In this document: piece after piece, positions 1 through 46,108 of the stretch | How the letters are laid out: every line of letters begins with the position of its first letter | Numbering within the stretch: position 1 is the first letter of the stretch | DNA from: an uncultured Nitrospira sp. | GTDB taxonomy: Bacteria; Nitrospirota; Nitrospiria; Nitrospirales; Nitrospiraceae | Assembly: GCA_964552455.1 (NCBI GenBank) | Contig: CAZKHY010000001.1 | Span: forward strand, 1-46,108 | Length of the DNA: 46,108 nt | Reading direction: 5' to 3' | Notes under the pieces: model-generated | The model's input: the letters and a program-made list of their open reading frames with translations, nothing else | Databases searched by the model: none | Told to the model about the DNA's origin: nothing | Position numbers and translations under genes: made by a program

Positions 1-126
1 CTTCGGAAATTCCTTCGCGGACTCAGTTTCCGCTTTCCTTCCCGGCAGAGCCTCGGTGTGTCCCCGCTCCTCCGGCCAATTCCGCTCACAGCAGCATGGC
101 TCCGTTATATGTGGAAGATTAAGAAA

Positions 127-959
127 ATGTCCTCGCTGGTCTTAGAACTCCAGCAAGAAGCCATGAATCGTAACGCCAAGGTTTCCGATGTTCTTCGGAA
201 GGCCTTGGTTGTAGCAACGAAACTTAATATCAGCGAATTCAAGGAGTGGATAGAAAAAGAACTGAATGGATACAAAAACAACAAGATACCGGAATACAGA
301 CGTTTAAGGGGGGAGATTAAAGCCTGGAATCCTTATAACGGCTGGATCCCGTTCATGTCCGAGGATCCCAGTATTGTTGAATCATTATCTCATAGGTCCG
401 TTAGTCAGCCACTGGCTGAGCTTGAGCATTTGATTGAAGATGCAGATCCCAAAGGAATGCTGCATATTCCCTTCTCCCAAGCCGTTTTGAACCAGTTGGA
501 CTCAGAAGCTTTACGGTTGGGGTTGGTTCCCACGCTCATTTTGGTAAGGCGAAGATTTCTGGAGTCGTAGATACGGTGCGGAATATTGTGCTTGATTGGA
601 GTCTTAAACTAGAGAAAGACGGTATCTTAGGAGATGGGCTAACTTTTTCAAAAGAAGAAAAGCAAAAAGCCGGGATGGTGACTTATAACATCCAAAACTT
701 CACAGGCGTTGCCGGCAATGTCCAAACAGAAAATCTTCAGATCGGTGATTACAACGCCATACACCCAATTCTTAAGCGATGTGGAGTATCACAGCAAGAA
801 CGAAATGAATTAGAAAATATTCTGGATGAATTGAAAAATGTTACAGGCGATAAGAAGCAGTCCATCATAAAACGTGGCACAGAATGGGTCCTCAGAAACG
901 CAAGGGAAATAGGCACCCTTTCCGATACGATTCGAGGGTGGTTTGAAAGGGGGTCCTAG
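127..959 (+). pseudogene. AbiTii-domain (abortive-infection-like) gene split by a frameshift near 540-575 (ORFs 58..570 and 576..959)
   Basis: The N-terminus MSSLVLELQQEAMNRNAKVSDVLRKALVVATKL resembles AbiTii-family N-termini. Frame 1 stops at TAG 568-570, while another frame reads on from 549 as AKISGVVDTVRNIVLDWSLKLEKDGILG. GC is about 42% against about 62% elsewhere. Confidence 0.5.
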
Positions 960-987
960 AGAAGGCAATGAACCGGGATGAACTGCA

Positions 988-1043
988 ATCACCAAAGACC
1001 TCATCGCACAGCATAATTTGACCGAGTTCGGGAGTTTCCGCGA
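988..1043 (+). pseudogene. Relic of the purL 5' end (duplicated fragment)
   Basis: 988-1025 matches 1717-1754 at 35 of 38 nt. It translates as [17 protein letters not shown], compared with the PurL N-terminus [16 protein letters not shown]...NLTELGMF. No start codon is present and a stop lies upstream. Confidence 0.65.
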
Positions 1044-1067
1044 TCGTGGTGTAAGGAGCGGATCAGA

Positions 1068-1355
1068 ATGACGGGCGGTCTCCTTAAGAGGCGCACAAGC
1101 GATATCCGCAAGATTGCGCGCAGCCACGGCGTCGTGCGGCTCCGCGTATTCGGCTCGCGCGCGTCCGGGCTGGTTACAGCCACGAGTGATCTGGACCTCC
1201 TGGTTCAGTTAAAACCGGACCGGGATTTGCTGGACTTGGCCGAGTTCAAGGCGGACTTGGAGGAATTGCTGGGGTGTAAAGTGGACGTGGTGACGGAAGC
1301 CGGTCTCAGTCCTTATCTGCGTGAGCGGATTCTCCGAACCGCCAGACCGTTATGA
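1068..1355 (+). CDS. mntA: MNT-type nucleotidyltransferase antitoxin (type VII TA)
   Basis: Contains the GSRASG...DLDLLV (GSx(n)DxD) minimal nucleotidyltransferase motif. It is 95 aa and overlaps the next gene by ATGA at 1352-1355. Confidence 0.85.
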   Translation: MTGGLLKRRTSDIRKIARSHGVVRLRVFGSRASGLVTATSDLDLLVQLKPDRDLLDLAEFKADLEELLGCKVDVVTEAGLSPYLRERILRTARPL

Positions 1356-1699
1356 AGGACGAGACCGTTTTTCTCAGGCACATTCAGGATGCGATTGCCA
1401 AGATTGAGGCGTACACTGAAGGCGGCAAGGCGGTATTTTTCGAAAACTCGATGATCCAGGATTCGGTGATCCGCAACTTGGAAGTCATCGGTGAGGCGGC
1501 GCGAAATTTCTCGCCGGAGTTTCGGAAAAAGCATCCAAAGGTGCCCTGGCGCGGTATAACAGCGATGCGCAACATCCTTATCCATGAGTACTTCGGTGTC
1601 GATCTTCACATTGTGTGGAAGGTCGTTTCCAAGCGAATTCCTACTCTGAAGCGTCACGTTGCGGCGCTGTTGAAAAAACAAAAGGGCTCAGCGAAGTGA
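1352..1699 (+). CDS. hepT: HEPN/DUF86 toxin HepT
   Basis: Contains the RX4HXY HEPN motif (RNILIHEY). It is 115 aa and paired with the upstream MNT gene. Confidence 0.85.
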
Positions 1700-3993
1700 A
1701 ACCAAGAGTGGACATCATCACCAAAGACCTCATCGCGCAGCATAACCTGACCGACGACGAGTACAAGAAGATCGTCGAAATCCTCGGGCGGGAGCCGAAC
1801 CTGACCGAGTTAGGCATGTTCTCGGTCATGTGGTCGGAGCATTGCTCCTACAAGAGCTCGCGGGTGCATCTGAAACGGCTCCCGACGACGGGGCCACGTG
1901 TCGTCCAAGGCCCCGGCGAAAATGCCGGTGCGGTGGACATCGGGGACGGTCTGGCGGCGGTCTTCAAGATGGAGTCCCACAACCATCCCTCTTTCATCGA
2001 GCCCTATCAAGGGGCGGCCACCGGCGTGGGGGGCATCTTGCGGGACATCTTCACGATGGGGGCCAGGCCGATTGCGCTCCTGGACTCGCTCCGGTTCGGG
2101 TTGCTGGATCGGCCCTTGAATCGCCACTTGTTCAAAGGCGTCGTGGCCGGCATCGCCGGCTACGGCAACTGCATGGGCGTGCCGACGGTCGGCGGTGAGG
2201 CGGTTTTCAACGACATCTACTCGCAGAACCCGCTTGTGAACGTCTTTTGCCTGGGGATCGCGAAGAAGGACAAACTGTTCAAAGGGCTGGCGGCCGGGGT
2301 CGGCAACCCGGTCATCTATGTCGGTTCCAAGACGGGCCGGGACGGCATTCACGGGGCCACGATGGCCTCGGACTCCTTCGATGAGGCTTCCGAAGCCAAG
2401 CGGCCGACCGTGCAAGTGGGCGATCCCTTCACTGAGAAACTGTTGCTGGAAGCTTGCTTGGAACTGATGGCCGGCGATCTGCTGGTCGGCATCCAGGACA
2501 TGGGGGCGGCGGGGTTGACCAGCTCGTCCTGCGAGATGGCCTCACGCGCCGGCAACGGCGTCGAGCTGGACCTGACTCATGTGCCGCGGCGTGAGCCCCA
2601 CATGACGCCCTACGAGCTGATGCTCTCGGAGTCGCAAGAGCGGATGCTCATGATCGCCAAGGAGGGGCGTGAGGAAGAGGTCCTGAAGATTTGCCGGAAG
2701 TGGGACTTGTCCGCGGCGGTAGTGGGGCGGGTGACGAGCGACGGGATCTTGCGCGTGAAGGACAACGGCAAGGTTGTGGCCGAGATTCCGGCCAAGGCGC
2801 TGGCGGAGGACGGCCCGCGCTACGAGCGGCCCAGCGCGCCACCCGCCTATCAGGACATGCTCCAGTCCCTCAACATGGACGTGCTGCCGGACGTGAAGGA
2901 TGCCACGGCGGTGCTCCATTCGCTGCTCGAATCGCCCACGATCGCGAGCAAAGCCTGGGTCTATCAACAGTATGACCATATGGTGCGCACCAACACGCTG
3001 GTCCGGCCCGGATCGGATGCGGCCGTGGTCCGGATCAAAGGGACGAACAAGGCCCTGGCGCTGACCACGGACTGTAACGGGCGCTACTGCGTGCTGAATC
3101 CCTACGTCGGCGCGACGATCGCGGTGGCCGAGGCTGCGCGGAATCTGGTTTGCTCCGGGGCCGAGCCGATCGGGCTCACGGACTGTCTGAATTTCGGCAA
3201 TCCCGAGCGGCCCGACATCATGTGGCAGTTTATTCTTTCGATCGAGGGGATCAAAGATGCCTGTGAGGCCTTCAACGTGCCGGTGGTCAGCGGCAACGTG
3301 AGCTTTTACAACGAGACCAACGGGCTCTCGATCTATCCCACGCCGATCCTGGGCATGGTCGGCTTGATCGAGCCGGCTGATCGGGCCATGACCCAATGGT
3401 TCAAGCAGGCGGGCGATGAGATCATTCTGCTGGGCAACACGAAGGAGGATTTGGGAGGGACCGAGTATCTGCGGGTGGTCCATCACAGGGAACAGGGCAG
3501 CCCGCCTGTGCTGAGTCTGGAAACTGAGAAAGCGCTCCACCACTGTGTGCTCGCGTTGATCCGGGAAGGCTTGGTCCAGTCGGCCCATGACTGCTCGGAC
3601 GGAGGCCTGGCTGTGGCCCTGGCCGAATGTTGTGTGGCTCATCCGGTAAGTTCATATTGGGAGGGAGGGGCGCGAAACGCGCCCCTCCCACACCCACCGC
3701 TCGGGGCTGTGGTAAGATTGACTGCGGGCCAACTGCGTCTGGATGCGCTGCTGTTCGGGGAGAGCCAGTCGCGTGTGGTCCTGTCGGTCAGCCCGGCCCA
3801 TCGCGAGACGGTGCTGCGCAAGGCCGGAGCGATGGGGGTTCCGGCGGCGGCGATCGGGACCGTGGGCGGCGAGCGGCTGGTGATCGACGTCGAGGCCGGC
3901 AAGCAGGCTGGTGCCTGCCGGATCGACGCGGATTTGAAGACCTTGCATGAGAGCTGGAGCAAGAGCCTGGAGCGGGCTCTTCAACAACAATGA
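1696..3993 (+). CDS. purL: Phosphoribosylformylglycinamidine synthase subunit PurL
   Basis: Contains [22 protein letters not shown] and other FGAM synthase II motifs. GTG 1696 overlaps the hepT stop (GTGA). The track ORF start at 1615 is a run-on into hepT; GTG 1708 is an alternative start. Confidence 0.9.
3663..3689. repeat. Perfect 12-bp GC hairpin inside purL (GGGAGGGGCGCG-AAA-CGCGCCCCTCCC)
   Basis: Read directly from the sequence. It lies in a ~60-nt segment (3640-3699, [20 protein letters not shown]) that interrupts the conserved ALAE...LGAxVxL region of PurL. Confidence 0.8.
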
Positions 3994-4062
3994 TGAATGC
4001 AGAATGCTGAACGCTGAATTGAAGAGGCTCCGCATTCATCATTCATCACTCATCATTCAGCA
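3991..4062. repeat. Heptamer-array hairpin element (family A: TGNTGAA arm / TTCANCA arm)
   Basis: Reads tgatgaa tgcagaa tgctgaa cgctgaa ttgaaga ggctccg cattcat cattcat cactcat cattcag ca. It spans exactly from the purL TGA to the purF ATG. Confidence 0.85.
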
Positions 4063-5469
4063 ATGCAACTAATTACCCCCGATAAATTCCACGACGAGTG
4101 CGCGGTCTTCGGCATTTACGGCCACAAGGAAGCGGCCAACCTGACCTACCTCGGTCTCTATGCCCTTCAGCACCGGGGGCAGGAGGGGACCGGCATCGTG
4201 TCCTCCGACGGCGAGCATTTCCACGTGGAAAAGGGCATGGGGCTCGTGGCCGATGTCTACTCGAAGACCGTGCTCAAACGCCTGCCCGGTCAGGTGGCCA
4301 TCGGACACAACCGCTACAGCACCGCCGGGGGCAACAACCTCAAGAACGTGCAGCCGCTGACCGTCAACTTCGCCTTCGGGAACCTGGCGCTGGCTCACAA
4401 CGGCAACCTGATCAATGCCCAGATGCTGCGGAACGAGTTGGAGGCCTACGGGGCGATCTTCCAGTCCTCGACCGACAGCGAGGTGATGATTCATCTGATC
4501 GCCCATTCCCGCGGCGATACCCTGTTGGCCCGAATCATTGACGCGTTGAGCCAGGTCCGGGGCGCTTTCTCGGTGGTTCTGTTGACGGACGGGGGCATCA
4601 TCGCCGCCAGAGACCCCCAGGGGTTCCGGCCCCTCTGCCTGGGGCGTCTGCGGGAGAGCTGGCTGGTGGCATCCGAGACCTGCGCCTTCGACCTGATCGG
4701 GGCCGAAGCGGTCCGTGAGATCGAACCGGGCGAACTGGTGATCCTGAATGACGCCGGCGTGACGAGCTACAAGCCCTTTACGAAAACCAAACCGGCCCTG
4801 TGCGTGTTTGAATATGTGTACTTCGCTCGGCCGGACAGCAAGATTTTCGGTGAACGGGCGGTCTACCTCACGCGCAAGGCCCTGGGGCGGCAGTTGGCCC
4901 AGGAGTCGCAGGTAAAGGCGGACATCGTGATCCCGGTGCCGGACTCAGGCGTGCCAGCGGCGCTCGGCTACTCGGAAGGCTCCGGCATCCCGTTCGAGAA
5001 CGGCCTCATCCGGAACCACTACATCGGCCGGACTTTCATCGAGCCGGAACAGTCCATCCGGCACTTCGGGGTGAAGATCAAGCTGAACGCGGTGCCGGAG
5101 GTGCTGGACGGCAAGCGCGTGGTCGTGGTGGACGATTCGATCGTACGGGGGACGACGAGCCGCAAGATCGTCAAAATGCTCCGGCATGCGGGCGCGAAGG
5201 AAGTGCACATGCGGATCAGCTCGCCCCCGATCGTCTCCCCCTGCTTCTACGGAGTCGATACGCCAACCAAGAAGGAGCTGATCGGCTCGAGCCACACGAT
5301 CCAGGAAATCAGGAAATACATCACGGCCGACAGCCTGGCCTACCTCAGCCTGGAAGGGATGCTCAAAGCCGCGCCTGGCAGTCCCGACCACTACTGCAAC
5401 GCCTGTTTCACGGAACAGTACCCCATCCCCTTCACCAAAGCCGAAGAACTGCAGTTGGGCCTTTTCTGA
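4063..5469 (+). CDS. purF: Amidophosphoribosyltransferase
   Basis: Contains the N-terminal catalytic Cys context (HDECAVFGIYG), the PRTase motif VVVVDDSIVRGTT and C-terminal Cys residues. Confidence 0.95.
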   Translation: MQLITPDKFHDECAVFGIYGHKEAANLTYLGLYALQHRGQEGTGIVSSDGEHFHVEKGMGLVADVYSKTVLKRLPGQVAIGHNRYSTAGGNNLKNVQPLTVNFAFGNLALAHNGNLINAQMLRNELEAYGAIFQSSTDSEVMIHLIAHSRGDTLLARIIDALSQVRGAFSVVLLTDGGIIAARDPQGFRPLCLGRLRESWLVASETCAFDLIGAEAVREIEPGELVILNDAGVTSYKPFTKTKPALCVFEYVYFARPDSKIFGERAVYLTRKALGRQLAQESQVKADIVIPVPDSGVPAALGYSEGSGIPFENGLIRNHYIGRTFIEPEQSIRHFGVKIKLNAVPEVLDGKRVVVVDDSIVRGTTSRKIVKMLRHAGAKEVHMRISSPPIVSPCFYGVDTPTKKELIGSSHTIQEIRKYITADSLAYLSLEGMLKAAPGSPDHYCNACFTEQYPIPFTKAEELQLGLF

Positions 5470-5549
5470 TCCGCCTCCGTTCGTTCTGTCTGTGCATCAT
5501 TGCTGTTGCCCCCGATTTTTTCGCCGTGCTAGGATAGTCGCATTAACAG

Positions 5550-5644
5550 TGCTGAATTGTGAGTGCTGAGTGATGAATGGAAGCACATGGAGGGACCGGG
5601 CCTCGCTCAATCAGCATTCATCACTCATCGTTCAGCATTTATGA
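5550..5644. repeat. Heptamer-array hairpin element (family A, second copy)
   Basis: Left arm is tgctgaa ttgtgag tgctgag tgatgaa; right arm is atcagca ttcatca ctcatcg ttcagca tttatga. 5615-5637 matches 4040-4062 at 22 of 23 nt. Confidence 0.85.
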
Positions 5645-5657
5645 TGAGGGGGTTGCC

Positions 5658-6197
5658 ATGAAACGGACTATTCTAACGCTGTTGATGCCGGTGCTGATTG
5701 TCGCGCTGGCTGCGACCGTCTCGGCCAAGAGCTTTTTCAAGATCGGTGAGAAGGCCCCGACCTTTACGTTAACGTCGCTCACCGGTGAGCCCGTATCGCT
5801 GGACAGTTTCAGGGGGAAGGTGGTGGTGCTGGGGCTGTTTCACATTTGCGAACCCTGCATGATGCAAGGAACCAATCTGCAGAAGGTCTATGAGGCCACG
5901 CAGGGGAAACCGGTTGCGGTCGTCGGGGTGAATTCCTCCGGCGATTCCAAGAAGGCGGTGACGGAGTTTCTGTCGGAGTTTCCGGTCAAGGTCACCTATC
6001 CCTATCTGATTGATCCCAAGCAGATCACCGGCAAGCTCTATGGCGGGGGGAAGTTCATTCCCAACGTCTACATCATCGATCAGGAGGGGGTCATCCGGTG
6101 GCAGCGGGTCGGCAACATGGATTTGGCCGGCGCGGATGTCATCCTGCAGGAAGTGAACAAGCTGCTGGCCGGAGGAAGCGGCAAGGGCGGTCTGTAG
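5658..6197 (+). CDS. Secreted TlpA/redoxin-family thiol-disulfide oxidoreductase
   Basis: Has a signal peptide (MKRTILTLLMPVLIVALAATVSA), a CxxC motif (CEPC) and a thioredoxin-fold length. The start was trimmed to ATG 5658. Confidence 0.7.
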   Translation: MKRTILTLLMPVLIVALAATVSAKSFFKIGEKAPTFTLTSLTGEPVSLDSFRGKVVVLGLFHICEPCMMQGTNLQKVYEATQGKPVAVVGVNSSGDSKKAVTEFLSEFPVKVTYPYLIDPKQITGKLYGGGKFIPNVYIIDQEGVIRWQRVGNMDLAGADVILQEVNKLLAGGSGKGGL

Positions 6198-6232
6198 CAC
6201 GCAGCTTCCTCAAGGGAGAAGGGACTCATCCG

Positions 6233-6472
6233 ATGGATGAACTGGAGGCGGGCAAACAGAAGTTCCTGAGCCTGGTGAAAGGGATTGACGCCGCGGTGCA
6301 GGTGGTGATCCCGGTCACGCCGTCAAACAGCATGTTCCTGATCTCGCTGACCAAGGGGGCCAACCGGAAGTTCATCACGGTTCCGGAAGACGACGTGCTG
6401 GATCTTCCCAACGAGGCCGATATCCTGGCGAAAGTTACAAAAGTCGTGAAAGACGCCGTGGCGGCGCTATAA
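6233..6472 (+). CDS. Small hypothetical protein (79 aa)
   Basis: The ORF has plausible codon usage after ATG 6233. No family was recognised. Confidence 0.4.
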   Translation: MDELEAGKQKFLSLVKGIDAAVQVVIPVTPSNSMFLISLTKGANRKFITVPEDDVLDLPNEADILAKVTKVVKDAVAAL

Positions 6473-6496
6473 ATGGGAGCTGATGGCTGATAATTT

Positions 6497-7093
6497 ATGA
6501 AACTGTTGCTCCCCGATATCTGGCAGTGGTCCTGGTTCTCGCAGGAGAAGCAGCTCGACTTCAACGGCCTGTTCCTCATCGTGGGCGAGCACCGGGTGCT
6601 GGTGGACCCTCCTCCCATGACGGCCGAGGCCAAGCTGCAGATCCGGAAGAGCGGGCGGGTGGACTACCTCCTGCTCACGAACCGAGACCATGAACGGGAG
6701 GCGGCGGCTTGCCAGGCCGAGTTCGGCTGTCAGATCATGGTTCCGGAGGCCGACGCGCCGCAGATGGCCGTCAAGGCCGGCAAGACCTACAAGGACGGGG
6801 AGTTGCTCCCCGGCGGGATCTGGGTCATCCATCTCAAGGATCAGAAATCGCCGGGCGAATCGGCCTTGTTCCTCCAGCGGGGGAAGGGCATCCTCATCGT
6901 CGGGGATGCGCTGGTCGGCAAGCCCCCCGGGGCTCTGACGATGCTGCCTGCCGAGAAATACGCCGACGCCGCCAAGGCGCGCGAGGGATTGAAGCGGCTC
7001 CTGAAATACCATTTCGATGCGATCCTGGTGGGGGACGGGGCTTCGATCCTGACCGGCGCCAAGCCAGCGGTGGACAAGGCGTTGGAGGGCTGA
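6497..7093 (+). CDS. MBL-fold-like hydrolase family protein (degenerate metal motif)
   Basis: LLLTNRDHERE sits where HxHxDH would be. Length and pattern resemble short MBL-fold proteins. The assignment is tentative. Confidence 0.45.
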   Translation: MKLLLPDIWQWSWFSQEKQLDFNGLFLIVGEHRVLVDPPPMTAEAKLQIRKSGRVDYLLLTNRDHEREAAACQAEFGCQIMVPEADAPQMAVKAGKTYKDGELLPGGIWVIHLKDQKSPGESALFLQRGKGILIVGDALVGKPPGALTMLPAEKYADAAKAREGLKRLLKYHFDAILVGDGASILTGAKPAVDKALEG

Positions 7094-7119
7094 CGGCAAG
7101 CCTCTGACCCCCTTCGACC

Positions 7120-7941
7120 ATGCTTCACACCTCCTCCGAACAGCTCAATCGCCAAGGCAACGAGCACTTCTCGCGCGGCTACTACACCGAAGCCTACGTC
7201 TGTTACGCCAAGGCGCTGGAGTGCGATCGCCTCAGCGGGGACCGGCGGGCGATGGCGGCGACCCTGGGCAACCTGGGCAACATCTGCGCCGTGAGCGGCC
7301 GGCGCGAGCAGGCCCAGGCTTATTACCAGGAAGTGCTGGAGCTGCAGAAAATCATGGGAGACGAGCGGGGCATCGGGACCACGCTCGCCAACCTGGGGAA
7401 CCTGCGCGCCGATGCGGGAGAATGGGAGCGGGCGCGGGCCTATTACCTGGAAGCGCTGGACATCATGCAGGGGACCGGCGACGAGGTGGGGCTGGCGGTG
7501 CTCTACTCCGATCTGGGGCTGGTGGCCCGTGAGACGGGCCAGTGCGACGAGGCCCTGCAGTATTACGAACGGTCGCTGGCCCTGATGCGCCGGCTGGGCA
7601 ACCAGGGCGGGATCGCGGACGCCTGGCGCATGATGGCGCGGACGTACCTGGTCCTCCGCAAGCACGAGGAAGCCCTGGCCTGTTGCCGGACGAGCCAGGC
7701 CGTGGCCGAGCGGGGCGGCGATGAGCTGCGGGCCGGCGGGGCGCGCTACGTGATGGCCCAGTGCTACGAAGAGCTGGGGCGGCTCAAAGAGGCGTCCCAG
7801 TTGCTGGAGCTGGTCGTCCTGATGGACCGGAAGTACCACCTGCCGAAGCTGGAGGAGAACACCAGGCGTCTTGCCCAGTTGCAGGCCCGGCTGGCCGAGT
7901 CCGGACAGGACCGGTCGTCGCAGGGGGAGTTGCGCGCATGA
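7120..7941 (+). CDS. Tetratricopeptide-repeat protein
   Basis: Shows repeated 40-aa units of the type A..LGNLG......G....A..YY...L. Confidence 0.8.
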   Translation: MLHTSSEQLNRQGNEHFSRGYYTEAYVCYAKALECDRLSGDRRAMAATLGNLGNICAVSGRREQAQAYYQEVLELQKIMGDERGIGTTLANLGNLRADAGEWERARAYYLEALDIMQGTGDEVGLAVLYSDLGLVARETGQCDEALQYYERSLALMRRLGNQGGIADAWRMMARTYLVLRKHEEALACCRTSQAVAERGGDELRAGGARYVMAQCYEELGRLKEASQLLELVVLMDRKYHLPKLEENTRRLAQLQARLAESGQDRSSQGELRA

Positions 7942-8387
7942 GCGGGCAGGAGGCCGTCACCCAGGCATGGGACTCAGCCCGCATCCTGCTGCGTCAGCGC
8001 GAGCCGGGACTCTACGAGCTGGAGCCGGGCGGAGCCTTGGCTCTTGACCTGGGCGACGAGGGCTGGCTGCTGGAGATCACCCCCGATGGGCGCCTGATCT
8101 GCCAGAACGGGATGGCCATGGACGACATCAAGAGCCTCCTGTCCGACGGCACGGCGGAGGACCTGGGTACGGATGAGCTGGCGAAGCAAGCCAAATACTA
8201 TCTGCAGCCCGCCGTCGCCAAGGTCAGGAAGGTGTTTCTCGGGGCCGGGTTCGAGGAGGCGACCGAGATGAATGATGCCTATGTGGCGGTGACGTTTCAA
8301 CGGGCGGTTGATCTCGGCAAGCCGGACGAAATCGTCCGGGCGATCCGTTGGTGCCGCCAGCAGGTTGGTGCGAAGCTGACAAGCTGA
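7938..8387 (+). CDS. Hypothetical protein (149 aa)
   Basis: ATG 7938 overlaps the TPR gene stop (ATGA). No family was recognised. Confidence 0.5.
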   Translation: MSGQEAVTQAWDSARILLRQREPGLYELEPGGALALDLGDEGWLLEITPDGRLICQNGMAMDDIKSLLSDGTAEDLGTDELAKQAKYYLQPAVAKVRKVFLGAGFEEATEMNDAYVAVTFQRAVDLGKPDEIVRAIRWCRQQVGAKLTS

Positions 8388-8466
8388 CAAGCATGAAAGC
8401 TGACGAGGGGGATGCCTGTTTCGTGATCTCTGCTATTGGTCAGCTTGGTTCCTTGTCAGCTTGACG
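8372..8466. repeat. Octamer-array inverted repeat (AAGCTGAC arm / GTCAGCTT arm)
   Basis: Left arm is aagctgac aagctgac aagcatga aagctgac; right arm is gtcagctt ggttcctt gtcagctt. The left arm starts inside the last codons of the 7938..8387 CDS. Confidence 0.8.
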
Positions 8467-8485
8467 CATGGGGCGAGGGTAGGCA

Positions 8486-9598
8486 ATGGCTCTTGACGGG
8501 TTTGCCACGGGTGAAGGCACGGGTCGGTATCGCGAGCGCATGGTCGCGGCCGGGCAGGCCCACGAGGGACATTTCCGGGAGGGGCCGGGGAAGCTGGCGC
8601 TCTCCTCGATCGGTCTCGGCACTTATCTGGGCGGGCATGATGAAGGGACGGACGCCCTGTATCTGGCCGCGACCAAGCAGGCGGTCGCGGCCGGCTGCAA
8701 CGTCATCGACAGCGCGATCAACTATCGCTGCCAGCGGAGCGAGCGGGTGATCGGGCGGGCCCTGGCCGAGTTGGTCCGTGACGGGACCTGCCGGCGCGAT
8801 GAAGTCCTGATTTCGACGAAGGGCGGCTTCATCCCCTATGACGGAGCGCCTCCGCGCGACAACGACGCCTATCTGCAACAGACCTTCGTCGTGCCCGGCA
8901 TCATCCGGACGACCGACGTGGTGGCGGGCTGCCACTGCATGACGCCGGCCTACCTTCGGCACCAGGTGAACGCCAGCTTGAGCAACCTGGGGCTGTCCTG
9001 CCTCGATCTGTACTACCTGCACAACCCGGAGATGCAACTGGAAGAGGTGTCGCAGGCTGAATTCATGGCGCGCATGCGCGCGGCCTTCGAAACGCTCGAA
9101 GAAGCCGTGTCGCAGGGCAAGCTGCGCCTGTACGGGACCGCCACCTGGAACGGCTATCGCGCCAGGCCCGGGTCCGGCGGCCATCTTTTACTGGAAGCGC
9201 TGGTGAAGCTGGCGTGGGAAGTGGCGGGCAAGGACCACCATTTCAAGGTCGTCCAGCTGCCCTACAACATCGGCATGCTCGAAGCCTTGGGCCAGCAGAC
9301 GCAGACGATGAACGGCGTGAAGGTCAGCCTGTTGGAGGCGGCCAAAGCCCTGGACATCTACGTCATGTCCAGCGCCTCGATTCTCCAGGGCCAGCTCAGC
9401 CGGAACCTGCCGGCCGAAGTCCGGGAGGTGCTGGGGGACGGGACCGACGCCCAACGCTCGATCCAGTTCGTCCGGTCCACACCCGGGCTGGGGACCGCCC
9501 TGGTCGGCATGAAGCAAGCCGAGCACGTCAAGGACAACCTGGCCGTCTCCAAACGAGCTCCCCTGCAGCCGGACCAGTTCGCACGGTTGTTCAAGTGA
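8486..9598 (+). CDS. Aldo/keto reductase family oxidoreductase
   Basis: Shows the AKR pattern (LGLGTY.G, IDSA..Y, LDLYYLHNP) at 370 aa. Confidence 0.85.
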   Translation: MALDGFATGEGTGRYRERMVAAGQAHEGHFREGPGKLALSSIGLGTYLGGHDEGTDALYLAATKQAVAAGCNVIDSAINYRCQRSERVIGRALAELVRDGTCRRDEVLISTKGGFIPYDGAPPRDNDAYLQQTFVVPGIIRTTDVVAGCHCMTPAYLRHQVNASLSNLGLSCLDLYYLHNPEMQLEEVSQAEFMARMRAAFETLEEAVSQGKLRLYGTATWNGYRARPGSGGHLLLEALVKLAWEVAGKDHHFKVVQLPYNIGMLEALGQQTQTMNGVKVSLLEAAKALDIYVMSSASILQGQLSRNLPAEVREVLGDGTDAQRSIQFVRSTPGLGTALVGMKQAEHVKDNLAVSKRAPLQPDQFARLFK

Positions 9599-10683
9599 CG
9601 AGGGGAGCAGCGGTTCGTCCTCAAGTCATCCGAAGCTTTGACGACTTCCGGGACGCCCTCTTTGCCTTCCGTTTTCCCCGCGTCGTCTTGACCGCCCTCG
9701 AGCTGGACCTCTTCACGGTCATAGGAAGCCGTTCCCGGACGATCCCGGTCCTGGCCAAGCGGCTGCGCGTGAGCCGGCGGGGGCTCGACATCCTTTGCCG
9801 GAACCTGGCCTGCGCAGGCCTCCTCAGAAAACAGGGCGCGCACTATCGGAACGGGAGCCTGGCCGGCACGATGCTCAATGCCAAACACAAAACCTTCCGG
9901 GGCGCCTATCTGGATCTGTTGCGCACCCAGTGGGACGACTGGTCCCAACTGACCGAGTCGGTCAAAAGCGGACGGCCTGTGGAGCACGAGGCGCCGGACG
10001 ACCCGACCTACCGGCGGCAGTTTAGCCGGGCCATGCACCAGCGGTCGCTTGAGGTGGCGCCTCACGTGGCTGCGCAGGTGGACCTGAGAGGGGCCAAGAC
10101 GCTGCTGGACTTGGGCGGCGGTCCTGGCACCTATGCGCTGGCCTTCCTGGCCAAGAACTCCAATCTGCGGGCGACCGTCTGCGATCGGGCTCCCGCGCTG
10201 GAGGTCGCCAAGGAGATCGCCGCCCCGCTCACGCAGGGCCGGCGACTGTCTTATCTGCCCCTGGACTTCATGAACCGGAGGATTCCCGGCCGGTATGACG
10301 TGATCTGGTACTCCAACGTCCTGCACATCTATTCACCGGCTGAAAATCAGCGGCTCTTTCGCAGGCTGGCGTCGGCTCTGACGCCCGGCGGGCGGCTCAT
10401 CATTCAGGACGCCTTTCTGCTGGATCGGGAGGGGCTGTACCCCCAGGAAGCCAATCTCTTTGCCGTCACGATGCTCCTGTTCACCGAAGGGGGGAACACC
10501 TATACGGCTCGTGAAACGACGGACTGGCTCCGTCGGGCCGGCTTTACAACGGTGCGCCGGATCAGCTTGCGGAAGGGGGCGGAGGATTGGGAGGGGGGGC
10601 TTCTGGAGGCGTCTCTTCCGAAGACGCAACCGGGCTCACGTCCAGGAAGCCGCGCCCGCCGAGTACGATCAGCAGGAAGTTGA
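9595..10683 (+). CDS. Class I SAM-dependent (O-)methyltransferase with N-terminal winged-helix dimerisation domain
   Basis: Contains the SAM motif LLDLGGGPGTYA, then RLIIQD. GTG 9595 overlaps the AKR stop (GTGA). The track ORF from 9214 is a run-on. Confidence 0.8.
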   Translation: MTRGAAVRPQVIRSFDDFRDALFAFRFPRVVLTALELDLFTVIGSRSRTIPVLAKRLRVSRRGLDILCRNLACAGLLRKQGAHYRNGSLAGTMLNAKHKTFRGAYLDLLRTQWDDWSQLTESVKSGRPVEHEAPDDPTYRRQFSRAMHQRSLEVAPHVAAQVDLRGAKTLLDLGGGPGTYALAFLAKNSNLRATVCDRAPALEVAKEIAAPLTQGRRLSYLPLDFMNRRIPGRYDVIWYSNVLHIYSPAENQRLFRRLASALTPGGRLIIQDAFLLDREGLYPQEANLFAVTMLLFTEGGNTYTARETTDWLRRAGFTTVRRISLRKGAEDWEGGLLEASLPKTQPGSRPGSRARRVRSAGS

Positions 10684-10990
10684 GCAGGCCGGTGGCGCCG
10701 CTCGTCATCAGGGTTTTCGACGAGGGTTCTGCACGGGTCAGGGCCTGGACGATGGTGGAGAGATCCAGGGCCAAGCCGATCGTTCCATACATGACGCTGG
10801 CCATCAGGACCCATCTGGCTCGCCCGAGCAGAAGCCCAGCCAGGATCAGCGGGAGCCAGAAGAGAAAGCCGTTCCAGGCGAGCTGGTGCCAGAGGGAGGC
10901 GAATGGCATGGCCCCCTGGATGATCCGCTGCAAGAAGGCCAGGACCACCAGTCCGATCAGCAGCAGAGCCAGGATGCGTCTCATGGTCAT
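10562..10990 (-). CDS. Small integral membrane protein
   Basis: About four hydrophobic helices follow MTMRRILALLLIGLVV. The C-terminal Pro-rich tail overlaps the convergent methyltransferase 3' end. Confidence 0.45.
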   Translation of the reverse strand: MTMRRILALLLIGLVVLAFLQRIIQGAMPFASLWHQLAWNGFLFWLPLILAGLLLGRARWVLMASVMYGTIGLALDLSTIVQALTRAEPSSKTLMTSGATGLLNFLLIVLGGRGFLDVSPVASSEETPPEAPPPNPPPPSAS

Positions 10991-11091
10991 GCGGGGACTA
11001 TAGCGGAGGTCCCCCATCGGGACAAGAGAGGCTCGGTTGTTTTCTGATCGACGGATGGAGCGTGCCCTTGCAGTCTCCTACGGCAGGACGT

Positions 11092-11496
11092 ATGACTCCG
11101 GAGATGAAGCCGTCGGACCGGGAGTGCATCCTGATTTATGACGGGCAATGCCGCCTCTGCGTCACCGCGAAGGAAGGGCTGGAGCGCCTCGGCGCTCAGC
11201 ATGCAAGCCGGTCGGTCCGGTTTGTTCCTTATCAGAGCGAGGAAGCCGCGTTGCGTTTAGGAGAAGCCTACAAGCCGGGTCGGCCGGACGCGGCGTTTCT
11301 GGTGGAGCGGGACGGCCGGGTCACGAGGGGGCTGGAGGCGTTTCTTCCGCTCCTGCCTGGTTTGAAAGGAGGGCGCGTCCTGCTCGCGTTGATGAAGGTC
11401 CCGCTGGTGCGGCCTCTCGCGCTGTTCCTCTACCGCCTCGTCGCCCGGCATCGCTATCGTCTGTTCGGACGGGTGCGGGGGGCTGATCATGGATAA
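11092..11496 (+). CDS. DCC-family (DUF393) thiol-disulfide oxidoreductase
   Basis: The N-terminal IYDGQCRLC CxxC motif is typical of the DCC1/DUF393 family. Confidence 0.75.
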   Translation: MTPEMKPSDRECILIYDGQCRLCVTAKEGLERLGAQHASRSVRFVPYQSEEAALRLGEAYKPGRPDAAFLVERDGRVTRGLEAFLPLLPGLKGGRVLLALMKVPLVRPLALFLYRLVARHRYRLFGRVRGADHG

Positions 11497-11752
11497 CGTC
11501 ACGTTGTTGGGGCTCGTGGCCGGCACCCTGACGACCATCGCCTTCGTGCCCCAGTTCTTGAAAACATGGAAAAGCAAGTCGGCCCAGGATGTGTCGCTGG
11601 GCATGTTGGTGATTTTTTGCACGGGAGTGTTTCTCTGGCTTCTGTACGGGATCTTTCTCGGCGCCCTGCCGATCATTCTGGCCAACGCCGTGACCCTGGT
11701 GTTGACGGGAGCGATCTTGTTCTTGAAAGTGCGGTATCGTGGGGGACGATAG
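11489..11752 (+). CDS. SemiSWEET / PQ-loop family transporter
   Basis: It is 87 aa with three TM helices and carries the PQ motif (AFVPQFLKTWKSK). Confidence 0.75.
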   Translation: MDNVTLLGLVAGTLTTIAFVPQFLKTWKSKSAQDVSLGMLVIFCTGVFLWLLYGIFLGALPIILANAVTLVLTGAILFLKVRYRGGR

Positions 11753-11799
11753 AACGGGTTTCGTGGGCCTTTGCACGCAGTTCCGTGAAGGGCCTTGCC

Positions 11800-13257
11800 T
11801 CATGACCGCTGTCCGACCCGGCCGGCGCCTGCCGGTCGAGCCGCCGGTGCGGAGACGGCTTGCGGGAGAACCACGGCCACGCTGATGTCCCGGACCTCGT
11901 CCCCTCCGTCGTCCTTGCCGTCTCTTCCCACGCTGTAGAGCCGTCCGGTCGAAGGATTCCACAGCATCGGAAGGCTCGTGAAGGGGTCGTAATAACCGTG
12001 CCCAACCTGAACGATGCGTACCACCACCTGCTGGTTGGGCGATGGCTTCCCGAGTCTCGTCTGCAGGGCGGCCAGGCGCAGGCGTGCGTCCGTTTCGAGA
12101 AGCAGCCCGGTAAAGGGTTCCCAGGCCGGCTCGGTTCCCGAAGCGAAAACGTTGTCGATCGGGTTCAGGATGGAGTCGAAGACCCGGCGCCGGGATGAGG
12201 CGAAGTCATGGAGCTTCGGCAAGGGGCCGGGAAGGGTCTCGGTCGCCTTGATCACCGCCTCATAGTAGTTGGCGTAGAGGTTGAGGGTCCGTTGGATCTG
12301 GGCCGGCGCCTTGCCAAAGGCATTGTGCGGCAGGGAGGCGTCGAGTTGCTGGAAGGCGTCCTCGTCCAGGCCGACTGCGGCAGCCAGCCATCGCTCGTGG
12401 TTTTCCGAGGCCCGCTCCATGATCTCGTTCACGCGGCCGGATGATTGCGTGGATTGCGCGACGCCGACGAGGAATTCGTTTTGGATCGGCCAGCGCAAGG
12501 ACCGCTCCGCCGTCGTGAGCGGCTGCGCCGCTCGTTCCCAGGCAAGCAGCAGGGCCGGATCCAGGTCTCGACGGCTGAGCAGCCGGGACAGGAGCCTGAC
12601 GTCATCCGCGACCACATGGGCCGCCATGACCTTGAGCGACAGGGTCTTGGCTTTCGCCAGGACCACCCGCCAGGCGGCCATGTCCTTTTCCAACCGATCC
12701 AACCCGCTCGGGACGTTCAGCGCGAATCCTTCGGCCACGTAGAGCCGGTGGGCTGCAAAGGAATCCACGAACCGGGGACTGCCGGGATGACCATACCCCC
12801 AATCTTCGAAGGGCATGGTCAGCCAGCGGCGGTATCGGTCCAGCAGCGGAGCCTGTTCCGTGAAGAAGGTGCGGGGCGCCTCTCCCAAAGCCCGCAATTG
12901 AGGGATGATGTCCGGGGCCTCCCAGGCGCGGAGGGCCTGGAGGGTCTCGTCCTCGACGCGGAACGCCAAGCGCGACTCCCGACTGTAGTCGAAGTACCGG
13001 TGCCCGCGGTCGCTCTCGACTTCCAGCCACATGTGGTAGCCGGCTTGCACCGGGTCGGACGATTCGCTGGCGGCAATGCCGAGGAGAAGGAAGTAGCCGT
13101 TGCTCTTGGCGTTGGCCAAGGTCCGAGGAGGGGGCTCCGTCAATGCCCGATAGGCCTCGTTGGGTTCCTCCCCCTTCCCGAGCCAAAGCATTCGGGCGAG
13201 GTCCAGCCCGAGCAGGAGGACGGACATGCCGACGATGAGCATGACGAATTTGCGCAT
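11800..13257 (-). CDS. Membrane-anchored hypothetical protein (485 aa)
   Basis: Has an N-terminal TM helix (MRKFVMLIVGMSVLLLGL) and a long non-repetitive ORF. No family was recognised. Confidence 0.55.
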   Translation of the reverse strand: MRKFVMLIVGMSVLLLGLDLARMLWLGKGEEPNEAYRALTEPPPRTLANAKSNGYFLLLGIAASESSDPVQAGYHMWLEVESDRGHRYFDYSRESRLAFRVEDETLQALRAWEAPDIIPQLRALGEAPRTFFTEQAPLLDRYRRWLTMPFEDWGYGHPGSPRFVDSFAAHRLYVAEGFALNVPSGLDRLEKDMAAWRVVLAKAKTLSLKVMAAHVVADDVRLLSRLLSRRDLDPALLLAWERAAQPLTTAERSLRWPIQNEFLVGVAQSTQSSGRVNEIMERASENHERWLAAAVGLDEDAFQQLDASLPHNAFGKAPAQIQRTLNLYANYYEAVIKATETLPGPLPKLHDFASSRRRVFDSILNPIDNVFASGTEPAWEPFTGLLLETDARLRLAALQTRLGKPSPNQQVVVRIVQVGHGYYDPFTSLPMLWNPSTGRLYSVGRDGKDDGGDEVRDISVAVVLPQAVSAPAARPAGAGRVGQRS

Positions 13258-13473
13258 GGACCTCCGTGACAAACGGTCTGTTACCCCAAAGCGCGACAAG
13301 GCACAACGAGGATTGCCCGATATTGTGCAAAGCCTGTGCCGATGCAAGGCTCTGGGTTCATCAATGCCAACCCCTTGCATGGAAAGGGATTTGCAGGACG
13401 GTCAGAGCTGGCTGCTCGGCGGCTGGAGAGGCTCCAACTGTACAAAACTGGTCATTCCAGTCGAACTTTGGTC

Positions 13474-13503
13474 TTGACAAGGTTGCACGAGCTCTCCTAT
13501 TGT
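13474..13503 (+). promoter_or_regulatory. Sigma-70-like promoter for the riboswitch-btuFCD operon
   Basis: TTGACA (13474-13479), an 18-nt spacer, then TATTGT (13498-13503), just upstream of the riboswitch P1 helix. Confidence 0.45.
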
Positions 13504-13514
13504 GGCCACACAAA

Positions 13515-13737
13515 AGAGCTGTCCCGGGCGAAGGGAAGAGGGTGCCAATCCCTCGCGGTCCCGCCGCTGTGATGGGGACGAAACCCGCAGAAGCCACTGT
13601 CTGGTGGCGTGGTTCGTGAAGCGCAAGGGCTCCTCTTGTAGACGTTTCACGAACGACGCTTCACGCTTCACGTGAAAGATGGGAAGGCGCGGGGAGTAGA
13701 CGACGAGCCCCTAAGCCAGAAGACCTGCCCGGACAAT
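13515..13737 (+). promoter_or_regulatory. Cobalamin (B12) riboswitch 1
   Basis: Core elements are GGGAAGAGGGTGCCAATCC, CGGTCCCGCCGCTGT, GAAGCCACTG, GGGAAGGCGCGG and the B12 box AAGCCAGAAGACCTGCCC. It lies upstream of a corrinoid ABC importer. Confidence 0.85.
13603..13679. repeat. Heptamer-array hairpin (family B: TGAAGCG / CTTCACG) inside the riboswitch 1 variable extension
   Basis: Reads ggtggcg tggttcg tgaagcg ... tttcacg aacgacg cttcacg cttcacg. The same sequence blocks occur at 17092-17172. Confidence 0.8.
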
Positions 13738-13790
13738 GACCGTCTTTCCCTCGTGGGCTGGGGAAAGGGTGAGGGTGAAGAAGCGGGTGC

Positions 13791-13829
13791 AATCCTCAGG
13801 GTCTCACAGGCCTTGAGGATTTTTTGTTT
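13791..13829 (+). terminator. Riboswitch 1 expression platform: intrinsic terminator
   Basis: Stem AATCCTCAGG...CCTTGAGGAT is followed by TTTTTGTTT. The 3' arm contains GAGGA, the likely btuF RBS. Confidence 0.6.
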
Positions 13830-14835
13830 GAGCCGTTACGGTCGAGCGCGCGGGACACAACTGAAGCTCGGTTGGCTGTGCCTCATCATGGCGTTGCTCA
13901 CGACCGGGCTTGCCCAGGCGGCCGAGGCGGACCAGACCTCCATGAAAAAAAGACGGCAACAAGGCATCCTGACCGGGATGCCGTTCATGGCCAACCTGGC
14001 TCCCCGCACGTTTGTCGACGACCTCGGCCGCAAGATTTACCTGGCGAAGCCGCCCGCTCGCATTGTGTCCCTCGCGCCCAGCGTGACCGAGATGCTCTTC
14101 GCGATCGGCCTCGACCAGGAGATCGTGGGCGTGACGCCCTATTGCGACTATCCCCCCGAGGCCCGCTCCAAGCCGAAAGTCGGCTACGCGAATCCGAACA
14201 TCGAGTCGATCGTTGCCTTGCAGCCCGATCTCATCCTGGCGCCACGGGAATTCATCCGCGCCGATCTCCTGGGCAAGCTGGAGCAGTTAAAGATTCCGAC
14301 GTTTCTGCTGGATGCCAAGACCATCGATGACATCCCCTCCCATATCCAGACCATCGGCCGCATGCTCGAGCGCACCGCTGCGGCTGACCGGGTGGCCCTG
14401 GATCTCAGGCGGCAGATCGCGGAGGTCAGGCGCAAGGTGAACGCGCTGCCCCGCCCCCGCCTGCTCTACGTCCTGAACAGTCAGCCCCTGATCACCGTCG
14501 GCCCCGGCAGCTTCCTTCATCACATGATCGAGCTGGCCGGCGGGGCCAACGTGGCGGCCCGCGCCTCCTCGGCCTATCCGCGTTTGAGCATGGAGGAAGT
14601 GCTCAAGGAGGACCCGGAGATCATCGTGTTTCCCGTCGGCCAGGCGGAGGGGCTGTCCGAAAGCGAACAGCAGCTTTGGCGCCGGTGGACGATGCTGTCG
14701 GCCGTCAAGCAGGGACGGTTCCACCGAATCGCCGCCGATCTCCTGAACCGTCCCGGTCCCAGGATCACCCAGGGGCTGGAATCCCTCGCCAGGATTCTCC
14801 ATCCGGAAGTGTTCGACGGGAGAGTGACGCCCTGA
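13828..14835 (+). CDS. btuF: Periplasmic corrinoid-binding protein of ABC importer (BtuF-like)
   Basis: Shows the PBP type 8 pattern (IVSLAPSVTEMLFAIGL, GVT.YCDYP). TTG 13828 lies 8 nt after GAGGA and gives a signal peptide (LSRYGRARGTQLKLGWLCLIMALLTTGLAQA). The start is uncertain; ATG 13888 is an alternative. Confidence 0.75.
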   Translation: MSRYGRARGTQLKLGWLCLIMALLTTGLAQAAEADQTSMKKRRQQGILTGMPFMANLAPRTFVDDLGRKIYLAKPPARIVSLAPSVTEMLFAIGLDQEIVGVTPYCDYPPEARSKPKVGYANPNIESIVALQPDLILAPREFIRADLLGKLEQLKIPTFLLDAKTIDDIPSHIQTIGRMLERTAAADRVALDLRRQIAEVRRKVNALPRPRLLYVLNSQPLITVGPGSFLHHMIELAGGANVAARASSAYPRLSMEEVLKEDPEIIVFPVGQAEGLSESEQQLWRRWTMLSAVKQGRFHRIAADLLNRPGPRITQGLESLARILHPEVFDGRVTP

Positions 14836-15992
14836 TGCCCATCACGGTCGGAGAAACCGGCGCCCGTCGCGGCGCCGGCGAAAACGCGGTTCCTGTTGCG
14901 GGCCGGCCGCAGTCCGTCAGGGGGCAACCCTTGGCCGGGATCAAACAGGCGCGGCTCTCGCCCACGCGATGGATGGGCACCCTGTCGGTCCTTGGCGCAG
15001 CCAGTCTCCTGGTGTCGGTCGTCTGTCTGCGGTTCGGAGCGGAGGAGGTCGGATTCATCCAAGCGGTTCAGATCCTGTTCGAGGCCCTCAGGCATGGCCA
15101 ATCCGGGATCGAGTCGGCCGGACCGGCCGGCATCATCCTGATGCAGGTGCGGCTGCCCCGCGTCCTGCTGGCCTTCATGGTGGGCGCGTGCCTGGCGTCG
15201 GTCGGCGTCGGGCTCCAGGCCCTGCTCAGGAACCCCCTGGCCGATCCCTACGTCCTCGGCGTCTCCAGCGGGGCCGCCTTGGGGGCCGGCGTGGCGATTC
15301 TCTTGGGGATCGGGAGCACGATCCTGGCCGTCTCGGCGCTGCCGCTCTGCGCAATGGTCGGCGGGCTCCTGTCGGTGCTCGTCTTGTACCGCATCGCCGC
15401 CTCCTACGGGTACCTGCCCGTGCACACCCTCCTGCTGGCCGGGGTGATCCTCAACGCCGTCTTCGCGGCGCTGGTCATGTTCATCACGTCGATTCTGGAG
15501 CCCAACCGGTCTTTCGGGATGATGGCCTGGCTGATGGGCACCCTGGCGGCGCCGGACTACCCGGCCTTGCTGGTCCTGGCCTGCTACCTGCTCGTGGGCA
15601 CCGTGATCCTGTTCCACCAGGCTCCGTCGCTGAACCTGCTGACGCTGGGGGAAGAAGCCGCGCGGTCCCTCGGCGTCGAGGTGGAGGCCGTCAAGAAGAC
15701 CGTGTTCTTCACCTCCGCCCTGCTGACCGGAGCGGTCGTCTCGGCCAGCGGCATGATCGGGTTCATCGGCATGGTCATCCCGCACGCGATCCGGATGACC
15801 ACCGGCGCCGATCATCGGCTGCTGTTTCCGGCCTCGGCACTGGTGGGCGGCATGTTTCTGATGGCGGCCGATACGGTGGCGCGCACGCTCCTGGCGCCGG
15901 GGGAAATCCCCGTCGGGGTGGTGACGGCGCTGGCCGGAGGGCCCGTTTTCGTCTATCTGCTGATGGCCCGAAGGGGCGGACTGGCTGCATGA
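14835..15992 (+). CDS. btuC: FecCD-family corrinoid ABC permease (BtuC-like)
   Basis: Has multiple TM helices and the motif GMIGFIGMVIPHAIR. The ATG overlaps the btuF stop (TGATG). Confidence 0.85.
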   Translation: MPITVGETGARRGAGENAVPVAGRPQSVRGQPLAGIKQARLSPTRWMGTLSVLGAASLLVSVVCLRFGAEEVGFIQAVQILFEALRHGQSGIESAGPAGIILMQVRLPRVLLAFMVGACLASVGVGLQALLRNPLADPYVLGVSSGAALGAGVAILLGIGSTILAVSALPLCAMVGGLLSVLVLYRIAASYGYLPVHTLLLAGVILNAVFAALVMFITSILEPNRSFGMMAWLMGTLAAPDYPALLVLACYLLVGTVILFHQAPSLNLLTLGEEAARSLGVEVEAVKKTVFFTSALLTGAVVSASGMIGFIGMVIPHAIRMTTGADHRLLFPASALVGGMFLMAADTVARTLLAPGEIPVGVVTALAGGPVFVYLLMARRGGLAA

Positions 15993-16870
15993 GCAACGGA
16001 CGTTCCGGGATCGCATCCGCCGAGCGGCCTGCCTATCGGGTAGAGCGGCTCCGCTTCAGTTATCGAAAAGAGCGGGGCGTCCCTGCGAGGCAGAAGAGCG
16101 AAAAAGACGGATGGGTGCTCAAGGGGGTGACCTTCGAGGTCAGGGCCGGCGAGATTGTCGGGGTGATCGGGCCCAACGGGTCCGGCAAAACGTCATTGCT
16201 CAAGCTGTTGGCCCGCATCCTGCACCCGCACGAAGGGACGGTCGCCCTCTTCGGACGCGCGATGGCCGACCTGCCACAGGCGGAAGTGGCCAGGACGGTC
16301 GCGCTGGTGCCGCAAGAAAGCCCCCAGGTCTTTCCCTTCACGATCACGGAAATGGTTCTGATGGGCCGATTCCCCCACCACCAGATCGCGGGAGGCCTGG
16401 GCGGGTTCGGATGGGAGGGGCCGGAGGACATCCGCCTGGCGGAAGAAGCGATGCGGGACACGGACGTCATGCACTTGGCGGATCGGTTGATCAGCGACGT
16501 GTCCGGCGGCGAGCGCCAGCGGGCGATCATCGCCCGGGCGCTGACCCAGCAGCCGCGCGTCCTGTTGCTGGATGAGCCGACAGCCTTCCTGGATCTCCAT
16601 CATCAACTGGACATCTGCCGCATCCTGCGCCGCCTGAACGAGGAGCGGGGCTTGACGGTCGTGCTCGTGTCCCATGATCTGAACCTGGCCAGCCAGTACT
16701 GCGACCGGCTGCTGTTGTTGAGCGAAGGGCTGGTCCATCGGATGGGGCCGCCGGCCGACGTCATTCGACCCGAGGTGCTGGAAGCCGTGTATCGATGCCA
16801 GGTGCTGGTGGATCACCATCCAACGTCCGGGCTGCCACGGATCACGTTGCCGGGGCGTGTCATGACGTGA
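15989..16870 (+). CDS. btuD: ABC transporter ATP-binding protein (BtuD/FepC-like)
   Basis: Contains Walker A (GPNGSGKTS), the signature VSGGERQR and Walker B (LLLDEP). The ATG overlaps the btuC stop (ATGA). Confidence 0.9.
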   Translation: MSNGRSGIASAERPAYRVERLRFSYRKERGVPARQKSEKDGWVLKGVTFEVRAGEIVGVIGPNGSGKTSLLKLLARILHPHEGTVALFGRAMADLPQAEVARTVALVPQESPQVFPFTITEMVLMGRFPHHQIAGGLGGFGWEGPEDIRLAEEAMRDTDVMHLADRLISDVSGGERQRAIIARALTQQPRVLLLDEPTAFLDLHHQLDICRILRRLNEERGLTVVLVSHDLNLASQYCDRLLLLSEGLVHRMGPPADVIRPEVLEAVYRCQVLVDHHPTSGLPRITLPGRVMT

Positions 16871-16912
16871 AAGGTGAAACGTGAACGGTAAAACGTAAAG
16901 CGAGAAAGCGGG
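16864..16912. repeat. One-armed heptamer array (NNNGTRA x6) beginning at the btuD stop codon
   Basis: Reads gacgtga aaggtga aacgtga acggtaa aacgtaa agcgaga aagcggg. Confidence 0.75.
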
Positions 16913-16955
16913 CGACGAGAGGAGGAGGTCGCACCCCTCCTTCTGTTGTGCTGTC

Positions 16956-16984
16956 TTGCAAAGACAGGTGCGGTAACCATTAAT
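16956..16984 (+). promoter_or_regulatory. Possible sigma-70-like promoter for riboswitch 2/btuB
   Basis: TTGCAA, a 17-nt spacer, then ATTAAT. The -35 lies within a small hairpin (CTGTCTTgcaAAGACAG). Confidence 0.3.
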
Positions 16985-16999
16985 CGGGAGGGACTGTTA

Positions 17000-17232
17000 G
17001 AGAAAGGGACGACGGAACGGGGAAGATGGTGCAACTCCATCACGGTGCCGCCACTGTAAGCGGGGAGTGATCCTGCAGGAAGCCACTGGCCGGTGGCGTG
17101 GTTCGTGAAGCGTATCTCGTGAAGCGCAAGAGTTTTTGCCGGCGTTTCACGAACGACGCTTCACGCTTCACGCGAAAGCTGGGAAGGCGCGGGAGAGCGA
17201 CGATCCGCAAGTCAGGAAACCCGGCTGTCGAT
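17000..17232 (+). promoter_or_regulatory. Cobalamin (B12) riboswitch 2
   Basis: Core elements are GGGGAAGATGGTGCAACTCC, CGGTGCCGCCACTGT, GAAGCCACTGG, GGGAAGGCGCGG and the B12 box AAGTCAGGAAACCCGGC. A possible RBS-sequestering hairpin (CCCTTCgagcGAAAGGG) sits before the btuB ATG. Confidence 0.85.
17092..17172. repeat. Heptamer-array hairpin (family B) inside the riboswitch 2 variable extension
   Basis: Reads ggtggcg tggttcg tgaagcg tatctcg tgaagcg ... tttcacg aacgacg cttcacg cttcacg. It has one extra 14-nt unit compared with riboswitch 1. Confidence 0.8.
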
Positions 17233-17271
17233 CCAATTCACTGAACCCTTCGAGCGAAAGGGAAGGTGGGC

Positions 17272-19218
17272 ATGCAGCGGATCGTCATTGGGCTGGGAGT
17301 TTTGTTCGTGCTGATGTGGGGCATTGGGGTCAGTCGCGCTGACGAAGACGTGCCGGTTGTGCAGACGGAAGAAGTGGTGACCAGCGCCACGAAGACGCCT
17401 GTGCCGGTGAGTCATTTGACGAGCGCCGTGGAGGTGATCACCGGGGAGGAGATGCAGCGGCAGAAGTACAAGATGGTCGTGGACGCCCTGCGCCAGGCCC
17501 AGGGGCTGGCGGTCTTCTCCAGCGGCGGGCCTGGGACTTCGGCGACCGTCCGGATGCGGGGCGCGAACGACAATCAGACGCTCGTGCTCATCGACGGCGC
17601 GATCGTCAACAGCGCGACACTGGGCAGCTATGATTTTGCGAACCTGACGACCGACAATATCGAGCGGATCGAGATCCTCCGCGGCGCCCAGAGCATGTTG
17701 TGGGGGGCGGATGCCATGGGCGGGGTCATCAACATCATCACCAAAAGGGGAACCGGGGCACCTTCCGCGAACGCCTTCTTCGAATACGGCTCCTTCAACT
17801 CCATCCGCGAGGGGGGACAGGTGGCCGGGAAGAAGGGGCCGGTAGACTATTCCATGACCCTGTCGCGGTGGGATTTCACCGGTTTCTCCACGGCCGACTA
17901 CAGGCTGGGCGCCTCGGAACGGGACGCATTCAGGAACTGGCAGGCCTCGTCTCGTCTGGGAGTGGAGCTGCCCAAAGACGGGCGGCTGGAGTTCAATTTT
18001 CGCTGGATGAACGGCTCGACCGAGCTGGATAATATCTCGAACCCGCCGCAAGACGTGTTCGCGTCCAAGCAAAAGAGCCGGCAGTTCGTGTTCAGCGGCA
18101 ACTACGAGCAACCCATTACGAAATGGTGGTCCCAGAAGCTCACGCTCGCCCGCGCGCAGGAGGCTTCCCTCTTTCTGCCCGGCACCCTGCAGCGCAACCT
18201 CTTCACGGGGGCGACGAGCGTGCCGTCCGGCTCGCCCAACGAGACCCGGGTGCTCTCCAACCGGCTCGAGTGGCAACACAACCTGCAGGTCGCGGAGCCG
18301 TTGCTGCTGACGATGGGTTATCAGTTCCGGGAGCAGCAGGGGGAGAACGACACGGGTCTGACCAACAGGATCGTCTCCTCGAACGCCGGCTTTGCCCAGG
18401 CCCAGGTGAATCTCTGGGACCGGGTCTTCGGCACCGCGGGCATCAGGCAGGACAGCTACAACGTGTTCGGCGACGCGACCACCTACCGGGCGACCGGCGG
18501 GTACCTCCACAAAGAAACGGACACGAAGTTTCGGACGAGTTATGCGACCGGGTTCCGGGCGCCGACGATCAACCAGTTGTTCTTTCCCAACTTCGGCAAC
18601 CCCAATCTCGGGCCGGAGAAGAGCCAAAGCTTCGACGCGGGGGTGGATCAAGAGTTGTTCGGCAAACGGCTCAAGTTGAGCGGCGGGTATTTCTGGAACC
18701 GGTATCGCAACCTCATCGTCACCACGTTCGATCCCGTGGCCTGCGCGTCGCTCAGCACGTTCGGCTTCTGCCCGATCAATATCGGCAACGCCTCGACCAA
18801 GGGGTGGGAAGCCGGCTTCACCTATGCCCAGACCACGAACTATCCGCTCCTCAAGGCGTTCGACATTCATGGCCAGTACACCAATACGTTGACGAGAGAC
18901 CTGAACAACGGGAGCCGGTTGCCGCGCTGGCCGGTGGATCAGTGGAGCACCGTGCTCGGATACCAGCCGGTCGACCCGGTCCGCATCACGCTCACCGGCC
19001 GTTTCGTGGGGTCGCGGTTCAATACCACCGGGGACCGGCAGAGCATCAAGGGGTTCAACGTGTGGAACCTCACGGCGACCTATGACGCGACCAAGCGGGT
19101 CCAGGCCTATGTCCGCGTGGACAACCTGTTCGATCAGAAATACGAAGAGATTCTCAACGCCGGGACCCCGGTGCGATCGATTTATTTCGGGATGCGAGTC
19201 AACTACGATGCCGCGTGA
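17272..19218 (+). CDS. btuB: TonB-dependent outer-membrane corrinoid receptor (BtuB-like)
   Basis: Has a signal peptide, a TonB-box/plug region (EEVVTSATKTPV, VEVITGEEM, IEILRGAQS.LWG) and a beta-barrel length. It follows a B12 riboswitch. ATG 17272 lies after GGAAGG. Confidence 0.85.
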   Translation: MQRIVIGLGVLFVLMWGIGVSRADEDVPVVQTEEVVTSATKTPVPVSHLTSAVEVITGEEMQRQKYKMVVDALRQAQGLAVFSSGGPGTSATVRMRGANDNQTLVLIDGAIVNSATLGSYDFANLTTDNIERIEILRGAQSMLWGADAMGGVINIITKRGTGAPSANAFFEYGSFNSIREGGQVAGKKGPVDYSMTLSRWDFTGFSTADYRLGASERDAFRNWQASSRLGVELPKDGRLEFNFRWMNGSTELDNISNPPQDVFASKQKSRQFVFSGNYEQPITKWWSQKLTLARAQEASLFLPGTLQRNLFTGATSVPSGSPNETRVLSNRLEWQHNLQVAEPLLLTMGYQFREQQGENDTGLTNRIVSSNAGFAQAQVNLWDRVFGTAGIRQDSYNVFGDATTYRATGGYLHKETDTKFRTSYATGFRAPTINQLFFPNFGNPNLGPEKSQSFDAGVDQELFGKRLKLSGGYFWNRYRNLIVTTFDPVACASLSTFGFCPINIGNASTKGWEAGFTYAQTTNYPLLKAFDIHGQYTNTLTRDLNNGSRLPRWPVDQWSTVLGYQPVDPVRITLTGRFVGSRFNTTGDRQSIKGFNVWNLTATYDATKRVQAYVRVDNLFDQKYEEILNAGTPVRSIYFGMRVNYDAA

Positions 19219-19231
19219 GATCAGGTCCGTC

Positions 19232-20683
19232 ATGGCCCCGCCGCGGCTCGTGATCGCCGGCACGTCCAGCGGGGTCGGCAAGACCACGGTCACCCTGGCG
19301 CTTCTGGCCGCCTTGAAGGCACGGGGGCGAAGGGTCCAGTCGTTCAAGGCGGGGCCGGATTACATCGATCCCGGACACCATGCGATGGCGACCGGCCGGC
19401 CGTCCCGTAACCTGGACGGCTGGATGCTGGGGCCGGCCAGGAACCGGGAGATTTTCTTTCGCGCCGCGGCCGATGCGGACCTTTCGATCGTCGAGGGGAT
19501 GATGGGACTCTTCGACGGGAGTGCTCCGACCAGCGAAGTCGGCAGCACGGCCGAACTGGCCAAACAGCTCAAGGCCCCCGTGCTGCTCGTCATCGACGGG
19601 AGCGCCATGGCCCGCTCGGCTGCGGCCATGGCCTCGGGCTACGCCCGGTTCGATCCGGCGCTCAACGTCGCCGGGGTCCTGTTCAACCGGGTCGGCAGCG
19701 AGGGCCACTATCGGTTGCTCAAGGAAGCGGTGGAGGCCGATACTGACCTGGCCGTGGTCGGGTATCTCCGTCCCGATGCGGAACTGACAATCGGGGATCG
19801 CCACCTTGGCCTGGTGACGGCGATCGAACAAGGGGCGAGCGATCTCTATCGGAAACTGGGACAGGCGGCAGCCGAGACGGTTGATCTGGACCGGATCGAA
19901 GCGCTGGCCCGGTCGGCGGCAGAGGACGTGAACGGTGAAAAGTTGGACGTGAAAGGCGGGCAAATGCAGGCGGGAACTAGTTTCGGTTCCCCTGCCGTTC
20001 ATGTCTCACCGCTTACGTCTCACGAGCGGGTTCGGGTCGGCATCGCCTACGATGCCGCGTTTTGTTTTTACTATCCCGACAATCTTGAACTGTTGGAAGC
20101 GGCAGGGGGCGAACTGGTCAGGTTTTCTCCCGTGAGGGACGGGGTGTTGCCCGAGGTGGATTTGCTCTATCTGGGCGGGGGGTACCCGGAGCTATACGGC
20201 GAAGCGCTGGACCGGAATCAATCCATGAGGAGGTCGATCCGGACCTTTGCAGACAGAGGGGGCACGATCTATGCCGAATGCGGCGGCATGATGTACTTGA
20301 CGCAAGCCATACGGGACTTCGAAGGCCGCACCCATCAGATGGTCGGACTGTTTCCGGCCGAGGCCGTCATGCGCAAGCCGGGCCTGACGCTGGGGTACAG
20401 GGAAATCGAGATCACAAAACCATGCCCCCTGGGAACGTCCGGGATCAAGGCCCGCGGCCACGAGTTCCATTATTCGTCGCTGACGCCCACCGGGCCGCTC
20501 GAATACGTCTGTTCGGTCACGGACGCCAAAGGGACGATGCGGTCGCCGGATGGCCTGGTGAAAGGCAACTGCGTCGCCCTCTATGCCCACCTTCATTTCG
20601 GAAGCCAGCCCGACCTTGCGCGCGCGCTGGTGGCCGCCGCCCGCGCCGGCCGTGAACGGGCGGCAGCCGGCGGCACGACATGA
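19232..20683 (+). CDS. cbiA: Cobyrinate a,c-diamide synthase
   Basis: Contains the P-loop AGTSSGVGKTT, KAGPDYIDP and the GATase part (YAECGGMMYL, HEFHYS). ATG 19208 is an alternative start. Confidence 0.9.
   Translation: MAPPRLVIAGTSSGVGKTTVTLALLAALKARGRRVQSFKAGPDYIDPGHHAMATGRPSRNLDGWMLGPARNREIFFRAAADADLSIVEGMMGLFDGSAPTSEVGSTAELAKQLKAPVLLVIDGSAMARSAAAMASGYARFDPALNVAGVLFNRVGSEGHYRLLKEAVEADTDLAVVGYLRPDAELTIGDRHLGLVTAIEQGASDLYRKLGQAAAETVDLDRIEALARSAAEDVNGEKLDVKGGQMQAGTSFGSPAVHVSPLTSHERVRVGIAYDAAFCFYYPDNLELLEAAGGELVRFSPVRDGVLPEVDLLYLGGGYPELYGEALDRNQSMRRSIRTFADRGGTIYAECGGMMYLTQAIRDFEGRTHQMVGLFPAEAVMRKPGLTLGYREIEITKPCPLGTSGIKARGHEFHYSSLTPTGPLEYVCSVTDAKGTMRSPDGLVKGNCVALYAHLHFGSQPDLARALVAAARAGRERAAAGGTT
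19925..20022. repeat. 14-heptamer imperfect palindrome embedded in frame in the cbiA interdomain linker
   Basis: Reads gacgtga acggtga aaagttg gacgtga aaggcgg gcaaatg caggcgg gaactag tttcggt tcccctg ccgttca tgtctca ccgctta cgtctca. It encodes DVNGEKLDVKGGQMQAGTSFGSPAVHVSPLTSH. Confidence 0.8.
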
Positions 20684-20684
20684 G

Positions 20685-21284
20685 ATGACGGACAAGACCG
20701 ACCATAAAGCCCGCATGGAGCGGCTGAAAGCTTCGGTTGACCGGCGGATCGAGGCCGCCCAGGAGGAAAAGGGCCTGGTGATCGTCTTCACCGGCGCCGG
20801 CAAGGGCAAGACCACGGCGGCGCTGGGCATGGCCTTGCGCTGCATCGGGCACGGCATGAAGGTGGCGATCGTGCAGTTCATCAAGGGCGCGATCGACACG
20901 GCGGAAGAGCGGGTGCTGAAGAGCTTCGGCGACCAAGTGGTGTTTCTCCGGATGGGGGAAGGCTACACCTGGGAGACGCAAGATCGGGCGCGGGACACGG
21001 AGTTCGCCCAACGGGCCTGGTCCGCCGCCAAAGAATTTCTCCGCGCCCCGGCCTTCGCGATGGTGATCCTGGACGAATTCAACATCGCCTTGCAGCACGA
21101 CTATGTCCCGCTTGCCGACGTGTTGCCGGTGCTCCGTGAGAGGCCGCCGATGCAGCATGTGGTCATCACCGGACGCGGCGCGAAGAAGGAACTTGTCGAA
21201 GCGGCGGATTTGGTGACCGAGATGGGGCAGGTGAAACATCCCTTTCGCAAGGGAATCAAGGCGCAAAAGGGCGTCGAATTCTGA
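20685..21284 (+). CDS. cobO: Cob(I)yrinic acid a,c-diamide adenosyltransferase, CobO/BtuR type
   Basis: Contains the P-loop FTGAGKGKTTAA and matches the CobA/CobO family in length and pattern. Confidence 0.9.
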   Translation: MTDKTDHKARMERLKASVDRRIEAAQEEKGLVIVFTGAGKGKTTAALGMALRCIGHGMKVAIVQFIKGAIDTAEERVLKSFGDQVVFLRMGEGYTWETQDRARDTEFAQRAWSAAKEFLRAPAFAMVILDEFNIALQHDYVPLADVLPVLRERPPMQHVVITGRGAKKELVEAADLVTEMGQVKHPFRKGIKAQKGVEF

Positions 21285-21333
21285 CCGGCTGACAGGGAGG
21301 ACGGGCGAGGGGATTCGTCCGTTGAGGAACCAG

Positions 21334-21528
21334 ATGCAGAAAGTGTGCGGCCATTGCCGTCAGACGTTTTCCTGCCAGCAGGCCGGCGGATGCTGGTGCG
21401 GGGCGGTGAAGCTGAGCCAAGCCCAGCTCGCCTGGCTCAAGCGGACCTATGACAACTGCCTCTGCCCTCGTTGCTTGGGGGCCGTGGCGGAAGGGACTCT
21501 CGGCGAAGGCAAAGGGACACTCAACTAA
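21334..21528 (+). CDS. Cysteine-rich CWC-family small protein
   Basis: Contains CGHC...C...GGCWCG...CLCPRC, eight Cys in 64 aa including the CWC signature. Confidence 0.6.
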   Translation: MQKVCGHCRQTFSCQQAGGCWCGAVKLSQAQLAWLKRTYDNCLCPRCLGAVAEGTLGEGKGTLN

Positions 21529-22218
<690 letters not shown>

Positions 22219-22240
22219 CCATTGTGCAGGGAGAACGCGG

Positions 22241-22825
22241 ATGCGGATCACCAAGGTCTATACACGGACGGGGGACCAGGGAAAAACGAGGCTTGCCGGC
22301 GGACAGCAAGTTTGGAAAGACAGCCTGCGCGTGGAAACCTACGGGACCGTGGATGAGGTGAACGCGTTGGTGGGTCTGGTGCGGGTCTTCAATGGGGACC
22401 AGGCGGAATCAGAGGCCCGGGAACGACTGGAGCAAAGCCTCCGCTGGGTCCAGAACAAGCTGTTCGACGTGGGGGGAATCCTGGCGACGGCGCCGGGACA
22501 GAAATTCAAAAATATGCCCCGGGTGACCGGCAAGGACGTGACCAACCTGGAACGGCTGATCGATGCCTGCCAGAAGGACCTGGCGCCCCTCAAGGAATTC
22601 ATCCTGCCCGGCGGAGGCAAGGTCTCCGGTCTTCTCCACCATGCAAGGACCGTCTGCCGGAGGGCCGAGCGGACCTGCGTCAAGCTGGCCCGGGAGGAGC
22701 CGGTGGATCCGGCCATCGTGAAATTTCTGAACCGCCTCAGCGACGCACTCTTCGTGTTGGCCCGCTGGGCCGGAAAGATGAACGGAGAGGCGGAATTTCT
22801 CTGGGAGCGGGACGTGAAATCGTGA
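22241..22825 (+). CDS. pduO: ATP:cob(I)alamin adenosyltransferase, PduO type
   Basis: The N-terminus is MRITKVYTRTGDQGKT, followed by FILPGG...HHARTVCRRAER. Confidence 0.85.
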   Translation: MRITKVYTRTGDQGKTRLAGGQQVWKDSLRVETYGTVDEVNALVGLVRVFNGDQAESEARERLEQSLRWVQNKLFDVGGILATAPGQKFKNMPRVTGKDVTNLERLIDACQKDLAPLKEFILPGGGKVSGLLHHARTVCRRAERTCVKLAREEPVDPAIVKFLNRLSDALFVLARWAGKMNGEAEFLWERDVKS

Positions 22826-22886
22826 AGCGCACCTCGTGAAGCGTCTCTCGCGGAATGGTTCGGACCTTCACGAACGACGGACGACG
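22816..22886. repeat. Heptamer-array element (family B) spanning the pduO stop and the cobQ 5' region
   Basis: Left arm is gaaatcg tgaagcg cacctcg tgaagcg tctctcg; right arm is cttcacg aacgacg gacgacg. Confidence 0.75.
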
Positions 22887-22908
22887 AAGGGTGGCAGCGA
22901 AAACTCTC

Positions 22909-24438
22909 ATGATCCAGGGGACCGCTTCGCACGTGGGGAAATCCGTGCTCGTGGCGGCCTTCTGTCGGCTGTTCGCACGACGCGGCATCAAGGTGGCTCC
23001 GTTCAAGGCGCAGAACATGTCGAATAACTCCTTCGTCACGCCCGACGGGAAGGAGATCGGGCGGGCCCAGGCGGTCCAGGCGGCGGCCTGCCGGCTGGCG
23101 CCCCGGACCGACTTCAACCCCGTGCTGATCAAGCCGGAAGGGCCTTGCGGCGCGCAGCTGGTGCTGAACGGGGCGGTGGCGGGCAAGTTGATGACCAGCG
23201 ATTTCGGCCGGGTCCGGCGCGACGGGTTTCAGTCGGTGCGGGAAGCCTTCGGACGTCTGAGGGAAGAATTTGGCCTGGTCATCCTGGAAGGGGCCGGCAG
23301 CCCGGCCGAGATCAATTTGAGGGAGCAGGACATCGTCAACATGAGGATGGCCCGGGAAGCCGAGGCGCCGGTGCTGCTGGTGGGGGACATTGATCGTGGC
23401 GGGGTCTTTGCGGCGTTGGTCGGGACCATGGCCCTGCTGACCGTCGAGGAGCGGAAATACGTCAAGGGTTTCCTGATCAACAAGTTTCGCGGGGATGAAG
23501 CGTTGCTCGCGCCCGGCATCGGGATGGTGGAGGCACAGATGGGCCTCCGGTGTCTGGGCGTGATCCCTCATTGGGGTGACCTTCAGGTGCCGCAGGAAGA
23601 TTCTCTCAGTTGGGACGACCAGTCTGCGGAATCTCTGCCGCCTCACGTTTCACACCGGGAACCCGTTGCTTCTTCTCGTGCAACGGGTGCCACTCACGGG
23701 GTCTTGGCGATCGGTGTGGCCGATGTGCCGACCATCTCGAATTTCACCGACTTCGATGCCCTGGCCCGCGAACCGGATGTCGAGCTGATCCGGGTGACGG
23801 GTACGACCAGCCGCGAGCTGGATGCGCTGATCCTGCCTGGCAGTAAGAACACCCCTGAGGCTTTGCGGTTCATCAAGGCTCGCGGGATCGACTCGGTGGC
23901 CAGACGGGTCTTGGCCGATGGGGGCATTGTGGCCGGGCTCTGCGGCGGATTCCAGGTGCTGGGGCGGACGATCCTGGACCCTGAAGGGATCGAGTCTGAC
24001 GAGGCGGAGCTGGACGGGTTGGGGTTGCTTGATACGGTGACGACGTTTGAGCCGGAGAAGGTGACGGTCGCGGTGACCGGCATCCATCGGGAGACCGGCT
24101 GTCCGGTTCAGGGTTATGAAGTCCACATGGGGCGAACCAGGCTTGGAAAAAGTGCGCATCCCTTGTTGAAGATCCGGCGGGCCGGTGATACAGGGGGGCA
24201 CGAAGAAGGGGCGGTCTCGGCGGACGGGAAGGTGTTCGGCACCTACCTGCATGGACTCTTCGATGCGCCGGAGTTCCGACGCCTGTTCCTCGATCGCCTG
24301 AGGGAAGCACGGGGCTGGTCCCCGCTTGCCTCAAGGAGCCATGTCACGCTGGACCAGCAATTGGATCGGCTGGCTGATTTTATCCAAAAACATGTCAATT
24401 TGCCGGCCATTGAGGCGATCATCGAACAGGGGGTGTGA
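22909..24438 (+). CDS. cobQ: Cobyric acid synthase
   Basis: Contains MIQGTASHVGKS, EGAGSPAEINL and the GATase part (GLCGGFQVLG, YLHGLF). Alternative starts are 22855 and 22891. Confidence 0.9.
   Translation: MIQGTASHVGKSVLVAAFCRLFARRGIKVAPFKAQNMSNNSFVTPDGKEIGRAQAVQAAACRLAPRTDFNPVLIKPEGPCGAQLVLNGAVAGKLMTSDFGRVRRDGFQSVREAFGRLREEFGLVILEGAGSPAEINLREQDIVNMRMAREAEAPVLLVGDIDRGGVFAALVGTMALLTVEERKYVKGFLINKFRGDEALLAPGIGMVEAQMGLRCLGVIPHWGDLQVPQEDSLSWDDQSAESLPPHVSHREPVASSRATGATHGVLAIGVADVPTISNFTDFDALAREPDVELIRVTGTTSRELDALILPGSKNTPEALRFIKARGIDSVARRVLADGGIVAGLCGGFQVLGRTILDPEGIESDEAELDGLGLLDTVTTFEPEKVTVAVTGIHRETGCPVQGYEVHMGRTRLGKSAHPLLKIRRAGDTGGHEEGAVSADGKVFGTYLHGLFDAPEFRRLFLDRLREARGWSPLASRSHVTLDQQLDRLADFIQKHVNLPAIEAIIEQGV
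23641..23703. repeat. Period-7 segment with a 9-bp perfect stem (ACCCGTTGC/GCAACGGGT) in frame in the cobQ interdomain linker
   Basis: Reads cctcacg tttcaca ccgggaa cccgttg cttcttc tcgtgca acgggtg ccactca. It encodes PHVSHREPVASSRATGATH. Confidence 0.6.
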
Positions 24439-25052
24439 TGATGCGGACGCGGCGACACAGCGAAGGGGCGACTCGGCGCTCTCCGCGCCCCCGCGTCCCC
24501 GCGTCTCCGCGTCGGGGGGCGCGGAGCTGCCTGATTCTGGTCATCGGGGGGGCTTCGTCGGGAAAGAGCGCGGCAGCCTTGGACTTGGCCGGAAAGGGTC
24601 TCCGCAAAGGAACGGCGCGAGCCTTCGTGGCGACCGGACAGCCGCTGGATGAAGAGATGGCCGACCGGATCAGACTCCACCAGGCCTCGCGAGGCGCCGA
24701 GTGGACGACCGAGGAGGTGCCGGTCGATCTGGTTGGCTGGTTTGAGAAGCGGGGCCAGGACTATCAGGCGGTCATCCTGGACTGTCTGACTCTGTGGCTG
24801 AGCAACCTCAAGGAGCGGGGGATTCCCGACAGCCGGGTGCCCGATCTGGTTGCCGCGCTCCTGCTGGCGATCAGGGGGAGCAGAGCCCGGGTCGTGATCG
24901 TGACCAACGAGCTGGGGCTGGGGCTCGTGCCGCTGGAGGCCTCAGCCCGACAATTCAGGGATCTGGCCGGCAAAGTGAACCAGCAAGTGGCCCGCGAGGC
25001 GGACGAAGTCTATTTCGTCGTCAGCGGCCTGCCGGTTCAATTGAAGCAATAA
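24435..25052 (+). CDS. cobU: Adenosylcobinamide kinase / adenosylcobinamide-phosphate guanylyltransferase
   Basis: Contains the P-loop GGASSGKS and ILDCLTLWLSN. It has a ~30-aa Arg/Pro-rich N-terminal extension. The start overlaps the cobQ stop. Confidence 0.85.
   Translation: MMMRTRRHSEGATRRSPRPRVPASPRRGARSCLILVIGGASSGKSAAALDLAGKGLRKGTARAFVATGQPLDEEMADRIRLHQASRGAEWTTEEVPVDLVGWFEKRGQDYQAVILDCLTLWLSNLKERGIPDSRVPDLVAALLLAIRGSRARVVIVTNELGLGLVPLEASARQFRDLAGKVNQQVAREADEVYFVVSGLPVQLKQ
24481..24526. repeat. Octamer array (CCGCGNCN x4) closed by a perfect 12-bp inverted repeat, inside the cobU 5' coding region
   Basis: CTCCGCGCCCCC (24481-24492) pairs with GGGGGCGCGGAG (24515-24526). CGCG recurs every 8 nt. 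Confidence 0.8.
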
Positions 25053-25076
25053 CGCAACAAGGCCTGGAGTCCACCG

Positions 25077-26132
25077 ATGAACCTGCAACACACGATAGGG
25101 GCCATCGAACCCGCGGACCGCACCTGTCTGAAACGCGCCCAAGCCCGCTTGGACCGGCTGACCAAGCCCGTCGGAAGCCTGGGACGGCTGGAAGAATTGG
25201 CGGCCCGGTATGTGGCGATGACCAGGGAGGAGCGACCGAAGGTGCCCCGCGCCGCGATCTTCACCTTCGCAGCCGATCACGGCGTGACGAGCGAAGGGGT
25301 CAGCGCCTATCCCAGCGCCGTGACGCCTCAGATGGTCCTGAATTTTCTGCGGGGCGGGGCGGCCGTCAACGTCCTGGCTTCCCACGTGGGCGCCGAGGTC
25401 CGCGTGGTGGATATCGGGGTGGCCCACGAGTTCGGCCCCTTGCCCAATCTGATCGCCAGAAAAGTGGCGCATGGAACGAACAATTTCTCCCAAAGGCCGG
25501 CCCTGAGTCGCGCCGACGCCGTCAAGGCGCTCGAGGTGGGGATCGAGCTGGCTTCTGAAGCGGTGCAGGGCGGCATTGGCCTGATCGGGACCGGGGACAT
25601 GGGCATCGGCAATACGACGCCGAGCGCCGCCATCACGGCGGTGATGACGGGGCAGCCGGTGGCGGCCGTGACTGGTCGCGGCACGGGGATCGACGAGGAA
25701 GGCTACCTCCGGAAGGTGGCGGTGATCGAAAGGGCGCTGGCGGCGCATCGTCCTGACCCCGGCGATCCCATCGACGTGCTGGCGAAGGTCGGCGGGCTGG
25801 AGATTGCCGGTCTGGCCGGGGTGATCCTGGGGGCTGCCGCCCGTCGGGTCCCCGTCGTCTTGGACGGCTTCATCGCCGGCGCGGCCGCGCTGGTCGCCGC
25901 CGGGCTTCAACCCCGTTGCTGTGACTACCTGATTGCATCCCATCGGTCGGTCGAACGGGGCCATCAGGCGGCCTTGGATCGGCTGGGGCTCAAGCCGTTG
26001 CTCGACTTGGACCTGCGGCTCGGCGAGGGAACCGGGGCTTGCCTGGGGATCAGCTTGGTCCAGGCCGGCATCAAGATCCTGACCCAGATGGCGACTTTCG
26101 ATGAAGCCGGGGTCTCCGAGCGTGACACGTGA
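25077..26132 (+). CDS. cobT: Nicotinate-nucleotide--dimethylbenzimidazole phosphoribosyltransferase
   Basis: Contains LTKP.GSLGRLE, GDMGIGNTT and LRLGEGTGA. Confidence 0.9.
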   Translation: MNLQHTIGAIEPADRTCLKRAQARLDRLTKPVGSLGRLEELAARYVAMTREERPKVPRAAIFTFAADHGVTSEGVSAYPSAVTPQMVLNFLRGGAAVNVLASHVGAEVRVVDIGVAHEFGPLPNLIARKVAHGTNNFSQRPALSRADAVKALEVGIELASEAVQGGIGLIGTGDMGIGNTTPSAAITAVMTGQPVAAVTGRGTGIDEEGYLRKVAVIERALAAHRPDPGDPIDVLAKVGGLEIAGLAGVILGAAARRVPVVLDGFIAGAAALVAAGLQPRCCDYLIASHRSVERGHQAALDRLGLKPLLDLDLRLGEGTGACLGISLVQAGIKILTQMATFDEAGVSERDT

Positions 26133-26219
26133 GAGGTGAAAAGGAAGTCGTGAAAGGTGAAGCGACCGGTACTGAAACGGAACTTGTGCGTCCTCTAGCT
26201 TGCGGTTCACGTTCCTTCC
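26129..26219. repeat. Heptamer-array hairpin (GTGAARN arm / TTCACGT TCCTTCC arm) at the cobT-cobS junction
   Basis: Left arm is gtgagag gtgaaaa ggaagtc gtgaaag gtgaagc; right arm is ttcacgt tccttcc. Confidence 0.75.
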
Positions 26220-26956
26220 TGATCGCCTGGCATTTCCTGACCGCCGTTCCGCTCAGCCGTCACCACCACGATCCTTCGGCGCGGGAACTGGCCCAGTCCA
26301 TGGGCTGGTATCCGCTGGTCGGCCTGGTCTTGGGCGGAGCGCTGGCCGTGAGCGATCTCCTGCTCGCGCAGGTCTTCTCGGATGCGGTGGTGAACGGGCT
26401 CCTCCTCGTGCTGCTGGTTGTCCTCACCAGGGGCTTGCACCAGGATGGCCTGGCCGATACGTTGGACGGGCTTGCCGGAGGGCGGAGCCCCGACGAGCGG
26501 CTCGCCATCATGCGTGACGGGCGGATCGGGGCGATCGGGGCCACCGGCCTGATCCTGGCCTTGGGGCTCCGGTACGTAGGACTCATGGAGTTGCCGGACG
26601 GGGCGCGGCTGCCGCTGCTTCTCTGCATGCCGGCGGTCGGCCGATGGGCGATGGTGGTGGGATCTGTTTCGGCTCCCTACGCAAGGGCGGGCGGGGGGCT
26701 GGCCCAGCCCTTTGTGCAGCACCTCTCGATGGTGCAGGTGTTGTGGGCGACCCTGCTGCTGGGCGGGGCGCTCCTCTGGGCCATGGGCCCGGCCGGGGCC
26801 TTGGGAAGCCTGGTTCTGCTGGCGGCCGTCGCACGTGCTTCGACCGCCTTCGCTCGCCGGTTCCTGGGGGGGATCACCGGCGATACGCTGGGCGCGACCA
26901 ACGAAGTGACCGAAGTCCTGTTTCTGCTGGCGGCTCCGGTATTGCTCGCGGCGTGA
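26129..26956 (+). CDS. cobS: Adenosylcobinamide-GDP ribazoletransferase (cobalamin synthase)
   Basis: Multi-TM protein containing FLT..P, HQDGLADT.DG and GDTLGA. GTG 26129 overlaps the cobT stop. GTG 26186 is an alternative start that would exclude most of the repeat element. Confidence 0.85.
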   Translation: MRGEKEVVKGEATGTETELVRPLACGSRSFLIAWHFLTAVPLSRHHHDPSARELAQSMGWYPLVGLVLGGALAVSDLLLAQVFSDAVVNGLLLVLLVVLTRGLHQDGLADTLDGLAGGRSPDERLAIMRDGRIGAIGATGLILALGLRYVGLMELPDGARLPLLLCMPAVGRWAMVVGSVSAPYARAGGGLAQPFVQHLSMVQVLWATLLLGGALLWAMGPAGALGSLVLLAAVARASTAFARRFLGGITGDTLGATNEVTEVLFLLAAPVLLAA

Positions 26957-27906
26957 TGACGGCCGGAGAAGTCATTATGGCCTGTCTGCTGGACGCCGTC
27001 GTGGGCGACCCTCGTTGGCTGCCCCATCCCGTGCGACTCATGGGCCGCCTGATCGCCTGGTGCGATGACCGGATCAGGCCCTTGTTGCCCAAGCCGGCCG
27101 GCCAGCGGGTCGCCGGTATCGCATTGGCGCTTGGGCTCCCGGCCTTGGTTTATCTCATCGGGTGGGAAACGATCGAGCTGGCCGGCCGATTCCATGGGGC
27201 CCTTGGCCGAGGGGTCGAAGTGGTCCTGGCCTTCACCGCGCTGGCGGCACGGGACCTGGTTGACCATGCCCGCTCGGTACTCCATGCCCTTGAGGCCGGG
27301 TCTCTTGAGGAAGCGCGGGAGGCCGTCTCGAAAATTGTCGGTCGGGATACGGCGGGCCTTTCCGAAGGAGAGGTCGCCAGGGCCACCGTTGAGACGATTG
27401 CCGAGAGCGCTTCGGACGGGGTGATTGCGCCGCTGTTCTACATGCTGATCGGAGGGGCGCCCTTGGCCTTGGCTTATAAGGCCGTCAACACGCTGGATTC
27501 CATGGTCGGCCATCGTGACGAGCGGCACCGGTATTTCGGGTGGGCGTCGGCGAAGCTTGACGACGGGGCCAACTGGGTCCCGGCGCGCCTGACGGCTTTC
27601 CTGTTTGTGCTGGGAGGCTGGTTGTTGTCCCGACGGGCCGGTACGGCCCGGCGTGCCTGGTCCGTCCTGCTGCGCGATGGGGAGAAGCATCCGAGCCCGA
27701 ACAGCGGCAGGCCGGAAGCGGCCATGGCCGGGGCCTTGGGGGTGCAACTGGGCGGCAGGAACTTCTATGAGGGAGTGCCGGAAGAACGGGCGTTGCTCGG
27801 CGATCCCGGTCCTGCGCTGGTGGCCTCCCACATTCGGTCGGCTCTCGCGTTGATGATCACGGCGTCCCTGCTCGCTGCCGGCCTTGCTTCGGCGCTCCTC
27901 CTGTGA
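26956..27906 (+). CDS. cbiB: Adenosylcobinamide-phosphate synthase
   Basis: Contains GDPRWLPHPVRLMG, a CobD/CbiB membrane-protein pattern and SPNSG. The ATG overlaps the cobS stop. Confidence 0.9.
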   Translation: MTAGEVIMACLLDAVVGDPRWLPHPVRLMGRLIAWCDDRIRPLLPKPAGQRVAGIALALGLPALVYLIGWETIELAGRFHGALGRGVEVVLAFTALAARDLVDHARSVLHALEAGSLEEAREAVSKIVGRDTAGLSEGEVARATVETIAESASDGVIAPLFYMLIGGAPLALAYKAVNTLDSMVGHRDERHRYFGWASAKLDDGANWVPARLTAFLFVLGGWLLSRRAGTARRAWSVLLRDGEKHPSPNSGRPEAAMAGALGVQLGGRNFYEGVPEERALLGDPGPALVASHIRSALALMITASLLAAGLASALLL

Positions 27907-29000
27907 CGGCCGGTGCCGTGCATGGCGGAAACGTCCATGCGGTGGCCCGCGAGCGCGGGCGCCGGCTGGATCGACTCGTTGATTTCAGCGCCAGCATCAA
28001 TCCGCTTGGCCCCTCTCCCGACGTTCTCCAAGCCATCAAGGCCGGACTCCCCCTGATCGTCCATTACCCGGATCCGGACTGCGTCACATTGCGGCAAGCC
28101 CTGGCGGACCGGTGGCGTCTTTCCCCCGATCGGTTCCTGATCGGGAACGGGTCCAGCGAATTGATCTATTACGTGCCCCGAGCCCTTTCGATTCGTCGGG
28201 CCCTGATCGTTGGACCGACGTTCTCGGAGTACGAGCGGGCGGTCGCGGCCGCCGGAGGGAGGGCCACCTATGTCCATGCGAAGCGGGGCGAGCAGTATCG
28301 TCCGCCTCTCGAGAAAGTGACCAGAGCGATTCAAGAGACTCGGAAGAAACCGGATGCGCTCTTTCTCTGCAACCCCAACAGCCCGACCGGCGCCGGTATC
28401 CAGACGGAACAGATCCTCCGGCTGGCCGGAGTCTGTTCCCGGCGGGGAATCTGGCTGATCATGGATGAGACCTTTGTCGAATATTGTGAAGCAGCCACGG
28501 TCCTGCCGCAGGTCGTGAGGCTTCCCCGGCTCTTGGTCCTGCGCAGCTTCACCAAGTTCTACGCGCTTCCCGGCCTTCGCATCGGCTATCTGGTCGGCTC
28601 TCCGGATGTCCTTGCGCACCTCAAGGCGCTGCTGCCCCCCTGGTCGGTCAACCATTTGGCCCAGACGGCGGCCTTGGCCGGGCTCAAGGACCGGGGGCAT
28701 GCCGCAAGAAGTCTGGCCTACATGGAGCGTGAGCGGCCTCGTCTGGCGAGGAGCCTGCAGACCCTTCCGGGTGTGACGGTTTTCTCCTCCTCCGCCAACT
28801 TCCTGCTGATCGAACTGCCTCCCGCATTGCCCGCCGCGGTCTGTGCCAAGGCGTTGCGTGAGCAGGATCTGTTGATCCGAGATTGTTCATCGGTGCCCGG
28901 TCTGAATCGCCGGGCGGTGCGCGTCGCGGTGCGGACCCCCGGCCAGAACCGCCGCCTGGTGACCGTACTCCGTCATGTGCTGGGGAGGTGCCAGCGGTGA
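27903..29000 (+). CDS. cobD: L-threonine-O-3-phosphate decarboxylase (aminotransferase class I/II fold)
   Basis: Contains the N-terminal HGGN motif, DFS.SINPLGP and SFTKFYALPGLRIGY (PLP lysine region). Confidence 0.8.
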   Translation: MTAGAVHGGNVHAVARERGRRLDRLVDFSASINPLGPSPDVLQAIKAGLPLIVHYPDPDCVTLRQALADRWRLSPDRFLIGNGSSELIYYVPRALSIRRALIVGPTFSEYERAVAAAGGRATYVHAKRGEQYRPPLEKVTRAIQETRKKPDALFLCNPNSPTGAGIQTEQILRLAGVCSRRGIWLIMDETFVEYCEAATVLPQVVRLPRLLVLRSFTKFYALPGLRIGYLVGSPDVLAHLKALLPPWSVNHLAQTAALAGLKDRGHAARSLAYMERERPRLARSLQTLPGVTVFSSSANFLLIELPPALPAAVCAKALREQDLLIRDCSSVPGLNRRAVRVAVRTPGQNRRLVTVLRHVLGRCQR

Positions 29001-29719
29001 GCCGGTCCTCGGCGTCCTTTAAGACCGGGTTCCGTCTGAATGACCGGACCCTGATGATTGATTTGGGGAGGTCCAGAAGAGTGCTGTCCTCAGCCCCGCG
29101 GGGAGGAGGGTTCGTGCGGGCCCGGTACCTGCTGAATCATCAAGTGCCGGCTCATCCAATCTCAAGTCATTCGTCCAACCGCCGATGGAGTGATCCGGCC
29201 CGTTACCTCGGCCGTGTGGCCTCAAGCCTCGGAGCCGACCGTCGCGTCGTCGCCCTCATGACCGCGGTCCCGCTGAAGCAACTGGTGGTCTTGCGTGAGG
29301 AAACGGCCGGCCTGTGGGTCGAAGGGTTCTTTACGGTCGGCGTGACGAATGCGGTGCGGGCGGGAGAGCTGGTCGGTCTTGTTCAAGACGAGCAACGCAG
29401 ACGTGCTCCCGGTACCATTAACATTATCCTGGTCACCAATGCCTACTTGGCGGCCCCGGCCATGGTGGGGGTGGTCCAAGTGGCGACGGAAAGCAAAACG
29501 GCTTCGTTGCTGGAGGCAGGGGTGCCGAGCTGGACCGGTGCACCGGGCGCGACCGGCACCGGCACCGATGCCCTCGTGGTCGCCAGCGGCACGCGTGGAA
29601 ACGGGCCGACGCTTCGCTACAGCGGGACCCATACCAAGATCGGTGAACTGGTCGGAAGGCTCGTCAGTCGCGGCGTCGAACAAGGCCTTGCCAAATCGTT
29701 GCGTTGGTCCAAGCGATAA
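28997..29719 (+). CDS. cbiZ: Adenosylcobinamide amidohydrolase
   Basis: Shows a CbiZ-like pattern (VSSAPRGGG, MTAV, GTINIILVTN, ATGTGTDALVVA). GTG 28997 overlaps the cobD stop. Confidence 0.7.
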   Translation: MSRSSASFKTGFRLNDRTLMIDLGRSRRVLSSAPRGGGFVRARYLLNHQVPAHPISSHSSNRRWSDPARYLGRVASSLGADRRVVALMTAVPLKQLVVLREETAGLWVEGFFTVGVTNAVRAGELVGLVQDEQRRRAPGTINIILVTNAYLAAPAMVGVVQVATESKTASLLEAGVPSWTGAPGATGTGTDALVVASGTRGNGPTLRYSGTHTKIGELVGRLVSRGVEQGLAKSLRWSKR

Positions 29720-29770
29720 AAGCCTGTTCCCTCAGCCAACTGCCCTTGCCCGCTGGCTCTCAGAGCCCCA

Positions 29771-29854
29771 CGCTGAACGCGGAATAATGAATGCCGGACG
29801 GTCTGGTTCGGCACTCTGTCGGTCGTCGTTCCGCGTTCCTCATTCATGCTTGCT
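29771..29854. repeat. Heptamer-array element related to family A
   Basis: Left arm is cgctgaa cgcggaa taatgaa tgccgga; right arm is cgttccg cgttcct cattcat gcttgct. Confidence 0.7.
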
Positions 29855-30164
29855 TCGTGCCGGGTGCGCGCATTTCGATGATTGATCAAGGCGTTCCGCC
29901 GTCGGTTCCGCTTCTGTCTTCTCCGCACAATTTTCGTCACCAAGAGTCCAAAACCGAACGGTTCTCAGGGGCTTTTATTTTTCGGCTCCCTCCGGCCTGC
30001 CTCTTAAACCGCTGACTTTTCTGCGATCTGTGGCTTGTTCCGGCGGGAGCCGCAAAATGACCGGTGCGGCACAGAATCTGCTCGTCTCGTTCGACGGGGG
30101 AGGAGACGGCCGGTCATTATCTCTGATGACTTGATGGAGGATGAGACAGGGCAGGGAGGATGCC

Positions 30165-30899
30165 ATGCGATTCAAGGTTTCTACCGGGGCATTGGGAATG
30201 AGCTTCGTTGCGTGCTTGTCGCTCTTCGCGGCTCCGGCGTCGGCAGCCAACGAGATCGAGACCGCCGAGCTCTTGACCAAGTTGATGCAGGTGGGCCGCA
30301 GCGTGGTGAACGAGCATCAGGATCTGATCAACGATGCCGGCAAGGGGAATAAGGGATTCACTCCGGAGTACCTGGCCGAGCGGGTGATCCGGCAGTACAA
30401 AGAAAAGACCAATATCGATTTGAACAAGCCGTCCGCCACGCAACAATCGGGTCTGCTGCTCACGCTTCTGGAATCGGGCAAGGAGGTGGTGGCGGAGGTT
30501 CAGCCGATTATCAACAAACAGGGGATCGCCTTCAAGGGGTTCATCCCCGCCTTGTGGGGAAGAAGGACGGCGGAAAAGTTCACCAAAAAGACCGGTATCC
30601 GGTTGAAGCTCACCGCCCTGGATTACCGTTTCCCCGGAAACAAGCCGGATGACTTTGAAGCTGAAGCTTTGCGGGTCTTGTCAGACCCGGCCTATCCCAA
30701 GGGAAAGGGTTACAGCAAGCTGACCATGATGGAGGGGAGGCAGGTCTTCCGTCTCATGACGCCGGAATATGCAAGCGCCAGGTGCCTGATCTGTCATGGC
30801 GAGCCGAAAGGGGAACGGGACATCACCGGCATGAAAAAAGAAGGGCTGAAGGAAGGGGACCTCGCCGGAGCCATCAGCCTGGCGATCCCGGTGCGGTAG
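30165..30899 (+). CDS. Periplasmic c-type haem DUF3365 (Tll0287-like) sensor-type protein
   Basis: Has a signal peptide (MRFKVSTGALGMSFVACLSLFAAPASA) and a single CxxCH near the C-terminus (CLICHG). Length and pattern fit DUF3365. The RBS GGGAGGA lies 4 nt upstream. Confidence 0.7.
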   Translation: MRFKVSTGALGMSFVACLSLFAAPASAANEIETAELLTKLMQVGRSVVNEHQDLINDAGKGNKGFTPEYLAERVIRQYKEKTNIDLNKPSATQQSGLLLTLLESGKEVVAEVQPIINKQGIAFKGFIPALWGRRTAEKFTKKTGIRLKLTALDYRFPGNKPDDFEAEALRVLSDPAYPKGKGYSKLTMMEGRQVFRLMTPEYASARCLICHGEPKGERDITGMKKEGLKEGDLAGAISLAIPVR

Positions 30900-30961
30900 G
30901 GGCCGGGGGGACGGTCCTCTGCGGTTGATGTTGTCAGGGCAGCGAAGGAGGCGAAGGGACG

Positions 30962-31324
30962 ATGAGCAAGATCCTGGTCGTGGATGATTCGAACGCGGAA
31001 CTGCAACTGATCGAAAGCTATTTGCGATCGGCCAATCATACGGTGGTGTCCTGCCCCACGGCCGACAAGCTGGAGGAGCGGTTGGCCATGGACCGGCCGG
31101 ACCTCATCGTGCTCGACGTGATCATGCCCGGGCGAAACGGATTCCAGGCCTGCCGGGATCTGAAGAACGATGAACGGTTCAAGACGATCCCGGTCGTGCT
31201 CTGTACGTCGAAGGGACAGGAAAGCGACAAGTTCTGGGGACAGCAGCAGGGGGCCAACGGGTACGTGGTCAAGCCGTTCAAAAAGGAAGAACTCTTGTCG
31301 GCGGTGAAAAAGGCGCTTGGCTGA
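30962..31324 (+). CDS. Single-domain response regulator (CheY/PilH-like)
   Basis: Contains ILVVDDS, the phospho-acceptor DLIVLDVIMP and YVVKPF. It is 120 aa. Confidence 0.9.
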   Translation: MSKILVVDDSNAELQLIESYLRSANHTVVSCPTADKLEERLAMDRPDLIVLDVIMPGRNGFQACRDLKNDERFKTIPVVLCTSKGQESDKFWGQQQGANGYVVKPFKKEELLSAVKKALG

Positions 31325-31364
31325 CGCGGTCCGCGACCGTGCGCCCGCCACCGTGGTGACGAAC

Positions 31365-31859
31365 ATGGACCGACCTGGCGCTGCCACCCCGCCGTTCGAG
31401 GATGCCGGTCAACCAGCGCGAGCCGAGGCTCCGTTGCGGATCTGCCTCCTCAGCCTGGCCGGAGAATGCTTTGCCGTCGATCTGCGGAACGTGCGGGAAG
31501 TGTTCGAAGTGGACGGGGTCACGCCGGTTCCCGGCATGCCGGCCGTTCTGACCGGGGTGGTGAACCTGAGGGGCATGGTGATTCCGTTGGTGGATCTGCG
31601 CGCGATGCTCGGGCTTCCCGTCGTCGGTTCACCTCTGCCCTTTGCGGTCGTGATCCAGCACGGACCGCAGCAAGTGGCGGTGCTGGTTGACCAGGTGCCG
31701 GAGATCCGGACGGTGCTGAAGGACGATGTGCTGCCGGCTCCGTCGCAGGATCGCCGCGGGGTGATCCCCTTTGTCACCGCCATCGTGCGGATGGGCGACC
31801 GCATCGGCGGGGTGGTCGAAGTCCCGATGTTGCTGACCTACGTGGAGACCGGGCGGTGA
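31365..31859 (+). CDS. CheW-like coupling protein (PilI-like)
   Basis: Contains FAVDL..V.EV, P.....GVVNLRG.V.PLVDLR and VDQV.E. Confidence 0.8.
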   Translation: MDRPGAATPPFEDAGQPARAEAPLRICLLSLAGECFAVDLRNVREVFEVDGVTPVPGMPAVLTGVVNLRGMVIPLVDLRAMLGLPVVGSPLPFAVVIQHGPQQVAVLVDQVPEIRTVLKDDVLPAPSQDRRGVIPFVTAIVRMGDRIGGVVEVPMLLTYVETGR

Positions 31860-31933
31860 ACTGAACGGCGAGCCCAGCGATCGTGCCGTCGGCCTGTCGG
31901 TCCGCCTGCGCGCAGCGCCTAAGGAGGGGAAGC

Positions 31934-33805
31934 ATGGAGAAGCGGGGGTTCCAAACCTGGTTTAAAGATCTGAAGACGGGGAAAAAGCTGATGCTCGGCT
32001 TCACCGCCGTGGGGGTGATCATCGTCGCGGTGGGGATCGTCGGGTTGCTGGGCCTCCAACAGCTTCGCTCGCAGCTCCAGATCGTGTACGAAAATTCGAC
32101 GATCGCCTTGGGCAACCTGGGGACCGTGAGCAGCAACCTGGGGCTGTATCACGATGCGGTGCTGACGGCCGGGCGGCAGATCCGGAAGGCCGAATTCGAG
32201 GACGCGATCAAACCCCTGCCCGGACTCAAGAGCCGGGTTCTCAAGCCGCTGGAGACCTATGCCGTCGGACAGATGCACGTCTCCACGAGCGGCCGCGACG
32301 AAGCCAAGGATTACCAGGCCCTCCGAGCCGCCCTGGATGCGTATTTTGCGGCGGCTGAAGGGGCGATCAGCGCCTTCGAGGACAGTTTCTCGCCAGCGAT
32401 AACGTCGGAACAGCGTGGGATGATGAGGGATCTTGGGACCCTGGCCCTGTCGGTTGACGTGTCCACCAAATACAGCGCCGCGACCGCGCGGGTCCGGGAA
32501 CTCCTGGCCACGGTGCAGGATGTGGCCAAGGATCTGAACGAGACCGGGCAGGCTGTGGCCGCGGGTCGGACGCGCGTGGTGATCGTGGGGGCGCTGGTGG
32601 CGATTGTCCTGGGGCTGGGCATCGGGTCGCTGTTGGCCCGCTTCTTTTCGCAAGGCGTCACCCACATCGCCCAAGTGGCCAGACAGGCGGCTTCCGGCAA
32701 CCTCAAGGCGCGGGCATCGCTGAACAGCAGGGATGAGCTGGGCCAGATGGCCGTCGCCTTCAACACGATGCTCGACCGGATCACGAAGCTGGTCCAGACG
32801 GAGGAAGAACGGAACCAGTTGCAGCGGCGCCTCATCGAGTTCCTGGCCTTGGTGGCCGAAGTGAGCAAGGGCGACTTGACGAAGCGGGGTCAGGTGACAG
32901 CGGACATGTTCGGCAACCTGGCCGATGCGTTCAACCTCATGCTGGACCGTTTCGGTCAGTTGATGCATCAGGTGCGGGACGCGGCCGGGCACGTCAACGG
33001 ATCGGCCGGCGCCTTGCGCGAGACCGCTTCGCAAATGGCCGGTACGGCCGAGCGCCAGACCGAGGAATCGGCGCGCACCCTGGCCGCCGTCGAAGGCCTG
33101 ACGCAGTCCATGCGCCAGGTTGCCGAAACGGCCGGGGCTTCTTCGGACAGCGCCAAACAAGCGCTGACCGCGACGGAGCGAGGCCGCATCGCCGTCCAGG
33201 AAACCGTCCAGGACATGCAAAGCATCCGGGGCGCGGTGCAGCGCATGTCCAAACAGGTGAAAGGGCTGGGCGACCGCTCGCTCGAGATCTCCCAGATCGT
33301 GTCCACGATCCGCGACATTGCCGCGCAGACGAACTTGTTGGCCTTGAACGCCGCCATCGAAGCGGCGGGAGCCGGCGAAGCCGGGGCTCGCTTTGCGGTG
33401 GTGGCCGACCAGGTGCGCAAGCTCGCCGAGGGCTCGACGCAGGCCGCGCGCGAGATCGCCGATCTGGTCAAGGTCATTCAGACCGAGACCCAGGACGCGG
33501 TCGTGGCCATGGAGCATGAGACCCAAGCCGTGGAGGCCGGGTCGGCGTCGGCGCTGCGAACCGGCGACGTGTTCCAGGAGATTTCACACATCGCGCAACG
33601 ATCCGCGGATCTCGCGCAGAGCATCGCGCAGTCATCCTCGCAGCAGGCCGCTGCCACGGAAACGGTCGCCCGGGTTATCCAAGAGATCACCGGCGGGGCG
33701 GTTTCGACCCAGAAGGCGGCCGAGAAGACGCGCCTGACGGTCGAGGAGGTGGCGAAGCTGGCGGAGGGCTTGACGGGCGCGGTCGGCCAATTCAAGCTGG
33801 CCTAG
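31934..33805 (+). CDS. Methyl-accepting chemotaxis protein (4HB sensor, HAMP, MA domain; PilJ-like)
   Basis: Has two TM helices, HAMP and the signalling hairpin [38 protein letters not shown]. The RBS AAGGAGGGG precedes ATG 31934. Confidence 0.9.
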
Positions 33806-33832
33806 CCGGAGCGAGTCCATGACCTGGGAATC

Positions 33833-36697
33833 ATGATGGACGCTGACGCCAACCGGGAGCCACTGATCGGCGTCTTTGTCGCCGAGGCCTCCGAAGGCCT
33901 GACCAGGCTGGACCGGGTGTTGCGTCCGGCAGACGGGACCGTTCCTGCCCCGCATTCGCTGCAGCCCCACTACATCATCGCGCACACCTTGAGAGGAGCG
34001 GCCTCCCTATATGGGTTCCCCGGCGTCGCCGGGCTGGCGGAGATCCTCGAAACGACGCTCGAAGGATCAAGCGCGGTGTTGCCGGAGGATTGGCCCGGCA
34101 CGGCGGCCCTGCTGCAAGAGTTGGTGGCGCTGCTTCGTGCACAGCTTGACCGCATCGAGCGCGGGGAAGCGGAGGACCAGACCGCTTGTGAACGGTGGAA
34201 AGCCCGCCATCGGCAGGCCGTGCTTCGAACCGGAGAGGGTGATCCGGACCGCTCACCGGCCGAGCCGTTTCCGGACCGGTACCTTCTGCCGGACCTGGAC
34301 CCGGAAGTCTTCTCCTACTTCTCGCCCGAAGCCCAGGAATATCTGGAGGCCATGGAAGGAGCTTTGCTCCGGTTGGACAAGGACCCCGCCGATGCGGACA
34401 CCATCCAGCGTCTCTTCCGGACGGCCCATACGCTGAAAGGGTCGGCCTATACGGTCGGATTTGCCGCGATTGGGGACCTGACCCATCACATCGAAGATTT
34501 CATGGGCGCGATCCGTGAAGGCCGGATGCAGATGACCCCGGGATTGGCGGACCTTATTTTCCGCGCCGTGGACGTCATCAGGCTCCTGCTGAAGCGGGAC
34601 TCACGCAGTCTGCCGCAGACCAGACGGGAATTTGCAACGGCGATGGAACGGCTCGCGCAGGCAGCGCAGCCGCAGATCGCCACGGCCTTGGACGGTCCTG
34701 CGGCTGTCCGGCAGCCGACGTCGGTGGAGCCGGCGGAAATACAACGGTCCGCACCTCCCGATCGGCCGGGGGCGGAGCCGGCCGGCAAGGCCGGATCCAA
34801 GGAAGCCGGCGAAGGTGCGGTCATCCGGGTCAGCCGGGAGCGTCTGGAACGGCTGTTGAACCTCGTCGGCGAGCTGGTCATCAGCCGCGGCAGGCTGGAG
34901 CAGCGGCTGATGGCCCTGGAGCAGCTCTCGGGGCAGGTCCTGGCCTACAAGCACCGGATGCTTGAGTCCGTGCGCACGTTTCAAGACAAGCACGCCTTTA
35001 CCTTGTCCGACCCGCCGCCCGGCACGGATGAGCCGGGCGGGTCCTGGATGCAGGTCCTGAGCGACTTCGGCGATCTCGAGTTCGACAAGTACGACGACTT
35101 CAACATTCTGGCCCGGCGCATGACCGAGGTCTCGGCCGACGTCGGCGAGTCCATGGCGCAGCTCAACGCCTCGATTCGCAAGGCCCGCGAGGACATGGGG
35201 CATCTCCAGCGGCTCACGCGCGCCATGCGCGATGAAATCGCCCGGGCCCGCATGGTGCCGATCGGAACGCCGTTCACCCGCTTCCGACGGGCGGTTCGTG
35301 AGATGGCGCGGGTGACCGGCAAGGATGTCACGCTGGTCACCTCGGGCGAGCAGACCAAAGTGGATACAGGAGTCGTCGAGCGGCTCGTGGACCCCCTGGT
35401 GCACCTCGTGCGGAACGCCGTCTATCACGGCGTTGAAGCGCCAGCCCTCCGGGTCGCACGCGGCAAGCCCGCGACAGGGACCGTCTATTTGCACGCGGCC
35501 CACCGGGGCAACGCGATCGTGATCGAGGTCGAGGACGACGGGGGCGGGCTGGACCTCGAACGAATCAAGGCGAAGGCGGTTTCGTTGGGTGTGCTGCGCC
35601 CTGAACTGGCTCCCGGCTTGTCCGATTCCGACGCGATCAAGCTGGTGTTCCTCCCTGGTTTCTCCACGGCGGAGGGAGTCGGCGATCAGGCCGGGCGCGG
35701 CGTGGGCCTGGACGTCGTCAAGCGGGCCATCGAGGCCATGAACGGCCGCATTGACGTTGAAACCGAGCCGGGCGTGGGCACGAAATTCACCCTGAGCCTT
35801 CCGCTCACGCTGCTCATCTCCACGGCGCTGCTGGTGCGGGTCGGGAACCAGCGCTACGCCGTGCCGCTGCCCGGCATCCGGGAAGTGGTCTTGCCGGCGT
35901 CGGGCGACATCCGGACGATCGGCGGCCGCACGGTCTTGCAGGTCGGCGACGAGGCCATCGAGGTGCTGGCGCTTGCGCAAGTCCTGGGTCTGGAATCACC
36001 GGCCCCGTCCGGCCCCACGCCGGTCGTCATTGTCCGGACCATGACCGGGGCGCTGGGGATCGCCGTGGACGAGCTCTTCGGCCGCCAGGAGATCGTCATC
36101 AAGACCCTCGGGACGCTCAAGCCGTTTCGGGAATCGTGCTTCGGGGGAGCCACGATCGACCCGGAAGGCCACGTGGTGTTGGTGCTGGATGTCGGTCGAC
36201 TGGCCACCTGGCGGAAGGCTTTGGGAGCGGAGGTTCCGGAAGAGGGCCTGGTGTCGCTGCCGGCGGAGGGCGGGGATCGGCCGGACGCGGTCCCCCCGGA
36301 CCTCCCGCCGCCGGTTTCGCGGATCCTGCTGGTGGACGATTCGCTGAGCGTCCGCAAGTTCGTCGGACGCATGCTGGAAGGGGCCGGCTACGTCGTGGAC
36401 ACGGCCGTGGACGGCGAAGAGGGGCTGAGAAAAGCTTCGGCGGTGGCCTACAGGCTGATCATCACGGACCTGGAAATGCCGAAGCTGAACGGCTACGAGG
36501 TGATCCAGGCGCTCCGGGTCAGGCCGCATACACAGTCAACGCCGATCCTCGTCATGACCACGCGGGCCGGGGAGAAGCATCGGCAGACGGCCTTGGGCAT
36601 GGGCGCGACCGCATACATTACCAAGCCGGTGGAGGAGCGTGCCTTGATCCTTGAAGTGGAGCGCCGGATCGGGACTGCGACCGCGATGAAAATCTAG
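33833..36697 (+). CDS. Hybrid CheA-type histidine kinase (2 Hpt, dimerisation, HATPase, CheW and REC domains; ChpA/PilL-like)
   Basis: Hpt motifs are AHTLRGAASLYG and AHTLKGSAYTVG. It also has the N box HLVRNAVYHGVE, G1 DDGGGLD, G2 GRGVGLDVV and a C-terminal receiver (ILLVDDS...LIITDLEMP...YITKP). Confidence 0.9.
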   Translation: MMDADANREPLIGVFVAEASEGLTRLDRVLRPADGTVPAPHSLQPHYIIAHTLRGAASLYGFPGVAGLAEILETTLEGSSAVLPEDWPGTAALLQELVALLRAQLDRIERGEAEDQTACERWKARHRQAVLRTGEGDPDRSPAEPFPDRYLLPDLDPEVFSYFSPEAQEYLEAMEGALLRLDKDPADADTIQRLFRTAHTLKGSAYTVGFAAIGDLTHHIEDFMGAIREGRMQMTPGLADLIFRAVDVIRLLLKRDSRSLPQTRREFATAMERLAQAAQPQIATALDGPAAVRQPTSVEPAEIQRSAPPDRPGAEPAGKAGSKEAGEGAVIRVSRERLERLLNLVGELVISRGRLEQRLMALEQLSGQVLAYKHRMLESVRTFQDKHAFTLSDPPPGTDEPGGSWMQVLSDFGDLEFDKYDDFNILARRMTEVSADVGESMAQLNASIRKAREDMGHLQRLTRAMRDEIARARMVPIGTPFTRFRRAVREMARVTGKDVTLVTSGEQTKVDTGVVERLVDPLVHLVRNAVYHGVEAPALRVARGKPATGTVYLHAAHRGNAIVIEVEDDGGGLDLERIKAKAVSLGVLRPELAPGLSDSDAIKLVFLPGFSTAEGVGDQAGRGVGLDVVKRAIEAMNGRIDVETEPGVGTKFTLSLPLTLLISTALLVRVGNQRYAVPLPGIREVVLPASGDIRTIGGRTVLQVGDEAIEVLALAQVLGLESPAPSGPTPVVIVRTMTGALGIAVDELFGRQEIVIKTLGTLKPFRESCFGGATIDPEGHVVLVLDVGRLATWRKALGAEVPEEGLVSLPAEGGDRPDAVPPDLPPPVSRILLVDDSLSVRKFVGRMLEGAGYVVDTAVDGEEGLRKASAVAYRLIITDLEMPKLNGYEVIQALRVRPHTQSTPILVMTTRAGEKHRQTALGMGATAYITKPVEERALILEVERRIGTATAMKI

Positions 36698-36760
36698 CCA
36701 CACGGTCCCCTGGAGTGTCGGGTTGCTCCGGGGAGGCGACATCCGTCAAGGGGCGACGAA

Positions 36761-37390
36761 GTGAGTTTCCGCAACAAGACAGAGGGGCTCGCTCCTGCCT
36801 TGGAAGGGGCGGCGCAGTTTCTGGTGGTGCGCTGCGGGCGGACCTGGCTTGCGCTAGCTGCGGACATCGTCCGCGGCATTGTTGAGCCGGCGGGCGCCGT
36901 AGGGGCGGAAGCTGCGACCCTGCCCGCAATGGCGTGTCCTCTGACGGATCTGGCCGCCCAGCTCGGACTGTCGAGTGAGACCCCGTCGCCGGAGGCAAGA
37001 GTGGTTTCGTGCGCGATCCATGAGAGGCGCCGCGCACTGCTCGTTGACCGGGTGGCCGGTCTCTGCGACGTGGAGACCAACCGGATCCGTCCGCTTCCGC
37101 CGCACTTCACCGGTTCCGAGCGGAGGTGGATCACCGGGCTGTTCCTGTTTCAGGAGTCCGTTGCGCTTGTGCTGGATTCAGGCTGGCTGGTTGGGCCCGA
37201 GGGCACGGCGTCCGGTCAGGCGGTCATCGTGGAGCAGGCTCCTCGTCCGGTGGCGGAGAGCCCGGAGTCTTGTGATCCGGGGGGCAGCGCCCTTGTGGAG
37301 GATGTCGTAGCCCTCACCGGGACGGGGTTGGAGCGCGTGGAGTTTGAGGAGGCCGGCGATGCGGAAGACATCCCTTGGGCCGACCTCTAA
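36761..37390 (+). CDS. CheW-like domain protein (divergent)
   Basis: Contains QFLVVRCGRTWLALAADIVRGI...LLVDRVAGL.DVE...I.PLP. The start is GTG. Confidence 0.55.
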   Translation: MSFRNKTEGLAPALEGAAQFLVVRCGRTWLALAADIVRGIVEPAGAVGAEAATLPAMACPLTDLAAQLGLSSETPSPEARVVSCAIHERRRALLVDRVAGLCDVETNRIRPLPPHFTGSERRWITGLFLFQESVALVLDSGWLVGPEGTASGQAVIVEQAPRPVAESPESCDPGGSALVEDVVALTGTGLERVEFEEAGDAEDIPWADL

Positions 37391-37880
37391 GGTGCCCCAG
37401 CACTGGTCGCTCGTGGTCTTTTCCGTGGGGGGGCGGCGTGTGGCGGCCAAAACGGAGGAAGTGGGCGGGGTCTTCCCCTGGACCGACGCGATGCCGGTTC
37501 CAAGCGAGACGGACGGTGTGAAGGCGGTCGCGAGGCATGGCGAGGAGGTGCTGCCGGTCTACGATCTGGCCGGTCGGCTGCACGTCCGGGCCAAAGGCGC
37601 GGCGTTCCTCTGCCTCGTTGCGAAGCGCCGGGACGGCCGGATGGCGATCTGCATCGACGACGAGGTTCCCACCATACGGACTCTGGACGCCGCCGCCGTC
37701 AGGCCCGCAGGCGGAGACTCCGACGTGGTGGGGACCTGCCTGCTGGAGATGGAAGAGGTGCCGATTTACTCGCTGGCGACGTTAGGGCTCCTATCCACAA
37801 GGCCGGATTCGATCGGGCCAACCGGGCGGAGACAGGGCGCGGAATTCAGGACATCCCATGCCGAAGATTCTGGTGGCTGA
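37359..37880 (+). CDS. CheW-like domain protein (divergent)
   Basis: Contains LVVFSVGGRRVAAKTEEVGGV...G.....GEEVLPVYDLA...ICIDDEV. The RBS GAGGAGG lies 6 nt upstream. It overlaps the previous gene by 32 nt. Confidence 0.55.
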   Translation: MRKTSLGPTSKVPQHWSLVVFSVGGRRVAAKTEEVGGVFPWTDAMPVPSETDGVKAVARHGEEVLPVYDLAGRLHVRAKGAAFLCLVAKRRDGRMAICIDDEVPTIRTLDAAAVRPAGGDSDVVGTCLLEMEEVPIYSLATLGLLSTRPDSIGPTGRRQGAEFRTSHAEDSGG

Positions 37881-38628
37881 CGACAGCATCGCGGTCCGGA
37901 AGGTCGCGGAACGGCTCTTGGTCGGAGCGGGCCTTGAGGTGGTCCTGGCCGCGAATGGCGAAGAGGCCCTGACTTGGTTGGCGAACGAGCGGCCGGACCT
38001 CATCGTTTGCGACGTCATCATGCCGGATAAAACCGGCTACGACGTGTGCCTCTTTGTCAGGTCCCATGCGATCCTTTCCGAGACCCCGGTGCTCTTGATA
38101 TCCGGGATCGTCAACGAGGAGGTCACCCGCCAGGCCGGGTCCTGCCGCGCCGACGGCCTGCTGAAGAAGCCCTTTCAAGGCACCTCGCTGCAGGATTGCG
38201 TCCTGGAGCTTCTCGCGAAGCGGCGGACCCAGCCGGCCAATCACGAGGCAGCCTCTCCCGCTGCCACCCAGGCGGCCACAAGCCCCAAGGTCTACCGGAT
38301 CACGGAGGAACAACTGCAGGCCTTCCGTCATGCGACGACTCGGATCAAGGAACTGGAAGCTCTCGCGGCGCAGGAACGAGCCAAGTCCGCGGAGTTGGCC
38401 GGTCCGTTGCCGGTCCCAGGCCGCGCCGACGAACGGGTCGCGGAACTGGAGGGGCTGCTGGCACAGGAGCGGGAGCGGTCCGCCTTCCTGCTGCAACGGG
38501 TTCAGGAAATGGAGCGTGCCGCCTTGCGGGCGGACGAGCAATTGGAAGCGGCGACTCGCACGCTGGCCGAAATCGCTCGTCTTGCCGCCCGGCCAATGAA
38601 GGCGGAACCGTCGGTCAGCCACGAGTGA
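37858..38628 (+). CDS. Response regulator receiver with C-terminal coiled-coil extension
   Basis: Contains ILVADDS, DLIVCDVIMP and LLKKPF, then a ~120-aa Ala/Glu/Arg-rich heptad-like tail (ELEALAAQERAKSAEL, ELEGLLAQERERSAFL). Confidence 0.85.
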   Translation: MPKILVADDSIAVRKVAERLLVGAGLEVVLAANGEEALTWLANERPDLIVCDVIMPDKTGYDVCLFVRSHAILSETPVLLISGIVNEEVTRQAGSCRADGLLKKPFQGTSLQDCVLELLAKRRTQPANHEAASPAATQAATSPKVYRITEEQLQAFRHATTRIKELEALAAQERAKSAELAGPLPVPGRADERVAELEGLLAQERERSAFLLQRVQEMERAALRADEQLEAATRTLAEIARLAARPMKAEPSVSHE

Positions 38629-38681
38629 TTCGCTTGGTTGTCCCTTCCCCGGCTCATAGGGCAAACGGATCGGAACCGACC

Positions 38682-39725
38682 ATGGCTGCAAGCCCACAGG
38701 ACGATCCATTTCTGGAAGAAGTCATCGGGCTGTTCGTGCAGGAAGCTCAGGAATGGCTCGCCCAGATCAACGATGCGCTGCTGGAACTGGAACGGGGACA
38801 GGCCCCCGAACGGGCGACCAAGCAGTTCGAGATCATGCTCCGCGGGTTGACGAACCTCGGCGGATCTGCAGCGACGGTCGAGGTGAAAACCGTTGAACGG
38901 GTGGCGCTTTCGTTGGTGCCTCTGTTGCAGGCTTTGCAAAGCCGGGGGGGCAGGACCGCAGGGGACCGGTTCGCCATCGTGCGCGAAGGCCTCCAGGCGG
39001 TCGCGTCCGCAATCCAGGATGCCACCGGGGCCGAAGCTCGTGCAGGCAGCGGTTTCGATCACCTGCTCCAACGAATTGTCGACGCCACGGTCGCGCAAGG
39101 GGCCACCGCACCGGTGCCGGGGCAGCCGTCTTGCCCGAGGCCGGAGGAGCAAGACCCGGCGGTTCCTTCTCGATCCTTCTCGGTCATGGACGTGCTTCTG
39201 AATCTTCGACGAGGCCCTGCCTCCTCTTCAGAGCATTCCAGGCATGTTCTTGAAACGGTCCTCCAGAGGGTTCGCGCCGATTCTGATCGCGGAACCGGGG
39301 CCGTTGATCTGCTCCCATCCGTTCTGCATGTTCTCCGAGAGCTGAAAAGGCTGGATGAACTGTTTCTGGTTGAGCTGGAGCAGCGGCTGCCCGAGATCAC
39401 CCGGGGTTTTCACGGCCTCAAGGCCGAGTGGGCCGCCGGCCGGGTGCCGTCAGACAGGGTGGCGAAGATGTTAGGGGAGACCCGATGCCTCCATGAAGTC
39501 GCCAGCAACGCGGGGGCCAGGGAGGCGGCGCTGTTCTTTGCCGGGCTCCAAGTCTTTCTTCAGGTGGCTGCCCGCAGGCATGTTGTGATCCCGCCGCAGC
39601 GGTTCGATGCCGTGGAGTCCCGTCTCAGAGACATCATTCCCCTTGCCAAGCAGTGGGTTGATTTGGGCCTGGTTGAGCGGACGGCGATTGAAACGGCCCT
39701 CAGCGAAGGCGCGCCCTGCCACTGA
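38682..39725 (+). CDS. Hypothetical protein with Hpt-like four-helix-bundle segments
   Basis: The N-terminus (FLEEVIGLFVQEAQEWL...MLRGLTNLGGSAATV) looks like Hpt but has no His at the expected site. A C-terminal segment (RCLHEVASNAGAREAALF) keeps a His. The assignment is tentative. Confidence 0.4.
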   Translation: MAASPQDDPFLEEVIGLFVQEAQEWLAQINDALLELERGQAPERATKQFEIMLRGLTNLGGSAATVEVKTVERVALSLVPLLQALQSRGGRTAGDRFAIVREGLQAVASAIQDATGAEARAGSGFDHLLQRIVDATVAQGATAPVPGQPSCPRPEEQDPAVPSRSFSVMDVLLNLRRGPASSSEHSRHVLETVLQRVRADSDRGTGAVDLLPSVLHVLRELKRLDELFLVELEQRLPEITRGFHGLKAEWAAGRVPSDRVAKMLGETRCLHEVASNAGAREAALFFAGLQVFLQVAARRHVVIPPQRFDAVESRLRDIIPLAKQWVDLGLVERTAIETALSEGAPCH

Positions 39726-40242
39726 TTTTTTTCTCCGGGTCTGGTCATCCCCCGCTGCTTACGCACTGAATCAAACGTGACGGCAAAGCAACGACTTGCT
39801 GCTGATCATGGCCCAGCATGTTGTGGCTGTCCGTGCAACCCCCAACAAGATACATAAGCCGATGAAATTGCTATGCTTGAGTAGCACAAAATTTGTGCAC
39901 TCTGCTACAAGGTGCTGCGTTGCTGATCGGGAAAAGTTGATTCACAAGATTATCCCCAGCCCATCCACAAATTTTGTGGACAGAAATTTTTTCCTCCGCG
40001 TCGCCGATTTCACCGAACACTTGTTGGGCGCGGTTGTGAAAAGCCGGGAGCGATGAAAGGCTTGCTGCAGGCTGTTTTTCCGAGCCGGAGCATCGCGCCC
40101 CTGCGTGAAGATTGGAGAAAAAAACAAGCCTGAGCCGATTGCCTTTCTGCAAGCAGATTTTGTCGCTTGTGCACATGAAATCACGCCTCAGCAGAGAGGA
40201 AATTGCCGGCCGGTAAGAGGATGGGCCGCGCGCTTTTGTCAG

Positions 40243-40271
40243 TTCAAATTACCCCGGCCGGTTGATATAAT
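40243..40271 (+). promoter_or_regulatory. Sigma-70-like promoter for yacG
   Basis: TTCAAA, a 17-nt spacer, then TATAAT (40266-40271). The first ATG lies only 12 nt downstream. Confidence 0.4.
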
Positions 40272-40282
40272 CCCACATCGCC

Positions 40283-40486
40283 ATGAGCATGAGCATGAAA
40301 CGTACGATCCGCTGCCCCCTCTGCCGACGGCCTTGTTCGTGGGAGCAGAATCCGTGGCGCCCGTTTTGTTCGAAGCGCTGTCCAATTATTGACCTCGGTG
40401 CCTGGGCTTCTGAGCGGTATCGCATCCCGATCAAGGCGTCGGACTCCGCCCCCGAAGAATCGCCGGAGCAACAAAGTCATTCCTGA
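40283..40486 (+). CDS. yacG: DNA gyrase inhibitor YacG (zinc finger)
   Basis: CPLCRRP..W..NPWRPFCSKRC..IDLGAWASERYRIP is the characteristic YacG signature. Confidence 0.8.
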   Translation: MSMSMKRTIRCPLCRRPCSWEQNPWRPFCSKRCPIIDLGAWASERYRIPIKASDSAPEESPEQQSHS

Positions 40487-40522
40487 CCGGCCGTTTGGGT
40501 CCTGGGACTGAGCAATTACTCC

Positions 40523-41059
40523 ATGCCGAAAATCATCACTGCCAAGCGGCTTGAAGGCGAGACCGAGCAGGCCAGGGAATATGTGAAGACCCACATCTTG
40601 TTTCCGTCCGGCGTGCTGGGGCTGATCCTGCTGATTGCGGGGACCGGGTCGCTCGTGTACCAGTTCATGTTCGAGGCCTACGGATGGAAAACGTTCCTTG
40701 AAAGCACCGTGCTGCTGCTGGCGGGCGCGCTGATCGGATGGGCCCAGACCCGCTACCACAAGTATGTGCTGCGGGAGCATCCGGGCTATTTTGCCGGCCG
40801 GTTGAGGACCTTCACGAGGACCGGGCCGAAACGATCCAAGCGGGAGGCCCCGGCCTCCGAGCTTCGACATTGGGGACGCAACTGGGTTCCGCTCTACTAT
40901 CTGCTGGGGGCGGGCGCGCTGCTCGGCGCGTCCTTGGCCAGCTCGATTCTCGGCCAGGTCTATTACATGGCGGCCTTCCTGATGCCCTGGGCCGGGTTTT
41001 TCTGGGCAAAGATGTTCTTTTGGCGGGGATTGCTGACGCAGGGCAGAAGTGAACAGTGA
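40523..41059 (+). CDS. Integral membrane hypothetical protein
   Basis: It is 178 aa with four predicted hydrophobic helices. No family was recognised. Confidence 0.5.
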   Translation: MPKIITAKRLEGETEQAREYVKTHILFPSGVLGLILLIAGTGSLVYQFMFEAYGWKTFLESTVLLLAGALIGWAQTRYHKYVLREHPGYFAGRLRTFTRTGPKRSKREAPASELRHWGRNWVPLYYLLGAGALLGASLASSILGQVYYMAAFLMPWAGFFWAKMFFWRGLLTQGRSEQ

Positions 41060-41079
41060 AACGGCGCGAGTAATGGGGG

Positions 41080-42162
41080 TTACTTGCGGTTGGCGTCTTT
41101 TCTCTTGGGGCTTGCGCCGGTGGCGCGAGCTTCGAGCGTCTTGACGCGCTGTTCCAAGTCTCGCAGGAGTTGCCGCAGTTCCGGCAGGCGGGGGATGACG
41201 GCCTGGGCCTTGATGGCGACCTCATGCGGCATGACCGGCGCGCCTGAGACGATCTGGTTTGAGGTCAGGCTGCGGTTGACCCCGGAGCGGGCTGCGATCA
41301 TGACCTGATCGCCCACCTGGATATGGTCGGCGAGCCCTGCCTGTCCCCCCACCACGACATGGTGCCCCAGGGTCGTGCTGCCGGCGATCCCGACCTGGGC
41401 CACCAGGATGGAATCCTCCCCGATCGAGACGTTGTGGGCGATCTGGACCAGGTTGTCCACCTTGGTGCCCCGCTTGATGACCGTCTGGCCGAACGTGGCC
41501 CGGTCCACCGTCACGTTGGCTCCCAACTCCACGTCGTCTTCGATCCTGACGGTTCCCACCTGGGGGATCTTGTGGTGACGGCCCTCCTGCATCACGTAGC
41601 CGAACCCGTCGCTGCCGATCACCGTGCCGCTGTGGATGATGACCCGGGAGCCGATGAGGCAGCCCTCTCCCACGGTCACGTTGGGATAGAGCAGGGTGTC
41701 GTCGCCGATCACCGCGTCCTGTCCGATGAACACGCCCGGATAGAGGGTCACGCGCGCGCCGATCCTGACCCGGTCGCCCAGCGTCACGAAGGGCCAGATC
41801 GAGGCGTCGGGGCCGATCTGCACGTCCGTTCCCCGGGCGATCTGCTCCGAAACGCCGCGGGGCTTGTCCGGGCTGGTGAAAAACCGCTGCACGAGGCCGG
41901 CAAAAGCGTACTTGGGGTTGGCCACCACGAGCTGGGGCCGATCCAACTCGGGGAGGTGGCGGCCCACGACAAAGGCGGAGGCGCGTGAGACGAGCGCGGC
42001 CTTGACGAACCGGTCCCCGTCGACATAGGCCAAGTGACCCGGTTCGGCTTCCTCCAGGCTGGAGGCGCCGGTGACGACGGCGTCGGCCCGGCCGATGAGC
42101 AGTCCTCCAACAGCCTCGGCGATCGTCTCCAGCGGAATCTTGTTGGGTCGGTAGCGCGACAC
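41080..42162 (-). CDS. lpxD: UDP-3-O-acylglucosamine N-acyltransferase
   Basis: Has the LpxD N-terminal domain plus left-handed beta-helix hexapeptide repeats (IG....I......IG) at 360 aa. Confidence 0.9.
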
Positions 42163-42168
42163 CGCTCG

Positions 42169-42501
42169 TTACCTTTTTTTCTTGGCTTTGTTGGAACGGG
42201 CGGGGGCTTTGCCGCGGGGCTTGTCGGCCTTGGGGGAGGAAGGTCCGGGCGAAGGCGGCGCGAGCCGTCCTTCCACGTAGGCGGTGACGTCGGCGACCGT
42301 CACGAGCCTGTACAAGTCCTCGTCGGGGATCTGCAAATCGAAGGCCTCTTCGATCCGGAAGAGCAATTCGATGGTGGCCATGCTGTCCAGGCCCAGGTCG
42401 TCGCGCAGCGCATGGCGCGGCTCGATCGTCCGCGCGTCCCGCTTGAGGTACTCCGCCAGCGCAGTCTGAATCCGGGTCGCGATCACAGTGTCAGGAGCCA
42501 T
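42169..42501 (-). CDS. Acyl carrier protein with ~30-aa Pro/Lys-rich C-terminal tail
   Basis: Contains the phosphopantetheine site DLGLDSMATIEL. The tail reads PPSPGPSSPKADKPRGKAPARSNKAKKKR. Confidence 0.8.
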   Translation of the reverse strand: MAPDTVIATRIQTALAEYLKRDARTIEPRHALRDDLGLDSMATIELLFRIEEAFDLQIPDEDLYRLVTVADVTAYVEGRLAPPSPGPSSPKADKPRGKAPARSNKAKKKR

Positions 42502-42564
42502 TGGGAGTCCTTCGGAAGGTTGTTCGATTGTGCTTGCCGGCTGGCCGTTGATCCGTCGGGGACG

Positions 42565-43818
42565 TCAGCGGTACTTCCTGAAGACGACCGCCGCATTGTT
42601 GCTGCCGAACCCGAAGGCGTTCAGGAGCGCGACCTTCACCGGCCGCTCCTGTCCCTTCATCGAAATTCCCCGGAGCGCACAGGCCGGGTCCGGGTCTTCG
42701 TAGTTGGCCGTCGGGTGAATCTGACCCGTTTCGATGGCCAGTGAGCAAGCCAGGGCCCCGATCGCCCCGGCGGCCCCCAGGGTATGGCCGATCAGGGACT
42801 TGGTTGCGTTGACCGCGATCTTCTCCGCCCTGGTTTTGAAGACTTGGCGGATGGCCTTGACTTCCACCGCATCGCCGATTTGGGTGGAGGTGGCGTGGGC
42901 GTTGATGTAGTCCACCTGAGCCGGCGTCACGGCGGCGTCCTTGAGGGCCAGACGGATGGTGGCGGCGACTTCCTGCCCGTCTTCGCGCGGGATCACCATG
43001 TGATGGGCCTCGCTGGTTGCGGCGTAGCCGGCCACTTCGGCATAGATCCGGGCCCGGCGCTTTTGCGCGTGAGCCAGGGATTCCAGGATCAGCGCCCCGG
43101 AGCCTTCGCCCATCACGAATCCGTCGCGGGCCCGGTCGAAGGGGCGCGACGCCCGGTCCGGCTGATCGTTGAACCCCGTGGAGAGAACCCGCAGCGAGCA
43201 GAATCCGGCGAACACCAGCGGCGTGATGCTGGCGTCGGCCCCTGCCACGATGACCACATCGGCCTGCCCGGACCTGATGCAGGTCAAGGCCTGGCCGATG
43301 GCGTGGGCGCTGGAGGAGCAAGCGGTGGAGATGGTCAGGTTGGGCCCCTTGGCTCCCTGCGCCATCGCCACGATGCCGGAGGCCGAATTGAGCGTGATCG
43401 TGGGGATGAAATTGGGATGAACGCGGTTGGGTCTCTGGCCCTGATACAGTTGGGTGATCTCCCGTTCCCCCATCACCATCCCGCCCATGCCGGCGCCCAC
43501 GATGACGCCGACCCGGTGCGGCTGCTCCCGCTCCATGCGGAGACCGGCATCGGCCACCGCCTCGTTCGTGGCGGCCAGGGCGAACTGGGCATAGCGATCG
43601 ACGCGGTCCGCGTGGATCGCGTCGGGAAACCGGACGGAGTCGAAGTCCAGCACCTGCCCCGCCACGCGCGATCGGTAGGCTTCCAACGGAAAGCCGCCCA
43701 GGGGCCTGATGGCGGTGATGCCGGACCGGCCTTCCAGGGCCGCTTTCCAAAAGGGCCCGACCCCGATCCCGATCGGGGACACGATGCCGAGGCCCGTTAT
43801 TACGACTCTAGTGTTCAT
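42565..43818 (-). CDS. Beta-ketoacyl-ACP synthase II family (FabF-like)
   Basis: Contains the active-site Cys (STACSSS) and His-His (EAHHM, NAHATST), plus GFGSNNAAVVF. Confidence 0.9.
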   Translation of the reverse strand: MNTRVVITGLGIVSPIGIGVGPFWKAALEGRSGITAIRPLGGFPLEAYRSRVAGQVLDFDSVRFPDAIHADRVDRYAQFALAATNEAVADAGLRMEREQPHRVGVIVGAGMGGMVMGEREITQLYQGQRPNRVHPNFIPTITLNSASGIVAMAQGAKGPNLTISTACSSSAHAIGQALTCIRSGQADVVIVAGADASITPLVFAGFCSLRVLSTGFNDQPDRASRPFDRARDGFVMGEGSGALILESLAHAQKRRARIYAEVAGYAATSEAHHMVIPREDGQEVAATIRLALKDAAVTPAQVDYINAHATSTQIGDAVEVKAIRQVFKTRAEKIAVNATKSLIGHTLGAAGAIGALACSLAIETGQIHPTANYEDPDPACALRGISMKGQERPVKVALLNAFGFGSNNAAVVFRKYR

Positions 43819-43912
43819 GTGCGCCTTTTCTTCCTTATGTCGGCTTTTCTTCTTTTACCCCAAGCTCCCCGGTCAGTCAACCGGGCACGGCCGCGGCGGC
43901 GGAGTCCCCGGG

Positions 43913-45004
43913 CTATTGCCGAACCTTCAGAAACAGGTAAAGGCCGAACGACAGAAACAAGAGGTTCGCGATCCAGCCGGCCATGAGCGGCGCCAGGGCG
44001 CCGCTGCGTCCGAACGCGATGGCGACCGAGTGGGTCGTCCAGTACAAAAATCCGATGACCAGCGCCTGGCCGATGCCCACGGCCATCCCGCTTCCGCGCA
44101 CGCCGCTCCGCCGCAGGCTCAGAGCGATCCCCACGATGGTCATGACCAGACAGACGAAGGGGAAGGCGATGCGCCCGTAATAGTCGGTCAGCATGCGGGC
44201 GAAGCTGTAGCCGTCCTTGCGCAAACGGTCGATGTAGGATCGGAGGGCCGGCAGCGTCATCTCTTCCGATTCCACCACGGCCCAGGTGTTGAAGTCTTCG
44301 GGGGTCTGGGACATCCGGATCGGTTTGGCGTGAAATCGCTCCGTCACCAGCCGACCGTCCGGCAGCAGGCTGCGGCTGACGCCCTTGTGCAGCACCCATC
44401 CCTCCGGGCCGTAGCGCACGTCGGCCGCCTCCGTGATTTCGGCCAGCCTGAAGTCCGGTCCGAGCTGATAGAGGCTGATGCCCCGCAGTATCGCGCCGTC
44501 CGGCTCCACGACCTCGATGTTCATGAGGGTGTGATTGTCGATCTGAATCCAGGGGCGGTCGGCCTTGAAGGTGGCCAGCCCGCTCTTTTTCTCGATCTGG
44601 GCCGTTTTGACGTATTCGGCCTGAGCCGTGGCGTAGGGCATGACCCAGGCGCTGATCCCGAACAGCACCAGCGACACGGTCAGCGAAAAGGCCACGAAGG
44701 GGAAGGCGATCCGGTAGAGGCTGATCCCGCAGCTCCGCATCGCGGTGATCTCGTGGTTGCGCGAAAGCATCCCGAGGGCCAGGAGGGTGGCCATCAGGAC
44801 CGCCAAAGGGGCGATCTGGAACGTGATGCTGGGGGTGCGGAGGGCGAAGTAACCCAGAATGGTCAGCAGTTCCGCATCGTAGCGGATGAACTTGCGGACT
44901 TTTTCAAAGAAATCCACCACCAGGTAGACCGTCATCAGCCCGGCGAAACACATCAGGAAGACCTTGCTGTATTCACGGAGGATATAGCGAAAGAGGATGG
45001 TCAT
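43913..45004 (-). CDS. lptG: LPS export ABC permease LptG
   Basis: Shows the YjgP/YjgQ family pattern (ILFRYILREY...VVDFFEK) with six TM helices and a periplasmic beta-jellyroll insert. Confidence 0.8.
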   Translation of the reverse strand: MTILFRYILREYSKVFLMCFAGLMTVYLVVDFFEKVRKFIRYDAELLTILGYFALRTPSITFQIAPLAVLMATLLALGMLSRNHEITAMRSCGISLYRIAFPFVAFSLTVSLVLFGISAWVMPYATAQAEYVKTAQIEKKSGLATFKADRPWIQIDNHTLMNIEVVEPDGAILRGISLYQLGPDFRLAEITEAADVRYGPEGWVLHKGVSRSLLPDGRLVTERFHAKPIRMSQTPEDFNTWAVVESEEMTLPALRSYIDRLRKDGYSFARMLTDYYGRIAFPFVCLVMTIVGIALSLRRSGVRGSGMAVGIGQALVIGFLYWTTHSVAIAFGRSGALAPLMAGWIANLLFLSFGLYLFLKVRQ

Positions 45005-45006
45005 GA

Positions 45007-46092
45007 CTAGTGACGGCTGACCCGATAGAACAAGACGATCCCCACGGTCAGGAACGCCACGTTGGGCAGCCAGGCGCCGGCAAAGGGAGGCAGAACCAGA
45101 GTGGTCACGAAAAACTCGCAGAGGACGTTCAGCACGTAATAGACGATCACGATCATGACCCCCACCGCGAATCCGCCGACGCGGCCCGACCGCTTGGACA
45201 CGATGCCCACCGGAATGCCGATCATGCCGAAGATGAGCGAGGCGGTGGGGAAAGCCAGGTCCTTGTAGTATTCCATCAGCCGTCGCAAGGAGGCGGTGTC
45301 CTGCCAGTTCGTTTGGTTGAGCCGTTCGAGCACGGATTCCCGCGAGGGCCGCTCCTCAGCCGACGCGTAGAGACTCTGGTGGAGGCTGACCTTCAGGTCA
45401 TAGGTGGAGAAGGACACCTGGTGGTACTGCACCAGGTCATGGGGCTTGCTGTGGATCGTCCCGTTGATGAGGCGGATGCCCACCTGGTTGCTGCCGGCCT
45501 CGTTCAGCAACTGATAGCTGCTGGCGACGATGATCTTGGCCTCAGCCGGGTTGCGTTCATCCGCAATGAAGATGCTTCTGGCGTCCCCTCCGGCCTGGCT
45601 GTCGGAGACGTACATGACCATCTTGGGCACCGGCTCGTTGAACACGCCTTTGTCGAGCGCCAGCGTGAGCTGGTCGCGCAGGAGGTTCAAGGCCAGCTTT
45701 TTCAGGGAGACGCTGGTCCAGGGCTGGCCCCATTGCGAGAGGAGCAGGGTGAGGCTGAACACCAGGCAGGAAAAGATCAGCACCGGCCGGGAGAGGCGCA
45801 GGAGGCCGAGGCCGGCCGCACGCATGGCGACCAGCTCTTTATCGTAGGAGAGACGGCTGAAAGCCGTGATCGACGCAATGATGCCGGCAATCGGGAGGGT
45901 CAGAACCAGAAAGGAAGGAAGGAGGTGCAAGAAGACCTTGAGGACGGCGAGGAAGCCCACCCCCTTGGAGACCAGCAGCTCCACCAGCCGAAGCAATTCC
46001 TTGGTCAGCATGACGAAGCAGAGCGCCACGAGGCTGATGGTGAAGGGAGGGAGGAGTTCCGTGAAAATGTACCGATCCAGAATTTTGTTCAA
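45007..46092 (-). CDS. lptF: LPS export ABC permease LptF
   Basis: YjgP/YjgQ family (ILDRYIFTELLPPF). It is the first gene of the lptFG pair. Confidence 0.8.
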   Translation of the reverse strand: MNKILDRYIFTELLPPFTISLVALCFVMLTKELLRLVELLVSKGVGFLAVLKVFLHLLPSFLVLTLPIAGIIASITAFSRLSYDKELVAMRAAGLGLLRLSRPVLIFSCLVFSLTLLLSQWGQPWTSVSLKKLALNLLRDQLTLALDKGVFNEPVPKMVMYVSDSQAGGDARSIFIADERNPAEAKIIVASSYQLLNEAGSNQVGIRLINGTIHSKPHDLVQYHQVSFSTYDLKVSLHQSLYASAEERPSRESVLERLNQTNWQDTASLRRLMEYYKDLAFPTASLIFGMIGIPVGIVSKRSGRVGGFAVGVMIVIVYYVLNVLCEFFVTTLVLPPFAGAWLPNVAFLTVGIVLFYRVSRH

Positions 46093-46108
46093 GCCCGCCT
46101 CACAATCC

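Follow-up and report, generated by a model that had tools for sequence, protein, structure and literature searches.

The region 968-1840 of the window, by which we mean the whole 46,108-nt stretch of Nitrospira DNA analysed here, is best read as an old insertion of a toxin–antitoxin (TA) cassette into purL with a long duplication of the target, a reading to which we give a probability of roughly 70%, the recombination route described below included. Comparison with relatives shows that a 0.65-kb MntA/HepT cassette entered purL at about codon 47 and brought or copied a fresh purL start, which kept the gene intact, while the old start (from the ATG to about +120) was left upstream to decay. The features concerned are as follows.

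1-100, no strand assigned: dispersed non-coding repeat at the contig start, inside the purQ-purL hotspot, recognised by its similarity to stretches in relatives G297 and G072
124-959, plus strand: AbiTii-type defence gene (Pfam AbiTii), split into open reading frames 124-570 and 576-959
968-1050 (approximate), plus strand: relic of the former purL 5′ end, from the repeat search, alignment to the relic of sister species G001 and junction alignment
1051-1067, plus strand: mntA leader with the Shine–Dalgarno sequence AAGGAG (1053-1058) and left edge of the cassette, from sequence, junction alignment and promoter scan
1068-1355, plus strand: mntA, nucleotidyltransferase antitoxin with the motif GS-x10-DLD (Pfam NTP_transf_2, E 3.7e-15)
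1352-1699, plus strand: hepT, HEPN RNase toxin with the R-x4-H-x-Y motif MRNILIHEY (Pfam HepT-like, E 1.3e-28)
1696-3993, plus strand: intact purL (FGAM synthase II) with a GTG start (Pfam FGAR-AT linker, AIRS and AIRS_C)
1717-1754, plus strand: live copy of the 38-nt block, from the repeat and mismatch searches
1744-1754 and 1798-1808 (span 1744-1808), plus strand: two AACCTGACCGA repeats, whose counterparts in the relic are joined by a 54-nt deletion and whose interval is kept in the G001 relic
1828-1840, plus strand: breakpoint zone in the live purL, ATG TGG TCG GAG C, codons 45-49, at the point matching the end of the relic

A repeat search of the window aligned 988-1025 with 1717-1754 at 92% identity (35/38), together with a second, weaker repeat of 72% between 1010-1038 and 1793-1821. 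When the 38-mer was searched with up to three mismatches, the first pair of sites was all that the window contained, none being expected from 100 shuffles, and the 3.47-Mb assembly has no third copy of the block anywhere. These data confirm the claim of an earlier note that 35 of 38 nucleotides of purL recur upstream of mntA. The relic is longer than that note stated, running from about 968 to 1050 and not just over 988-1025. It consists of the old ATG at 968, a 20-nt remnant of the N-terminal extension (the seven codons minus 1 nt, a 1-nt frameshift), codons 8-20 (988-1025) and, beyond the internal deletion, codons ~37-47; its 3′ end corresponds to codons 45-47, with GTGGT at 1046-1050, and GTAAGGAG comes next. 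The suggestion that the relic reads as PurL residues joined across two NLT motifs is supported by G001, where the orthologous relic retains the intervening 54 nt. That the first ~7 purL codons lie outside the duplicated block holds for recognisable nucleotide identity only, and fails in that the relic keeps the 20-nt remnant of those codons. The duplicated stretch was originally ~140 nt, of which the 38 nt at 35/38 and the further relic parts are what is now seen. An assembly artefact was considered and rejected, as the relic is both diverged and deleted and 25+ independent assemblies, the single-contig genome G160 among them, show the layout.

Between the repeats, which are spaced 729 nt apart, the insert holds only mntA and hepT, encoding proteins of 95 and 115 aa. 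The mntA product carries the GS-x(9-10)-DxD motif of MntA antitoxins, which reads FGSRASGLVTATSDLDLL, and the antitoxin gene comes first in a bicistronic arrangement in which the mntA stop and the hepT start overlap (ATGA, 1352-1355). By domains, motifs and gene order, the pair is a predicted MntA/HepT (MNT/HEPN, type VII) TA module, and dN/dS values against G001 of 0.04 for mntA and 0.11 for hepT indicate that both genes are under purifying selection. The hepT TGA overlaps the purL GTG at 1696 (GTGA). The placing of the purL start there, as the earlier note had it, is likely right, with the same GTGA junction in G001 and an M-K-x5-ITKDL N-terminus that is common in the family. The purL product is a small PurL, with an FGAR-AT linker and two AIRS/AIRS_C modules and with separate purS and purQ, which in this genome lie on contig C151 and in relatives adjoin purL.

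Upstream of the relic stands another cassette, the split AbiTii gene, whose two parts match the Pfam profile with E 1.6e-34 (profile positions 1-124) and E 2.1e-06 (153-188) and whose GC content is 0.44 vs 0.62 for purL; it is missing at the equivalent position of G001. The window begins at contig position 1 with the dispersed repeat, which has 88% identity to sequence lying ~80-185 nt downstream of purQ in G297 and 85% to a stretch in G072, and of which partial copies occur on contigs C29 and C141 of this genome.

Relatives that lack an insert support the proposal that the cassette was inserted into the 5′ end of purL and left a duplicated fragment. In six of them (G006, G010, G012, G019, G020 and G026), arranged as purS-purQ-purL, the block is present as a single copy and the purQ-purL gap is 34-120 nt, which is the outcome that the earlier note's comparison looked for. 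The relic-mntA-hepT-purL layout is orthologous in G001, with 88% nucleotide identity over 788 nt and relic substitutions in common. Because of this orthology, and because the dS of the cassette against G001 is similar to that of purL, the insertion is old rather than recent. The same order is also found in genera g10 and g19, and thus in at least two more Nitrospiraceae genera.

Comparison across the family places the event in the window as one case of a hotspot, not as a singular accident. At least two purL N-terminal matches were found in ~45 of 334 Nitrospiraceae genomes, each of which carries one to three purL 5′ relics; of the 20 such genomes fetched, 19 (G160 included) have relics upstream of purL and on its strand, and ~79 genomes from other families of the phylum yielded none. 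From the native order purS-purQ-purL, some genomes have come to hold arrays of TA cassettes split by purL-start relics, with defence genes (Mrr, GmrSD and AbiTii) interspersed, the relics separating different small cassettes (HicAB, ParE pairs, and DUF433/DUF5615 and DUF5674 pairs). Every cassette is co-oriented with purL and begins at, or a few bases 5′ of, the start codon of its first gene, and at its right edge the stop codon usually overlaps the purL-like start that follows. Relic 3′ ends fall at +38, +47, +48, +55, +64-68, +73, ~+102, +110, +116-127 and +205, which amounts to at least 10 different junctions, a given one staying the same across genomes for its cassette type; the insertions have no constant crossover core in common, as these positions vary. 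Three other cassette types in relatives share the breakpoint zone 1828-1840, and the cassettes stopping at +116 to +127 include MntA in this genome and G001, DUF433 in G003, G269 and G072, and a second MNT/HepT in G009. By this comparison, the purL 5′ end in Nitrospiraceae has received such insertions at least 10 separate times. All seven loci of this HepT family in Nitrospira are at purL, with a relic detected at six, and homologues of 58-66% identity in other phyla are not at purL.

The anatomy of the junctions suggests how such a product could arise. Donor DNA consisting of the cassette and a purL start would have recombined with the resident purL by one homologous crossover inside the gene, and the other end would have been joined by microhomology, at ATG or GGAG motifs, in the resident purL 5′ region, that is, by homology-facilitated illegitimate recombination. 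Such short motifs (3-5 nt, ATG or GGAG) are a weak guide to mechanism, as selection for translatability could give the same pattern, and the analysis found neither a donor nor a circle, nor a population polymorphic for empty and filled sites. Relic and purL start could then act as two homology arms with which the cassette could reach the purL of other Nitrospira. Nitrospira has ComEC and DprA, as do non-competent controls.

ParE and 71-aa cassettes show a cross-genus similarity equal to or above that of their flanks, MntA/HepT divergence tracks the flanks and looks vertical, and purL 5′ bins beside shared junctions, used as a test for recent co-transfer, did not show raised cross-genus identity, so that support for horizontal spread of the cassettes is thin. 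A ranking that tested for in-situ duplication or gene conversion gave mixed results: the genome's own purL was the closest to the relic (rank 1st) for G001, G233, G269 and G296_r1 and ranked 15th-40th for many others.

The strongest competitor to a linear donor is integration of the Campbell type, in which small circular cassettes bearing a mimic of the purL start would enter by a single RecA-dependent crossover within ~120 nt of homology and leave by the reverse, as an integrase-free class with purL as its landing pad. This yields exactly the observed product of relic, cassette and intact purL, and it accounts for the arrays, for cassette-specific derived states in relic 3′ parts across genera (relics ending ...ISECEPSL, for example, are always followed by HicB) and for the occurrence of one cassette type behind different upstream neighbours; relics G003_r2 and G072_r2, moreover, are 100% identical over 66 nt in different array positions. 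However, neither a circle nor an excision product was observed, some cassette boundaries have no relic (ParE pairs often follow directly after DUF433 or HicB) and relic 5′ parts are not reliably host-like. The circular and linear models are indistinguishable on present data, and we regard the circular one as unlikely.

Replicative template switching of the MMBIR/FoSTeS kind is far less probable. A fork broken in the purL 5′ end would prime by microhomology on a TA cassette elsewhere, copy it and switch back, giving insertion and duplication in one step from a donor that need not be homologous; the short motifs at both edges (ATG or GGAG on the left, GTGA or ATGA stop/start overlaps on the right), the ORF-precise cassettes and the possibility of new cassette types coming from anywhere would all agree with it. 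But independent evidence is absent, the tight right-hand junctions are common to several genera and may have pre-existed in donors, and switching alone leaves the frequent targeting of purL in one family unexplained.

The inserts were also inspected for mobility functions. Among the 10 largest ORFs of relatives' inserts, which comprise Mrr, GmrSD, ParA-like proteins, AAA ATPases, unknowns and one IS5 transposase, no recombinase was found save that IS5 DDE transposase (G002 only), and no integrase was found in the insert of the window by Pfam or in the small-ORF maps of relatives. A tRNA or known RNA as the integration target was rejected, since neither ARAGORN (15 loci) nor Rfam (11 loci) gave a hit. 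The repeat search of 1-4200 found no inverted repeat at the cassette edges, and the boundaries are copies of purL coding sequence rather than the attI site and attC inverted repeats that, with IntI, define integrons. Three other cassettes of this genome bear the same duplication signature, at the 3′ ends of unrelated genes. When an empty site was sought for the VapBC cassette on contig C58, G001 proved to lack vapBC and to have just one 3′ end of the MacB-like gene, but with its unconserved downstream flank it is not a clean empty site. A fourth repeat pair in this genome brackets a PIN gene. Erosion of larger integrase-mediated islands, site-specific for the purL 5′ end and supplying a replacement 5′ end (cf. 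SXT at prfC), with addictive TA modules left between attL and attR, is largely disfavoured and highly improbable: att sites typically show direct repeats made of a gene end, defence genes share the hotspot and TA modules resist loss, but the ORFs and loci checked gave no integrase and no RNA target, the junctions fall at 10 or more positions between +38 and +205 instead of a single core, inserts can be as small as 0.7 kb and start right at the start codon of the first gene, and the signature recurs at unrelated genes.

Returning to target duplication from a linear donor, the arrangement has consequences for expression and stability. The cassette begins ~17 nt 5′ of the mntA ATG, with its Shine–Dalgarno sequence at the edge of the relic. 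Scans that are uninformative for Nitrospira gave no sigma-70-like site on the plus strand of 1-4200 and no terminator between 960 and 1760. A −35-like TTGACC created by CC-to-TT changes in the relic (1018-1023) was dropped, as a −10 element is absent at usable spacing. The cassette may have no promoter at all, and upstream transcription may be what both purL and the TA pair rely on, rather than purL relying on a promoter of the TA pair. The two TA genes probably share a transcript with purL and are probably coupled to it in translation. The structure of the locus makes it plausible that the cassette is hard to lose, because recombination between the repeats would join purL to a relic with an in-frame TGA (979-981) and without a usable start codon; with the start frame of the relic lost, repeat-mediated deletion would be unable to restore a working purL.

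To our knowledge, the movement of chromosomal TA modules is an open question, since most of them have no mobility gene. The purL locus offers a concrete and testable anatomy for such movement, namely insertion inside the coding start of an essential gene that is rescued by a start duplication of ~40-140 nt, at least 10 times at one site in one family. It extends long target duplication from restriction–modification (RM) systems to RNase-type TA pairs, which argues against any mechanism requiring DNA cutting encoded by the element, and it points to a route by which TA and defence genes become wired into a core biosynthetic operon. For annotation, the relics bear on false short 'purL' ORFs and on start-codon calls, and the arrangement bears on purine gene expression in nitrifiers. 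A broader proposal, which we offer tentatively and consider possible rather than likely, is that the TA cassettes of Nitrospiraceae form an integrase-free class of mobile elements, ORF-precise and promoterless, each carrying a copy of the end of its target gene as a homology arm that travels with it. Host recombination would place them in transcribed operons, where they would build up integron-like arrays, the purL start being their landing pad, and decay of the relic would then fix them; many other phyla may have cassettes of a similar kind.

Type VII MntA/HepT pairs, in which the RNase toxicity is neutralised by AMPylation of the toxin, are exemplified by SO_3165/3166 of Shewanella and the HEPN/MNT pair of Aphanizomenon. 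The predicted pair in the window resembles them in the order mntA then hepT, the 4-nt overlap and the GS-x10-DxD and R-x4-H-x-Y motifs, and differs in being embedded in the pur operon with its stop fused to the purL start. Integron arrays and SCC/CIME accretion at rlmH or tRNA genes offer a further likeness, in that small cassettes of one orientation, apparently devoid of promoters and in many cases TA pairs, collect at one site with repeated boundaries, except that the boundary repeat here is a copy of the coding start of the target gene itself, vs an attC hairpin or short att core, and that no IntI- or Ccr-type recombinase was found. The SXT/R391 ICEs reportedly insert in the 5′ end of prfC and supply a new 5′ end, and the purL cassettes are alike in that they sit within the start of a housekeeping gene's coding sequence, with the function of the gene kept by a replacement start and the old start displaced. 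SXT, however, is ~100 kb long with its own tyrosine integrase and a fixed att core, whereas the cassettes here may be 0.7 kb, have no integrase that we could find and vary in their breakpoints. Homology-facilitated illegitimate recombination is said to accompany natural transformation; in the laboratory it is a feature of transformation in Acinetobacter, Pseudomonas and Streptococcus, usually with deletion rather than duplication. The shared elements are one homologous anchor, one microhomology junction and foreign DNA drawn in beside a conserved gene, and in contrast to the laboratory cases the process in Nitrospira is inferred only and would have produced a duplication.

The nearest parallel is the insertion of RM gene complexes with long target duplications, which leaves variable repeats of ~30-400 bp (Nobusato et al. 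2000, Gene 259:99; Furuta, Abe and Kobayashi 2010, PMC2853133) that often span start or stop codons (PMC2853133). As set against the criteria of Furuta et al. (2010), the window has direct repeats of >30 bp that are single-copy at the empty site of relatives and not multicopy, and an insert of <20 kb without integrase or transposase; RM cargo, which is also among the criteria, is replaced by a TA pair. As in the RM cases, a small addiction-type unit that lacks a mobility gene sits inside an operon-like structure, the repeats span the translation start and the target gene stays intact. Unlike them, the cargo is a classical TA pair whose toxin is an RNase, which does not fit a model in which insertion is driven by DNA cleavage on the part of the element; also unlike them, the same target has been struck at least 10 times, with arrays separated by relics and junctions placed at the start codon of the first gene.

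Within the window, a repeat search matched a 38-nt block of purL coding sequence (1717–1754) to 988–1025 with 35 of 38 positions identical, and a second stretch (1010–1038) to 1793–1821 at 72%. Allowing up to three mismatches, the block has only two sites in the window, a second match appearing in 0 of 100 shuffles, and only two copies occur in the whole 3.47-Mb assembly, confirming the duplication described in the earlier note. Pfam assigns the surrounding genes as follows.

124–570 plus 576–959: AbiTii gene, in two halves
1068–1355: MntA, NTP_transf_2 protein
1352–1699: HepT-like HEPN protein
1696–3993: PurL
4063–5469: PurF

The genes mntA, hepT, and purL share one orientation and 4-nt overlaps, with ATGA joining mntA to hepT and the hepT TGA overlapping GTG 1696 of purL. 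The AbiTii-type defence gene (124–959) is split by a frameshift and has a GC content of 0.44 compared to about 0.62 in its neighbours; at its position the sister species, Nitrospira sp. K_Offshore_80m_m2_121 (G001), has no AbiTii but a DUF2283-like ORF and a small ORF.

Alignment with G001 is unbroken at 88% identity over 1015–1800, i.e. the 3′ part of the relic (the decayed purL 5′ end), mntA, hepT, and the purL start. The window relic lacks 54 nt that the G001 relic retains, bearing out the suggestion that it is joined across the two NLT motifs. Upstream of 988, it still holds the old start (ATG 968) and 20 nt, which align with an in-frame MKSLDQP extension in G001 with one base lost. Both relics end ...GTGGT (window 1046–1050, purL codons 45–47), directly followed by GTAAGGAG and then the mntA ATG. 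Because the relic spans the old start to codons 45–47, the duplicated segment was originally about 140 nt long, with the start codon at one end and about +120 at the other; the proposed 38-nt duplication is real, but ATG 968, the extension remnant, and the 3′ end at 1046–1050 make the relic larger than that.

The native order in Nitrospiraceae is purS–purQ–purL, and six relatives (G006, G010, G012, G019, G020, and G026) have a purQ–purL gap of only 34–120 nt and one purL start. This supports insertion of the cassette into the purL 5′ end, and a single copy of the block is what had been expected of relatives lacking it. In the source genome (G000), purS and purQ lie on a separate contig, C151, after which come a DUF4258/DUF2283-like pair and, reaching the contig end, an M23-peptidase-like gene (all three named by sequence resemblance alone, without Pfam); the window start is a contig end within the inserted region. 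The purQ–purL intergenic site also receives ordinary IS elements, as in the complete genome G002 (locus L041, 8699–9655), where an IS5-family DDE transposase lies between the two genes without a purL relic.

Non-coding elements occur here as well. Window 1–100 is a dispersed repeat, GCCTTCGGAAATTCC...CCGCTCACAGCAGCATGGC, with other copies in G000 (C29:29218–29270 and C141:7730–7778), G297 (L060), and G072 (L053); in other genera it lies about 80–185 nt after purQ, ahead of the first island gene, and some copies carry an inserted hairpin. Directly after the purQ stop in G366 (L064), G332 (L070), G126 (L066), G017 (L049), and G009 (L036) is an element of about 205 nt, 84–95% conserved across genera, whose ends are inverted repeats of roughly 17 nt (GACGGCCAGGGCCTGCG ... 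CGCAGGCCCTGGCCGTC); it resembles a MITE or a long hairpin and has no match in Rfam.

Between G000 and G001, dN/dS is 0.04 for mntA (dS 0.36), 0.11 for hepT (dS 0.63), and 0.03 for purL (dS 0.76); the insertion is old and the toxin–antitoxin (TA) pair is maintained. The relic–MntA–HepT–purL order recurs in genera g10 (G233) and g19 (among others G366 and G297, the latter being Nitrospira sp. CG24A), with relics that end in the same region as that of the window. All seven Nitrospira loci found for this HepT family are at purL, six with a detected relic, and homologues of 58–66% identity lie away from purL in Rokubacteria, Syntrophobacter, Omnitrophota, Acidobacteriota, and Planctomycetes. Nucleotide identity of the cassette follows that of the flanking genes, yet is lower, and the pattern looks like vertical descent from a single ancient insertion. 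Some g19 genomes keep MntA but have a shortened HepT gene (82 aa) or another gene in its place (G297, L060, about 9717–9965; G314, L069, about 8997–9176), evidence that the cassette has decayed in certain lineages.

With the first 75 PurL residues as query, 45 of 334 Nitrospiraceae species genomes gave at least two PurL N-terminal matches, a lower bound, as the window's own short relic escaped detection. Upstream regions of 20 such genomes contained one to three purL-start relics in 19, on the same strand as intact purL and including the single-contig genome G160; six further relic-bearing genomes were among the relatives compared first, and none of about 79 genomes of other families in the phylum had a relic. 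Between relics lie small, co-oriented cassettes: DUF433 with DUF5615 (PIN-like), HicB-like with HicA, ParE with two kinds of antitoxin, DUF5674 with a 119-aa partner, a DUF4258-like/DUF2283-like pair (by resemblance, without Pfam), and a second MNT/HepT family. Larger insert genes encode Mrr, GmrSD, a ParA-like ATPase, AAA ATPases, and one IS5 transposase, with no integrase among them, and no tRNA or Rfam RNA was found at the purL site.

Relic 3′ ends at purL (r1 and r2, relics in one genome)
+38: G085_r2
+47: 74-aa antitoxin with ParE (G329, G332)
+48: DUF5674 (G148)
+55: G296_r2
+64–68: 50–65-aa antitoxin-like ORFs (G005, G003_r1, G072_r2); 155-aa ORF (G085_r1)
+73: G072_r1
about +102: HicB type, at least eight genomes, HicB ATG aligned with purL Met42
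+110: G023
+116–127: MntA in genus g1; DUF433 in G003, G269, G072; MNT-2 in G009
about +205: G022

These ends are distinct, and each is fixed per cassette type across genomes and genera, giving at least 10 independent duplicative insertions at purL. The start of the first cassette gene coincides with the junction or lies up to about 17 nt away, and its Shine–Dalgarno sequence is at, or formed from, purL's own GGAG (window 1836–1839). The last cassette gene as a rule overlaps the purL-like start that follows (GTGA in the window and G001; ATGA for ParE and DUF5615). With edges at the gene start and the stop/start overlap, the cassettes thus look ORF-precise and promoterless.

Several cassettes have features of their own. 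DUF5674 (111 aa) recurs with a 116–126-aa protein without Pfam match (MKDRSA(I/V)RERYLRD...) in G003 (L034), G148 (L065), G085 (L067), G017 (L049), and G072 (L053); these two genes fill TA-like slots at purL and are possibly a TA pair not described before. In G329 and G296, MntA is followed by the 119-aa gene instead of HepT. In G074, G160, G269, G296, G314, and G358, which carry ParE, the 18 nt just ahead of purL, GGGATGTGACGGAATGAT, also occur in another reading frame at the native purQ–purL junction of G006; it seems that the ParE C-terminus was formed from the old intergenic junction.

From this structure, we propose entry by homology-facilitated illegitimate recombination, with one homologous crossover in purL and one microhomology join within the 5′ region of the resident purL. 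An identical product would result if a circle with a copy of the purL start recombined by a Campbell-type crossover. After a first event, the relic and live purL start would form two homology arms able to move the cassette into naive purL loci, which would fit the arrays, the cassette-specific relic tails common to several genera (e.g. ...ISECEPSL before HicB), and one cassette behind different neighbours. ParE and 71-aa cassettes are 84–91% identical across genera versus 75–85% for their flanks, which is only suggestive of horizontal movement; the presence of ComEC and DprA weakly supports DNA uptake. The purL bins adjoining shared junctions have no excess identity, and an old array with differential loss is possible.

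In the window, no terminator-like site is predicted at 960–1760 and no sigma-70-like promoter on the + strand of 1–4200, a scan that says little for Nitrospira. The genes mntA, hepT, and purL are probably co-transcribed and translationally coupled. The earlier note expected purL expression to be tied to TA autoregulation; because the cassette seems to bring no promoter region of its own, purL may be independent of such autoregulation, and purL and the TA pair may both be driven from upstream. The claim that the cassette is hard to lose gains structural support, since recombination between the repeats would leave purL joined to a relic that has a TGA in frame (979–981) and lacks a start codon before Met42. 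Overall, the observation holds and its interpretation is supported in part.

Four further small cassettes in G000 are flanked on both sides by direct repeats of 40–78 nt, the repeat being the adjoining gene's 3′ end in three (C58, C152, and C19).

C58:6982–7809: PIN-toxin pair after a MacB-like gene; about 60–66 nt of 3′ end duplicated including the stop
C152:1493–2164: HicAB after an ABC-2 permease gene; 77 nt duplicated
C19:12920–13899: three small ORFs (one DUF4160) after an EF-G-like gene; 40 nt
C261:183–1225: PIN gene between 78-nt repeats, on a short contig

The C58 pair is VapBC-like, with a Pfam match for the PIN toxin only, and the MacB-like gene and the putative vapB overlap at stop and start. 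A mode termed 'insertion with long target duplication' is known from the work of Kobayashi's group on restriction–modification units: the repeats measure about 30–400 bp, mobility genes are absent, the repeats often lie across a start or stop codon, which lets the target survive, and certain insertions are inside operon-like structures (PMC2853133, PMC3874152). Full-text literature searches turned up no account of TA modules inserted in this way. The window has the structure of that class, whereas its cargo is a classical RNase-type TA pair rather than a restriction–modification unit; its main interest is that the start of one essential gene serves, with no integrase found, as a recurrent, array-forming landing site.

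What the first reader, a model, noticed from the sequence alone, without database searches (positions are those of the whole stretch)
3991..29854. A family of period-7 (and period-8) tandem-repeat hairpin elements, at least 11 copies in 46 kb, in spacers, riboswitch loops and ORFs
Read in register, many otherwise unexplained stretches are runs of 4-8 imperfect heptamers followed by a run of the complementary heptamers. Family A is TGNTGAA / TTCANCA, at 3991-4062, 5550-5644 and 29771-29854. Family B is TGAAGCG or NNNGTGA / CTTCACG, at 13603-13679, 16864-16912, 17092-17172, 19925-20022, 22816-22886 and 26129-26219, with a weaker copy at 23641-23703. Two further elements use octamers: AAGCTGAC at 8372-8466 and CCGCGNCN at 24481-24526. 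Copies share long identical blocks: 22 of 23 nt between 4040-4062 and 5615-5637, and 21-nt and 30-nt identical blocks between the two riboswitch copies. That argues for a repeat family rather than chance. The architecture is not CRISPR, since there are no spacers and the period is only 7-8 nt. It combines two things known separately: heptameric short tandem repeats (cyanobacterial STRR) and REP- or RPE-type palindromic elements that can sit inside genes. I cannot match it to a described element class for this kind of genome. Its density and its tolerance inside essential genes make it the most unusual signal in the window.
Basis: seen in the sequence. Interest (0 to 1): 0.75.

Follow-up and report, generated by a model that had tools for sequence, protein, structure and literature searches.

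The report
Heptamer-repeat hairpin elements between genes
This Nitrospira-like genome fragment carries about a dozen short hairpin-forming DNA repeats whose arms are runs of 7-base units; they are real, they belong to repeat families also found in other bacterial phyla and in phages, and they resemble known palindromic and heptamer repeats, although these particular families were not found described.

Summary
Period-7 arrays followed by their complement are far above chance: paired arrays occur only at period 7, and they are the longest inverted repeats in the window. Seven of the 12 listed copies are strong hairpins (z -2.1 to -5.2), one is a one-armed array, and four are degenerate. The four degenerate sites carry clear elements in a related Nitrospira genome.

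The elements fill stop-to-start spacers. They also replace the 6-nt apical loop of both cobalamin riboswitches and sit in the interdomain linkers of CbiA and CobQ. In the CbiA linker the unit that would put TGA in frame reads TTG/TTA.

Related Nitrospira carry elements at the same sites but with different units; the two arms stay complementary, and some sites are empty. Family A arms recur in Pyrinomonadaceae (Acidobacteriota) and a Spirosoma plasmid. Family B arms recur in structural operons of tailed phages, sharing 24-nt exact blocks with the Nitrospira copies.

Best reading: a REP/MITE-like dispersed palindromic repeat built of heptamers, kept only where a hairpin is harmless. It probably acts as an intercistronic RNA hairpin. 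The closest precedent is the inverted GGGAATC heptamer pairs of Xanthomonas. How the elements spread, and what they do, is inferred, not shown.

The parts
3989..4062 (.). Family A element (units AATGATG / CATTCAT). It exactly fills the spacer between the purL stop (TGA 3991-3993, inside unit 1) and the purF ATG (4063). No Shine-Dalgarno sequence precedes purF.
   Evidence: TRF period 7 on both arms. Inverted repeat with 29-nt arms, 79% complementary. Fold z -2.1. 10 mismatches of 40 to the metagenome-derived family A consensus on both arms, against at least 16 in shuffles. Genes.
5548..5642 (.). Family A element upstream of the AhpC/TSA-family gene (ATG 5659).
   Evidence: TRF period 7. 25-nt arms, 80% complementary. 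Fold z -4.5. 12-13 mismatches of 40 to the consensus. 22 of 23 nt identical to 4040-4062.
8372..8466 (.). Hairpin element with the same architecture but an 8-nt unit (AAGCTGAC / GTCAGCTT). The stop of ORF 7761-8387 is the TGA of the second unit.
   Evidence: TRF period 8, 4 copies. 25-nt arms, 84% complementary, pairing in registers 8 nt apart. Fold z -3.6.
13603..13679 (.). Family B element (CGTGAAG / CTTCACG). It replaces the apical loop of the GCCACUG...GGGAAGG hairpin of cobalamin riboswitch 1 (13509-13746).
   Evidence: Rfam alignment: 72 nt inserted where the model has a 4-6-nt loop. Fold z -4.1. Arms identical to the riboswitch 2 copy.
16864..16912 (+). One-armed array of about 6 heptamers (ACGTGAA, AGGTGAA ...). 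It starts at the stop codon of the ABC ATPase gene (TGA 16868-16870) and is followed by an unrelated hairpin at 16913-16950.
   Evidence: TRF period 7, 6.1 copies. No complementary arm. 90% identical to the orthologous array in L081.
17092..17173 (.). Family B element in the apical loop of cobalamin riboswitch 2 (16978-17242).
   Evidence: 85 nt inserted at the 6-nt loop of the Rfam model. Longest inverted repeat in the window, with 32-nt arms. Fold z -5.0. 24-nt exact block TCGTGAAGCGTATCTCGTGAAGCG shared with phage contig L243. Only 54% identical to L081 at this site, against 81-87% in the flanks.
19925..20022 (+). Family B element translated in frame (DVNGEKLDVKGG...HVSPLTSHE). It lies in the linker between the CbiA nucleotide-binding domain and the GATase_3 domain of cobyrinate a,c-diamide synthase.
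   Evidence: Pfam domains at residues 56-235 and 318-509, element at residues 281-313. Fold z -5.2. The linker is hypervariable among 22 homologs. The unit that would place TGA in frame reads TTG here and TTA in L081 and L082.
22816..22888 (.). Degenerate family B element at the junction between the PduO-type adenosyltransferase gene (stop 22823-22825) and cobQ.
   Evidence: Left arm CGTGAAGCG...CTCGTGAAGCGTCTCTCG is one mismatch from the family B 15-mer. Right arm is TRF period 7, 2.7 copies. The fold is not significant, z +0.3. L082 and L004 carry strong GTGATGN hairpins at the same junction.
23641..23703 (+). Remnant (CTCACGT, TTCACAC ... CTCACGG) in the CobQ interdomain linker.
   Evidence: Lies between Pfam CbiA (residues 18-239) and GATase_3 (286-473). 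Weak fold, z -1.6. L082 has a five-unit GTCACNC array at this site.
24481..24526 (.). Octamer array (CCGCGTCC) at the cobQ/cobU junction.
   Evidence: TRF period 8, 3.9 copies. No significant hairpin, z -0.5. L082 has a GTGACNG / CGTCACG heptamer hairpin at the same junction.
26102..26219 (.). Family B-type element at the cobT/cobS junction. The cobT stop (TGA 26130-26132) lies in the left array, and the right arm is reduced to 1-2 units.
   Evidence: In-phase TGA array at 26102-26160. The fold is not significant, z +0.8. L082 has a full element here. L083 has none: its cobT stop and cobS start overlap as GTGA.
29771..29854 (.). Hairpin with weak heptamer periodicity, possibly a decayed family A copy, about 50 nt downstream of cbiZ at the end of the cob operon.
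   Evidence: Fold z -3.1. 14 mismatches of 40 to the family A consensus, only marginally better than shuffles at 16 or more. No exact block of 16 nt or more shared with metagenome copies.
22216..22244 (+). Empty site: the junction between the nitroreductase (BluB-like) stop and the PduO-type adenosyltransferase ATG is an ordinary 23-nt spacer with a Shine-Dalgarno sequence. L082, L004 and L083 carry a family A element here.
   Evidence: for the window. for the filled sites.

Best explanation
The elements are short (about 70-100 bp), non-coding palindromic repeats. Each arm is a tandem array of 3-6 degenerate 7-nt units (8-nt in two copies), usually with an NTGA core on the left arm and TCAN on the right.

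They belong to dispersed sequence families:
- Family A: AATGATG-AATGCGG-AATGATG...
- Family B: CGTGAAG/CGTATCT

I read them as REP/MITE-like repeats. They get copied or converted between loci, their arrays turn over quickly while the arms stay complementary, and they survive only where a 20-35-bp hairpin does no harm. Three such places are seen:
- The stop-to-start spacer of co-directional genes.
- The apical loop of a peripheral stem of the cobalamin riboswitch.
- Interdomain linkers of proteins, where the one in-frame TGA has been replaced.

Shown:
- the architecture and the period;
- the positions;
- the presence/absence and replacement of elements between relatives;
- the sharing of arm sequences with other phyla and phages.

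Inferred:
- The copying mechanism. No enzyme was identified. Conversion between copies, slippage and hairpin-templated correction are assumed.
- The effect on RNA. The transcribed hairpin would punctuate operon mRNA, either as a 3'-end barrier or as a double-strand-specific nuclease site. Because the upstream stop codon lies in its 5' foot and the next start codon lies 0-20 nt past its 3' foot, it could also tie downstream initiation to upstream termination.
For: Architecture and statistics.

Positions:
- The upstream stop codon lies in the array or within 10 nt upstream of it on one side of nearly every paired element: 13 of 26 strand views in Nitrospira and 63 of 120 in metagenome loci.
- The downstream start is often 0-20 nt after the right arm.
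- Riboswitch apical loop.
- Interdomain linkers.
- In-frame TGA replaced by TTG/TTA in three genomes. The family A consensus is open in exactly the frame that is read in the CbiA linker of L083, the P0014 group.

Copying between loci:
- The two riboswitch copies have identical arms (21/21 and 30/30 nt), while the riboswitch cores around them are clearly less alike.
- The riboswitch 2 element is 54% identical to the closest relative L081 (GGTGACN units there), against 81-87% in the flanks.
- Within one CbiA subclade the same linker holds B-type or A-type elements.
- Empty sites: L001 riboswitches, L083 cobT/cobS, window nitroreductase/adenosyltransferase junction.

Arms stay complementary while units change. 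Five pairs show changes on both sides in an alignment of 8 riboswitch-loop elements.

Families outside Nitrospira:
- The family A pattern occurs in at least 120 metagenome contigs, and 60 array pairs were detected in them.
- L087 has five consecutive spacers filled and is Pyrinomonadaceae. L104 is too.
- A Spirosoma plasmid has stop, then hairpin, then 6 nt, then ATG.
- Family B occurs in tailed-phage structural modules.
- Arm segments that were not part of the search pattern also match: 24-nt exact blocks, and the left-arm 15-mer is present in 11 of 43 phage hits.

Lineage specificity: 1.19 Mb of cob loci from other phyla show no period-7 excess and no pairs.
Against: - No transposase or other mobilising gene was found in the window. 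A tblastn with an IS200 TnpA sequence recalled from memory gave no hit in the window either.
- No target-site duplication or conserved flank was seen.
- Loops are not conserved between copies, unlike typical MITEs.
- Many sites are shared among Nitrospira genomes, so much of the pattern is vertical inheritance. One array is 90% conserved with L081.
- Periodic sequences inflate similarity, and the outside copies were collected with a pattern, so some cross-phylum resemblance could be convergent.
- The RNA-level role is untested. The sense strand folds better than the antisense in only 15 of 21 elements (p = 0.05), and that comparison is confounded by GC skew.
- Four window copies no longer fold significantly.
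- In the minimum-energy fold of 3986-4064 the purF start is not paired.
Confidence: 0.6

Rival explanations
1. Purely local simple sequence repeats. Polymerase slippage favours 7-nt units, so arrays grow in place at tolerant sites and a local inverted duplication supplies the second arm. On this view resemblance between loci and taxa is convergence, not copying.
For: Heptamers are the most over-represented long simple sequence repeats in many bacteria, and slippage was proposed as the cause (Mrazek 2007, as summarised in PMC4679880, and PMC4692102). Elements sit at orthologous sites across Nitrospira with different unit numbers. The array after the ABC gene is inherited vertically, 90% identical to L081. 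A one-armed array exists at 16864-16912. Where cobT and cobS overlap as GTGA in L083, other genomes have GTGA-based arrays.
Against: The same higher-order order of variant units recurs at unrelated loci and in different phyla: AATGATG-AATGCGG-AATGATG-...-AATTA for family A, and CGTGAAG alternating with CGTATCT for family B. Exact 24-nt blocks lie outside the searched pattern. The arms are identical in two riboswitches whose cores differ. The unit type is replaced at the same site between close relatives.
Confidence: 0.22
2. A cis-regulatory RNA signal. The NTGA units, spaced 7 nt apart, are binding sites for an oligomeric RNA-binding protein, as in HutP or TRAP antitermination or S1/CsrA-type translational control. 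The hairpin would be the regulated structure.
For: Elements lie immediately upstream of start codons, often without a Shine-Dalgarno sequence. A 3-4-nt core is invariant at period 7. A similar proposal was made for TAACTGA repeats in Beggiatoaceae (PMC4679880). HutP recognising triplets spaced 7 nt apart is from my own knowledge and was not tested here.
Against: The same elements occur inside ORFs and in riboswitch apical loops, where such control makes no sense. Family B occurs in both orientations relative to the genes. The elements occur in several phyla and in phages. Some orthologous elements lack TGA altogether: AGGCAGN in L083 and CCGCGTCC in the window. No candidate protein was identified.
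Confidence: 0.1
3. Nothing special: chance periodicity in GC-rich sequence, ordinary variable linkers, and ordinary variable riboswitch stems.
For: Four of the 12 listed copies do not fold better than shuffles. Strict lag-7 identity scans recover only the best copies.
Against: Pairs occur only at period 7. No dinucleotide shuffle reaches the observed arrays. These are the longest inverted repeats of the window. There is no signal in 1.19 Mb of the same operon from other phyla. A distant Nitrospira has the riboswitch with a plain short loop.
Confidence: 0.01

Closest known systems
Heptameric simple sequence repeats in inverted pairs (GGGAATC repeats of Xanthomonas; GGGGA(C/T)T / STRR repeats of Nostoc) - PMC4692102
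   Same: Tandem 7-nt units, mostly about 4 per array. 70-75 of about 185 arrays per genome occur as convergent pairs able to form stem-loops. They lie mostly between co-directional ORFs, within 50 bp of or overlapping the stop codon. 83% are kept at the same site in a sister species, with changes in length and sequence, and the singular or paired type is usually preserved.
   Different: The units here are not G-rich, so the G-quadruplex explanation offered there cannot apply. The copies here also sit in riboswitch loops and in frame inside ORFs. The arms have a conserved higher-order order of variant units that is shared across phyla and with phages.
REP / BIME / REPIN elements (RAYT-associated repetitive extragenic palindromes) - PMC3733652, PMC6006769
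   Same: Short imperfect palindromes in high copy number, between co-directional genes. REP ends often supply the stop codon of the flanking ORF, and some copies lie entirely within ORFs without breaking the frame. A role as hairpins at mRNA 3' ends is proposed for them.
   Different: There is no GTAG/GTGG or CGTC tetranucleotide at the foot, and no RAYT was seen. The arms are internally periodic (7 nt) and much longer than a single REP stem. Class 3 Y1 transposases of Acidobacteria and Planctomycetes have 'atypical secondary structures' with a CnGA foot in about 600 copies. Whether those are related could not be checked.
Rickettsia palindromic elements (RPE) and other MITE-like repeats inserted in frame
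   Same: A palindromic repeat tolerated inside protein-coding genes as an extra in-frame peptide segment in a permissive region (my own knowledge; RPE is listed as an abbreviation in PMC3733652).
   Different: RPEs are longer (roughly 100-150 bp), are not built of tandem heptamers, and are confined to Rickettsia. No terminal inverted repeat plus target-duplication signature was found here.
TAACTGA direct heptamer repeats of Beggiatoaceae, cyanobacteria and Bacteroidetes - PMC4679880
   Same: A heptamer containing stop codons, repeated 2-6 times. It lies a few nucleotides upstream of start codons in spacers that lack canonical ribosome binding sites. Its phylogenetic distribution is patchy across phyla with no evident transfer mechanism.
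   Different: Those are almost all direct repeats (169 direct sets against one indirect), not hairpins, and the unit differs.

Membership tests
Heptameric long simple sequence repeats, inverted-pair type (as in Xanthomonas, PMC4692102) | Head-to-tail units of 7 nt, at least 2-4 copies, perfect or heterogeneous | tested here: met
   TRF period-7 arrays. In-phase arrays occur only at period 7.
Heptameric long simple sequence repeats, inverted-pair type (as in Xanthomonas, PMC4692102) | Two arrays in convergent orientation close together, able to form a stem-loop | tested here: met
   Inverted repeats I1-I5. Fold z from -2.1 to -5.2 for 7 copies. Not met for 16864-16912 (one arm) or for four degenerate copies.
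Heptameric long simple sequence repeats, inverted-pair type (as in Xanthomonas, PMC4692102) | Preference for spacers between co-directional ORFs, at or overlapping the stop codon | tested here: met
Heptameric long simple sequence repeats, inverted-pair type (as in Xanthomonas, PMC4692102) | Same site occupied in related genomes, with variation in length and sequence | tested here: met
REP / REPIN (RAYT-mobilised) | Conserved GT[AG]G (or CGTC) tetranucleotide at the foot of the hairpin | tested here: not met
   The feet read AATGATG..., GGTGGCGTGG..., AAGCTGAC.... No common tetranucleotide tag.
REP / REPIN (RAYT-mobilised) | A RAYT (Y1 HUH transposase) gene in the genome, flanked by the repeats | not testable with these tools
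   Only 46 kb of the genome is available. No such gene appears among the window ORFs scanned against Pfam. A tblastn with an IS200 TnpA sequence recalled from memory gave no hit in the window.
REP / REPIN (RAYT-mobilised) | Short imperfect palindrome in many extragenic copies | tested here: met
   About 12 copies in 46 kb, and 15 arrays in the 20 kb of L082. Genome-wide copy number is unknown.
MITE | Terminal inverted repeats around a conserved internal sequence, flanked by a target-site duplication | tested here: not met
   Loops differ in sequence and length between copies that have near-identical arms. No duplication was seen at the filled versus empty sites.
CRISPR array | Direct repeats of 24-48 nt separated by unique spacers of similar length | tested here: not met
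   Units are 7-8 nt and contiguous.
Intrinsic (Rho-independent) terminator | GC-rich hairpin directly followed by a run of U | tested here: not met
   No T run follows any right arm. Several elements lie inside ORFs or inside riboswitch aptamers.
Any Rfam RNA family | Score at or above the family's gathering threshold | tested here: not met
   Only the two cobalamin riboswitches pass in the window. Outside copies give only sub-threshold matches to generic long-hairpin microRNA-precursor models.

The most novel reading that the evidence does not exclude
These are members of an undescribed class of heptamer-array hairpin elements that spreads across phyla and is carried by phages. The class would spread actively by a mechanism not yet identified and be used by its hosts as intercistronic punctuation. 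The upstream stop codon sits in the 5' foot and the next start codon at the 3' foot. The hairpin would then couple or gate translation of the downstream cistron and set mRNA processing or stability in operons, including phage late operons.
Probability: 0.25. Interest if true: 0.8.

Novelty: new variant of a known kind. Interest (0 to 1): 0.6.

Why it matters
Heptamer repeats are the most over-represented long simple repeats in bacteria, and nobody knows why or what they do. These elements offer a tractable case for three reasons.

- Their arms are not G-rich, so the quadruplex idea proposed for Xanthomonas cannot explain them.
- The arms co-vary, so it is the hairpin that is maintained.
- The same arm sequences turn up in Nitrospirota, Acidobacteriota, Bacteroidota and tailed phages, which argues for copying rather than slippage alone.

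There are practical consequences too. The elements shift gene-start and stop calls. They lengthen cobalamin riboswitches by 70-85 nt. They add variable peptide segments to enzymes. All three mislead annotation and alignment in Nitrospira, a key nitrifier group. If the stop-hairpin-start geometry proves functional, it would be a widespread and simple device for setting expression ratios within operons.

Tried and rejected
- Strict lag-7 identity scans and a consensus-unit pairing detector found only the most perfect copies, because only 3-4 of the 7 positions are conserved. I switched to in-phase core motifs with other periods as controls.
- An exact look-up of the purF product to find the source contig found nothing on record.
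- Rfam holds no family for the elements.
- Literature searches by organism and by literal sequence of both families found nothing. The supplements of the HUH paper do not contain these sequences. The 2007 PNAS paper on simple repeats was not held.
- BLAST of a family B element against deposited phage genomes gave no match, possibly because of the low-complexity filter.
- Folding the sense strand against the antisense strand to detect RNA-level selection gave 15 of 21, p = 0.05, and is confounded by GC skew. I treat it as inconclusive.
- I looked for a clean 7-nt unit indel between near-identical loci L108 and L184. The indel is 6 nt, so I make no claim of observed slippage.
- A tblastn with an IS200 TnpA sequence recalled from memory hit only an IS200-like fragment in L195, 2 kb from an element, and two cyanobacterial loci. 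There is no systematic association.
- Considered and rejected:
  - CRISPR: no spacers.
  - Intrinsic terminators: no U run.
  - G-quadruplex repeats: units are not G-rich.
  - Integron attC sites: no RYYYAAC/GTTRRRY cores were seen by eye, and the flanking genes are conserved operon genes.
  - 'Stop codons in all frames' as the defining property: the family A consensus is open in one frame, and some orthologous elements lack TGA.

Full report
**What the window is.** The window is 64% G+C. It carries:
- purL and purF;
- an AhpC-family gene;
- a long cobalamin salvage and late-biosynthesis cluster, with two cobalamin riboswitches, btuF-like, ABC, TonB receptor, cbiA, cobA/cobO, nitroreductase, PduO-type adenosyltransferase, cobQ, cobU, cobT, cobS, cbiB, cobD and cbiZ;
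- a chemotaxis operon.

The closest relatives of its CobQ and CbiA are Nitrospira/Nitrospirota proteins at 68-84% identity. The source is therefore a Nitrospira-like organism. No transposase was found among the ORFs scanned.

- Distances between TGAA, TTCA, GTGA and TCAC occurrences peak sharply at 7, 14 and 21 nt.
- Arrays of at least three in-phase TGA[AG] or [CT]TCA number 5+5 at period 7 and 0-2 at periods 5, 6 and 8-11. This holds even though codon structure should favour periods 6 and 9.
- A left (TGA) array followed within 120 nt by a right (TCA) array is found three times in the window and nine times in 53 kb of close Nitrospira loci. It is never found at any other period.
- TRF reports the arrays.
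- The five longest inverted repeats of the 46 kb are these elements. They pair in several registers offset by 7 or 8 nt, the signature of periodic arms.

**Copy by copy.** Folding against dinucleotide shuffles gives:
- Strong hairpins: 5546-5642 (z -4.5), 13600-13680 (-4.1), 17090-17176 (-5.0), 19922-20026 (-5.2), 8368-8470 (-3.6) and 29768-29856 (-3.1).
- A moderate hairpin: 3986-4064 (-2.1).
- A one-armed array: 16864-16912.
- No significant hairpin: 22812-22890, 26124-26222, 23638-23706 and 24440-24530.

**Where the elements sit.**
- *Gene junctions.* The upstream stop codon usually lies inside the first units of the left arm. This is so for purL TGA 3991-3993, the ABC gene TGA 16868-16870, cobT TGA 26130-26132 and ORF 7761-8387. 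The next start follows the right arm closely: the purF ATG is at 4063, one base after the element, with no Shine-Dalgarno sequence.
- *Across all paired elements.* A long open frame ends in the array, or within 10 nt upstream of it, in half of the strand views. That amounts to one side of nearly every element. The downstream start is often 0-20 nt past the right arm.
- *Riboswitches.* In both, the element replaces the 4-6-nt apical loop of the GCCACUG...GGGAAGG hairpin, adding 72 and 85 nt. This is a place where an extra helix simply extends a stem.
- *Proteins.* In CbiA and CobQ the element lies between the nucleotide-binding and glutamine-amidotransferase domains.
- *Reading frame in CbiA.* With period 7, every third unit would put TGA in frame. 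That unit reads TTG in the window and TTA in L081 and L082, giving a conserved Leu.

None of the elements has a U run after the hairpin, so they are not intrinsic terminators.

**Relatives within Nitrospira.** Syntenic loci were fetched: L081, L082, L083/L084, L004, L001 and L002.
- *Same sites, different units.* Elements occupy the same sites, and L082 has 7+8 arrays in 20 kb. The unit differs from genome to genome: CGTGAAG/GGTGAAA in the window, GGTGACG and GGTGATG in L082, AGTGACN, GCTGAAG and AGGCAGN in L083. The two arms of each element stay complementary.
- *Compensatory change.* An alignment of eight riboswitch-loop elements gives five base pairs with changes on both sides.
- *Uneven divergence from L081.* The window is 81% identical to L081 overall. 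Flanking genes and the riboswitch core are 81-87% identical and the array after the ABC gene is 90%. The riboswitch 2 element is only 54% and the CbiA linker element only 51%.
- *Replacement in one CbiA subclade.* The linker holds GTGA-type elements, an ATGAATG-type element (read as LNAECGMMNDELL...SSFSVQRSAF), or, in other lineages, nothing.
- *Empty sites.* The riboswitches of L001 have plain short loops. In L083, cobT and cobS overlap as GTGA. The window's own nitroreductase/adenosyltransferase junction is an ordinary 23-nt spacer, while L082, L004 and L083 carry a family A element there.
- *Copying within the window.* The two riboswitch elements have identical arms (21/21 and 30/30 nt), while the riboswitch cores around them are clearly less alike.

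These facts contradict the 'ordinary linker' reading. They show turnover and replacement as well as inheritance.

- Eighty of these contigs also carry the left arm AATGATGAATGCGGAATGATGAATGATGAA with 4 or fewer substitutions.
- L087 has an element in five consecutive spacers, each running from stop codon to start codon. It belongs to Pyrinomonadaceae, Acidobacteriota, as does L104.
- L090 is a Clostridium sp..
- A RefSeq plasmid of Spirosoma (Bacteroidota) has TAA, then a heptamer hairpin, then 6 nt, then ATG, filling a 91-nt spacer with no annotation.
- The window's copies at 3989-4062 and 5548-5642 match the consensus built from these outside copies far better than shuffles do: 10-13 mismatches of 40 against 16 or more.
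- The in-ORF element of L083 shares an exact 24-nt left-arm block, including the distinctive GCGG unit, with contigs that were selected only by their right arm.
- That GCGG unit is what leaves one reading frame of the consensus open, and it is the frame read in CbiA.

**Beyond Nitrospira: family B.** The right arm occurs in 39 IMG/VR contigs.
- Eleven of 43 hits have the left-arm 15-mer GTGAAGCGTATCTCG within 80 nt. This is the sequence at window 17105 and, with one mismatch, at 22836.
- Riboswitch 2 shares a 24-nt exact block with L243.
- These contigs are genuine tailed-phage structural modules, with tail sheath, portal, major head, adaptor and terminase genes.
- In them the element sits as stop, hairpin, Shine-Dalgarno, ATG, next to the tail-sheath and major-head genes.

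As a control, 1.19 Mb of cob loci from other phyla show no period-7 excess and no pairs. The phenomenon is therefore lineage-specific, not universal.

**How it most likely works.**
- *Shown:* the anatomy, the tolerated positions, the purging of in-frame stops, arm co-variation, presence/absence, replacement at fixed sites, and the sharing of non-trivial arm sequence between unrelated loci, phyla and phages.
- *My inference from this:* a dispersed repeat that is copied or converted between loci and filtered by selection to places where a stable hairpin is harmless, much like REP, RPE and MITE-like elements. Slippage and hairpin-templated correction may account for the rapid but arm-symmetric turnover.
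- *Not shown:* the enzyme or process that copies the elements. There is no transposase, no tag and no target duplication. The loops are not conserved, which is unlike MITEs.
- *RNA-level role (inferred):* a 20-35-bp hairpin between cistrons should act as a 3'-end barrier or a substrate for double-strand-specific RNase. With the stop codon in its 5' foot and the next start just past its 3' foot, the geometry is right for coupling downstream initiation to upstream termination. The position next to phage major-head and tail-sheath genes fits a role in setting expression ratios.
- *Weak points of the RNA role:* the strand-asymmetry test for RNA-level selection was only marginal and is confounded. 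In the best fold of the purL/purF element the purF start is not paired.

**Comparison with what is known.**
- *Closest described kind.* Heptameric simple sequence repeats are over-represented in many bacteria (Mrazek 2007, via PMC4679880 and PMC4692102). In Xanthomonas, GGGAATC arrays occur about 185 times per genome. Of these, 70-75 form convergent pairs that can make stem-loops. They lie mostly between co-directional ORFs, at or overlapping the stop codon. 83% are kept at the same site in a sister species with length changes. All four defining features are met here.
- *What differs from that kind.* The units are not G-rich, so the quadruplex explanation does not carry over. The elements also enter riboswitch loops and ORFs. 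The arms have a conserved higher-order unit order shared across phyla and with phages.
- *REP elements.* These share the palindromic form, the high density, the supply of stop codons and the in-frame intragenic copies. The GTAG/CGTC tag is absent, and RAYT association could not be tested. I therefore say the elements work like REPs but do not file them as REPs.
- *Class 3 Y1 transposases.* Those of Acidobacteria come with about 600 'atypical secondary structures'. That is a lead I could not follow.
- *Databases and literature.* No Rfam family matched. No paper found by organism or by literal sequence describes these families. The searchable library is incomplete.

**Verdict.** It is a new variant of a known kind rather than something categorically new. 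Its interest lies in the cross-phylum and phage distribution of defined heptamer-array hairpins, their stop-hairpin-start placement, and their tolerance in riboswitches and enzymes. Mechanism of spread and function remain inferences.

Noticed in passing
window 1-2000 (ORFs 58-570 and 576-959): The first 2 kb are only 51% G+C, against about 64% elsewhere. They hold an AbiTii (abortive-infection) domain split over two adjacent ORFs, which looks like an acquired defence gene interrupted by a stop or frameshift.
   Followed up: no
L242, L243, L253, L255, L245 (IMG/VR contigs): Family B heptamer hairpins sit in structural operons of tailed phages as stop, hairpin, Shine-Dalgarno, ATG. They flank the tail-sheath gene on both sides in L242 and follow the major-head gene in L253. 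Phages could be carriers of these repeats between hosts.
   Followed up: partly
L087 7202-14269 (Pyrinomonadaceae contig): Five consecutive intergenic spacers between functionally unrelated genes (RsbR-like, SpoIIE-type phosphatase, histidine kinase, Mur ligase, DICT-domain protein, phosphate acetyltransferase) are each filled by a family A hairpin. Most of the downstream starts have no Shine-Dalgarno sequence.
   Followed up: partly
L200 85-256; L087 3888-4109 and 12185-12302: Other very long hairpins (100-220 nt) in the Acidobacteria-type contigs score below threshold against generic microRNA-precursor models. They look like further, different palindromic repeat families.
   Followed up: no
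window 29977-30058: A non-periodic inverted repeat (19-nt arms, 89% complementary, 44-nt loop) lies between the end of the cob operon and the Tll0287-like gene.
   Followed up: no
window 31300-39800: The chemotaxis operon (CheW, MCP, CheA-like, more CheW) has no heptamer element at any junction, in contrast with the cob cluster. Element density is therefore very uneven along the genome.
   Followed up: no
window 3991-4017: purL ends with a double stop (TGA TGA), followed at once by a mini-ORF ATG CAG AAT GCT GAA CGC TGA inside the left arm. In family A arrays ATG and TGA recur in several frames: the consensus gives MMN... and NDECGMMNDE readings.
   Followed up: partly
L195 26-259: An IS200-like TnpA fragment (42% identity to an IS200 TnpA sequence recalled from memory) lies about 2 kb from a family A element. 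It is a single case with no systematic link.
   Followed up: partly
window 11800-13380 (- strand): A 526-residue ORF upstream of riboswitch 1 has no Pfam match. L082 has a 490-residue gene without Pfam hits at the equivalent position.
   Followed up: no

Follow-up and report, generated by a model that had tools for sequence, protein, structure and literature searches.

The window analysed here is a 46,108-nt stretch of DNA from an uncultured Nitrospira sp. (Nitrospiraceae), positions 1 to 46,108 of contig CAZKHY010000001.1. The genome is a 3.47-Mb metagenome assembly (MAG) of 268 contigs and is G000 among the compared genomes. A cmscan search against Rfam identifies two cobalamin riboswitches (RF00174), here called RS1 and RS2, which both match the model over its full length (model positions 1–189) above the gathering threshold of 31.5 bits. 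The Pfam domains of the downstream genes place both in the leaders of genes for cobalamin transport or metabolism (Table 1). Class I (AdoCbl-type) cobalamin riboswitches are built from a four-way junction P3–P6 and a P7–P11 extension folded back onto the core (PMC7367189). RS1 and RS2 share with this class the full-length match, the motifs GCCACUG and GGGAAGGC, the B12 box and the location in B12 transport leaders, and we classify both as full-length class-I-type cobalamin riboswitches. They differ from it in a terminal hairpin of 81–92 nt instead of about 10–15 nt, in the tandem heptamers of this hairpin and in its probable exchange between paralogues.

Table 1. Coordinates of the two riboswitches, their tips and the neighbouring genes in the window.
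Feature	Position	Strand	Description
RS1 cobalamin riboswitch	13509–13746	+	leader of btuF/C/D-like ABC importer; RF00174, 88.1 bits
RS1 conserved motif GCCACTG	13593–13599	+	followed by TCT; from sequence
RS1 tip 5′ arm GGTGGCGTGGTTCGTGAAGCG	13603–13623	+	21 nt, identical to 17092–17112; two heptamer units CGTGGTT CGTGAAG
RS1 tip loop	13624–13642	+	19 nt; holds CTCCTCT at 13630–13636
RS1 tip 3′ arm CGTTTCACGAACGACGCTTCACGCTTCACG	13643–13672	+	30 nt, identical to 17143–17172; four heptamer units
RS1 conserved motif GGGAAGGC	13681–13688	+	from sequence
Genes between RS1 and RS2	13828–16870	+	btuF-like, btuC-like, btuD-like; Pfam
btuF-like	13828–14835	+	PF01497 (Peripla_BP_2)
btuC-like	14835–15992	+	PF01032 (FecCD)
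btuD-like	15989–16870	+	PF00005 (ABC_tran)
RS2 cobalamin riboswitch	16978–17242	+	leader of TonB-dependent receptor and cobQ; RF00174, 97.1 bits
RS2 conserved motif GCCACTG	17082–17088	+	followed by GCC; from sequence
RS2 tip 5′ arm	17092–17126	+	four units CGTGGTT CGTGAAG CGTATCT CGTGAAG; repeat families D11, I4
RS2 tip loop CAAGAGTTTTTGCCGG	17127–17142	+	16 nt; from sequence
RS2 tip 3′ arm	17143–17172	+	30 nt as in RS1; four units
RS2 conserved motif GGGAAGGC	17181–17188	+	from sequence
TonB-dependent receptor gene	17266–19218		Pfam Plug, TonB_dep_Rec; CobQ domain (Pfam) also downstream of RS2

In both riboswitches a long hairpin, 81 nt in RS1 and 92 nt in RS2, takes the place of the short terminal hairpin of the P6 (P7–P11) extension and sits between GCCACUG and GGGAAGGC. 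The covariance-model alignment places the extra 72 nt of RS1 and 85 nt of RS2 outside the core helices, inserted into the terminal-hairpin loop, which confirms the proposal of an earlier note on this DNA that the array occupies the variable P6 extension. Each tip consists of tandem 7-nt units in two complementary arrays. Both arms show CG at intervals of 7 nt, the units on the 3′ side read CGTTTCA CGAACGA CGCTTCA CGCTTCA, and TRF reports a period of 7 at 13656–13672 and 17156–17173. RS2 carries four units on either side, RS1 two on the 5′ and four on the 3′ side. In the predicted fold (−51 kcal/mol), the RS2 arms pair into a single rod of about 33 bp that is interrupted by small internal loops and is detected also as inverted repeat I4 (32 nt, 78% complementary). 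In RS1 the last units of the 3′ arm find no partner and form a small side hairpin of their own. A consensus fold of the tips of relatives contains four 5-bp blocks spaced 7 nt apart.

The RS2 5′ arm opens with the 21 nt found in RS1 and continues with an extra TATCTCGTGAAGCG (17113–17126), which is absent from RS1 and flanked by the 10-nt direct repeat TCGTGAAGCG. The 14-nt difference between the tips amounts to precisely one copy of the direct repeat TCGTGAAGCG(TATC)TCGTGAAGCG. Outside the two tips, neither the 21-mer nor the 30-mer is found anywhere in the assembly. While the arms agree at 51/51 positions, the loops agree at just 10/19. The closing base pairs are lineage-specific, with TCT/AGA in RS1 and GCC/GC in RS2, and the segment between the 3′ arm and GGGAAGGC reads TGAAAGAT in RS1 and CGAAAGCT in RS2.

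The comparison of core with array identity suggested in the earlier note places the arms far above the cores, which are 68% identical overall and 78–84% identical at aligned positions. In 37 genomes the RS1 and RS2 cores are reciprocally monophyletic and form two deep clades. The pair of btuFCD and TonB-receptor riboswitches, 3.4–3.8 kb apart, is present in most of 40 relatives, across family and order. From this core phylogeny we take RS1 and RS2 to be old paralogues with no recent duplication. Because the clades are deep, the pair is kept across the family and the cores are only 68% identical, the identical tips do not stem from riboswitch duplication. A recent duplication of the whole riboswitch with later slippage, one of two readings in the earlier note, would explain the identical blocks and the one-unit difference, but it is refuted by the core identity, the core clades and the conservation of the locus and is hardly credible.

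A misassembly, in which a repeat was collapsed or copied between similar loci, is very improbable as well. The genome is a fragmented MAG and the strongest parallel cases described below are also MAGs, but identical blocks of just 21 and 30 nt are below assembler word size, and both tips lie on one contig with distinct flanks, different loops and a 14-nt indel. The same pattern recurs independently in at least five other assemblies, and heptamer tips at both sites are found in the complete genomes G012, G142 and N. moscoviensis.

Across the Nitrospiraceae, about half of the RS1 and RS2 tips are hairpins of 90–125 nt with roughly 4+4 heptamers, and the remainder measure 25–50 nt. Tip length is bimodal, 25–49 or 90–125 nt, with few intermediates. 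In the 16 genomes in which both tips are long, tips of the same genome share a mean identity of 0.66 compared to 0.55 ± 0.017 for permuted pairs; this value is reached by 0 of 20,000 permutations, a P that is optimistic given the phylogenetic relatedness of the 16 genomes. The highest own-pair identities, those of draft MAGs throughout, are 0.95 in G022, 0.87 in G141, 0.84 in G015, 0.82 in G091, 0.74 in G000 and 0.72 in G011, with core identities of 0.61–0.68. In the extreme case, tips of 95% identity sit on cores of 62%. This family-wide recurrence of tip exchange between the two riboswitches had escaped the earlier note, which did anticipate variation in unit number among relatives: the tips vary in whole-heptamer steps, by 14 nt here and by exactly one 7-nt unit between RS1 and RS2 of G015. 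The best non-riboswitch relative of the G015 tip is at most 77% identical to it, compared to 91% for the partner tip. Likeness can also extend across genomes and classes, for example with an identity of 0.85 for the tips and 0.59 for the cores of G015 RS2 and G023 RS1.

Such within-genome likeness of the tips, far beyond chance, indicates tip-limited copying between riboswitches. We infer that the identity of the tips arises from short-tract copying of the tip between riboswitches and not from riboswitch duplication, with non-allelic gene conversion or template switching at the hairpin as the candidate route. In G000 the copying would have run from RS2 to RS1, because the arms of RS2 have orthologues in the RS2 of other genera and part of an older RS1 loop is retained. 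The RS2 arms of G000 match those of G142 at 63/65 positions and also match RS2 of G006 and G008; the whole RS2 tip of G006 is 81% identical to that of G000. On the RS1 side, the motif CTC[CT]TCT occurs in 7/67 long tips (RS1 of G000, L074, L077, L081, RS1 and RS2 of G015, and RS1 of G023). Beyond G000, CTCCTCT is confined to GTGAC-type tips of the nearest relatives, in all cases in RS1 and additionally in G015 RS2, a tip that is itself an RS1-type copy. The RS1 arms of G000 would therefore represent a copy of the RS2 arms overlaid on an older GTGAC-type RS1 tip of which part of the loop stayed. The 14-nt difference would reflect one direct-repeat copy, that is two heptamers, lost or gained by slippage or by a shifted copying register. 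The contrast between loops (10/19) and arms (51/51) speaks against simple copying, and a single conversion tract is insufficient; the pattern calls for either a pair of tracts, arms under strong constraint, or a process that rewrites the arms alone. Taken as a whole, old paralogues with heptamer-hairpin tips and tip-limited copying, here from RS2 to RS1, are the best explanation, and one that we consider probable.

The tips have many counterparts in the genome. G000 contains at least 123 hairpins of this kind, with a median length of 81 nt and arms of 27–29 nt; 113 of the 123 are intergenic, and outside the riboswitches they are found directly after stop codons. By length and arm architecture, the tip falls into a class of heptamer-armed hairpins that spans the Nitrospiraceae, with a length of about 80 nt and arms of some 28 nt. 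Each genome has its own repertoire of heptamer words, which its tips follow. The tip of G000 uses the commonest word of its genome, AAGCGTG (28 arrays), and GTGAY arrays number 1 in G000 and 98, 105 and 268 in G001, G015 and G023, whose tips are GTGAY-type.

This kinship in size, architecture and words would fit a mobile heptamer-hairpin element, copies of which entered the same permissive loop twice and independently, and so would the bimodal tip length and the long/short state, which flips at least 14 times on a BtuF tree of 61 species. Yet a third copy of the arms is missing from the G000 genome, where the best other matches are at most 26 nt long. The RS2 tip is inherited within the RS2 lineage, and the matches of RS2 arms and tip to other genomes already suggest that the RS1 tip is nested within RS2-lineage tips. 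The closing pairs are specific to each lineage, no direct repeat indicative of target-site duplication flanks the two tips, and two further cobalamin riboswitches in the genome, the only others, carry tips of 25–27 nt. A cognate Y1 (RAYT) transposase (PF01797) is represented by a partial match of 30.6 bits in G000 and by none in G006, G012, G016 and G022. We regard two insertions as distinctly unlikely. Of the slippage-prone module proposed in the earlier note, membership in a genome-wide heptamer family holds, while colonisation of the loop on two occasions is not the best reading. REPIN/RAYT elements, which resemble these hairpins as dispersed 60–110-nt hairpin doublets of genome-specific families in intergenic DNA, were rejected: PF01797 gives a weak match at best in G000 and none in four other genomes with heptamer tips or arrays, a single conserved REP sequence is missing, and the arms are tandem heptamers. 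A MITE was rejected for the lack of flanking direct repeats and of further near-identical copies of the arms. An exact 30-mer scan of metagenome contigs returned no strain variants.

Homologous tips of different genomes equal the aptamer cores in conservation (0.82 vs 0.82), and between G000 and G142 the arms are 97% identical at a core identity of 79%. Such values speak for function or active homogenisation over tolerated ballast. In 45/67 riboswitch tips the sense strand gives the better fold, with 214 G-U pairs vs 152. Genome-wide hairpins, placed in context with a codon log-odds gene caller that was preferred over two GC3-based callers, are oriented without preference with respect to transcription (37:40) and do not differ in energy between sense and antisense (47:39, p = 0.42). 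The arrays were considered as all-frame stop codons, an idea rejected for the random orientation of the stop-rich arm, and selection at the RNA level on the genome-wide hairpins finds no support.

One sequence-specific factor, a PF05635 four-helix-bundle protein or an RNA, could read both tips, so that selection favours copying and the rod acts as a second regulatory input or processing site. This would be compatible with tip copying. It is consistent with tips that are conserved as the cores are and that follow the word repertoire of the genome. The arms are also kept without compensatory drift, whereas the RS2 loop of G000 is unrelated to the loops of the orthologous tips in G142, G006 and G008. 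Long tips are confined to the btu pair in N. moscoviensis, N. lenta and G000, and PF05635 genes with flanking arrays occur in 18/18 genomes searched. On the other hand, RS1 and RS2 carry different word types in G001, G016, G017 and G142, and the rod is dispensable, since about half of the riboswitches are short-tipped and very close relatives can differ, one with a long and the other with a short tip. With genome-wide hairpins indifferent to strand, a hypothetical shared factor is possible but rather improbable. In the preferred explanation, the rod would project away from the ligand-binding core and be tolerated, possibly as a folding clamp or as a substrate of a double-strand RNase.

A parallel is found in ribosomal RNA. 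Intervening sequences (IVS) are extended stem-loops in place of a small terminal loop of a structured-RNA helix, with or without an S23p (PF05635) ORF. The riboswitch tips likewise replace a terminal loop by a long inverted-repeat stem-loop. Their arms of 21–35 nt, and the median of 27–29 nt genome-wide, compare with the 28-bp stem that terminal inverted repeats form in the Coxiella 23S rRNA IVS (PMC4990558). The hairpin class also has a gene-carrying form, in which PF05635 (23S-rRNA-IVS/four-helix-bundle) genes of these genomes are bracketed by similar inverted heptamer arrays, among them six elsewhere in the G000 genome, and the arrays in G012 and G008 share the tip words CGTGAAG, CGTATCT, CGAACGA and CGAGATA. 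In contrast to an IVS, the host RNA is a riboswitch, and the tip loops of 16–19 nt are without an S23p ORF. Among seven Nitrospiraceae 23S genes, no heptamer-armed IVS was seen: 4/7 are 3007 nt long, G008 has an extra 274 nt, and the large extra DNA of G023 and G002 reads as one long coding insert, intron-like and unlike a heptamer hairpin.

The heptamer hairpins might themselves be gene-less cassettes of IVS type, the full form of which carries a PF05635/Avd-like four-helix-bundle gene. These would settle in hairpin tips of structured RNAs or DNA, where a templated process particular to each genome would rewrite their arms in place; a double-strand RNase would cut the riboswitch rod and leave a functional aptamer in two pieces, as in fragmented 23S rRNA. 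We consider this unlikely. It would explain why words change at orthologous sites with the hairpin kept, as in the riboswitch tips and in a cassette upstream of a ybgC-like gene, whose arms are CGT-phased in G008 and G012 and of the GCTGATGG type in G006 and G010. It would also explain the replacement of the RS1 arms with the loop kept and the difference in word repertoires even between congeners.

Inverted pairs of (GGGANTN)n heptamer repeats are known from Xanthomonas (Rehm et al. 2015, PMC4692102) and TAACTGA heptamers from Beggiatoaceae (PMC4679880). Like the cyanobacterial STRR, these are intergenic and of unexplained function, with polymerase slippage proposed as their cause (PMC4692102, PMC4679880). 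The Nitrospiraceae arrays share with them the tandem 7-nt units, often in two convergent arrays that yield a stem-loop, and a unit number that varies between relatives. They differ in having many word families per genome instead of one, an arm size fixed at about four units and arrays that are not G-rich; moreover, the two copies studied reside inside aptamers and not in intergenic DNA. In the pneumococcal trp leader, a BOX element is co-transcribed with two T-box riboswitches without loss of regulation (Croucher et al. 2011, PMC3049150). BOX, a dispersed repeat like the tip, lies between aptamers and not inside an aptamer helix, and exchange between paralogues is not described for it. Literature searches returned no description of Nitrospira heptamer repeats or of repeats inside riboswitch helices.

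A solvent-exposed helix tip of a large riboswitch can apparently hold an 80–100-nt dispersed repeat hairpin over long evolutionary times, which marks a naturally permissive insertion site for riboswitch engineering. If what moves between the two paralogues, 3.4 kb apart, is the tip module and not the aptamer, the pair offers a clear natural example of concerted evolution by short tracts within functional RNAs. Bacterial heptamer repeats, long unexplained, are thereby tied to a site of known RNA form and transcription direction, and linked to the IVS/PF05635 elements of ribosomal RNA. With heptamer tips at both riboswitches, the cultured Nitrospira moscoviensis provides a directly testable system. 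As a minor observation, a half-array at 16865–16907 of the window is, by eye, about 70% complementary to the RS2 3′ arm.

Both cobalamin riboswitches of the window are complete, and the heptamer array is an insertion at the tip of one helix in each. The genome is metagenome-assembled (3.47 Mb, 62.5% G+C). Downstream of RS1 are genes with Peripla_BP_2, FecCD and ABC_tran domains, and a TonB-dependent receptor gene and cobQ follow RS2. Covariance-model alignment of both switches places the letters between GCCACUG and GGGAAGGC outside the core helices, where they form a 72- or 85-letter insertion in a terminal hairpin loop. In the published class-I architecture (PMC7367189) the P6 (P7-P11) extension packs back against the four-way-junction core, and the inserted hairpin would form its tip. 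The three sequence blocks quoted in the earlier note were exact on re-reading (see table), and the 21-nt and 30-nt blocks have no further copy in the assembly beyond RS1 and RS2.

Coordinates of the riboswitches, repeat-armed elements and PF05635 genes (window positions unless a contig of the same genome is named)
Feature	Position	Basis or remark
RS1, cobalamin riboswitch RF00174	13509-13746	Rfam, 88.1 bits, full-length
RS2, cobalamin riboswitch RF00174	16978-17242	Rfam, 97.1 bits, full-length
5' identical block, 21 nt	RS1 13603-13623 = RS2 17092-17112	sequence
3' identical block, 30 nt	RS1 13643-13672 = RS2 17143-17172	sequence
Extra 14 nt, RS2 only	17113-17126	sequence
GGUGGC at tip start with GCCAC of GCCACUG	13593-13608, 17082-17097	complementary, three bases apart
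One-armed array	16865-16907	about six CGTGAAA-type heptamers directly past the btuD-like stop; no complementary partner nearby
Purine/pyrimidine hairpin GAGAGGAGGAGG...CCCCTCCTTCTG	16912-16946	follows the one-armed array; resembles CCCTCCC-type riboswitch tips of G016, G021 and G032
Heptamer-armed hairpin GACGTGAACGGTGAAAAG...CCGTTCATGTCTCACCGCTTACGTC	19926-20020	within the cobQ reading frame, translation expected; linker between CbiA (aa 6-185) and GATase_3 (aa 268-459)
Further repeat-armed hairpins	3989-4062, 5548-5640, 8373-8463, 22820-22888, 26127-26211	co-directional gene spacers; 8-nt units in 8373-8463
Segment TCGTGAAGCGCACCTCGTGAAGCG	22820-22843	92% identical to RS2 5' arm segment 17103-17126
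PF05635 gene	C136:4321-4638	
PF05635 gene	C5:34289-34603	
PF05635 gene	C36:16535-16852	
PF05635 gene	C3:2135-2458	
PF05635 gene	C129:86-361	
PF05635 gene	C111:2888-3187	

The arms of both tips keep a strict 7-nt register with CG at every seventh base, and the 14 nt extra in RS2 correspond to a single copy of the direct repeat TCGTGAAGCG-TATC-TCGTGAAGCG. In isolation, the RS2 tip is predicted to fold into one rod of about 33 bp, interrupted by two small internal loops (-51 to -56 kcal/mol, z = -3.4), and its closing helix is the one expected from the consensus. The RS1 tip, which misses two 5' units, is predicted to form a shorter rod and a small side hairpin of unpaired 3' units. GGUGGC at the start of each tip complements the conserved GCCAC three bases upstream. 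In an unconstrained fold of a short RS1 segment the small alternative hairpin of these two stretches is preferred, which would mask the conserved GCCACUG motif.

The earlier note had proposed either recent riboswitch paralogues or a repeat that colonised a permissive loop twice. A recent duplication is contradicted by the age of the pair. Cobalamin riboswitches occur in 40/40 relatives searched, most with a pair 3.4-3.8 kb apart, an arrangement seen throughout the family and in three other families of its order. In a tree of aptamer cores from 37 genomes, tips removed, every RS1 falls on one side and every RS2 on the other. Within the genome of the window, the two cores are 68% identical overall (78-84% at aligned positions) and the arms are identical at 51/51 positions, a difference that simple duplication of the whole riboswitch does not give. 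The loops between the arms match at just 10/19 positions.

The tip survey covered RS1 in 80 Nitrospiraceae species and the RS1/RS2 pairs of about 50 genomes; the relatives retrieved with the BtuF-like protein were all Nitrospiraceae or Nitrospira. Tip length is bimodal, with an ordinary small hairpin of 25-49 nt or a tip of 90-125 nt and few between. Nearly all long tips are hairpins with about four heptamers per arm and a 15-30-nt loop. Their word families vary by genome and include CGTGAAN with related CGT-phased words, GTGAC/GTGAT-NN, TCAGCNN/GCTGANN, CGTTAAN and others. The consensus fold of nine GTGAC-type tips alternates four 5-bp blocks with 2x2 internal loops and shows a few compensatory C-G to U-A changes. 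The transcribed strand folds better than its complement in 45/67 long tips, with 214 versus 152 G-U pairs (Wilcoxon p = 4e-4, indicative only, as the sequences are related). GTGAY-type 4+4 tips cap both riboswitches in cultured N. moscoviensis NSP M-1, at 1712598-1712873 and 1716015-1716263 of NZ_CP011801.1, and in a genome of N. lenta. All other cobalamin riboswitches of these two genomes and of the genome of the window are 124-201 nt, too short for a long tip; those of the latter, read directly, have tips of 25-27 nt. In four genomes (G008, G014, G015 and G022; loci L042, L049, L050 and L058) RS1 has a second variable, non-heptameric insertion of 80-110 nt between GGGAAGGCGCGGGGAGTAG and the B12 box, and these riboswitches reach 320-350 nt.

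The long or short state of RS1 changed at least 14 times on the BtuF tree of 61 scored species; shuffled labels gave 20.6 changes, with a minimum of 15. Near-identical BtuF proteins can accompany different tip states (long in L130, short in L134). Across the family the rod is dispensable; homologous tips, when retained, are conserved about like the core (0.82 versus 0.82).

Heptamer hairpins are also dispersed through the genome of the window, which holds 362 period-7 tandem arrays with AAGCGTG as the most frequent unit. CGTGAAGCG occurs 201 times, where we would estimate about 40 from base composition. A facing complementary array lies within 130 nt of at least 123 arrays. These hairpins have a median total length of 81 nt and arms of 27-29 nt, 113 of the 123 are intergenic, and they begin a median of 9 nt past the upstream stop codon. 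Their orientation to transcription is random (37:40), and sense and antisense energies do not differ (47:39). The arm vocabulary is small (CGTGAAG, CGTATCT, CGTCGTT, others and their complements), and mismatches between arms are often swaps of whole words, such as CGTATCT opposite AACGACG in RS2. Three consecutive GTGAY words occur once in the genome of the window; the counts are 98 in its congener G001, 105 in G015 and 268 in G023. Word repertoires of the two congeners are about 100-fold apart, and word families therefore rise and fall genome-wide over a short time scale. GTGAY-type riboswitch tips are confined to GTGAY-rich genomes. CGTGAAN in two copies is found 45 times in the genome of the window, 57 times in G142 and 76 times in G008. 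Heptamer simple repeats are known to be over-represented in bacteria, with inverted pairs in Xanthomonas and slippage as the proposed cause (PMC4692102); TAACTGA repeats occur in Beggiatoaceae (PMC4679880), and two pneumococcal T-boxes have a BOX element between them (PMC3049150).

Colonisation of the loop on two occasions would correspond to independent draws from this dispersed pool, which do not account for the near-identity of the tips. In the 16 genomes with both tips long, RS1 and RS2 of the same genome have a mean tip identity of 0.66, versus 0.55 +/- 0.017 for RS1 with the RS2 of other genomes; the observed mean was attained in 0/20,000 permutations. Tip identity is 0.95 in G022, loops included, 0.87 in G141, 0.84 in G015, where one 7-nt unit is the exact difference, 0.82 in G091, 0.74 in the genome of the window and 0.72 in G011, whose 3' arms match at 28/29 positions. 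The cores of such tip-sharing pairs are 0.61-0.68 identical. The G015 tip has at most 77% identity to its best non-riboswitch match versus 91% to its partner, and the best non-riboswitch match of the tip in the window's genome covers 26 nt with one mismatch. Likeness within a pair and poor matches outside it argue for direct exchange between the two riboswitches. Within one genus, the RS2 tip of G141 has gained an RS1-like loop and 3' segments absent from that of G091, the RS2 cores being 96% identical. RS2 of G015 and RS1 of G023, which belong to different classes, have close tips (0.85, core 0.59). The long rod is replaced wholesale, often from the paralogous riboswitch. What stands of the earlier interpretation is a slippage-prone module in a permissive riboswitch loop; its origin by recent duplication or by two insertions does not. 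Recurrent, tip-limited concerted evolution in two ancient riboswitches is new. Among the papers searched, none describes a heptamer repeat inside a riboswitch helix or tip exchange between paralogous riboswitches, in Nitrospira or elsewhere.

In the genome of the window, the RS2 arms are orthologous to those of other genera, matching G142 at 33/34 and 30/31 positions and clearly homologous in G006 and G008, which points to RS2 as the donor. The loops of these three RS2 tips are unrelated to its own. The nearest BtuF relatives, congener G001 (L074) and then L077 and L081, have a GTGAC-type RS1 tip. CTC[CT]TCT is found in 7/67 long tips only, namely GTGAC-type tips of the nearest relatives and RS1 of the window's genome, whose loop still holds CTCCTCT; we roughly estimate that a 19-nt loop would contain one such 7-mer with a probability of about 0.002. 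Closing base pairs are lineage-specific, TCT/AGA in RS1 and GCC/GC in RS2. The older-type loop motif and these closing pairs thus mark the RS1 tip as a mosaic, its two arms copied from RS2 and the older loop retained in part. A single continuous conversion tract misfits this arrangement of arms and loop, which is the main weakness of a simple copying model. The 14 nt missing from RS1 would have been deleted later, by slippage between the 10-nt direct repeats, or skipped through a register shift in copying.

By analogy with published class-I structures, the rod would stack on the terminal helix and be directed away from the ligand pocket, so that binding would be preserved. During transcription a strong local hairpin could plausibly unite GCCACUG and GGGAAGGC, and the rod may delay aptamer completion by about 80-90 nt; it is also a candidate double-strand RNase site. 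We infer that replication stalls or breaks at the hairpin and that repair uses the similar hairpin 3.4 kb off, with the shared flanks GAAGCCACTG and GGGAAGGCGCGGG and the periodic words offering microhomology. Slippage by whole heptamers would then yield differences in unit number.

The proposed tie of riboswitch tips to heptamer hairpins of the IVS/PF05635 type is also new. PF05635 (23S_rRNA_IVP) genes, whose products belong to the 23S rRNA IVS/four-helix-bundle class, occur in 18/18 Nitrospiraceae genomes searched, with 1-12 in each, versus 1/14 control genomes. In the window's genome all six stand between inverted heptamer arrays, with a separate word family for each gene, and such arrays also flank most cassettes with inspected flanks in other Nitrospiraceae genomes (loci L190-L219). 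The bracketing arrays lie right behind the upstream stop codon. PF05635 arms of G012 and G008 share tip words with the window's genome (CGTGAAG CGTATCT ... CGAGATA CGCTTCA CGAACGA). One orthologous cassette precedes a ybgC-like gene; its arms are CGT-phased in G008 and G012 but of the GCTGATGG type in G006 and G010, so that the words change at a site that is kept.

In classical 23S rRNA IVS, helix 9, 25 or 45 ends in an extended stem-loop instead of a small tetraloop, the S23p ORF is optional, RNase III excises the element, and the Coxiella stem has 28 bp (PMC4990558). The riboswitch tips are alike in that a tetraloop hairpin at the helix tip of a structured RNA is swapped for a rod of about 28 bp; unlike ORF-bearing IVS, they hold no ORF. 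This analogy suggests a link to IVS-type cassettes, not membership among them, and examination of Nitrospiraceae 23S genes revealed no heptamer-armed IVS. Those of G023 (L225) and G002 (L226) are longer than the usual 3007 nt, by about 740 and 970 nt respectively, and the additional DNA sits at a single site some 2040 nt from the gene start. The long open coding stretch seen there by eye suggests an intron that encodes a homing endonuclease rather than a heptamer IVS. The 23S gene of G008 (L224) is longer by 274 nt.

Follow-up and report, generated by a model that had tools for sequence, protein, structure and literature searches.

How can a repeat whose units carry a stop codon come to lie in frame inside an enzyme gene? 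The question is raised by cobB/cbiA (19232-20683, plus strand) in the window, by which we mean the whole 46,108-nucleotide stretch of contig CAZKHY010000001.1 from an uncultured Nitrospira sp. that was analysed. A first-pass annotation, made from the DNA letters, had described a palindromic element of fourteen heptamers, belonging to a "family B", inserted in frame in the interdomain linker of this gene, and had named the Rickettsia palindromic elements (RPEs) as precedent. Here we describe the segment, its relatives in the window and in orthologous genes, and the explanations that may account for it.

Results

The host gene and its protein

The cobB/cbiA product was taken to be 483 amino acids long; the open frame itself begins at 19082, with a further possible start at 19208. 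The protein matched the CobB equivalog model NF002204 (PRK01077, NCBIfam) over its whole length with 517.9 bits (cutoff 254) and TIGR00379 with 471 bits (cutoff 261). Pfam domains were found at residues 6-185 (CbiA) and 268-459 (GATase_3), which corresponds to an N-terminal P-loop ATPase followed by a C-terminal GATase_3 domain. Domain content and both score cutoffs agree, and on this sequence evidence the host gene is identified as CobB/CbiA, cobyrinate a,c-diamide synthase. The P-loop (G10-T19), the ECGG motif (E349-C350-G351-G352) and the HEFH motif (H410-H413) are invariant columns of the orthologue alignment.

The repeat-derived segment (19925-20023, plus strand) is translated within this open frame as 33 codons. 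Its peptide, DVNGEKLDVKGGQMQAGTSFGSPAVHVSPLTSH, comprises residues 232-264 and directly precedes the GATase_3 domain, in agreement with the position first assigned to it. The nucleotides originally quoted for 19925-20022 were identical on re-reading, but that span, at 98 nt, is not divisible by 3 and so does not correspond as it stands to what was inserted; 99 nt are needed to encode the peptide. In the AlphaFold2 model (pLDDT 86) residues 234-261 form a coil with pLDDT below 50, flanked by a helix (219-232) and a strand (267-272). The model thus bears out the suggested loop between domains, and these residues are predicted to be a disordered connection from the ATPase to the glutaminase. Sequence and profile searches brought up no solved structure for any relative of CbiA/CobB.

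Architecture of the linker segment

The segment is an imperfect palindrome. The left arm (19925-19952, plus strand) consists of four heptamer units, GACGTGA ACGGTGA AAAGTTG GACGTGA, and the right arm (19995-20022, plus strand) reads CCGTTCA TGTCTCA CCGCTTA CGTCTCA, or GTGAGAC GTAAGCG GTGAGAC ATGAACG on the minus strand, where a threefold GTRA-N3 match was located at 20006-20023. Between the arms the RNA fold contains a GC-rich stem-loop (19953-19994, plus strand; GGCGG..GGGAACU, loop, GGUUCCC..CUGCC) that has no heptamer identity and no second copy in the window; its TTCCCC core is common to the orthologues L161 and L166. Inverted repeats were detected between GACGTGAACGGTGA and TCACCGCTTACGTC (14 nt, 86%) and between GACGTGAACGG and CCGTTCATGTC. 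The computed fold of 19915-20032 had an energy of -49.8 kcal/mol (z = -3.6), lower than all 200 of 200 dinucleotide shuffles, and included the GGGAACU/GGUUCCC and GGCGG/CUGCC pairings, so that the palindrome and its central stem were recovered as first described.

The count of fourteen heptamers stood only in part. When the segment is parsed into 14 units, 7-8 are family-like (left-arm units 1, 2 and 4, the degenerate unit 3, and the four units of the right arm), whereas the six central units make up the separate stem-loop. The period-7 threshold was reached by intergenic arrays, and the cbiA arm fell below it; this weak heptamer periodicity is an observation that speaks against the explanation preferred below. 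The left arm also contains a direct repeat of 21 nt (GGACGTGAACGG/GGACGTGAAAGG), which gives the peptide a periodicity of seven amino acids (DVNGEKL/DVKGGQM).

A Rho-independent terminator was considered and rejected: the GC-rich hairpin is followed by GAGCGGGTTCGG and not directly by a U-run, and neither the terminator scan nor the promoter scan marked anything inside the element. No target-site duplication adjoining the arms was found; a single direct repeat of at least 4 nt, GGTCGG, flanks them at 9 and 12 nt distance, in conserved codons.

Related arrays and hairpins in the window

The assignment to family B was upheld by searches of the window. The left arm, GACGTGAACGGTGAAAAG, had 4 other matches with up to 3 mismatches (0.04 expected), and the threefold GTRA-N3 pattern occurred 5 times, one of them in the right arm of the element (0.00 expected). 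There were 10 occurrences of TGA-N4 repeated three times (0.23 expected) and 4 period-7 arrays, compared with 0.1 in shuffles.

Several of these arrays lie at the ends of genes. The first TGA (16868-16870) of an intergenic B-type array (16865-16907, plus strand; ACGTGAA AGGTGAA ACGTGAA CGGTAAA ACGTAAA) is the stop codon of the ORF 14969-16870, and another B-type array, at the cobT/cobS junction (26120-26165, plus strand), provides the TGA stop of the ORF 25077-26132. Neither array has a partner arm. A-type palindromes were found at 3989-4057, where a palindrome of AATGNTG/CATTCAT units fills the gap between two genes and holds the stop (TGA, 3991-3993) of the ORF 1615-3993, and in intergenic positions at 5553-5641 and 29762-29850 (all plus strand). 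The ORF ending at 41059 likewise has its stop in a heptamer array, as do those ending at 3993, 16870 and 26132. Two further copies are associated with cobalamin riboswitches: a B-type heptamer hairpin (17096-17173, plus strand) with 32-nt arms of 78% complementarity occupies the apical loop of a riboswitch helix, which is thereby 85 nt long as against 6 nt in the Rfam model, and a like hairpin is present in a second riboswitch (13606-13672, plus strand).

What the copies have in common is the unit rule and not the sequence, as variable bases and unit number differ from array to array. The B-type arrays of the window all conform to GTGAA[ACG]G; in the nearest orthologue, the cbiA of L161, the units are GTGAGGG/GTTAGGC. 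A Pfam scan of the 10 neighbouring genes detected no transposase or RAYT. Near-perfect inverted arrays of like kind are also present in unrelated contigs, and searching the Nitrospira literature for repeats of heptamer or palindromic type gave nothing specific.

Reading frame and codon usage

The reading frame does not coincide with the GTGA cores of left-arm units 1, 2 and 4. In unit 3 an intact GTGA would put a TGA in frame at 19943-19945 (plus strand), where the gene has TTG. The segment can be translated because the TGA of one unit in three is mutated to TTA or TTG: the corresponding codon is TTA in 7 of 8 orthologues, and TCA (L087) and GTA (L003) also occur. TTA is otherwise scarce, with 0 among the 50 Leu codons of the window's cbiA and 0-3 among about 50 in other orthologues. 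Similarly, in 8 of 11 B-type linkers the Gly codon of unit 2 is GGT, with AGT in L167, and GGT makes up 2 of the 55 Gly codons of the cbiA of the window. The coincidence of rare codons (GGT for Gly, TTA/TTG for Leu) with repeat-core positions indicates that the segment originated at the nucleotide level.

Distribution among orthologues

The variable linker is 40 amino acids long in the window; in most Nitrospirales and all of the outgroups it has 20-24 and forms no hairpin (fold z about 0 in most Nitrospirales). The net gain is therefore 16-20 amino acids, and not the gap of about 30 that the first-pass annotation expected an alignment to reveal. A homologous peptide in unrelated taxa had been named there as a reason to abandon the insertion; the B-type motif is absent from the outgroups, and unrelated taxa lack the element. 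The other doubt raised, that of an assembly artefact, is countered by the presence of the same architecture in independent assemblies (JGI, NCBI MAGs and Logan).

About 37 cluster representatives out of the 120 closest (67-85% identity) have a homologous peptide of B type (VRGEALGVRG...RLTPH) at the same site, and the closest relatives for which DNA was available, L161-L167, have heptamer-armed hairpins in the linker (z from -1.6 to -4.8). On these grounds the insertion is neither recent nor private to this genome. The linkers of L001, L081 and L082 contain the second heptamer family (A-type), those of L017 (Nitrospira moscoviensis), L002 and L090 contain GGGAGGG/CCCTCCC palindromes. The linker is a hotspot, with at least three palindrome types at one site across Nitrospira.

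Among close orthologues linker length varies from 23 to 40 amino acids. In L005, L008 and L090, which belong to a clade whose short linker is conserved, the element takes the place of the linker instead of being added to it. A simple insertion predicts otherwise, and this replacement is a second observation at odds with the explanation preferred below. No imported recombination tract was detected around the linker of L005, L008, L087 or L090 at a resolution of 120 nt. The hairpins of L005, L008 and L087, whose elements are B-type and nested in the short-linker clade, are decayed, with z of 0 or above. We found no near-identical pair of empty-site and filled-site alleles that would show an insertion event directly. 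When protein databases were searched with a synthetic repeat peptide for further in-frame elements, the hits amounted to 14 short hypothetical proteins, chiefly of Halomonas/Vreelandella, which say nothing about Nitrospira.

Four-fold site differences among members of the clade amount to 0.45-0.6, and the hairpins and GTGA cores nonetheless persist. The sense-strand RNA folded more stably than the antisense strand in 13 of 14 elements, which are non-independent samples, and G-U pairs numbered 4 in the sense and 1 in the antisense strand for the window, 6 and 1 for L081. To test for co-evolution of the arms, duplex energies were calculated for every left arm with every right arm; the arm's own partner was the best only in the window and in L167, G-rich arms pairing with any C-rich arm, which makes the outcome ambiguous.

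Discussion

Comparison with known repeats

RPEs are palindromic, are found between genes or in frame inside unrelated metabolic genes, and add a translated peptide at a position that the fold can accommodate (PMC10969869). The cbiA element resembles them in being palindromic, in having intergenic relatives and in its in-frame position in a structurally permissive coil. RPEs, however, are families of about 150 bp with conserved sequence and encoded peptide, confined to Rickettsia, whereas the Nitrospira element is about 100 nt long, consists of 7-nt units in which the GTGA core is fixed and the other bases vary freely, and becomes readable only once stop codons are removed. The proposed precedent is a fair analogy for the outcome, but the element is probably not an RPE: its taxon and heptamer substructure make membership of that family implausible.

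A closer parallel is offered by heptanucleotide arrays such as TAACTGA in Beggiatoaceae and cyanobacteria, the cyanobacterial heptamer repeats and GGGAATC in Xanthomonas. These are mostly intergenic; as forward arrays they produce stops in three frames and overlap the upstream stop codon, they occur inside ORFs only where stop-free, and in Xanthomonas inverted arrangements can form stem-loops (PMC4679880, PMC4692102). In Mrazek 2007, as these two papers summarise it, heptanucleotide arrays form the most frequent kind of long simple repeat in bacteria and are ascribed to slippage (PMC4679880, PMC4692102). The Nitrospira arrays are likewise tandem 7-nt units, mostly intergenic and more frequent than chance; their forward arrays end upstream ORFs, and the in-frame unit of cbiA reads TTG or TTA. 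They differ in that the standard form is a pair of inverted arrays making one long hairpin, that the units hold a constant core of only 3-4 nt, and that here the forward, stop-bearing arm lies at the junction of essential domains of an enzyme, with the in-frame TGA mutated.

MITEs, REP/BIME and REPINs are short sequences, dispersed and for the most part extragenic, that form hairpins and at times give in-frame fusions (PMC10969869). The Nitrospira elements share these properties. The cbiA element is nevertheless not demonstrably a MITE: it has no adjoining target-site duplication, and the arrays have no fixed family sequence, their variable bases differing from one array to the next. The lack of a family consensus, and of a transposase or RAYT in the 10 neighbours scanned, also distinguishes them from these families, and internal tandem 7-nt periodicity is not among the features of the MITE, REP and REPIN families.

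Origin of the linker segment

The results above show the repeat identity of the segment, its frame and location, its rare codons and its distribution among orthologues. The explanation we prefer, with a probability of roughly 0.7, is that the segment is a tolerated repeat purged of its stop, RPE-like in its working and classed with the heptanucleotide simple-repeat arrays. The element belongs to a class of heptamer-unit palindromes, an NNN-GTGA array followed by an inverted TCAC-NNN array, whose usual home in this Nitrospira genome is between genes. There the TGA in each unit provides stops in three frames, often including the upstream gene's own stop. In the cbiA copy, point mutation of TGA to TTA or TTG in one unit per three has kept the frame open, the other units keeping their GTGA out of frame. 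The mRNA can fold into a hairpin with some 37 base pairs, which the ribosome would read through, and the product would carry about 16-20 extra, unstructured loop residues with its catalytic motifs intact.

The segment is probably a passenger, tolerated and without a function of its own. The element appears to have originated in the ancestor of a Nitrospira sub-clade and to have been remodelled later by units gained or lost in steps of 21 nt and by homogenisation with arrays of the same genome, and the linker seems to be a permissive site that was colonised independently several times. A purely neutral passenger inherited vertically would be expected to have decayed; that hairpins and GTGA cores persist therefore speaks against this part of the explanation and implies some maintaining force, which may be selection acting on the RNA structure, template switching between the arms, or conversion by arrays elsewhere in the genome.

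The alternative that fares best, and which we consider possible, dispenses with transposition: the array would have grown in place from a GTGA-like seed by slippage in in-frame steps of 21 nt, and the palindrome would have arisen by fold-back or template switching. The 21-nt direct repeat with its 7-aa periodicity, the variable linker length (23 to 40 amino acids) and the near-perfect inverted arrays in unrelated contigs are in keeping with this scheme, as is the slippage to which Mrazek 2007, in the summaries cited above, ascribes these commonest of long bacterial simple repeats (PMC4679880, PMC4692102). Growth in place leaves unexplained, however, why the linker matches the flavour of arrays in the same genome and why independent lineages have the same unit order, with GTTA in third place; moreover, linkers in the base state have no obvious seed.

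A more far-reaching proposal, somewhat unlikely in our judgement, is that heptamer palindromes with an invariant (G)TGA core are an undescribed, actively maintained class of structured repeats. They would serve as intergenic punctuation combining all-frame stops with a hairpin, and in Nitrospira would repeatedly colonise permissive macromolecular loops (the interdomain tethers of CbiA and CobQ, the apical loop of cobalamin riboswitches), the sense-strand hairpin being selected. The copy inside a gene could then act as a slippage-prone switch, because a shift of plus or minus 7 nt meets a TGA at once.

That a classical non-autonomous transposon, MITE- or RPE-like, inserted a preformed unit into the linker is unlikely. 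Such an element would account for arms that are inverted repeats, for related copies with a genome-specific flavour dispersed in the same genome, and for independent occupancy of the linker in different clades without imported flanks. It is contradicted by the missing target-site duplication (GGTCGG is 9 and 12 nt away), by copies that share a unit rule instead of a sequence, by the arrays at 16865-16907 and 26120-26165 that lack a partner arm, by replacement of the old linker where lengthening by addition would be expected, by a 98-nt span that is no multiple of three, and by the absence of transposase genes among the neighbours (0 of 10, Pfam).

We find it rather improbable that the hairpin is a selected mRNA element, such as an interdomain pause for co-translational folding or a signal for processing or stability, with the peptide as by-product. 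Most Nitrospirales and all outgroups have no hairpin, three unrelated palindrome types interchange at the site, neither loop nor stem sequence is conserved, and in L005, L008 and L087 the hairpin has decayed to z of 0 or above. That all B-type and A-type orthologues within the sub-clade have kept the hairpin, in spite of four-fold sites near saturation, does point towards selection on the mRNA, as do the retained rare codons and the more stable sense folds with their extra G-U pairs, although the 14 elements compared (13 in favour) are not independent. Finally, an ordinary lineage-specific linker under protein selection with incidental palindrome and heptamers, or an assembly artefact, is highly improbable: the peptide does recur in about one third of close orthologues, but GGT and TTA fall exactly on repeat-core positions, intergenic arrays match the segment at the DNA level, its fold is far better than that of shuffles (z -3.6), it is modelled as disordered with low confidence, and independent assemblies agree.

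If the preferred explanation, a tolerated repeat freed of its in-frame stop, is correct, even a stop-carrying repeat can enter an enzyme, provided that it lies in a disordered tether and that one base per three units is changed. This would widen the known routes of repeat-driven protein lengthening, so far best documented in Rickettsia. At least three palindrome types in one linker and the same repeat in the loops of two B12 riboswitches amount to a natural map of permissive sites. For annotation, rare-codon peptides of the type VRGEALGVRG...RLTPH may serve as a signature of repeat-derived sequence in Nitrospira proteomes, and the retention of hairpins and GTGA cores at nearly saturated synonymous divergence points to a maintaining process that can be tested. 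As to the paralogue cobQ, its linker in the window has two TCAC units only (fold z -0.5), and the cobQ of L162 contains four TCACNNN units in its own linker.

An in-frame palindromic segment in the CbiA interdomain linker

The 483-aa product of the ORF at 19232-20683 (+) is a cobyrinate a,c-diamide synthase (NCBIfam CobB equivalog, score 517.9 bits, cutoff 254) with the Pfam domains CbiA (residues 6-185) and GATase_3 (residues 268-459). Its closest homologues carry the names Nitrospira or Nitrospirota, and the invariant alignment columns include the CbiA catalytic motifs. The gene belongs to a cobalamin cluster in the order riboswitch, BtuF-like protein, ABC transporter, riboswitch, TonB receptor, cbiA, cobO, nitroreductase-like gene, cobQ, cobU, cobT and cobS.

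The bases of 19925-20022 were as quoted in the first-pass annotation, which had described them as a palindrome of 14 heptamers inserted in frame in the interdomain linker. This 98-nt span is not divisible by three and so cannot be the in-frame unit, but with base 20023 it makes 33 codons (residues 232-264) directly before the glutaminase domain, in the linker as claimed, and the frame stays open, unit 3 reading TTG and not TGA. The palindromic character was borne out by the inverted repeats GACGTGAACGGTGA/TCACCGCTTACGTC and GACGTGAACGG/CCGTTCATGTC and by the RNA fold of 19915-20032 (-49.8 kcal/mol, z = -3.6; 0 of 200 shuffles as good). The number of heptamers is nominal: three clean units (GACGTGA, ACGGTGA, GACGTGA) and a degenerate one (AAAGTTG) can be parsed in the left arm and four in the right arm, but the six central units form a separate GC-rich stem-loop. 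The element also contains an internal 21-nt direct repeat, which fits growth by three-unit steps with the frame kept.

The AlphaFold2 model (58 aligned sequences, mean pLDDT 86.1, pTM 0.85) has coil with pLDDT <50 at residues 234-261, after helix 219-232 and before the strand 267-272 that opens the glutaminase domain, in keeping with the proposed interdomain loop. Sequence search returned no solved structure of a CbiA relative. We conclude that the CbiA interdomain tether carries a real repeat-derived, in-frame hairpin segment. Just 3' of it, a terminator-like hairpin with a T-run (20038-20067, CGGCATCGCCTACGATGCCG CGTTTTGTTT) lies within the conserved VGIAYDAAFCFYY coding motif; it is probably coincidental, because such sites are no commoner than in shuffles.

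Linkers of the orthologues

The orthologues aligned came from 166 loci with DNA and 120 protein cluster representatives. In most Nitrospirales the variable part of the linker, between ALARS and VGIAYD, is 20-24 aa long with a fold z of about 0, whereas that of the window, the longest among those aligned, has 40 aa. The net gain is thus 16-20 aa, short of the gap of about 30 aa that had been anticipated. In outgroups from other phyla the segment is about as long as the 20-24 aa of most Nitrospirales and lacks the motif; no homologous peptide turned up in unrelated taxa.

Among the 120 closest representatives, about 37 have the peptide of the B-type (GTGA-core) units (consensus VRGEALGVRG...HASRLTPH), five that of the A-type AATGNTG/CATTCAT units (AECGMMNDELL...SSFSVQRSAF) and about 14 that of a GGGAGGG/CCCTCCC palindrome; 64 have none. 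In seven close relatives (L161-L167, 72-84% identity) heptamer-armed hairpins occupy the same place (z -1.6 to -4.8). The third type of palindrome, with GGGGAGGG/CCCTCCCC-type arms, was seen in the same linker of L017 (Nitrospira moscoviensis NSP M-1), L002, L090, L004 and L012, encoding peptides such as PPLCKGRLGGVE..SPSPSLQRRG and LPSPPHLRGRGWVGG; the L090 linker palindrome has a fold z of -6.3.

The codons show the repeat DNA behind the peptide. The unit-2 Gly codon is GGT in 8 of 11 B-type linkers (AGT in L167); for the unit-3 Leu, seven linkers use TTA and the window uses TTG. In the window cbiA as a whole, GGT makes up only 2 of 55 Gly codons and TTA 0 of 50 Leu codons; in several orthologues the unit-3 TTA is the sole TTA of the whole gene. 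It is unit 3 that would supply an in-frame TGA, and its escapes are one step from stop: TTA or TTG, TCA (L087) and GGA (A-type copies). The linker peptide is a side product of the repeated DNA.

In a neighbour-joining tree of cbiA built with the linker left out, the sub-clade of the window is mostly B-type, with the A-type L001, L081 and L082 and the GGGAGGG-type L002 nested within. B-type elements also occur in a different clade, whose conserved short linker is CRELPAAAPQPVMRNHGRTVR; there the old linker DNA was replaced outright in L005 and L008, and in L090 by the third type, while the flanks remain closest to the short-linker clade right up to the linker. The nesting and these replacements indicate that the site was occupied several times independently: the cbiA linker is a hotspot for palindromes.

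The heptamer class in the window and beyond

Elsewhere in the window, four sites (16864, 16878, 26126, 41046) match the 18-nt left arm with ≤3 mismatches (0.04 expected). Three successive GTRA-N3 units were found five times (0.00 expected), once in the right arm read on the minus strand, TGA-N4-TGA-N4-TGA ten times (0.23 expected), and there are four period-7 arrays against 0.1 in shuffles. B-type arrays lie at 16865-16907 and 26120-26165, B-type hairpins at 13606-13672 and 17096-17173, and A-type palindromes at 3989-4057, 5553-5641 and 29762-29850. Because TGA ends every unit, a forward array closes all three frames, and four ORFs, those that end at 3993, 16870, 26132 and 41059, take their stop codon from the first or second TGA of an array (stops 3991-3993, 16868-16870, 26130-26132, 41057-41059). 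The palindrome 3989-4057 wholly fills the gap from the stop codon to the next ATG (4063). With a GTG start at 26129, the first residues of CobS, VRGEKEVVKGEATG, would be encoded by the B-type array (26129-26180); cobS probably starts further downstream, since Pfam matches the protein only from residue 33 on. An intergenic palindrome at 8373-8463, overlapping the end of the ORF 7761..8387, consists of 8-nt units (AAGCTGAC x4 / GTCAGCTT); its architecture is alike, its period different.

Period-7 T[GA]A clusters numbered 42 (12 palindromic; 19 in shuffled sequence) in 551 kb of Nitrospirales loci and 14 (2 palindromic; 17 shuffled) in 450 kb from other taxa. The variable bases (GTGACAG, GTGATGA, GCTGAAA and others) are private to each element, so the copies have a common rule, not a common sequence.

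Both cobalamin riboswitches (16978-17242 and 13509-13746) carry one of the B-type hairpins (17096-17173 and 13606-13672, respectively) in the apical loop of the helix that follows the B12 box; where the Rfam model has a 6-nt loop, the alignment has 85 nt. These hairpins are an RNA counterpart of the protein-linker case. In L162, a related Nitrospirota MAG, cobQ (7707-9242) has four in-frame TCACNNN units at 8449-8480 (peptide LMRHPSRVTRH), in the interdomain linker of an amidotransferase paralogous to CbiA; the cobQ linker of the window (23608-23724) keeps only two TCAC units and has no significant fold.

Persistence and origin

The element is old and shared by members of a Nitrospira sub-clade. 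Hairpins and GTGA cores persist there even though differences at four-fold degenerate sites come to 0.30 for the window versus L161 and to 0.45-0.6 among the other members. Of 14 linker elements, which are not independent samples, 13 fold more stably as sense than as antisense RNA, and the sense folds contain more G-U pairs. Duplex energies, compared for every pairing of left and right arms, favoured the native partner just for the window and L167; G-rich arms pair with C-rich ones indiscriminately. The window element shares its A-rich flavour (GTGAA[ACG]G) with other arrays in its own genome, whereas the orthologous L161 copy reads GTGAGGG/GTTAGGC, which suggests exchange among the arrays within a genome. 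Candidates for its origin are transposition, expansion in place with fold-back, and templated repair; no target-site duplication was found next to the arms and no transposase among the 10 neighbouring genes scanned. The likeliest reading makes the element a tolerated passenger.

Rickettsia palindromic elements, in-frame palindromes tolerated where sites are permissive (PMC10969869), had been offered as the precedent. The likeness holds for this outcome, but membership in that family is unsupported; the anatomy fits heptanucleotide simple-repeat arrays. TAACTGA repeats contain a stop in every frame, overlap the stop codon of the gene upstream and lie within ORFs only if stop-free (PMC4679880), and some Xanthomonas heptanucleotide arrays are inverted (PMC4692102). 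No description of such heptamer palindromic elements in Nitrospira was found in the literature.

GTGA-N3 arrays of the same architecture, inverted pairs included, occur in IMG/VR contigs with GC contents of 0.44 to 0.71. Near-perfect inverted pairs were seen in the viral-classified contigs L233 (8446-8522), L234 (10374-10483), L202 (1807-1923) and L172 (1057-1240). Their presence at such differing GC shows that the architecture is much wider than Nitrospira. Short hypothetical proteins of Halomonas/Vreelandella and others (P0121-P0134) have 64-100% identity to the repeat peptide HASRLTPHASRLTP; they probably represent translation of heptamer arrays by unrelated bacteria.

Follow-up and report, generated by a model that had tools for sequence, protein, structure and literature searches.

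Organization of the chemosensory block

The window is a stretch of 46,108 nucleotides from an uncultured Nitrospira sp., a member of the Nitrospiraceae. Nine co-directional genes (g1-g9, all on the + strand) occupy 30165-39725, according to the open reading frames and a Pfam profile search. Their products are, in order, a Tll0287-like haem protein, CheY, CheW, a 40H-length MCP, a hybrid CheA, two divergent CheW-like proteins, a REC-coiled-coil protein, and an Hpt-like protein. Every component of the MCP-CheW-CheA-CheY core lies above its Pfam gathering score, which identifies the block as a chemosensory pathway, and the domains confirm the cluster that an earlier note on this DNA had recognized at 30165-39725. 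The upstream neighbors are cobD, an aminotransferase gene, and cbiZ, and the downstream neighbor is lpxD. The pilT, pilB-like, and pilM genes are located on other contigs, in agreement with the earlier reading that no pil genes are adjacent. Upstream of g1, a simple scan for promoters revealed no sigma-70-like site.

The extent of the block was defined by blastn comparison with a congeneric genome (G001), in which positions 9706-9970 of the locus L116 correspond to 29446-29710 of the window and positions 9984-10369 correspond to 39812-40197. The two flanks are separated by just 13 nt in that genome, as compared with 10.1 kb in the window, and the same empty site is also present in G015 and G009. 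Since the congeneric genome lacks exactly 29711-39811, an insertion/deletion unit with no strand assigned, the nine genes represent a single unit of gain or loss. A 4-TM ORF at 40523-41059, conserved 3' of the block in nearly all loci, was considered as a tenth gene but rejected as a part of the module, because all 41 of 41 relatives have it, those without the block among them, and it lies outside the indel.

The nine genes are conserved as one unit among nitrifiers of the Nitrospira family. The same genes in the same order are found in 13 of the 14 relatives compared and in approximately 75 further loci. The co-occurrence of the block across genomes, which had been proposed as a check on the earlier reading, thus takes the form of an order kept in approximately 90 related loci, including that of N. 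moscoviensis.

Sensor proteins

The g1 gene (30165-30899) encodes a secreted Tll0287-like (DUF3365) single-haem c protein (Pfam PF11845, 83 bits) with a CLICHG motif and a hydrophobic N-terminus. It falls within the indel unit and opens the block in 12 of the 14 relatives. The g1 protein is a candidate co-sensor in the periplasm.

The receptor g4 (31883-33805) is a transmembrane MCP in which Pfam detects a 4HB sensor domain (4HB_MCP_1/TarH-like), two HAMP-like segments, and a signaling domain of 40H length. The 141 residues from Glu499 at the tip to the C-terminus correspond to 20 heptads per arm, and the alignment with PcaY (6s18) is nearly gapless across 303 residues. These features place the receptor in heptad class 40H; the assignment is based on length, not on a class HMM. 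No PilJ domain was matched in g4 by the Pfam profile search.

Kinase, adaptors, and receivers

The hybrid CheA g5 (33833-36697) possesses two His-bearing Hpt domains (AHTLRG and AHTLKG), a long dimerization region, HATPase_c, P5, and a C-terminal REC domain (Response_reg at 831-942), as found by Pfam and by reading of the sequence. A P2 domain is absent, and a low-complexity linker occupies its place. Multiple Hpt domains combined with a C-terminal receiver and no P2 are typical of both the Tfp (Pil-Chp) and the ACF class (PMC10782961), and orthologues of g5 carry the automatic JGI name ChpA.

Three CheW-like proteins accompany the kinase. The g3 product (31317-31859, CheW 99 bits), at the position of PilI, is a canonical adaptor that retains the NLRG segment in the alignment. 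This segment is absent from the divergent g6 (36761-37390, CheW 49 bits), which has an acidic tail ending in DAEDIPWADL. Conservation of g6 is weak among orthologues; the tail motif D-A-[ED]-D-x-P-W-A-x-[LI] is kept in approximately 24 loci. A second divergent CheW-like gene, g7 (37344-37880, CheW 41 bits), overlaps g6 and likely starts at the ATG at 37359; its orthologues show 38-60% identity.

The single-domain CheY-like receiver g2 (30962-31324, Response_reg 91 bits) is PilH-like by the JGI naming, the automatic name PilH being given to several orthologues. The acidic pair DD, D52, T82, and K104 are kept across 22 orthologues. In g8 (37858-38628, Response_reg 74 bits), a phosphorylatable receiver is followed by a heptad-patterned helix. 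The DD pair, D52, S82, and K103 are retained across 88 orthologues; in the tail, by contrast, sequence conservation is poor. The architecture described earlier for this protein is correct, but the coil is approximately 100 aa long and is divided by heptad scores into two segments (148-182 and 190-245) with a Pro-rich kink between them, instead of the approximately 120 aa first estimated. PDB sequence searches with g2 and g8 gave generic receivers only, and in Pfam both match Response_reg alone, with neither a PatA-type (PATAN-REC) regulator nor a PilG-type second CheY. In the searches against NCBIfam, no class-level model was found for the block proteins, all matches being far below the cut-off.

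The pseudo-Hpt protein

The g9 product (38682-39725, with the ATG at 38682) was examined by family alignments, an AF2 model (pLDDT 87), Foldseek, and hhalign. It comprises an N-terminal five-helix P1-like bundle, a disordered linker, and a C-terminal helical bundle of uncertain kinship. In the family alignments, an invariant Thr57 (hTNLGGSAATV) occupies the position of the phospho-accepting His in the N-terminal bundle; T57 and N58 show complete or almost complete conservation. The protein scores 22.4 bits against Hpt (PF01627), under the gathering cut-off of 24.6, and is not an Hpt protein by this measure or by the phospho-accepting His of the HxxKG motif, which is absent.

The N-terminal bundle is a His-less homologue of CheA P1. 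The best specific Foldseek matches are CheA P1 domains (TM ~0.83 on the target), and the best of them, 3kyi, is a P1 domain crystallized with CheY. Comparison of the N-terminal domain with Hpt1 and Hpt2 of the CheA in the same cluster by hhalign gave a probability of 97% and an E value of ~1e-10, and the g9 profile matched T. maritima CheA P1 in the PDB (E 2e-6). The C-terminal domain, on the other hand, gave a probability of just 9-19% against the same two Hpt domains, and its fold search returned generic four-helix bundles, including Hpt domains, with E >0.2. The earlier note had described two Hpt-like bundles, one lacking the His. The first is clearly P1-like with Thr at the His site, but the second is not detectably Hpt by sequence, and its His (CLHEVA) is not conserved.

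P. aeruginosa FimL, which has two Hpt-like domains with Gln in place of His and is homologous to the ChpA N-terminus, links Chp to cAMP synthesis and provides a known example of an Hpt protein that lacks the His and stands alone (PMC3019171). The g9 product is FimL-like in that it stands alone, is homologous to the Hpt domains of its cognate CheA, and has Thr instead of the acceptor His. FimL itself is absent among the fold and PDB matches of g9.

The position of Thr57 and Asn58 is where a phospho-His would face the receiver Asp. This location, together with the match to a P1 domain crystallized with CheY, might suggest that g9 is a receiver phosphatase or an inhibitor of phosphate flow instead of a scaffold, with its P1-like face on CheY~P or g8~P and Thr57-Asn58 positioning a water molecule. 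Such an activity would provide signal termination in a system with neither CheZ/CheC/CheX nor methylation-based adaptation, and the Pfam and NCBIfam profile searches found no phosphatase family in the block. However, g9 resembles CheZ, CheC, and CheX neither in sequence nor in structure, the REC domain of CheA is able to act as a phosphate sink, and no activity has been shown for the ChpA Hpt-like domains that lack the His (PMC10782961). The fusion of a g9 paralogue described below also suits an adaptor better. We therefore regard a phosphatase as improbable.

HD-GYP domains and the g9 family

In most Nitrospira loci, a paralogue of g9 is fused to an HD-GYP domain (HD_5), and in one relative (G010) a separate HD-GYP gene lies directly 3' of g9. 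This window and approximately 13 other loci represent a variant (A) that keeps all nine genes with no HD-GYP. The g9-family tree groups variant A with the HD-GYP-fused copies (76% SH-aLRT), a topology compatible with both a loss of HD-GYP in A and its gain in the fused variant (B). The fusion suggests that g9 is a FimL-like docking adaptor to second-messenger or pilus control. The statement in the earlier note that the output cannot be inferred was accordingly too pessimistic, given this fusion in most Nitrospira and the FimL precedent (PMC3019171).

The nearest HD-GYP protein in this genome is encoded on contig C81, where it adjoins an exopolysaccharide-type locus (Wzz/GNVR kinase, Wzy_C, and an ExeA-like ATPase). 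Inspection by eye of this protein and of the fused domains reveals AHE or EHE instead of HHE, and TG or NG instead of DG before GYP, changes that make hydrolysis doubtful. The C81 protein was also considered as a split-off partner of g9, which is unsupported because its orthologues occur in the block-negative genomes G019, G009, and G017.

Adaptation enzymes and receptor methylation

Pfam detected no GGDEF, CheR, or CheB in the block or in the blocks of the relatives. The earlier statement that methyltransferase and methylesterase are lacking in the window can be extended to the whole 71-kb contig, on which profile searches found no cheR or cheB. Elsewhere, the genome carries three CheR genes and two CheB genes, with matches solely on contigs C82, C44, and C119. 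The search for orphan genes proposed earlier thus located none beside the block, and the CheR on C119 adjoins no che gene. This orphan was considered as the methyltransferase of the block and rejected, given the unrelated genes around it (for a DinB-like polymerase and for a YkuD transpeptidase) and the distribution of its orthologues (see below).

FliG is absent from 13 of the 23 block-positive genomes, including a closed one, a distribution that does not fit a flagellar (F-class) system. Six block-positive genomes (G002, which is closed, G005, G008, G011, G026, and G035) have neither FliG nor any CheR over the cut-off. With six such genomes, one of them closed, the absence of CheR/CheB is real and not an effect of assembly. 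The presence of the block in these genomes makes it non-flagellar and methylation-independent; it is independent of CheR/CheB and of flagella.

Methylation in trans in this particular genome was weighed separately, the enzymes being either the orphan CheR on C119 or the CheR/CheB encoded in two further Che clusters. The three CheR and two CheB genes, one CheR being apart from che genes, would allow it, and g4 carries an S-S-S-Q-Q-A-A-A-T stretch, which is compatible with the methylation-site consensus. Against this, the xWxxF pentapeptide is absent at the C-terminus of g4, and the block is present in the six genomes devoid of CheR. The distribution of the orphan CheR orthologues does not follow that of the block, either: one is present in block-negative G022, most block-positive genomes lack them, and those in G023 and G024 are broken by in-frame stops. 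Trans methylation of the receptor consequently appears very doubtful.

Comparison with known systems and class assignment

The likeness to Pil-Chp/Pix systems proposed earlier is upheld by the multi-Hpt CheA with REC, the 40H receptor, the extra CheW adaptors, and the JGI names ChpA and PilH. The block shares with Pil-Chp of P. aeruginosa the order CheY-CheW-MCP-hybrid CheA, a multi-Hpt CheA with a C-terminal REC and no P2, and additional CheW-type adaptors 3' of the kinase, like ChpC. The pair PilI and ChpC is a precedent for two adaptors (PMC13599512). Both systems, counting FimL with Pil-Chp, also have a stand-alone His-less paralogue of the kinase Hpt region, tied to a nucleotide second-messenger enzyme, here at least in sister lineages. 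On the other hand, the Nitrospira block lacks PilK (CheR) and ChpB (CheB), is headed by a haem c protein gene, and has a 4HB receptor sensor where Pil-Chp has a PilJ-type one. Its CheA has two Hpt domains as compared with 8-9, and one small CheY plus the REC-coiled-coil protein stand in place of PilG and PilH. The pseudo-Hpt gene is inside the operon and has Thr, whereas FimL has Gln; the partner is an HD-GYP of the c-di-GMP type, whereas that of FimL is the adenylate cyclase CyaB.

The cyanobacterial Pix/Tax/Hmp systems (PixG-H-I-J-L and HmpA-F) are of the Tfp type and consist of CheY, CheW, MCP, and a hybrid CheA-REC, and are not known to include CheR/CheB. The Nitrospira block resembles them in all of these components and in the lack of CheR/CheB. 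It differs from Pix/Tax in having no PatA-type regulator and no photoreceptor GAF domains in its MCP. The Hmp system includes an accessory coiled-coil protein, HmpF, whereas in the Nitrospira block the coil forms part of a receiver protein; no pseudo-Hpt protein is known from the cyanobacterial systems. FrzS of Myxococcus xanthus, which acts in the context of pilus motility, has the receiver-then-coiled-coil architecture of g8. However, FrzS has a receiver devoid of the phospho-accepting Asp and a much longer coil, whereas g8 keeps all the catalytic residues.

Wsp of Pseudomonas, a member of the ACF class, is similar to the block in being non-flagellar, in its hybrid CheA-REC, 40H receptor, and two CheW-like proteins (WspB and WspD), and in its c-di-GMP output, a candidate output of the block. 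Unlike the block, Wsp has CheR and CheB and a REC-GGDEF cyclase, WspR, as its output, and the HD-GYP in Nitrospira, where present, is joined to the pseudo-Hpt and not to a receiver.

Approximately 93% of multi-Hpt CheAs belong to the Tfp or ACF class (PMC10782961). The block could be an ACF-type pathway with c-di-GMP signaling (biofilm or aggregation) as its sole output and no link to type IV pili, in which g9 would recruit or regulate an HD-GYP protein, in cis in most Nitrospira but in trans here. HD-GYP is fused to a g9 paralogue in most loci, directly follows g9 in G010, and, in the C81 form, is found beside exopolysaccharide-type genes, while pil genes are not adjacent to the block. Moreover, among the entries of table S2 of PMC10782961, an 805-aa two-Hpt CheA of N. 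inopinata, which may or may not be an orthologue of g5, is given as ACF. This possibility, which we consider unlikely though deserving of weight, is opposed by variant A with its nine genes and no HD-GYP, by the C81-type HD-GYP in block-negative genomes, by the deviating HD-GYP motifs, and by the JGI orthology naming ChpA and PilH. PilT occurs in 23 of 23 block-positive and 7 of 18 block-negative genomes, an association confounded by phylogeny (18 of 18 and 5 of 7 within the family, p = 0.07). The ACF entries covered here in table S2 of PMC10782961 list no CheA of N. moscoviensis, a block carrier. The indirect evidence points towards Tfp instead of the ACF class that the earlier note had considered.

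The block is a lineage-wide variant of known pilus-type systems that is also carried by the cultured species N. moscoviensis, rather than an isolated case. The "undescribed variant" of the earlier note stands insofar as we found no paper describing the block, but it is no oddity: what is new is a lineage-specific variant, and the Pil-Chp/Pix kind of system is known.

Proposed mechanism

On balance, we favor the block as a chemosensory module of the type IV pilus (Pil-Chp/Pix) kind, non-flagellar and working without receptor methylation; as part of the same explanation, and with the same modest preference, it would be Nitrospirales-specific, vertically inherited, and self-contained. Points against this reading are the absence of adjacent pil genes, a receptor sensor that is 4HB instead of PilJ-type, and the missing second CheY of the PatA/PilG type. 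The 4HB receptor and the haem c protein would perceive a periplasmic cue, probably related to redox, gas, or nitrogen oxides. The core array would be built by g3 and CheA-P5. The roles of g6, g7, g8, and g9 are suggested by their architecture. The g6 and g7 proteins may extend or modulate the array in the manner of ChpC beside PilI. Phosphate from the two Hpt domains of CheA would pass to g2, to the REC domain of CheA as a sink, and to g8, whose phosphorylated form may act through the coiled coil by localization or effector binding. Predicted to be unable to carry phosphate, g9 would use its P1-like face to dock, as FimL does, on CheA or a receiver, and would thereby couple the pathway to an effector. 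The effector would be the HD-GYP (c-di-GMP-type) domain in most Nitrospira and, in this genome, an unlinked partner, for which type IV pilus components or a stand-alone HD-GYP are candidates. The behavior controlled is most likely surface behavior or aggregation.

A more far-reaching possibility, to which we assign a low likelihood, is a new signaling principle. The Thr-for-His P1 of g9 and its HD-GYP-fused paralogue would be non-phosphorylatable Hpt mimics that read the kinase output, binding phospho-receivers or acting as receiver phosphatases. They would thereby take the place of adaptation by methylation and connect a pilus-type array directly to c-di-GMP sensing and, through it, to the aggregation of nitrite oxidizers; a second docking surface would be offered by the conserved PWAx[LI] tail of g6.

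The block is a compact natural case of pilus-type chemosensory signaling that is independent of methylation. As the FimL-like pseudo-Hpt gene lies inside the operon, the long-unclear role of a His-less Hpt can be tested with few proteins. Nitrospira are the main nitrite oxidizers of soils, waters, and wastewater plants, and their habit of growing as flocs and biofilms is of practical importance. For several members, the block is the sole chemosensory system of the genome, which makes it the best candidate for connecting an environmental cue, perhaps sensed through haem, to surface behavior or aggregation.

Organization of the nine-gene block

The earlier note had described a chemosensory cluster of nine genes, and all nine, annotated here with Pfam, lie on the plus strand at the location it gave. 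The gene for a Tll0287-like haem protein, g1 (30165-30899), precedes g2 (CheY, 30962-31324), g3 (CheW, 31317-31859), g4 (an MCP with 4HB_MCP_1, HAMP, and MCPsignal domains, 31883-33805), and the CheA gene g5. The two overlapping, divergent CheW-like genes noted after this core, g6 (36761-37390) and g7 (37344-37880), score 49 and 41 bits, respectively, against a cut-off of 23.5. Next come g8 (37858-38628), whose product joins a receiver to a helical tail, and g9 (38682-39725), whose Hpt-like product scores 22.4 bits, below the cut-off of 24.6. The nine genes overlap or are separated by gaps of 23-63 nt, and for g3, g4, and g7 the position of the start codon carries an uncertainty of 15-51 nt. 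On the 5' side lie the cobalamin genes cobD, an aminotransferase gene, and cbiZ (ending at 29719), and on the 3' side a 557-nt gap, a small membrane-protein ORF, and then lpxD (minus strand). The window covers the first 46 kb of its contig, which is 71 kb long.

Conservation of the block as one unit

A scan with the g9 alignment gave 264 confirmed relatives, from which 78 loci were retained. All but one of these (77/78) bear Nitrospira-type names, the exception being a MAG labelled Cytophagia; Nitrospira moscoviensis NSP M-1 is among the matches. As to co-occurrence of the block across genomes, a check proposed in the earlier note, 13 of 14 relatives taken from whole genomes share the order g1-g9, as do essentially all of the other loci of sufficient length. 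In a congeneric genome without the block (G001), the flanks are collinear, and the stretches corresponding to 29446-29710 and 39812-40197 of the window match positions 13 nt apart. The same empty site is found in two other block-negative genomes. This observation indicates that gain or loss of the Che core also involves the haem protein and the pseudo-Hpt protein, so that the nine genes form a single unit.

The non-coding gap at 39812-40197 shows ~70% DNA identity to a congeneric genome without the block; as it lies outside the indel, it is part of the conserved neighbourhood rather than of the chemosensory module. The ORF at 40523-41059 (plus strand) was also considered as part of the unit and rejected, because it is present in 41/41 relatives and outside the indel, though 3' of the block everywhere. 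It encodes 178 aa with four predicted hydrophobic helices, occurs once per genome in all 41 Nitrospirales genomes searched, and usually adjoins lpxD; no Pfam family was found for the protein. It is an uncharacterised membrane protein conserved across the order.

The block ends in two ways. In variant A, found in the window, in ~13 other loci, and in a second family of the order, a single g9 is terminal. In variant B, found in most Nitrospira including N. moscoviensis, the gene after g9 encodes a fusion protein of 700-780 aa that joins an HD_5 (HD-GYP) domain to a second g9 module. A g9 tree shows three clusters, one each for the g9 of variant A, the free copy of variant B, and the fused copy of variant B, and variant A joins the fused copies only weakly. 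A third layout, between A and B, occurs in one locus (L025, G010:C5:851000-869000), where a separate 381-aa HD-GYP ORF lies directly 3' of a single g9 and there is no second g9 copy.

Methylation enzymes, flagella, and pili

The earlier note had found neither a methyltransferase nor a methylesterase in the cluster, and a genome search for cheR and cheB agrees with this. The genome carrying the window has three CheR and two CheB genes, all on other contigs (C82, C44, and C119). Of its three CheA genes, the two outside the block each sit with CheR and CheB. The orphan CheR on C119 was rejected as the enzyme of the block, as its neighbours are unrelated and the distribution of its orthologues does not follow that of the block. 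The block is present in 23 of 41 relatives, and FliG is missing from 13 of these 23. Six block-positive genomes have neither FliG nor a CheR above the Pfam cut-off (G002, which is closed, G005, G008, G011, G026, and G035). These genomes, together with the distribution of the C119-type orthologues, show that the absence of CheR and CheB is a property of the system. Judging from gene content, the block is non-flagellar and methylation-independent. C119-type CheR orthologues contain in-frame stop codons in two relatives (L023, G023:C17:29940-30779; L024, G024:C156:1406-2251), suggesting that this gene is decaying in parts of the family.

The absence of adjacent pil genes likewise held in a genome search: two pilT copies, a pilB-like gene, and pilM all lie on contigs other than that of the block. 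PilT is present in 23/23 block-positive versus 7/18 block-negative genomes (Fisher p = 1e-5), with whole families lacking both block and PilT; within the family, the figures are 18/18 and 5/7 (p = 0.07). This distribution is consistent with a link to pili but is no proof of one.

Chemosensory class

The CheA (g5) combines several Hpt domains with a C-terminal REC and lacks P2. About 93% of CheAs with these features belong to the type IV pilus (Tfp) or alternative cellular function (ACF) classes (PMC10782961), and the architecture of the system is thus consistent with either. In the g4 receptor, the stretch between the hairpin tip and the C-terminus measures 141 residues, corresponding to 20 heptads per arm (40H), and the alignment of the receptor with PcaY is almost gapless. 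The likeness to the Pil-Chp system proposed in the earlier note stands for the CheA architecture and the receptor length, and automatic JGI names of orthologues are "chemosensory pili system protein ChpA" and "twitching motility response regulator PilH". It does not extend to the sensor, which is 4HB and not PilJ-type, nor to PilK/ChpB or a PilG-like or PatA-like regulator, which the block lacks. As for ACF, a published CheA table places a two-Hpt CheA of N. inopinata there, and among the entries listed none is an ACF CheA of N. moscoviensis (PMC10782961). No class-level chemosensory model was found in NCBIfam. On indirect evidence, Tfp is somewhat favoured over ACF for the block.

The pseudo-Hpt protein g9

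The AF2 model of g9 (pLDDT 87) has an N-terminal and a C-terminal bundle joined by a disordered linker, the N-terminal one with five helices. CheA P1 domains were the best specific matches in a fold search (TM ~0.83 on target). The profile of the N-domain matches both Hpt1 and Hpt2 of the cluster's own CheA with 97% probability, and P1 of T. maritima in the PDB with an E-value of 2e-6. In its invariant motif, hTNLGGSAATV, Thr57 stands where HxxKG has its His. For the C-terminal bundle, Hpt profiles gave matches of only 9-19% probability, and the fold search gave generic four-helix bundles, some Hpt domains included, at E > 0.2; its CLHEVA stretch contains a His, which is not conserved. Thus, g9 has no conserved phosphorylatable His. 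Of the earlier description as two Hpt-like bundles, one lacking the His, the His-less P1-like bundle stands, but the sequence gives no clear sign that the second is an Hpt. The family is small: a search of 1.84 billion proteins gave 108 cluster representatives at E < 1e-30.

FimL of Pseudomonas aeruginosa comes closest to g9 as a precedent. A stand-alone protein, it shows homology to the N-terminus of ChpA, carries two Hpt-like domains with Gln in place of His, and is required for Chp-dependent cAMP synthesis (PMC3019171).

Additional adaptors and receiver

The g6 and g7 proteins are true but divergent CheW-fold proteins. In g6, which is weakly conserved, the conserved NLRG segment is missing, and the C-terminus (37300-37390) is an acidic tail with the conserved terminal peptide D-A-[ED]-D-x-P-W-A-x-[LI], here DAEDIPWADL. 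The peptide occurs in ~24 related loci of both variants and is absent from Nitrospira sensu stricto; it looks like a candidate docking peptide. Two adaptors with distinct roles are known in Pil-Chp, PilI being essential for arrays and ChpC an enhancer (PMC13599512). The receiver active site of g8 is fully conserved in 88 orthologues, and crude heptad-pattern scoring of its tail gave two heptad-patterned helices (148-182 and 190-245).

Possible outputs

Receivers are bound by Hpt domains. Since the variant-B HD-GYP protein has no receiver of its own, fusion to a His-less P1 looks like a means by which a receiver would be recruited to the HD-GYP domain in trans. Variant A, that of the window, encodes no effector within the block. 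Its output may act on type IV pili by way of g2 and g8, or may run through g9 to a c-di-GMP-type partner. The nearest homologue of the fused HD-GYP in the genome carrying the window, on contig C81, was rejected as a partner tied to the block, since genomes lacking the block also have orthologues of it. As read by eye, AHE/EHE replaces the expected HHE in both proteins, and TG/NG replaces the DG expected before GYP. The C81 protein is a stand-alone HD-GYP (C81:13591-14784, minus strand) with a Pro/Ala-rich N-terminus, and adjoins genes for an ExeA-like AAA ATPase, a Wzz/GNVR tyrosine-kinase-type chain-length determinant, and a Wzy_C protein; the region (C81:8600-15625) is an exopolysaccharide-type locus.

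Relation to known systems and haem paralogues

Full-text searches turned up no description of the Nitrospira nine-gene block, and public annotation names its parts as ChpA, PilH, response regulator, and Hpt domain-containing protein. Each part has a known analogue, and what is lineage-specific is their combination, in which a methylation-free Tfp-like core and three adaptors occur together with a haem c protein, a REC-coiled-coil protein, and a Thr-type pseudo-Hpt encoded within the operon. Three more Tll0287-like haem paralogues, with 40-47% identity to g1, are present in the genome carrying the window (C55:20089-20727, C141:6121-6837, and C114:7770-8417). At least two of them have receiver-domain genes no more than a few kb away, suggesting that this haem domain is generally paired with signalling genes in the genome.
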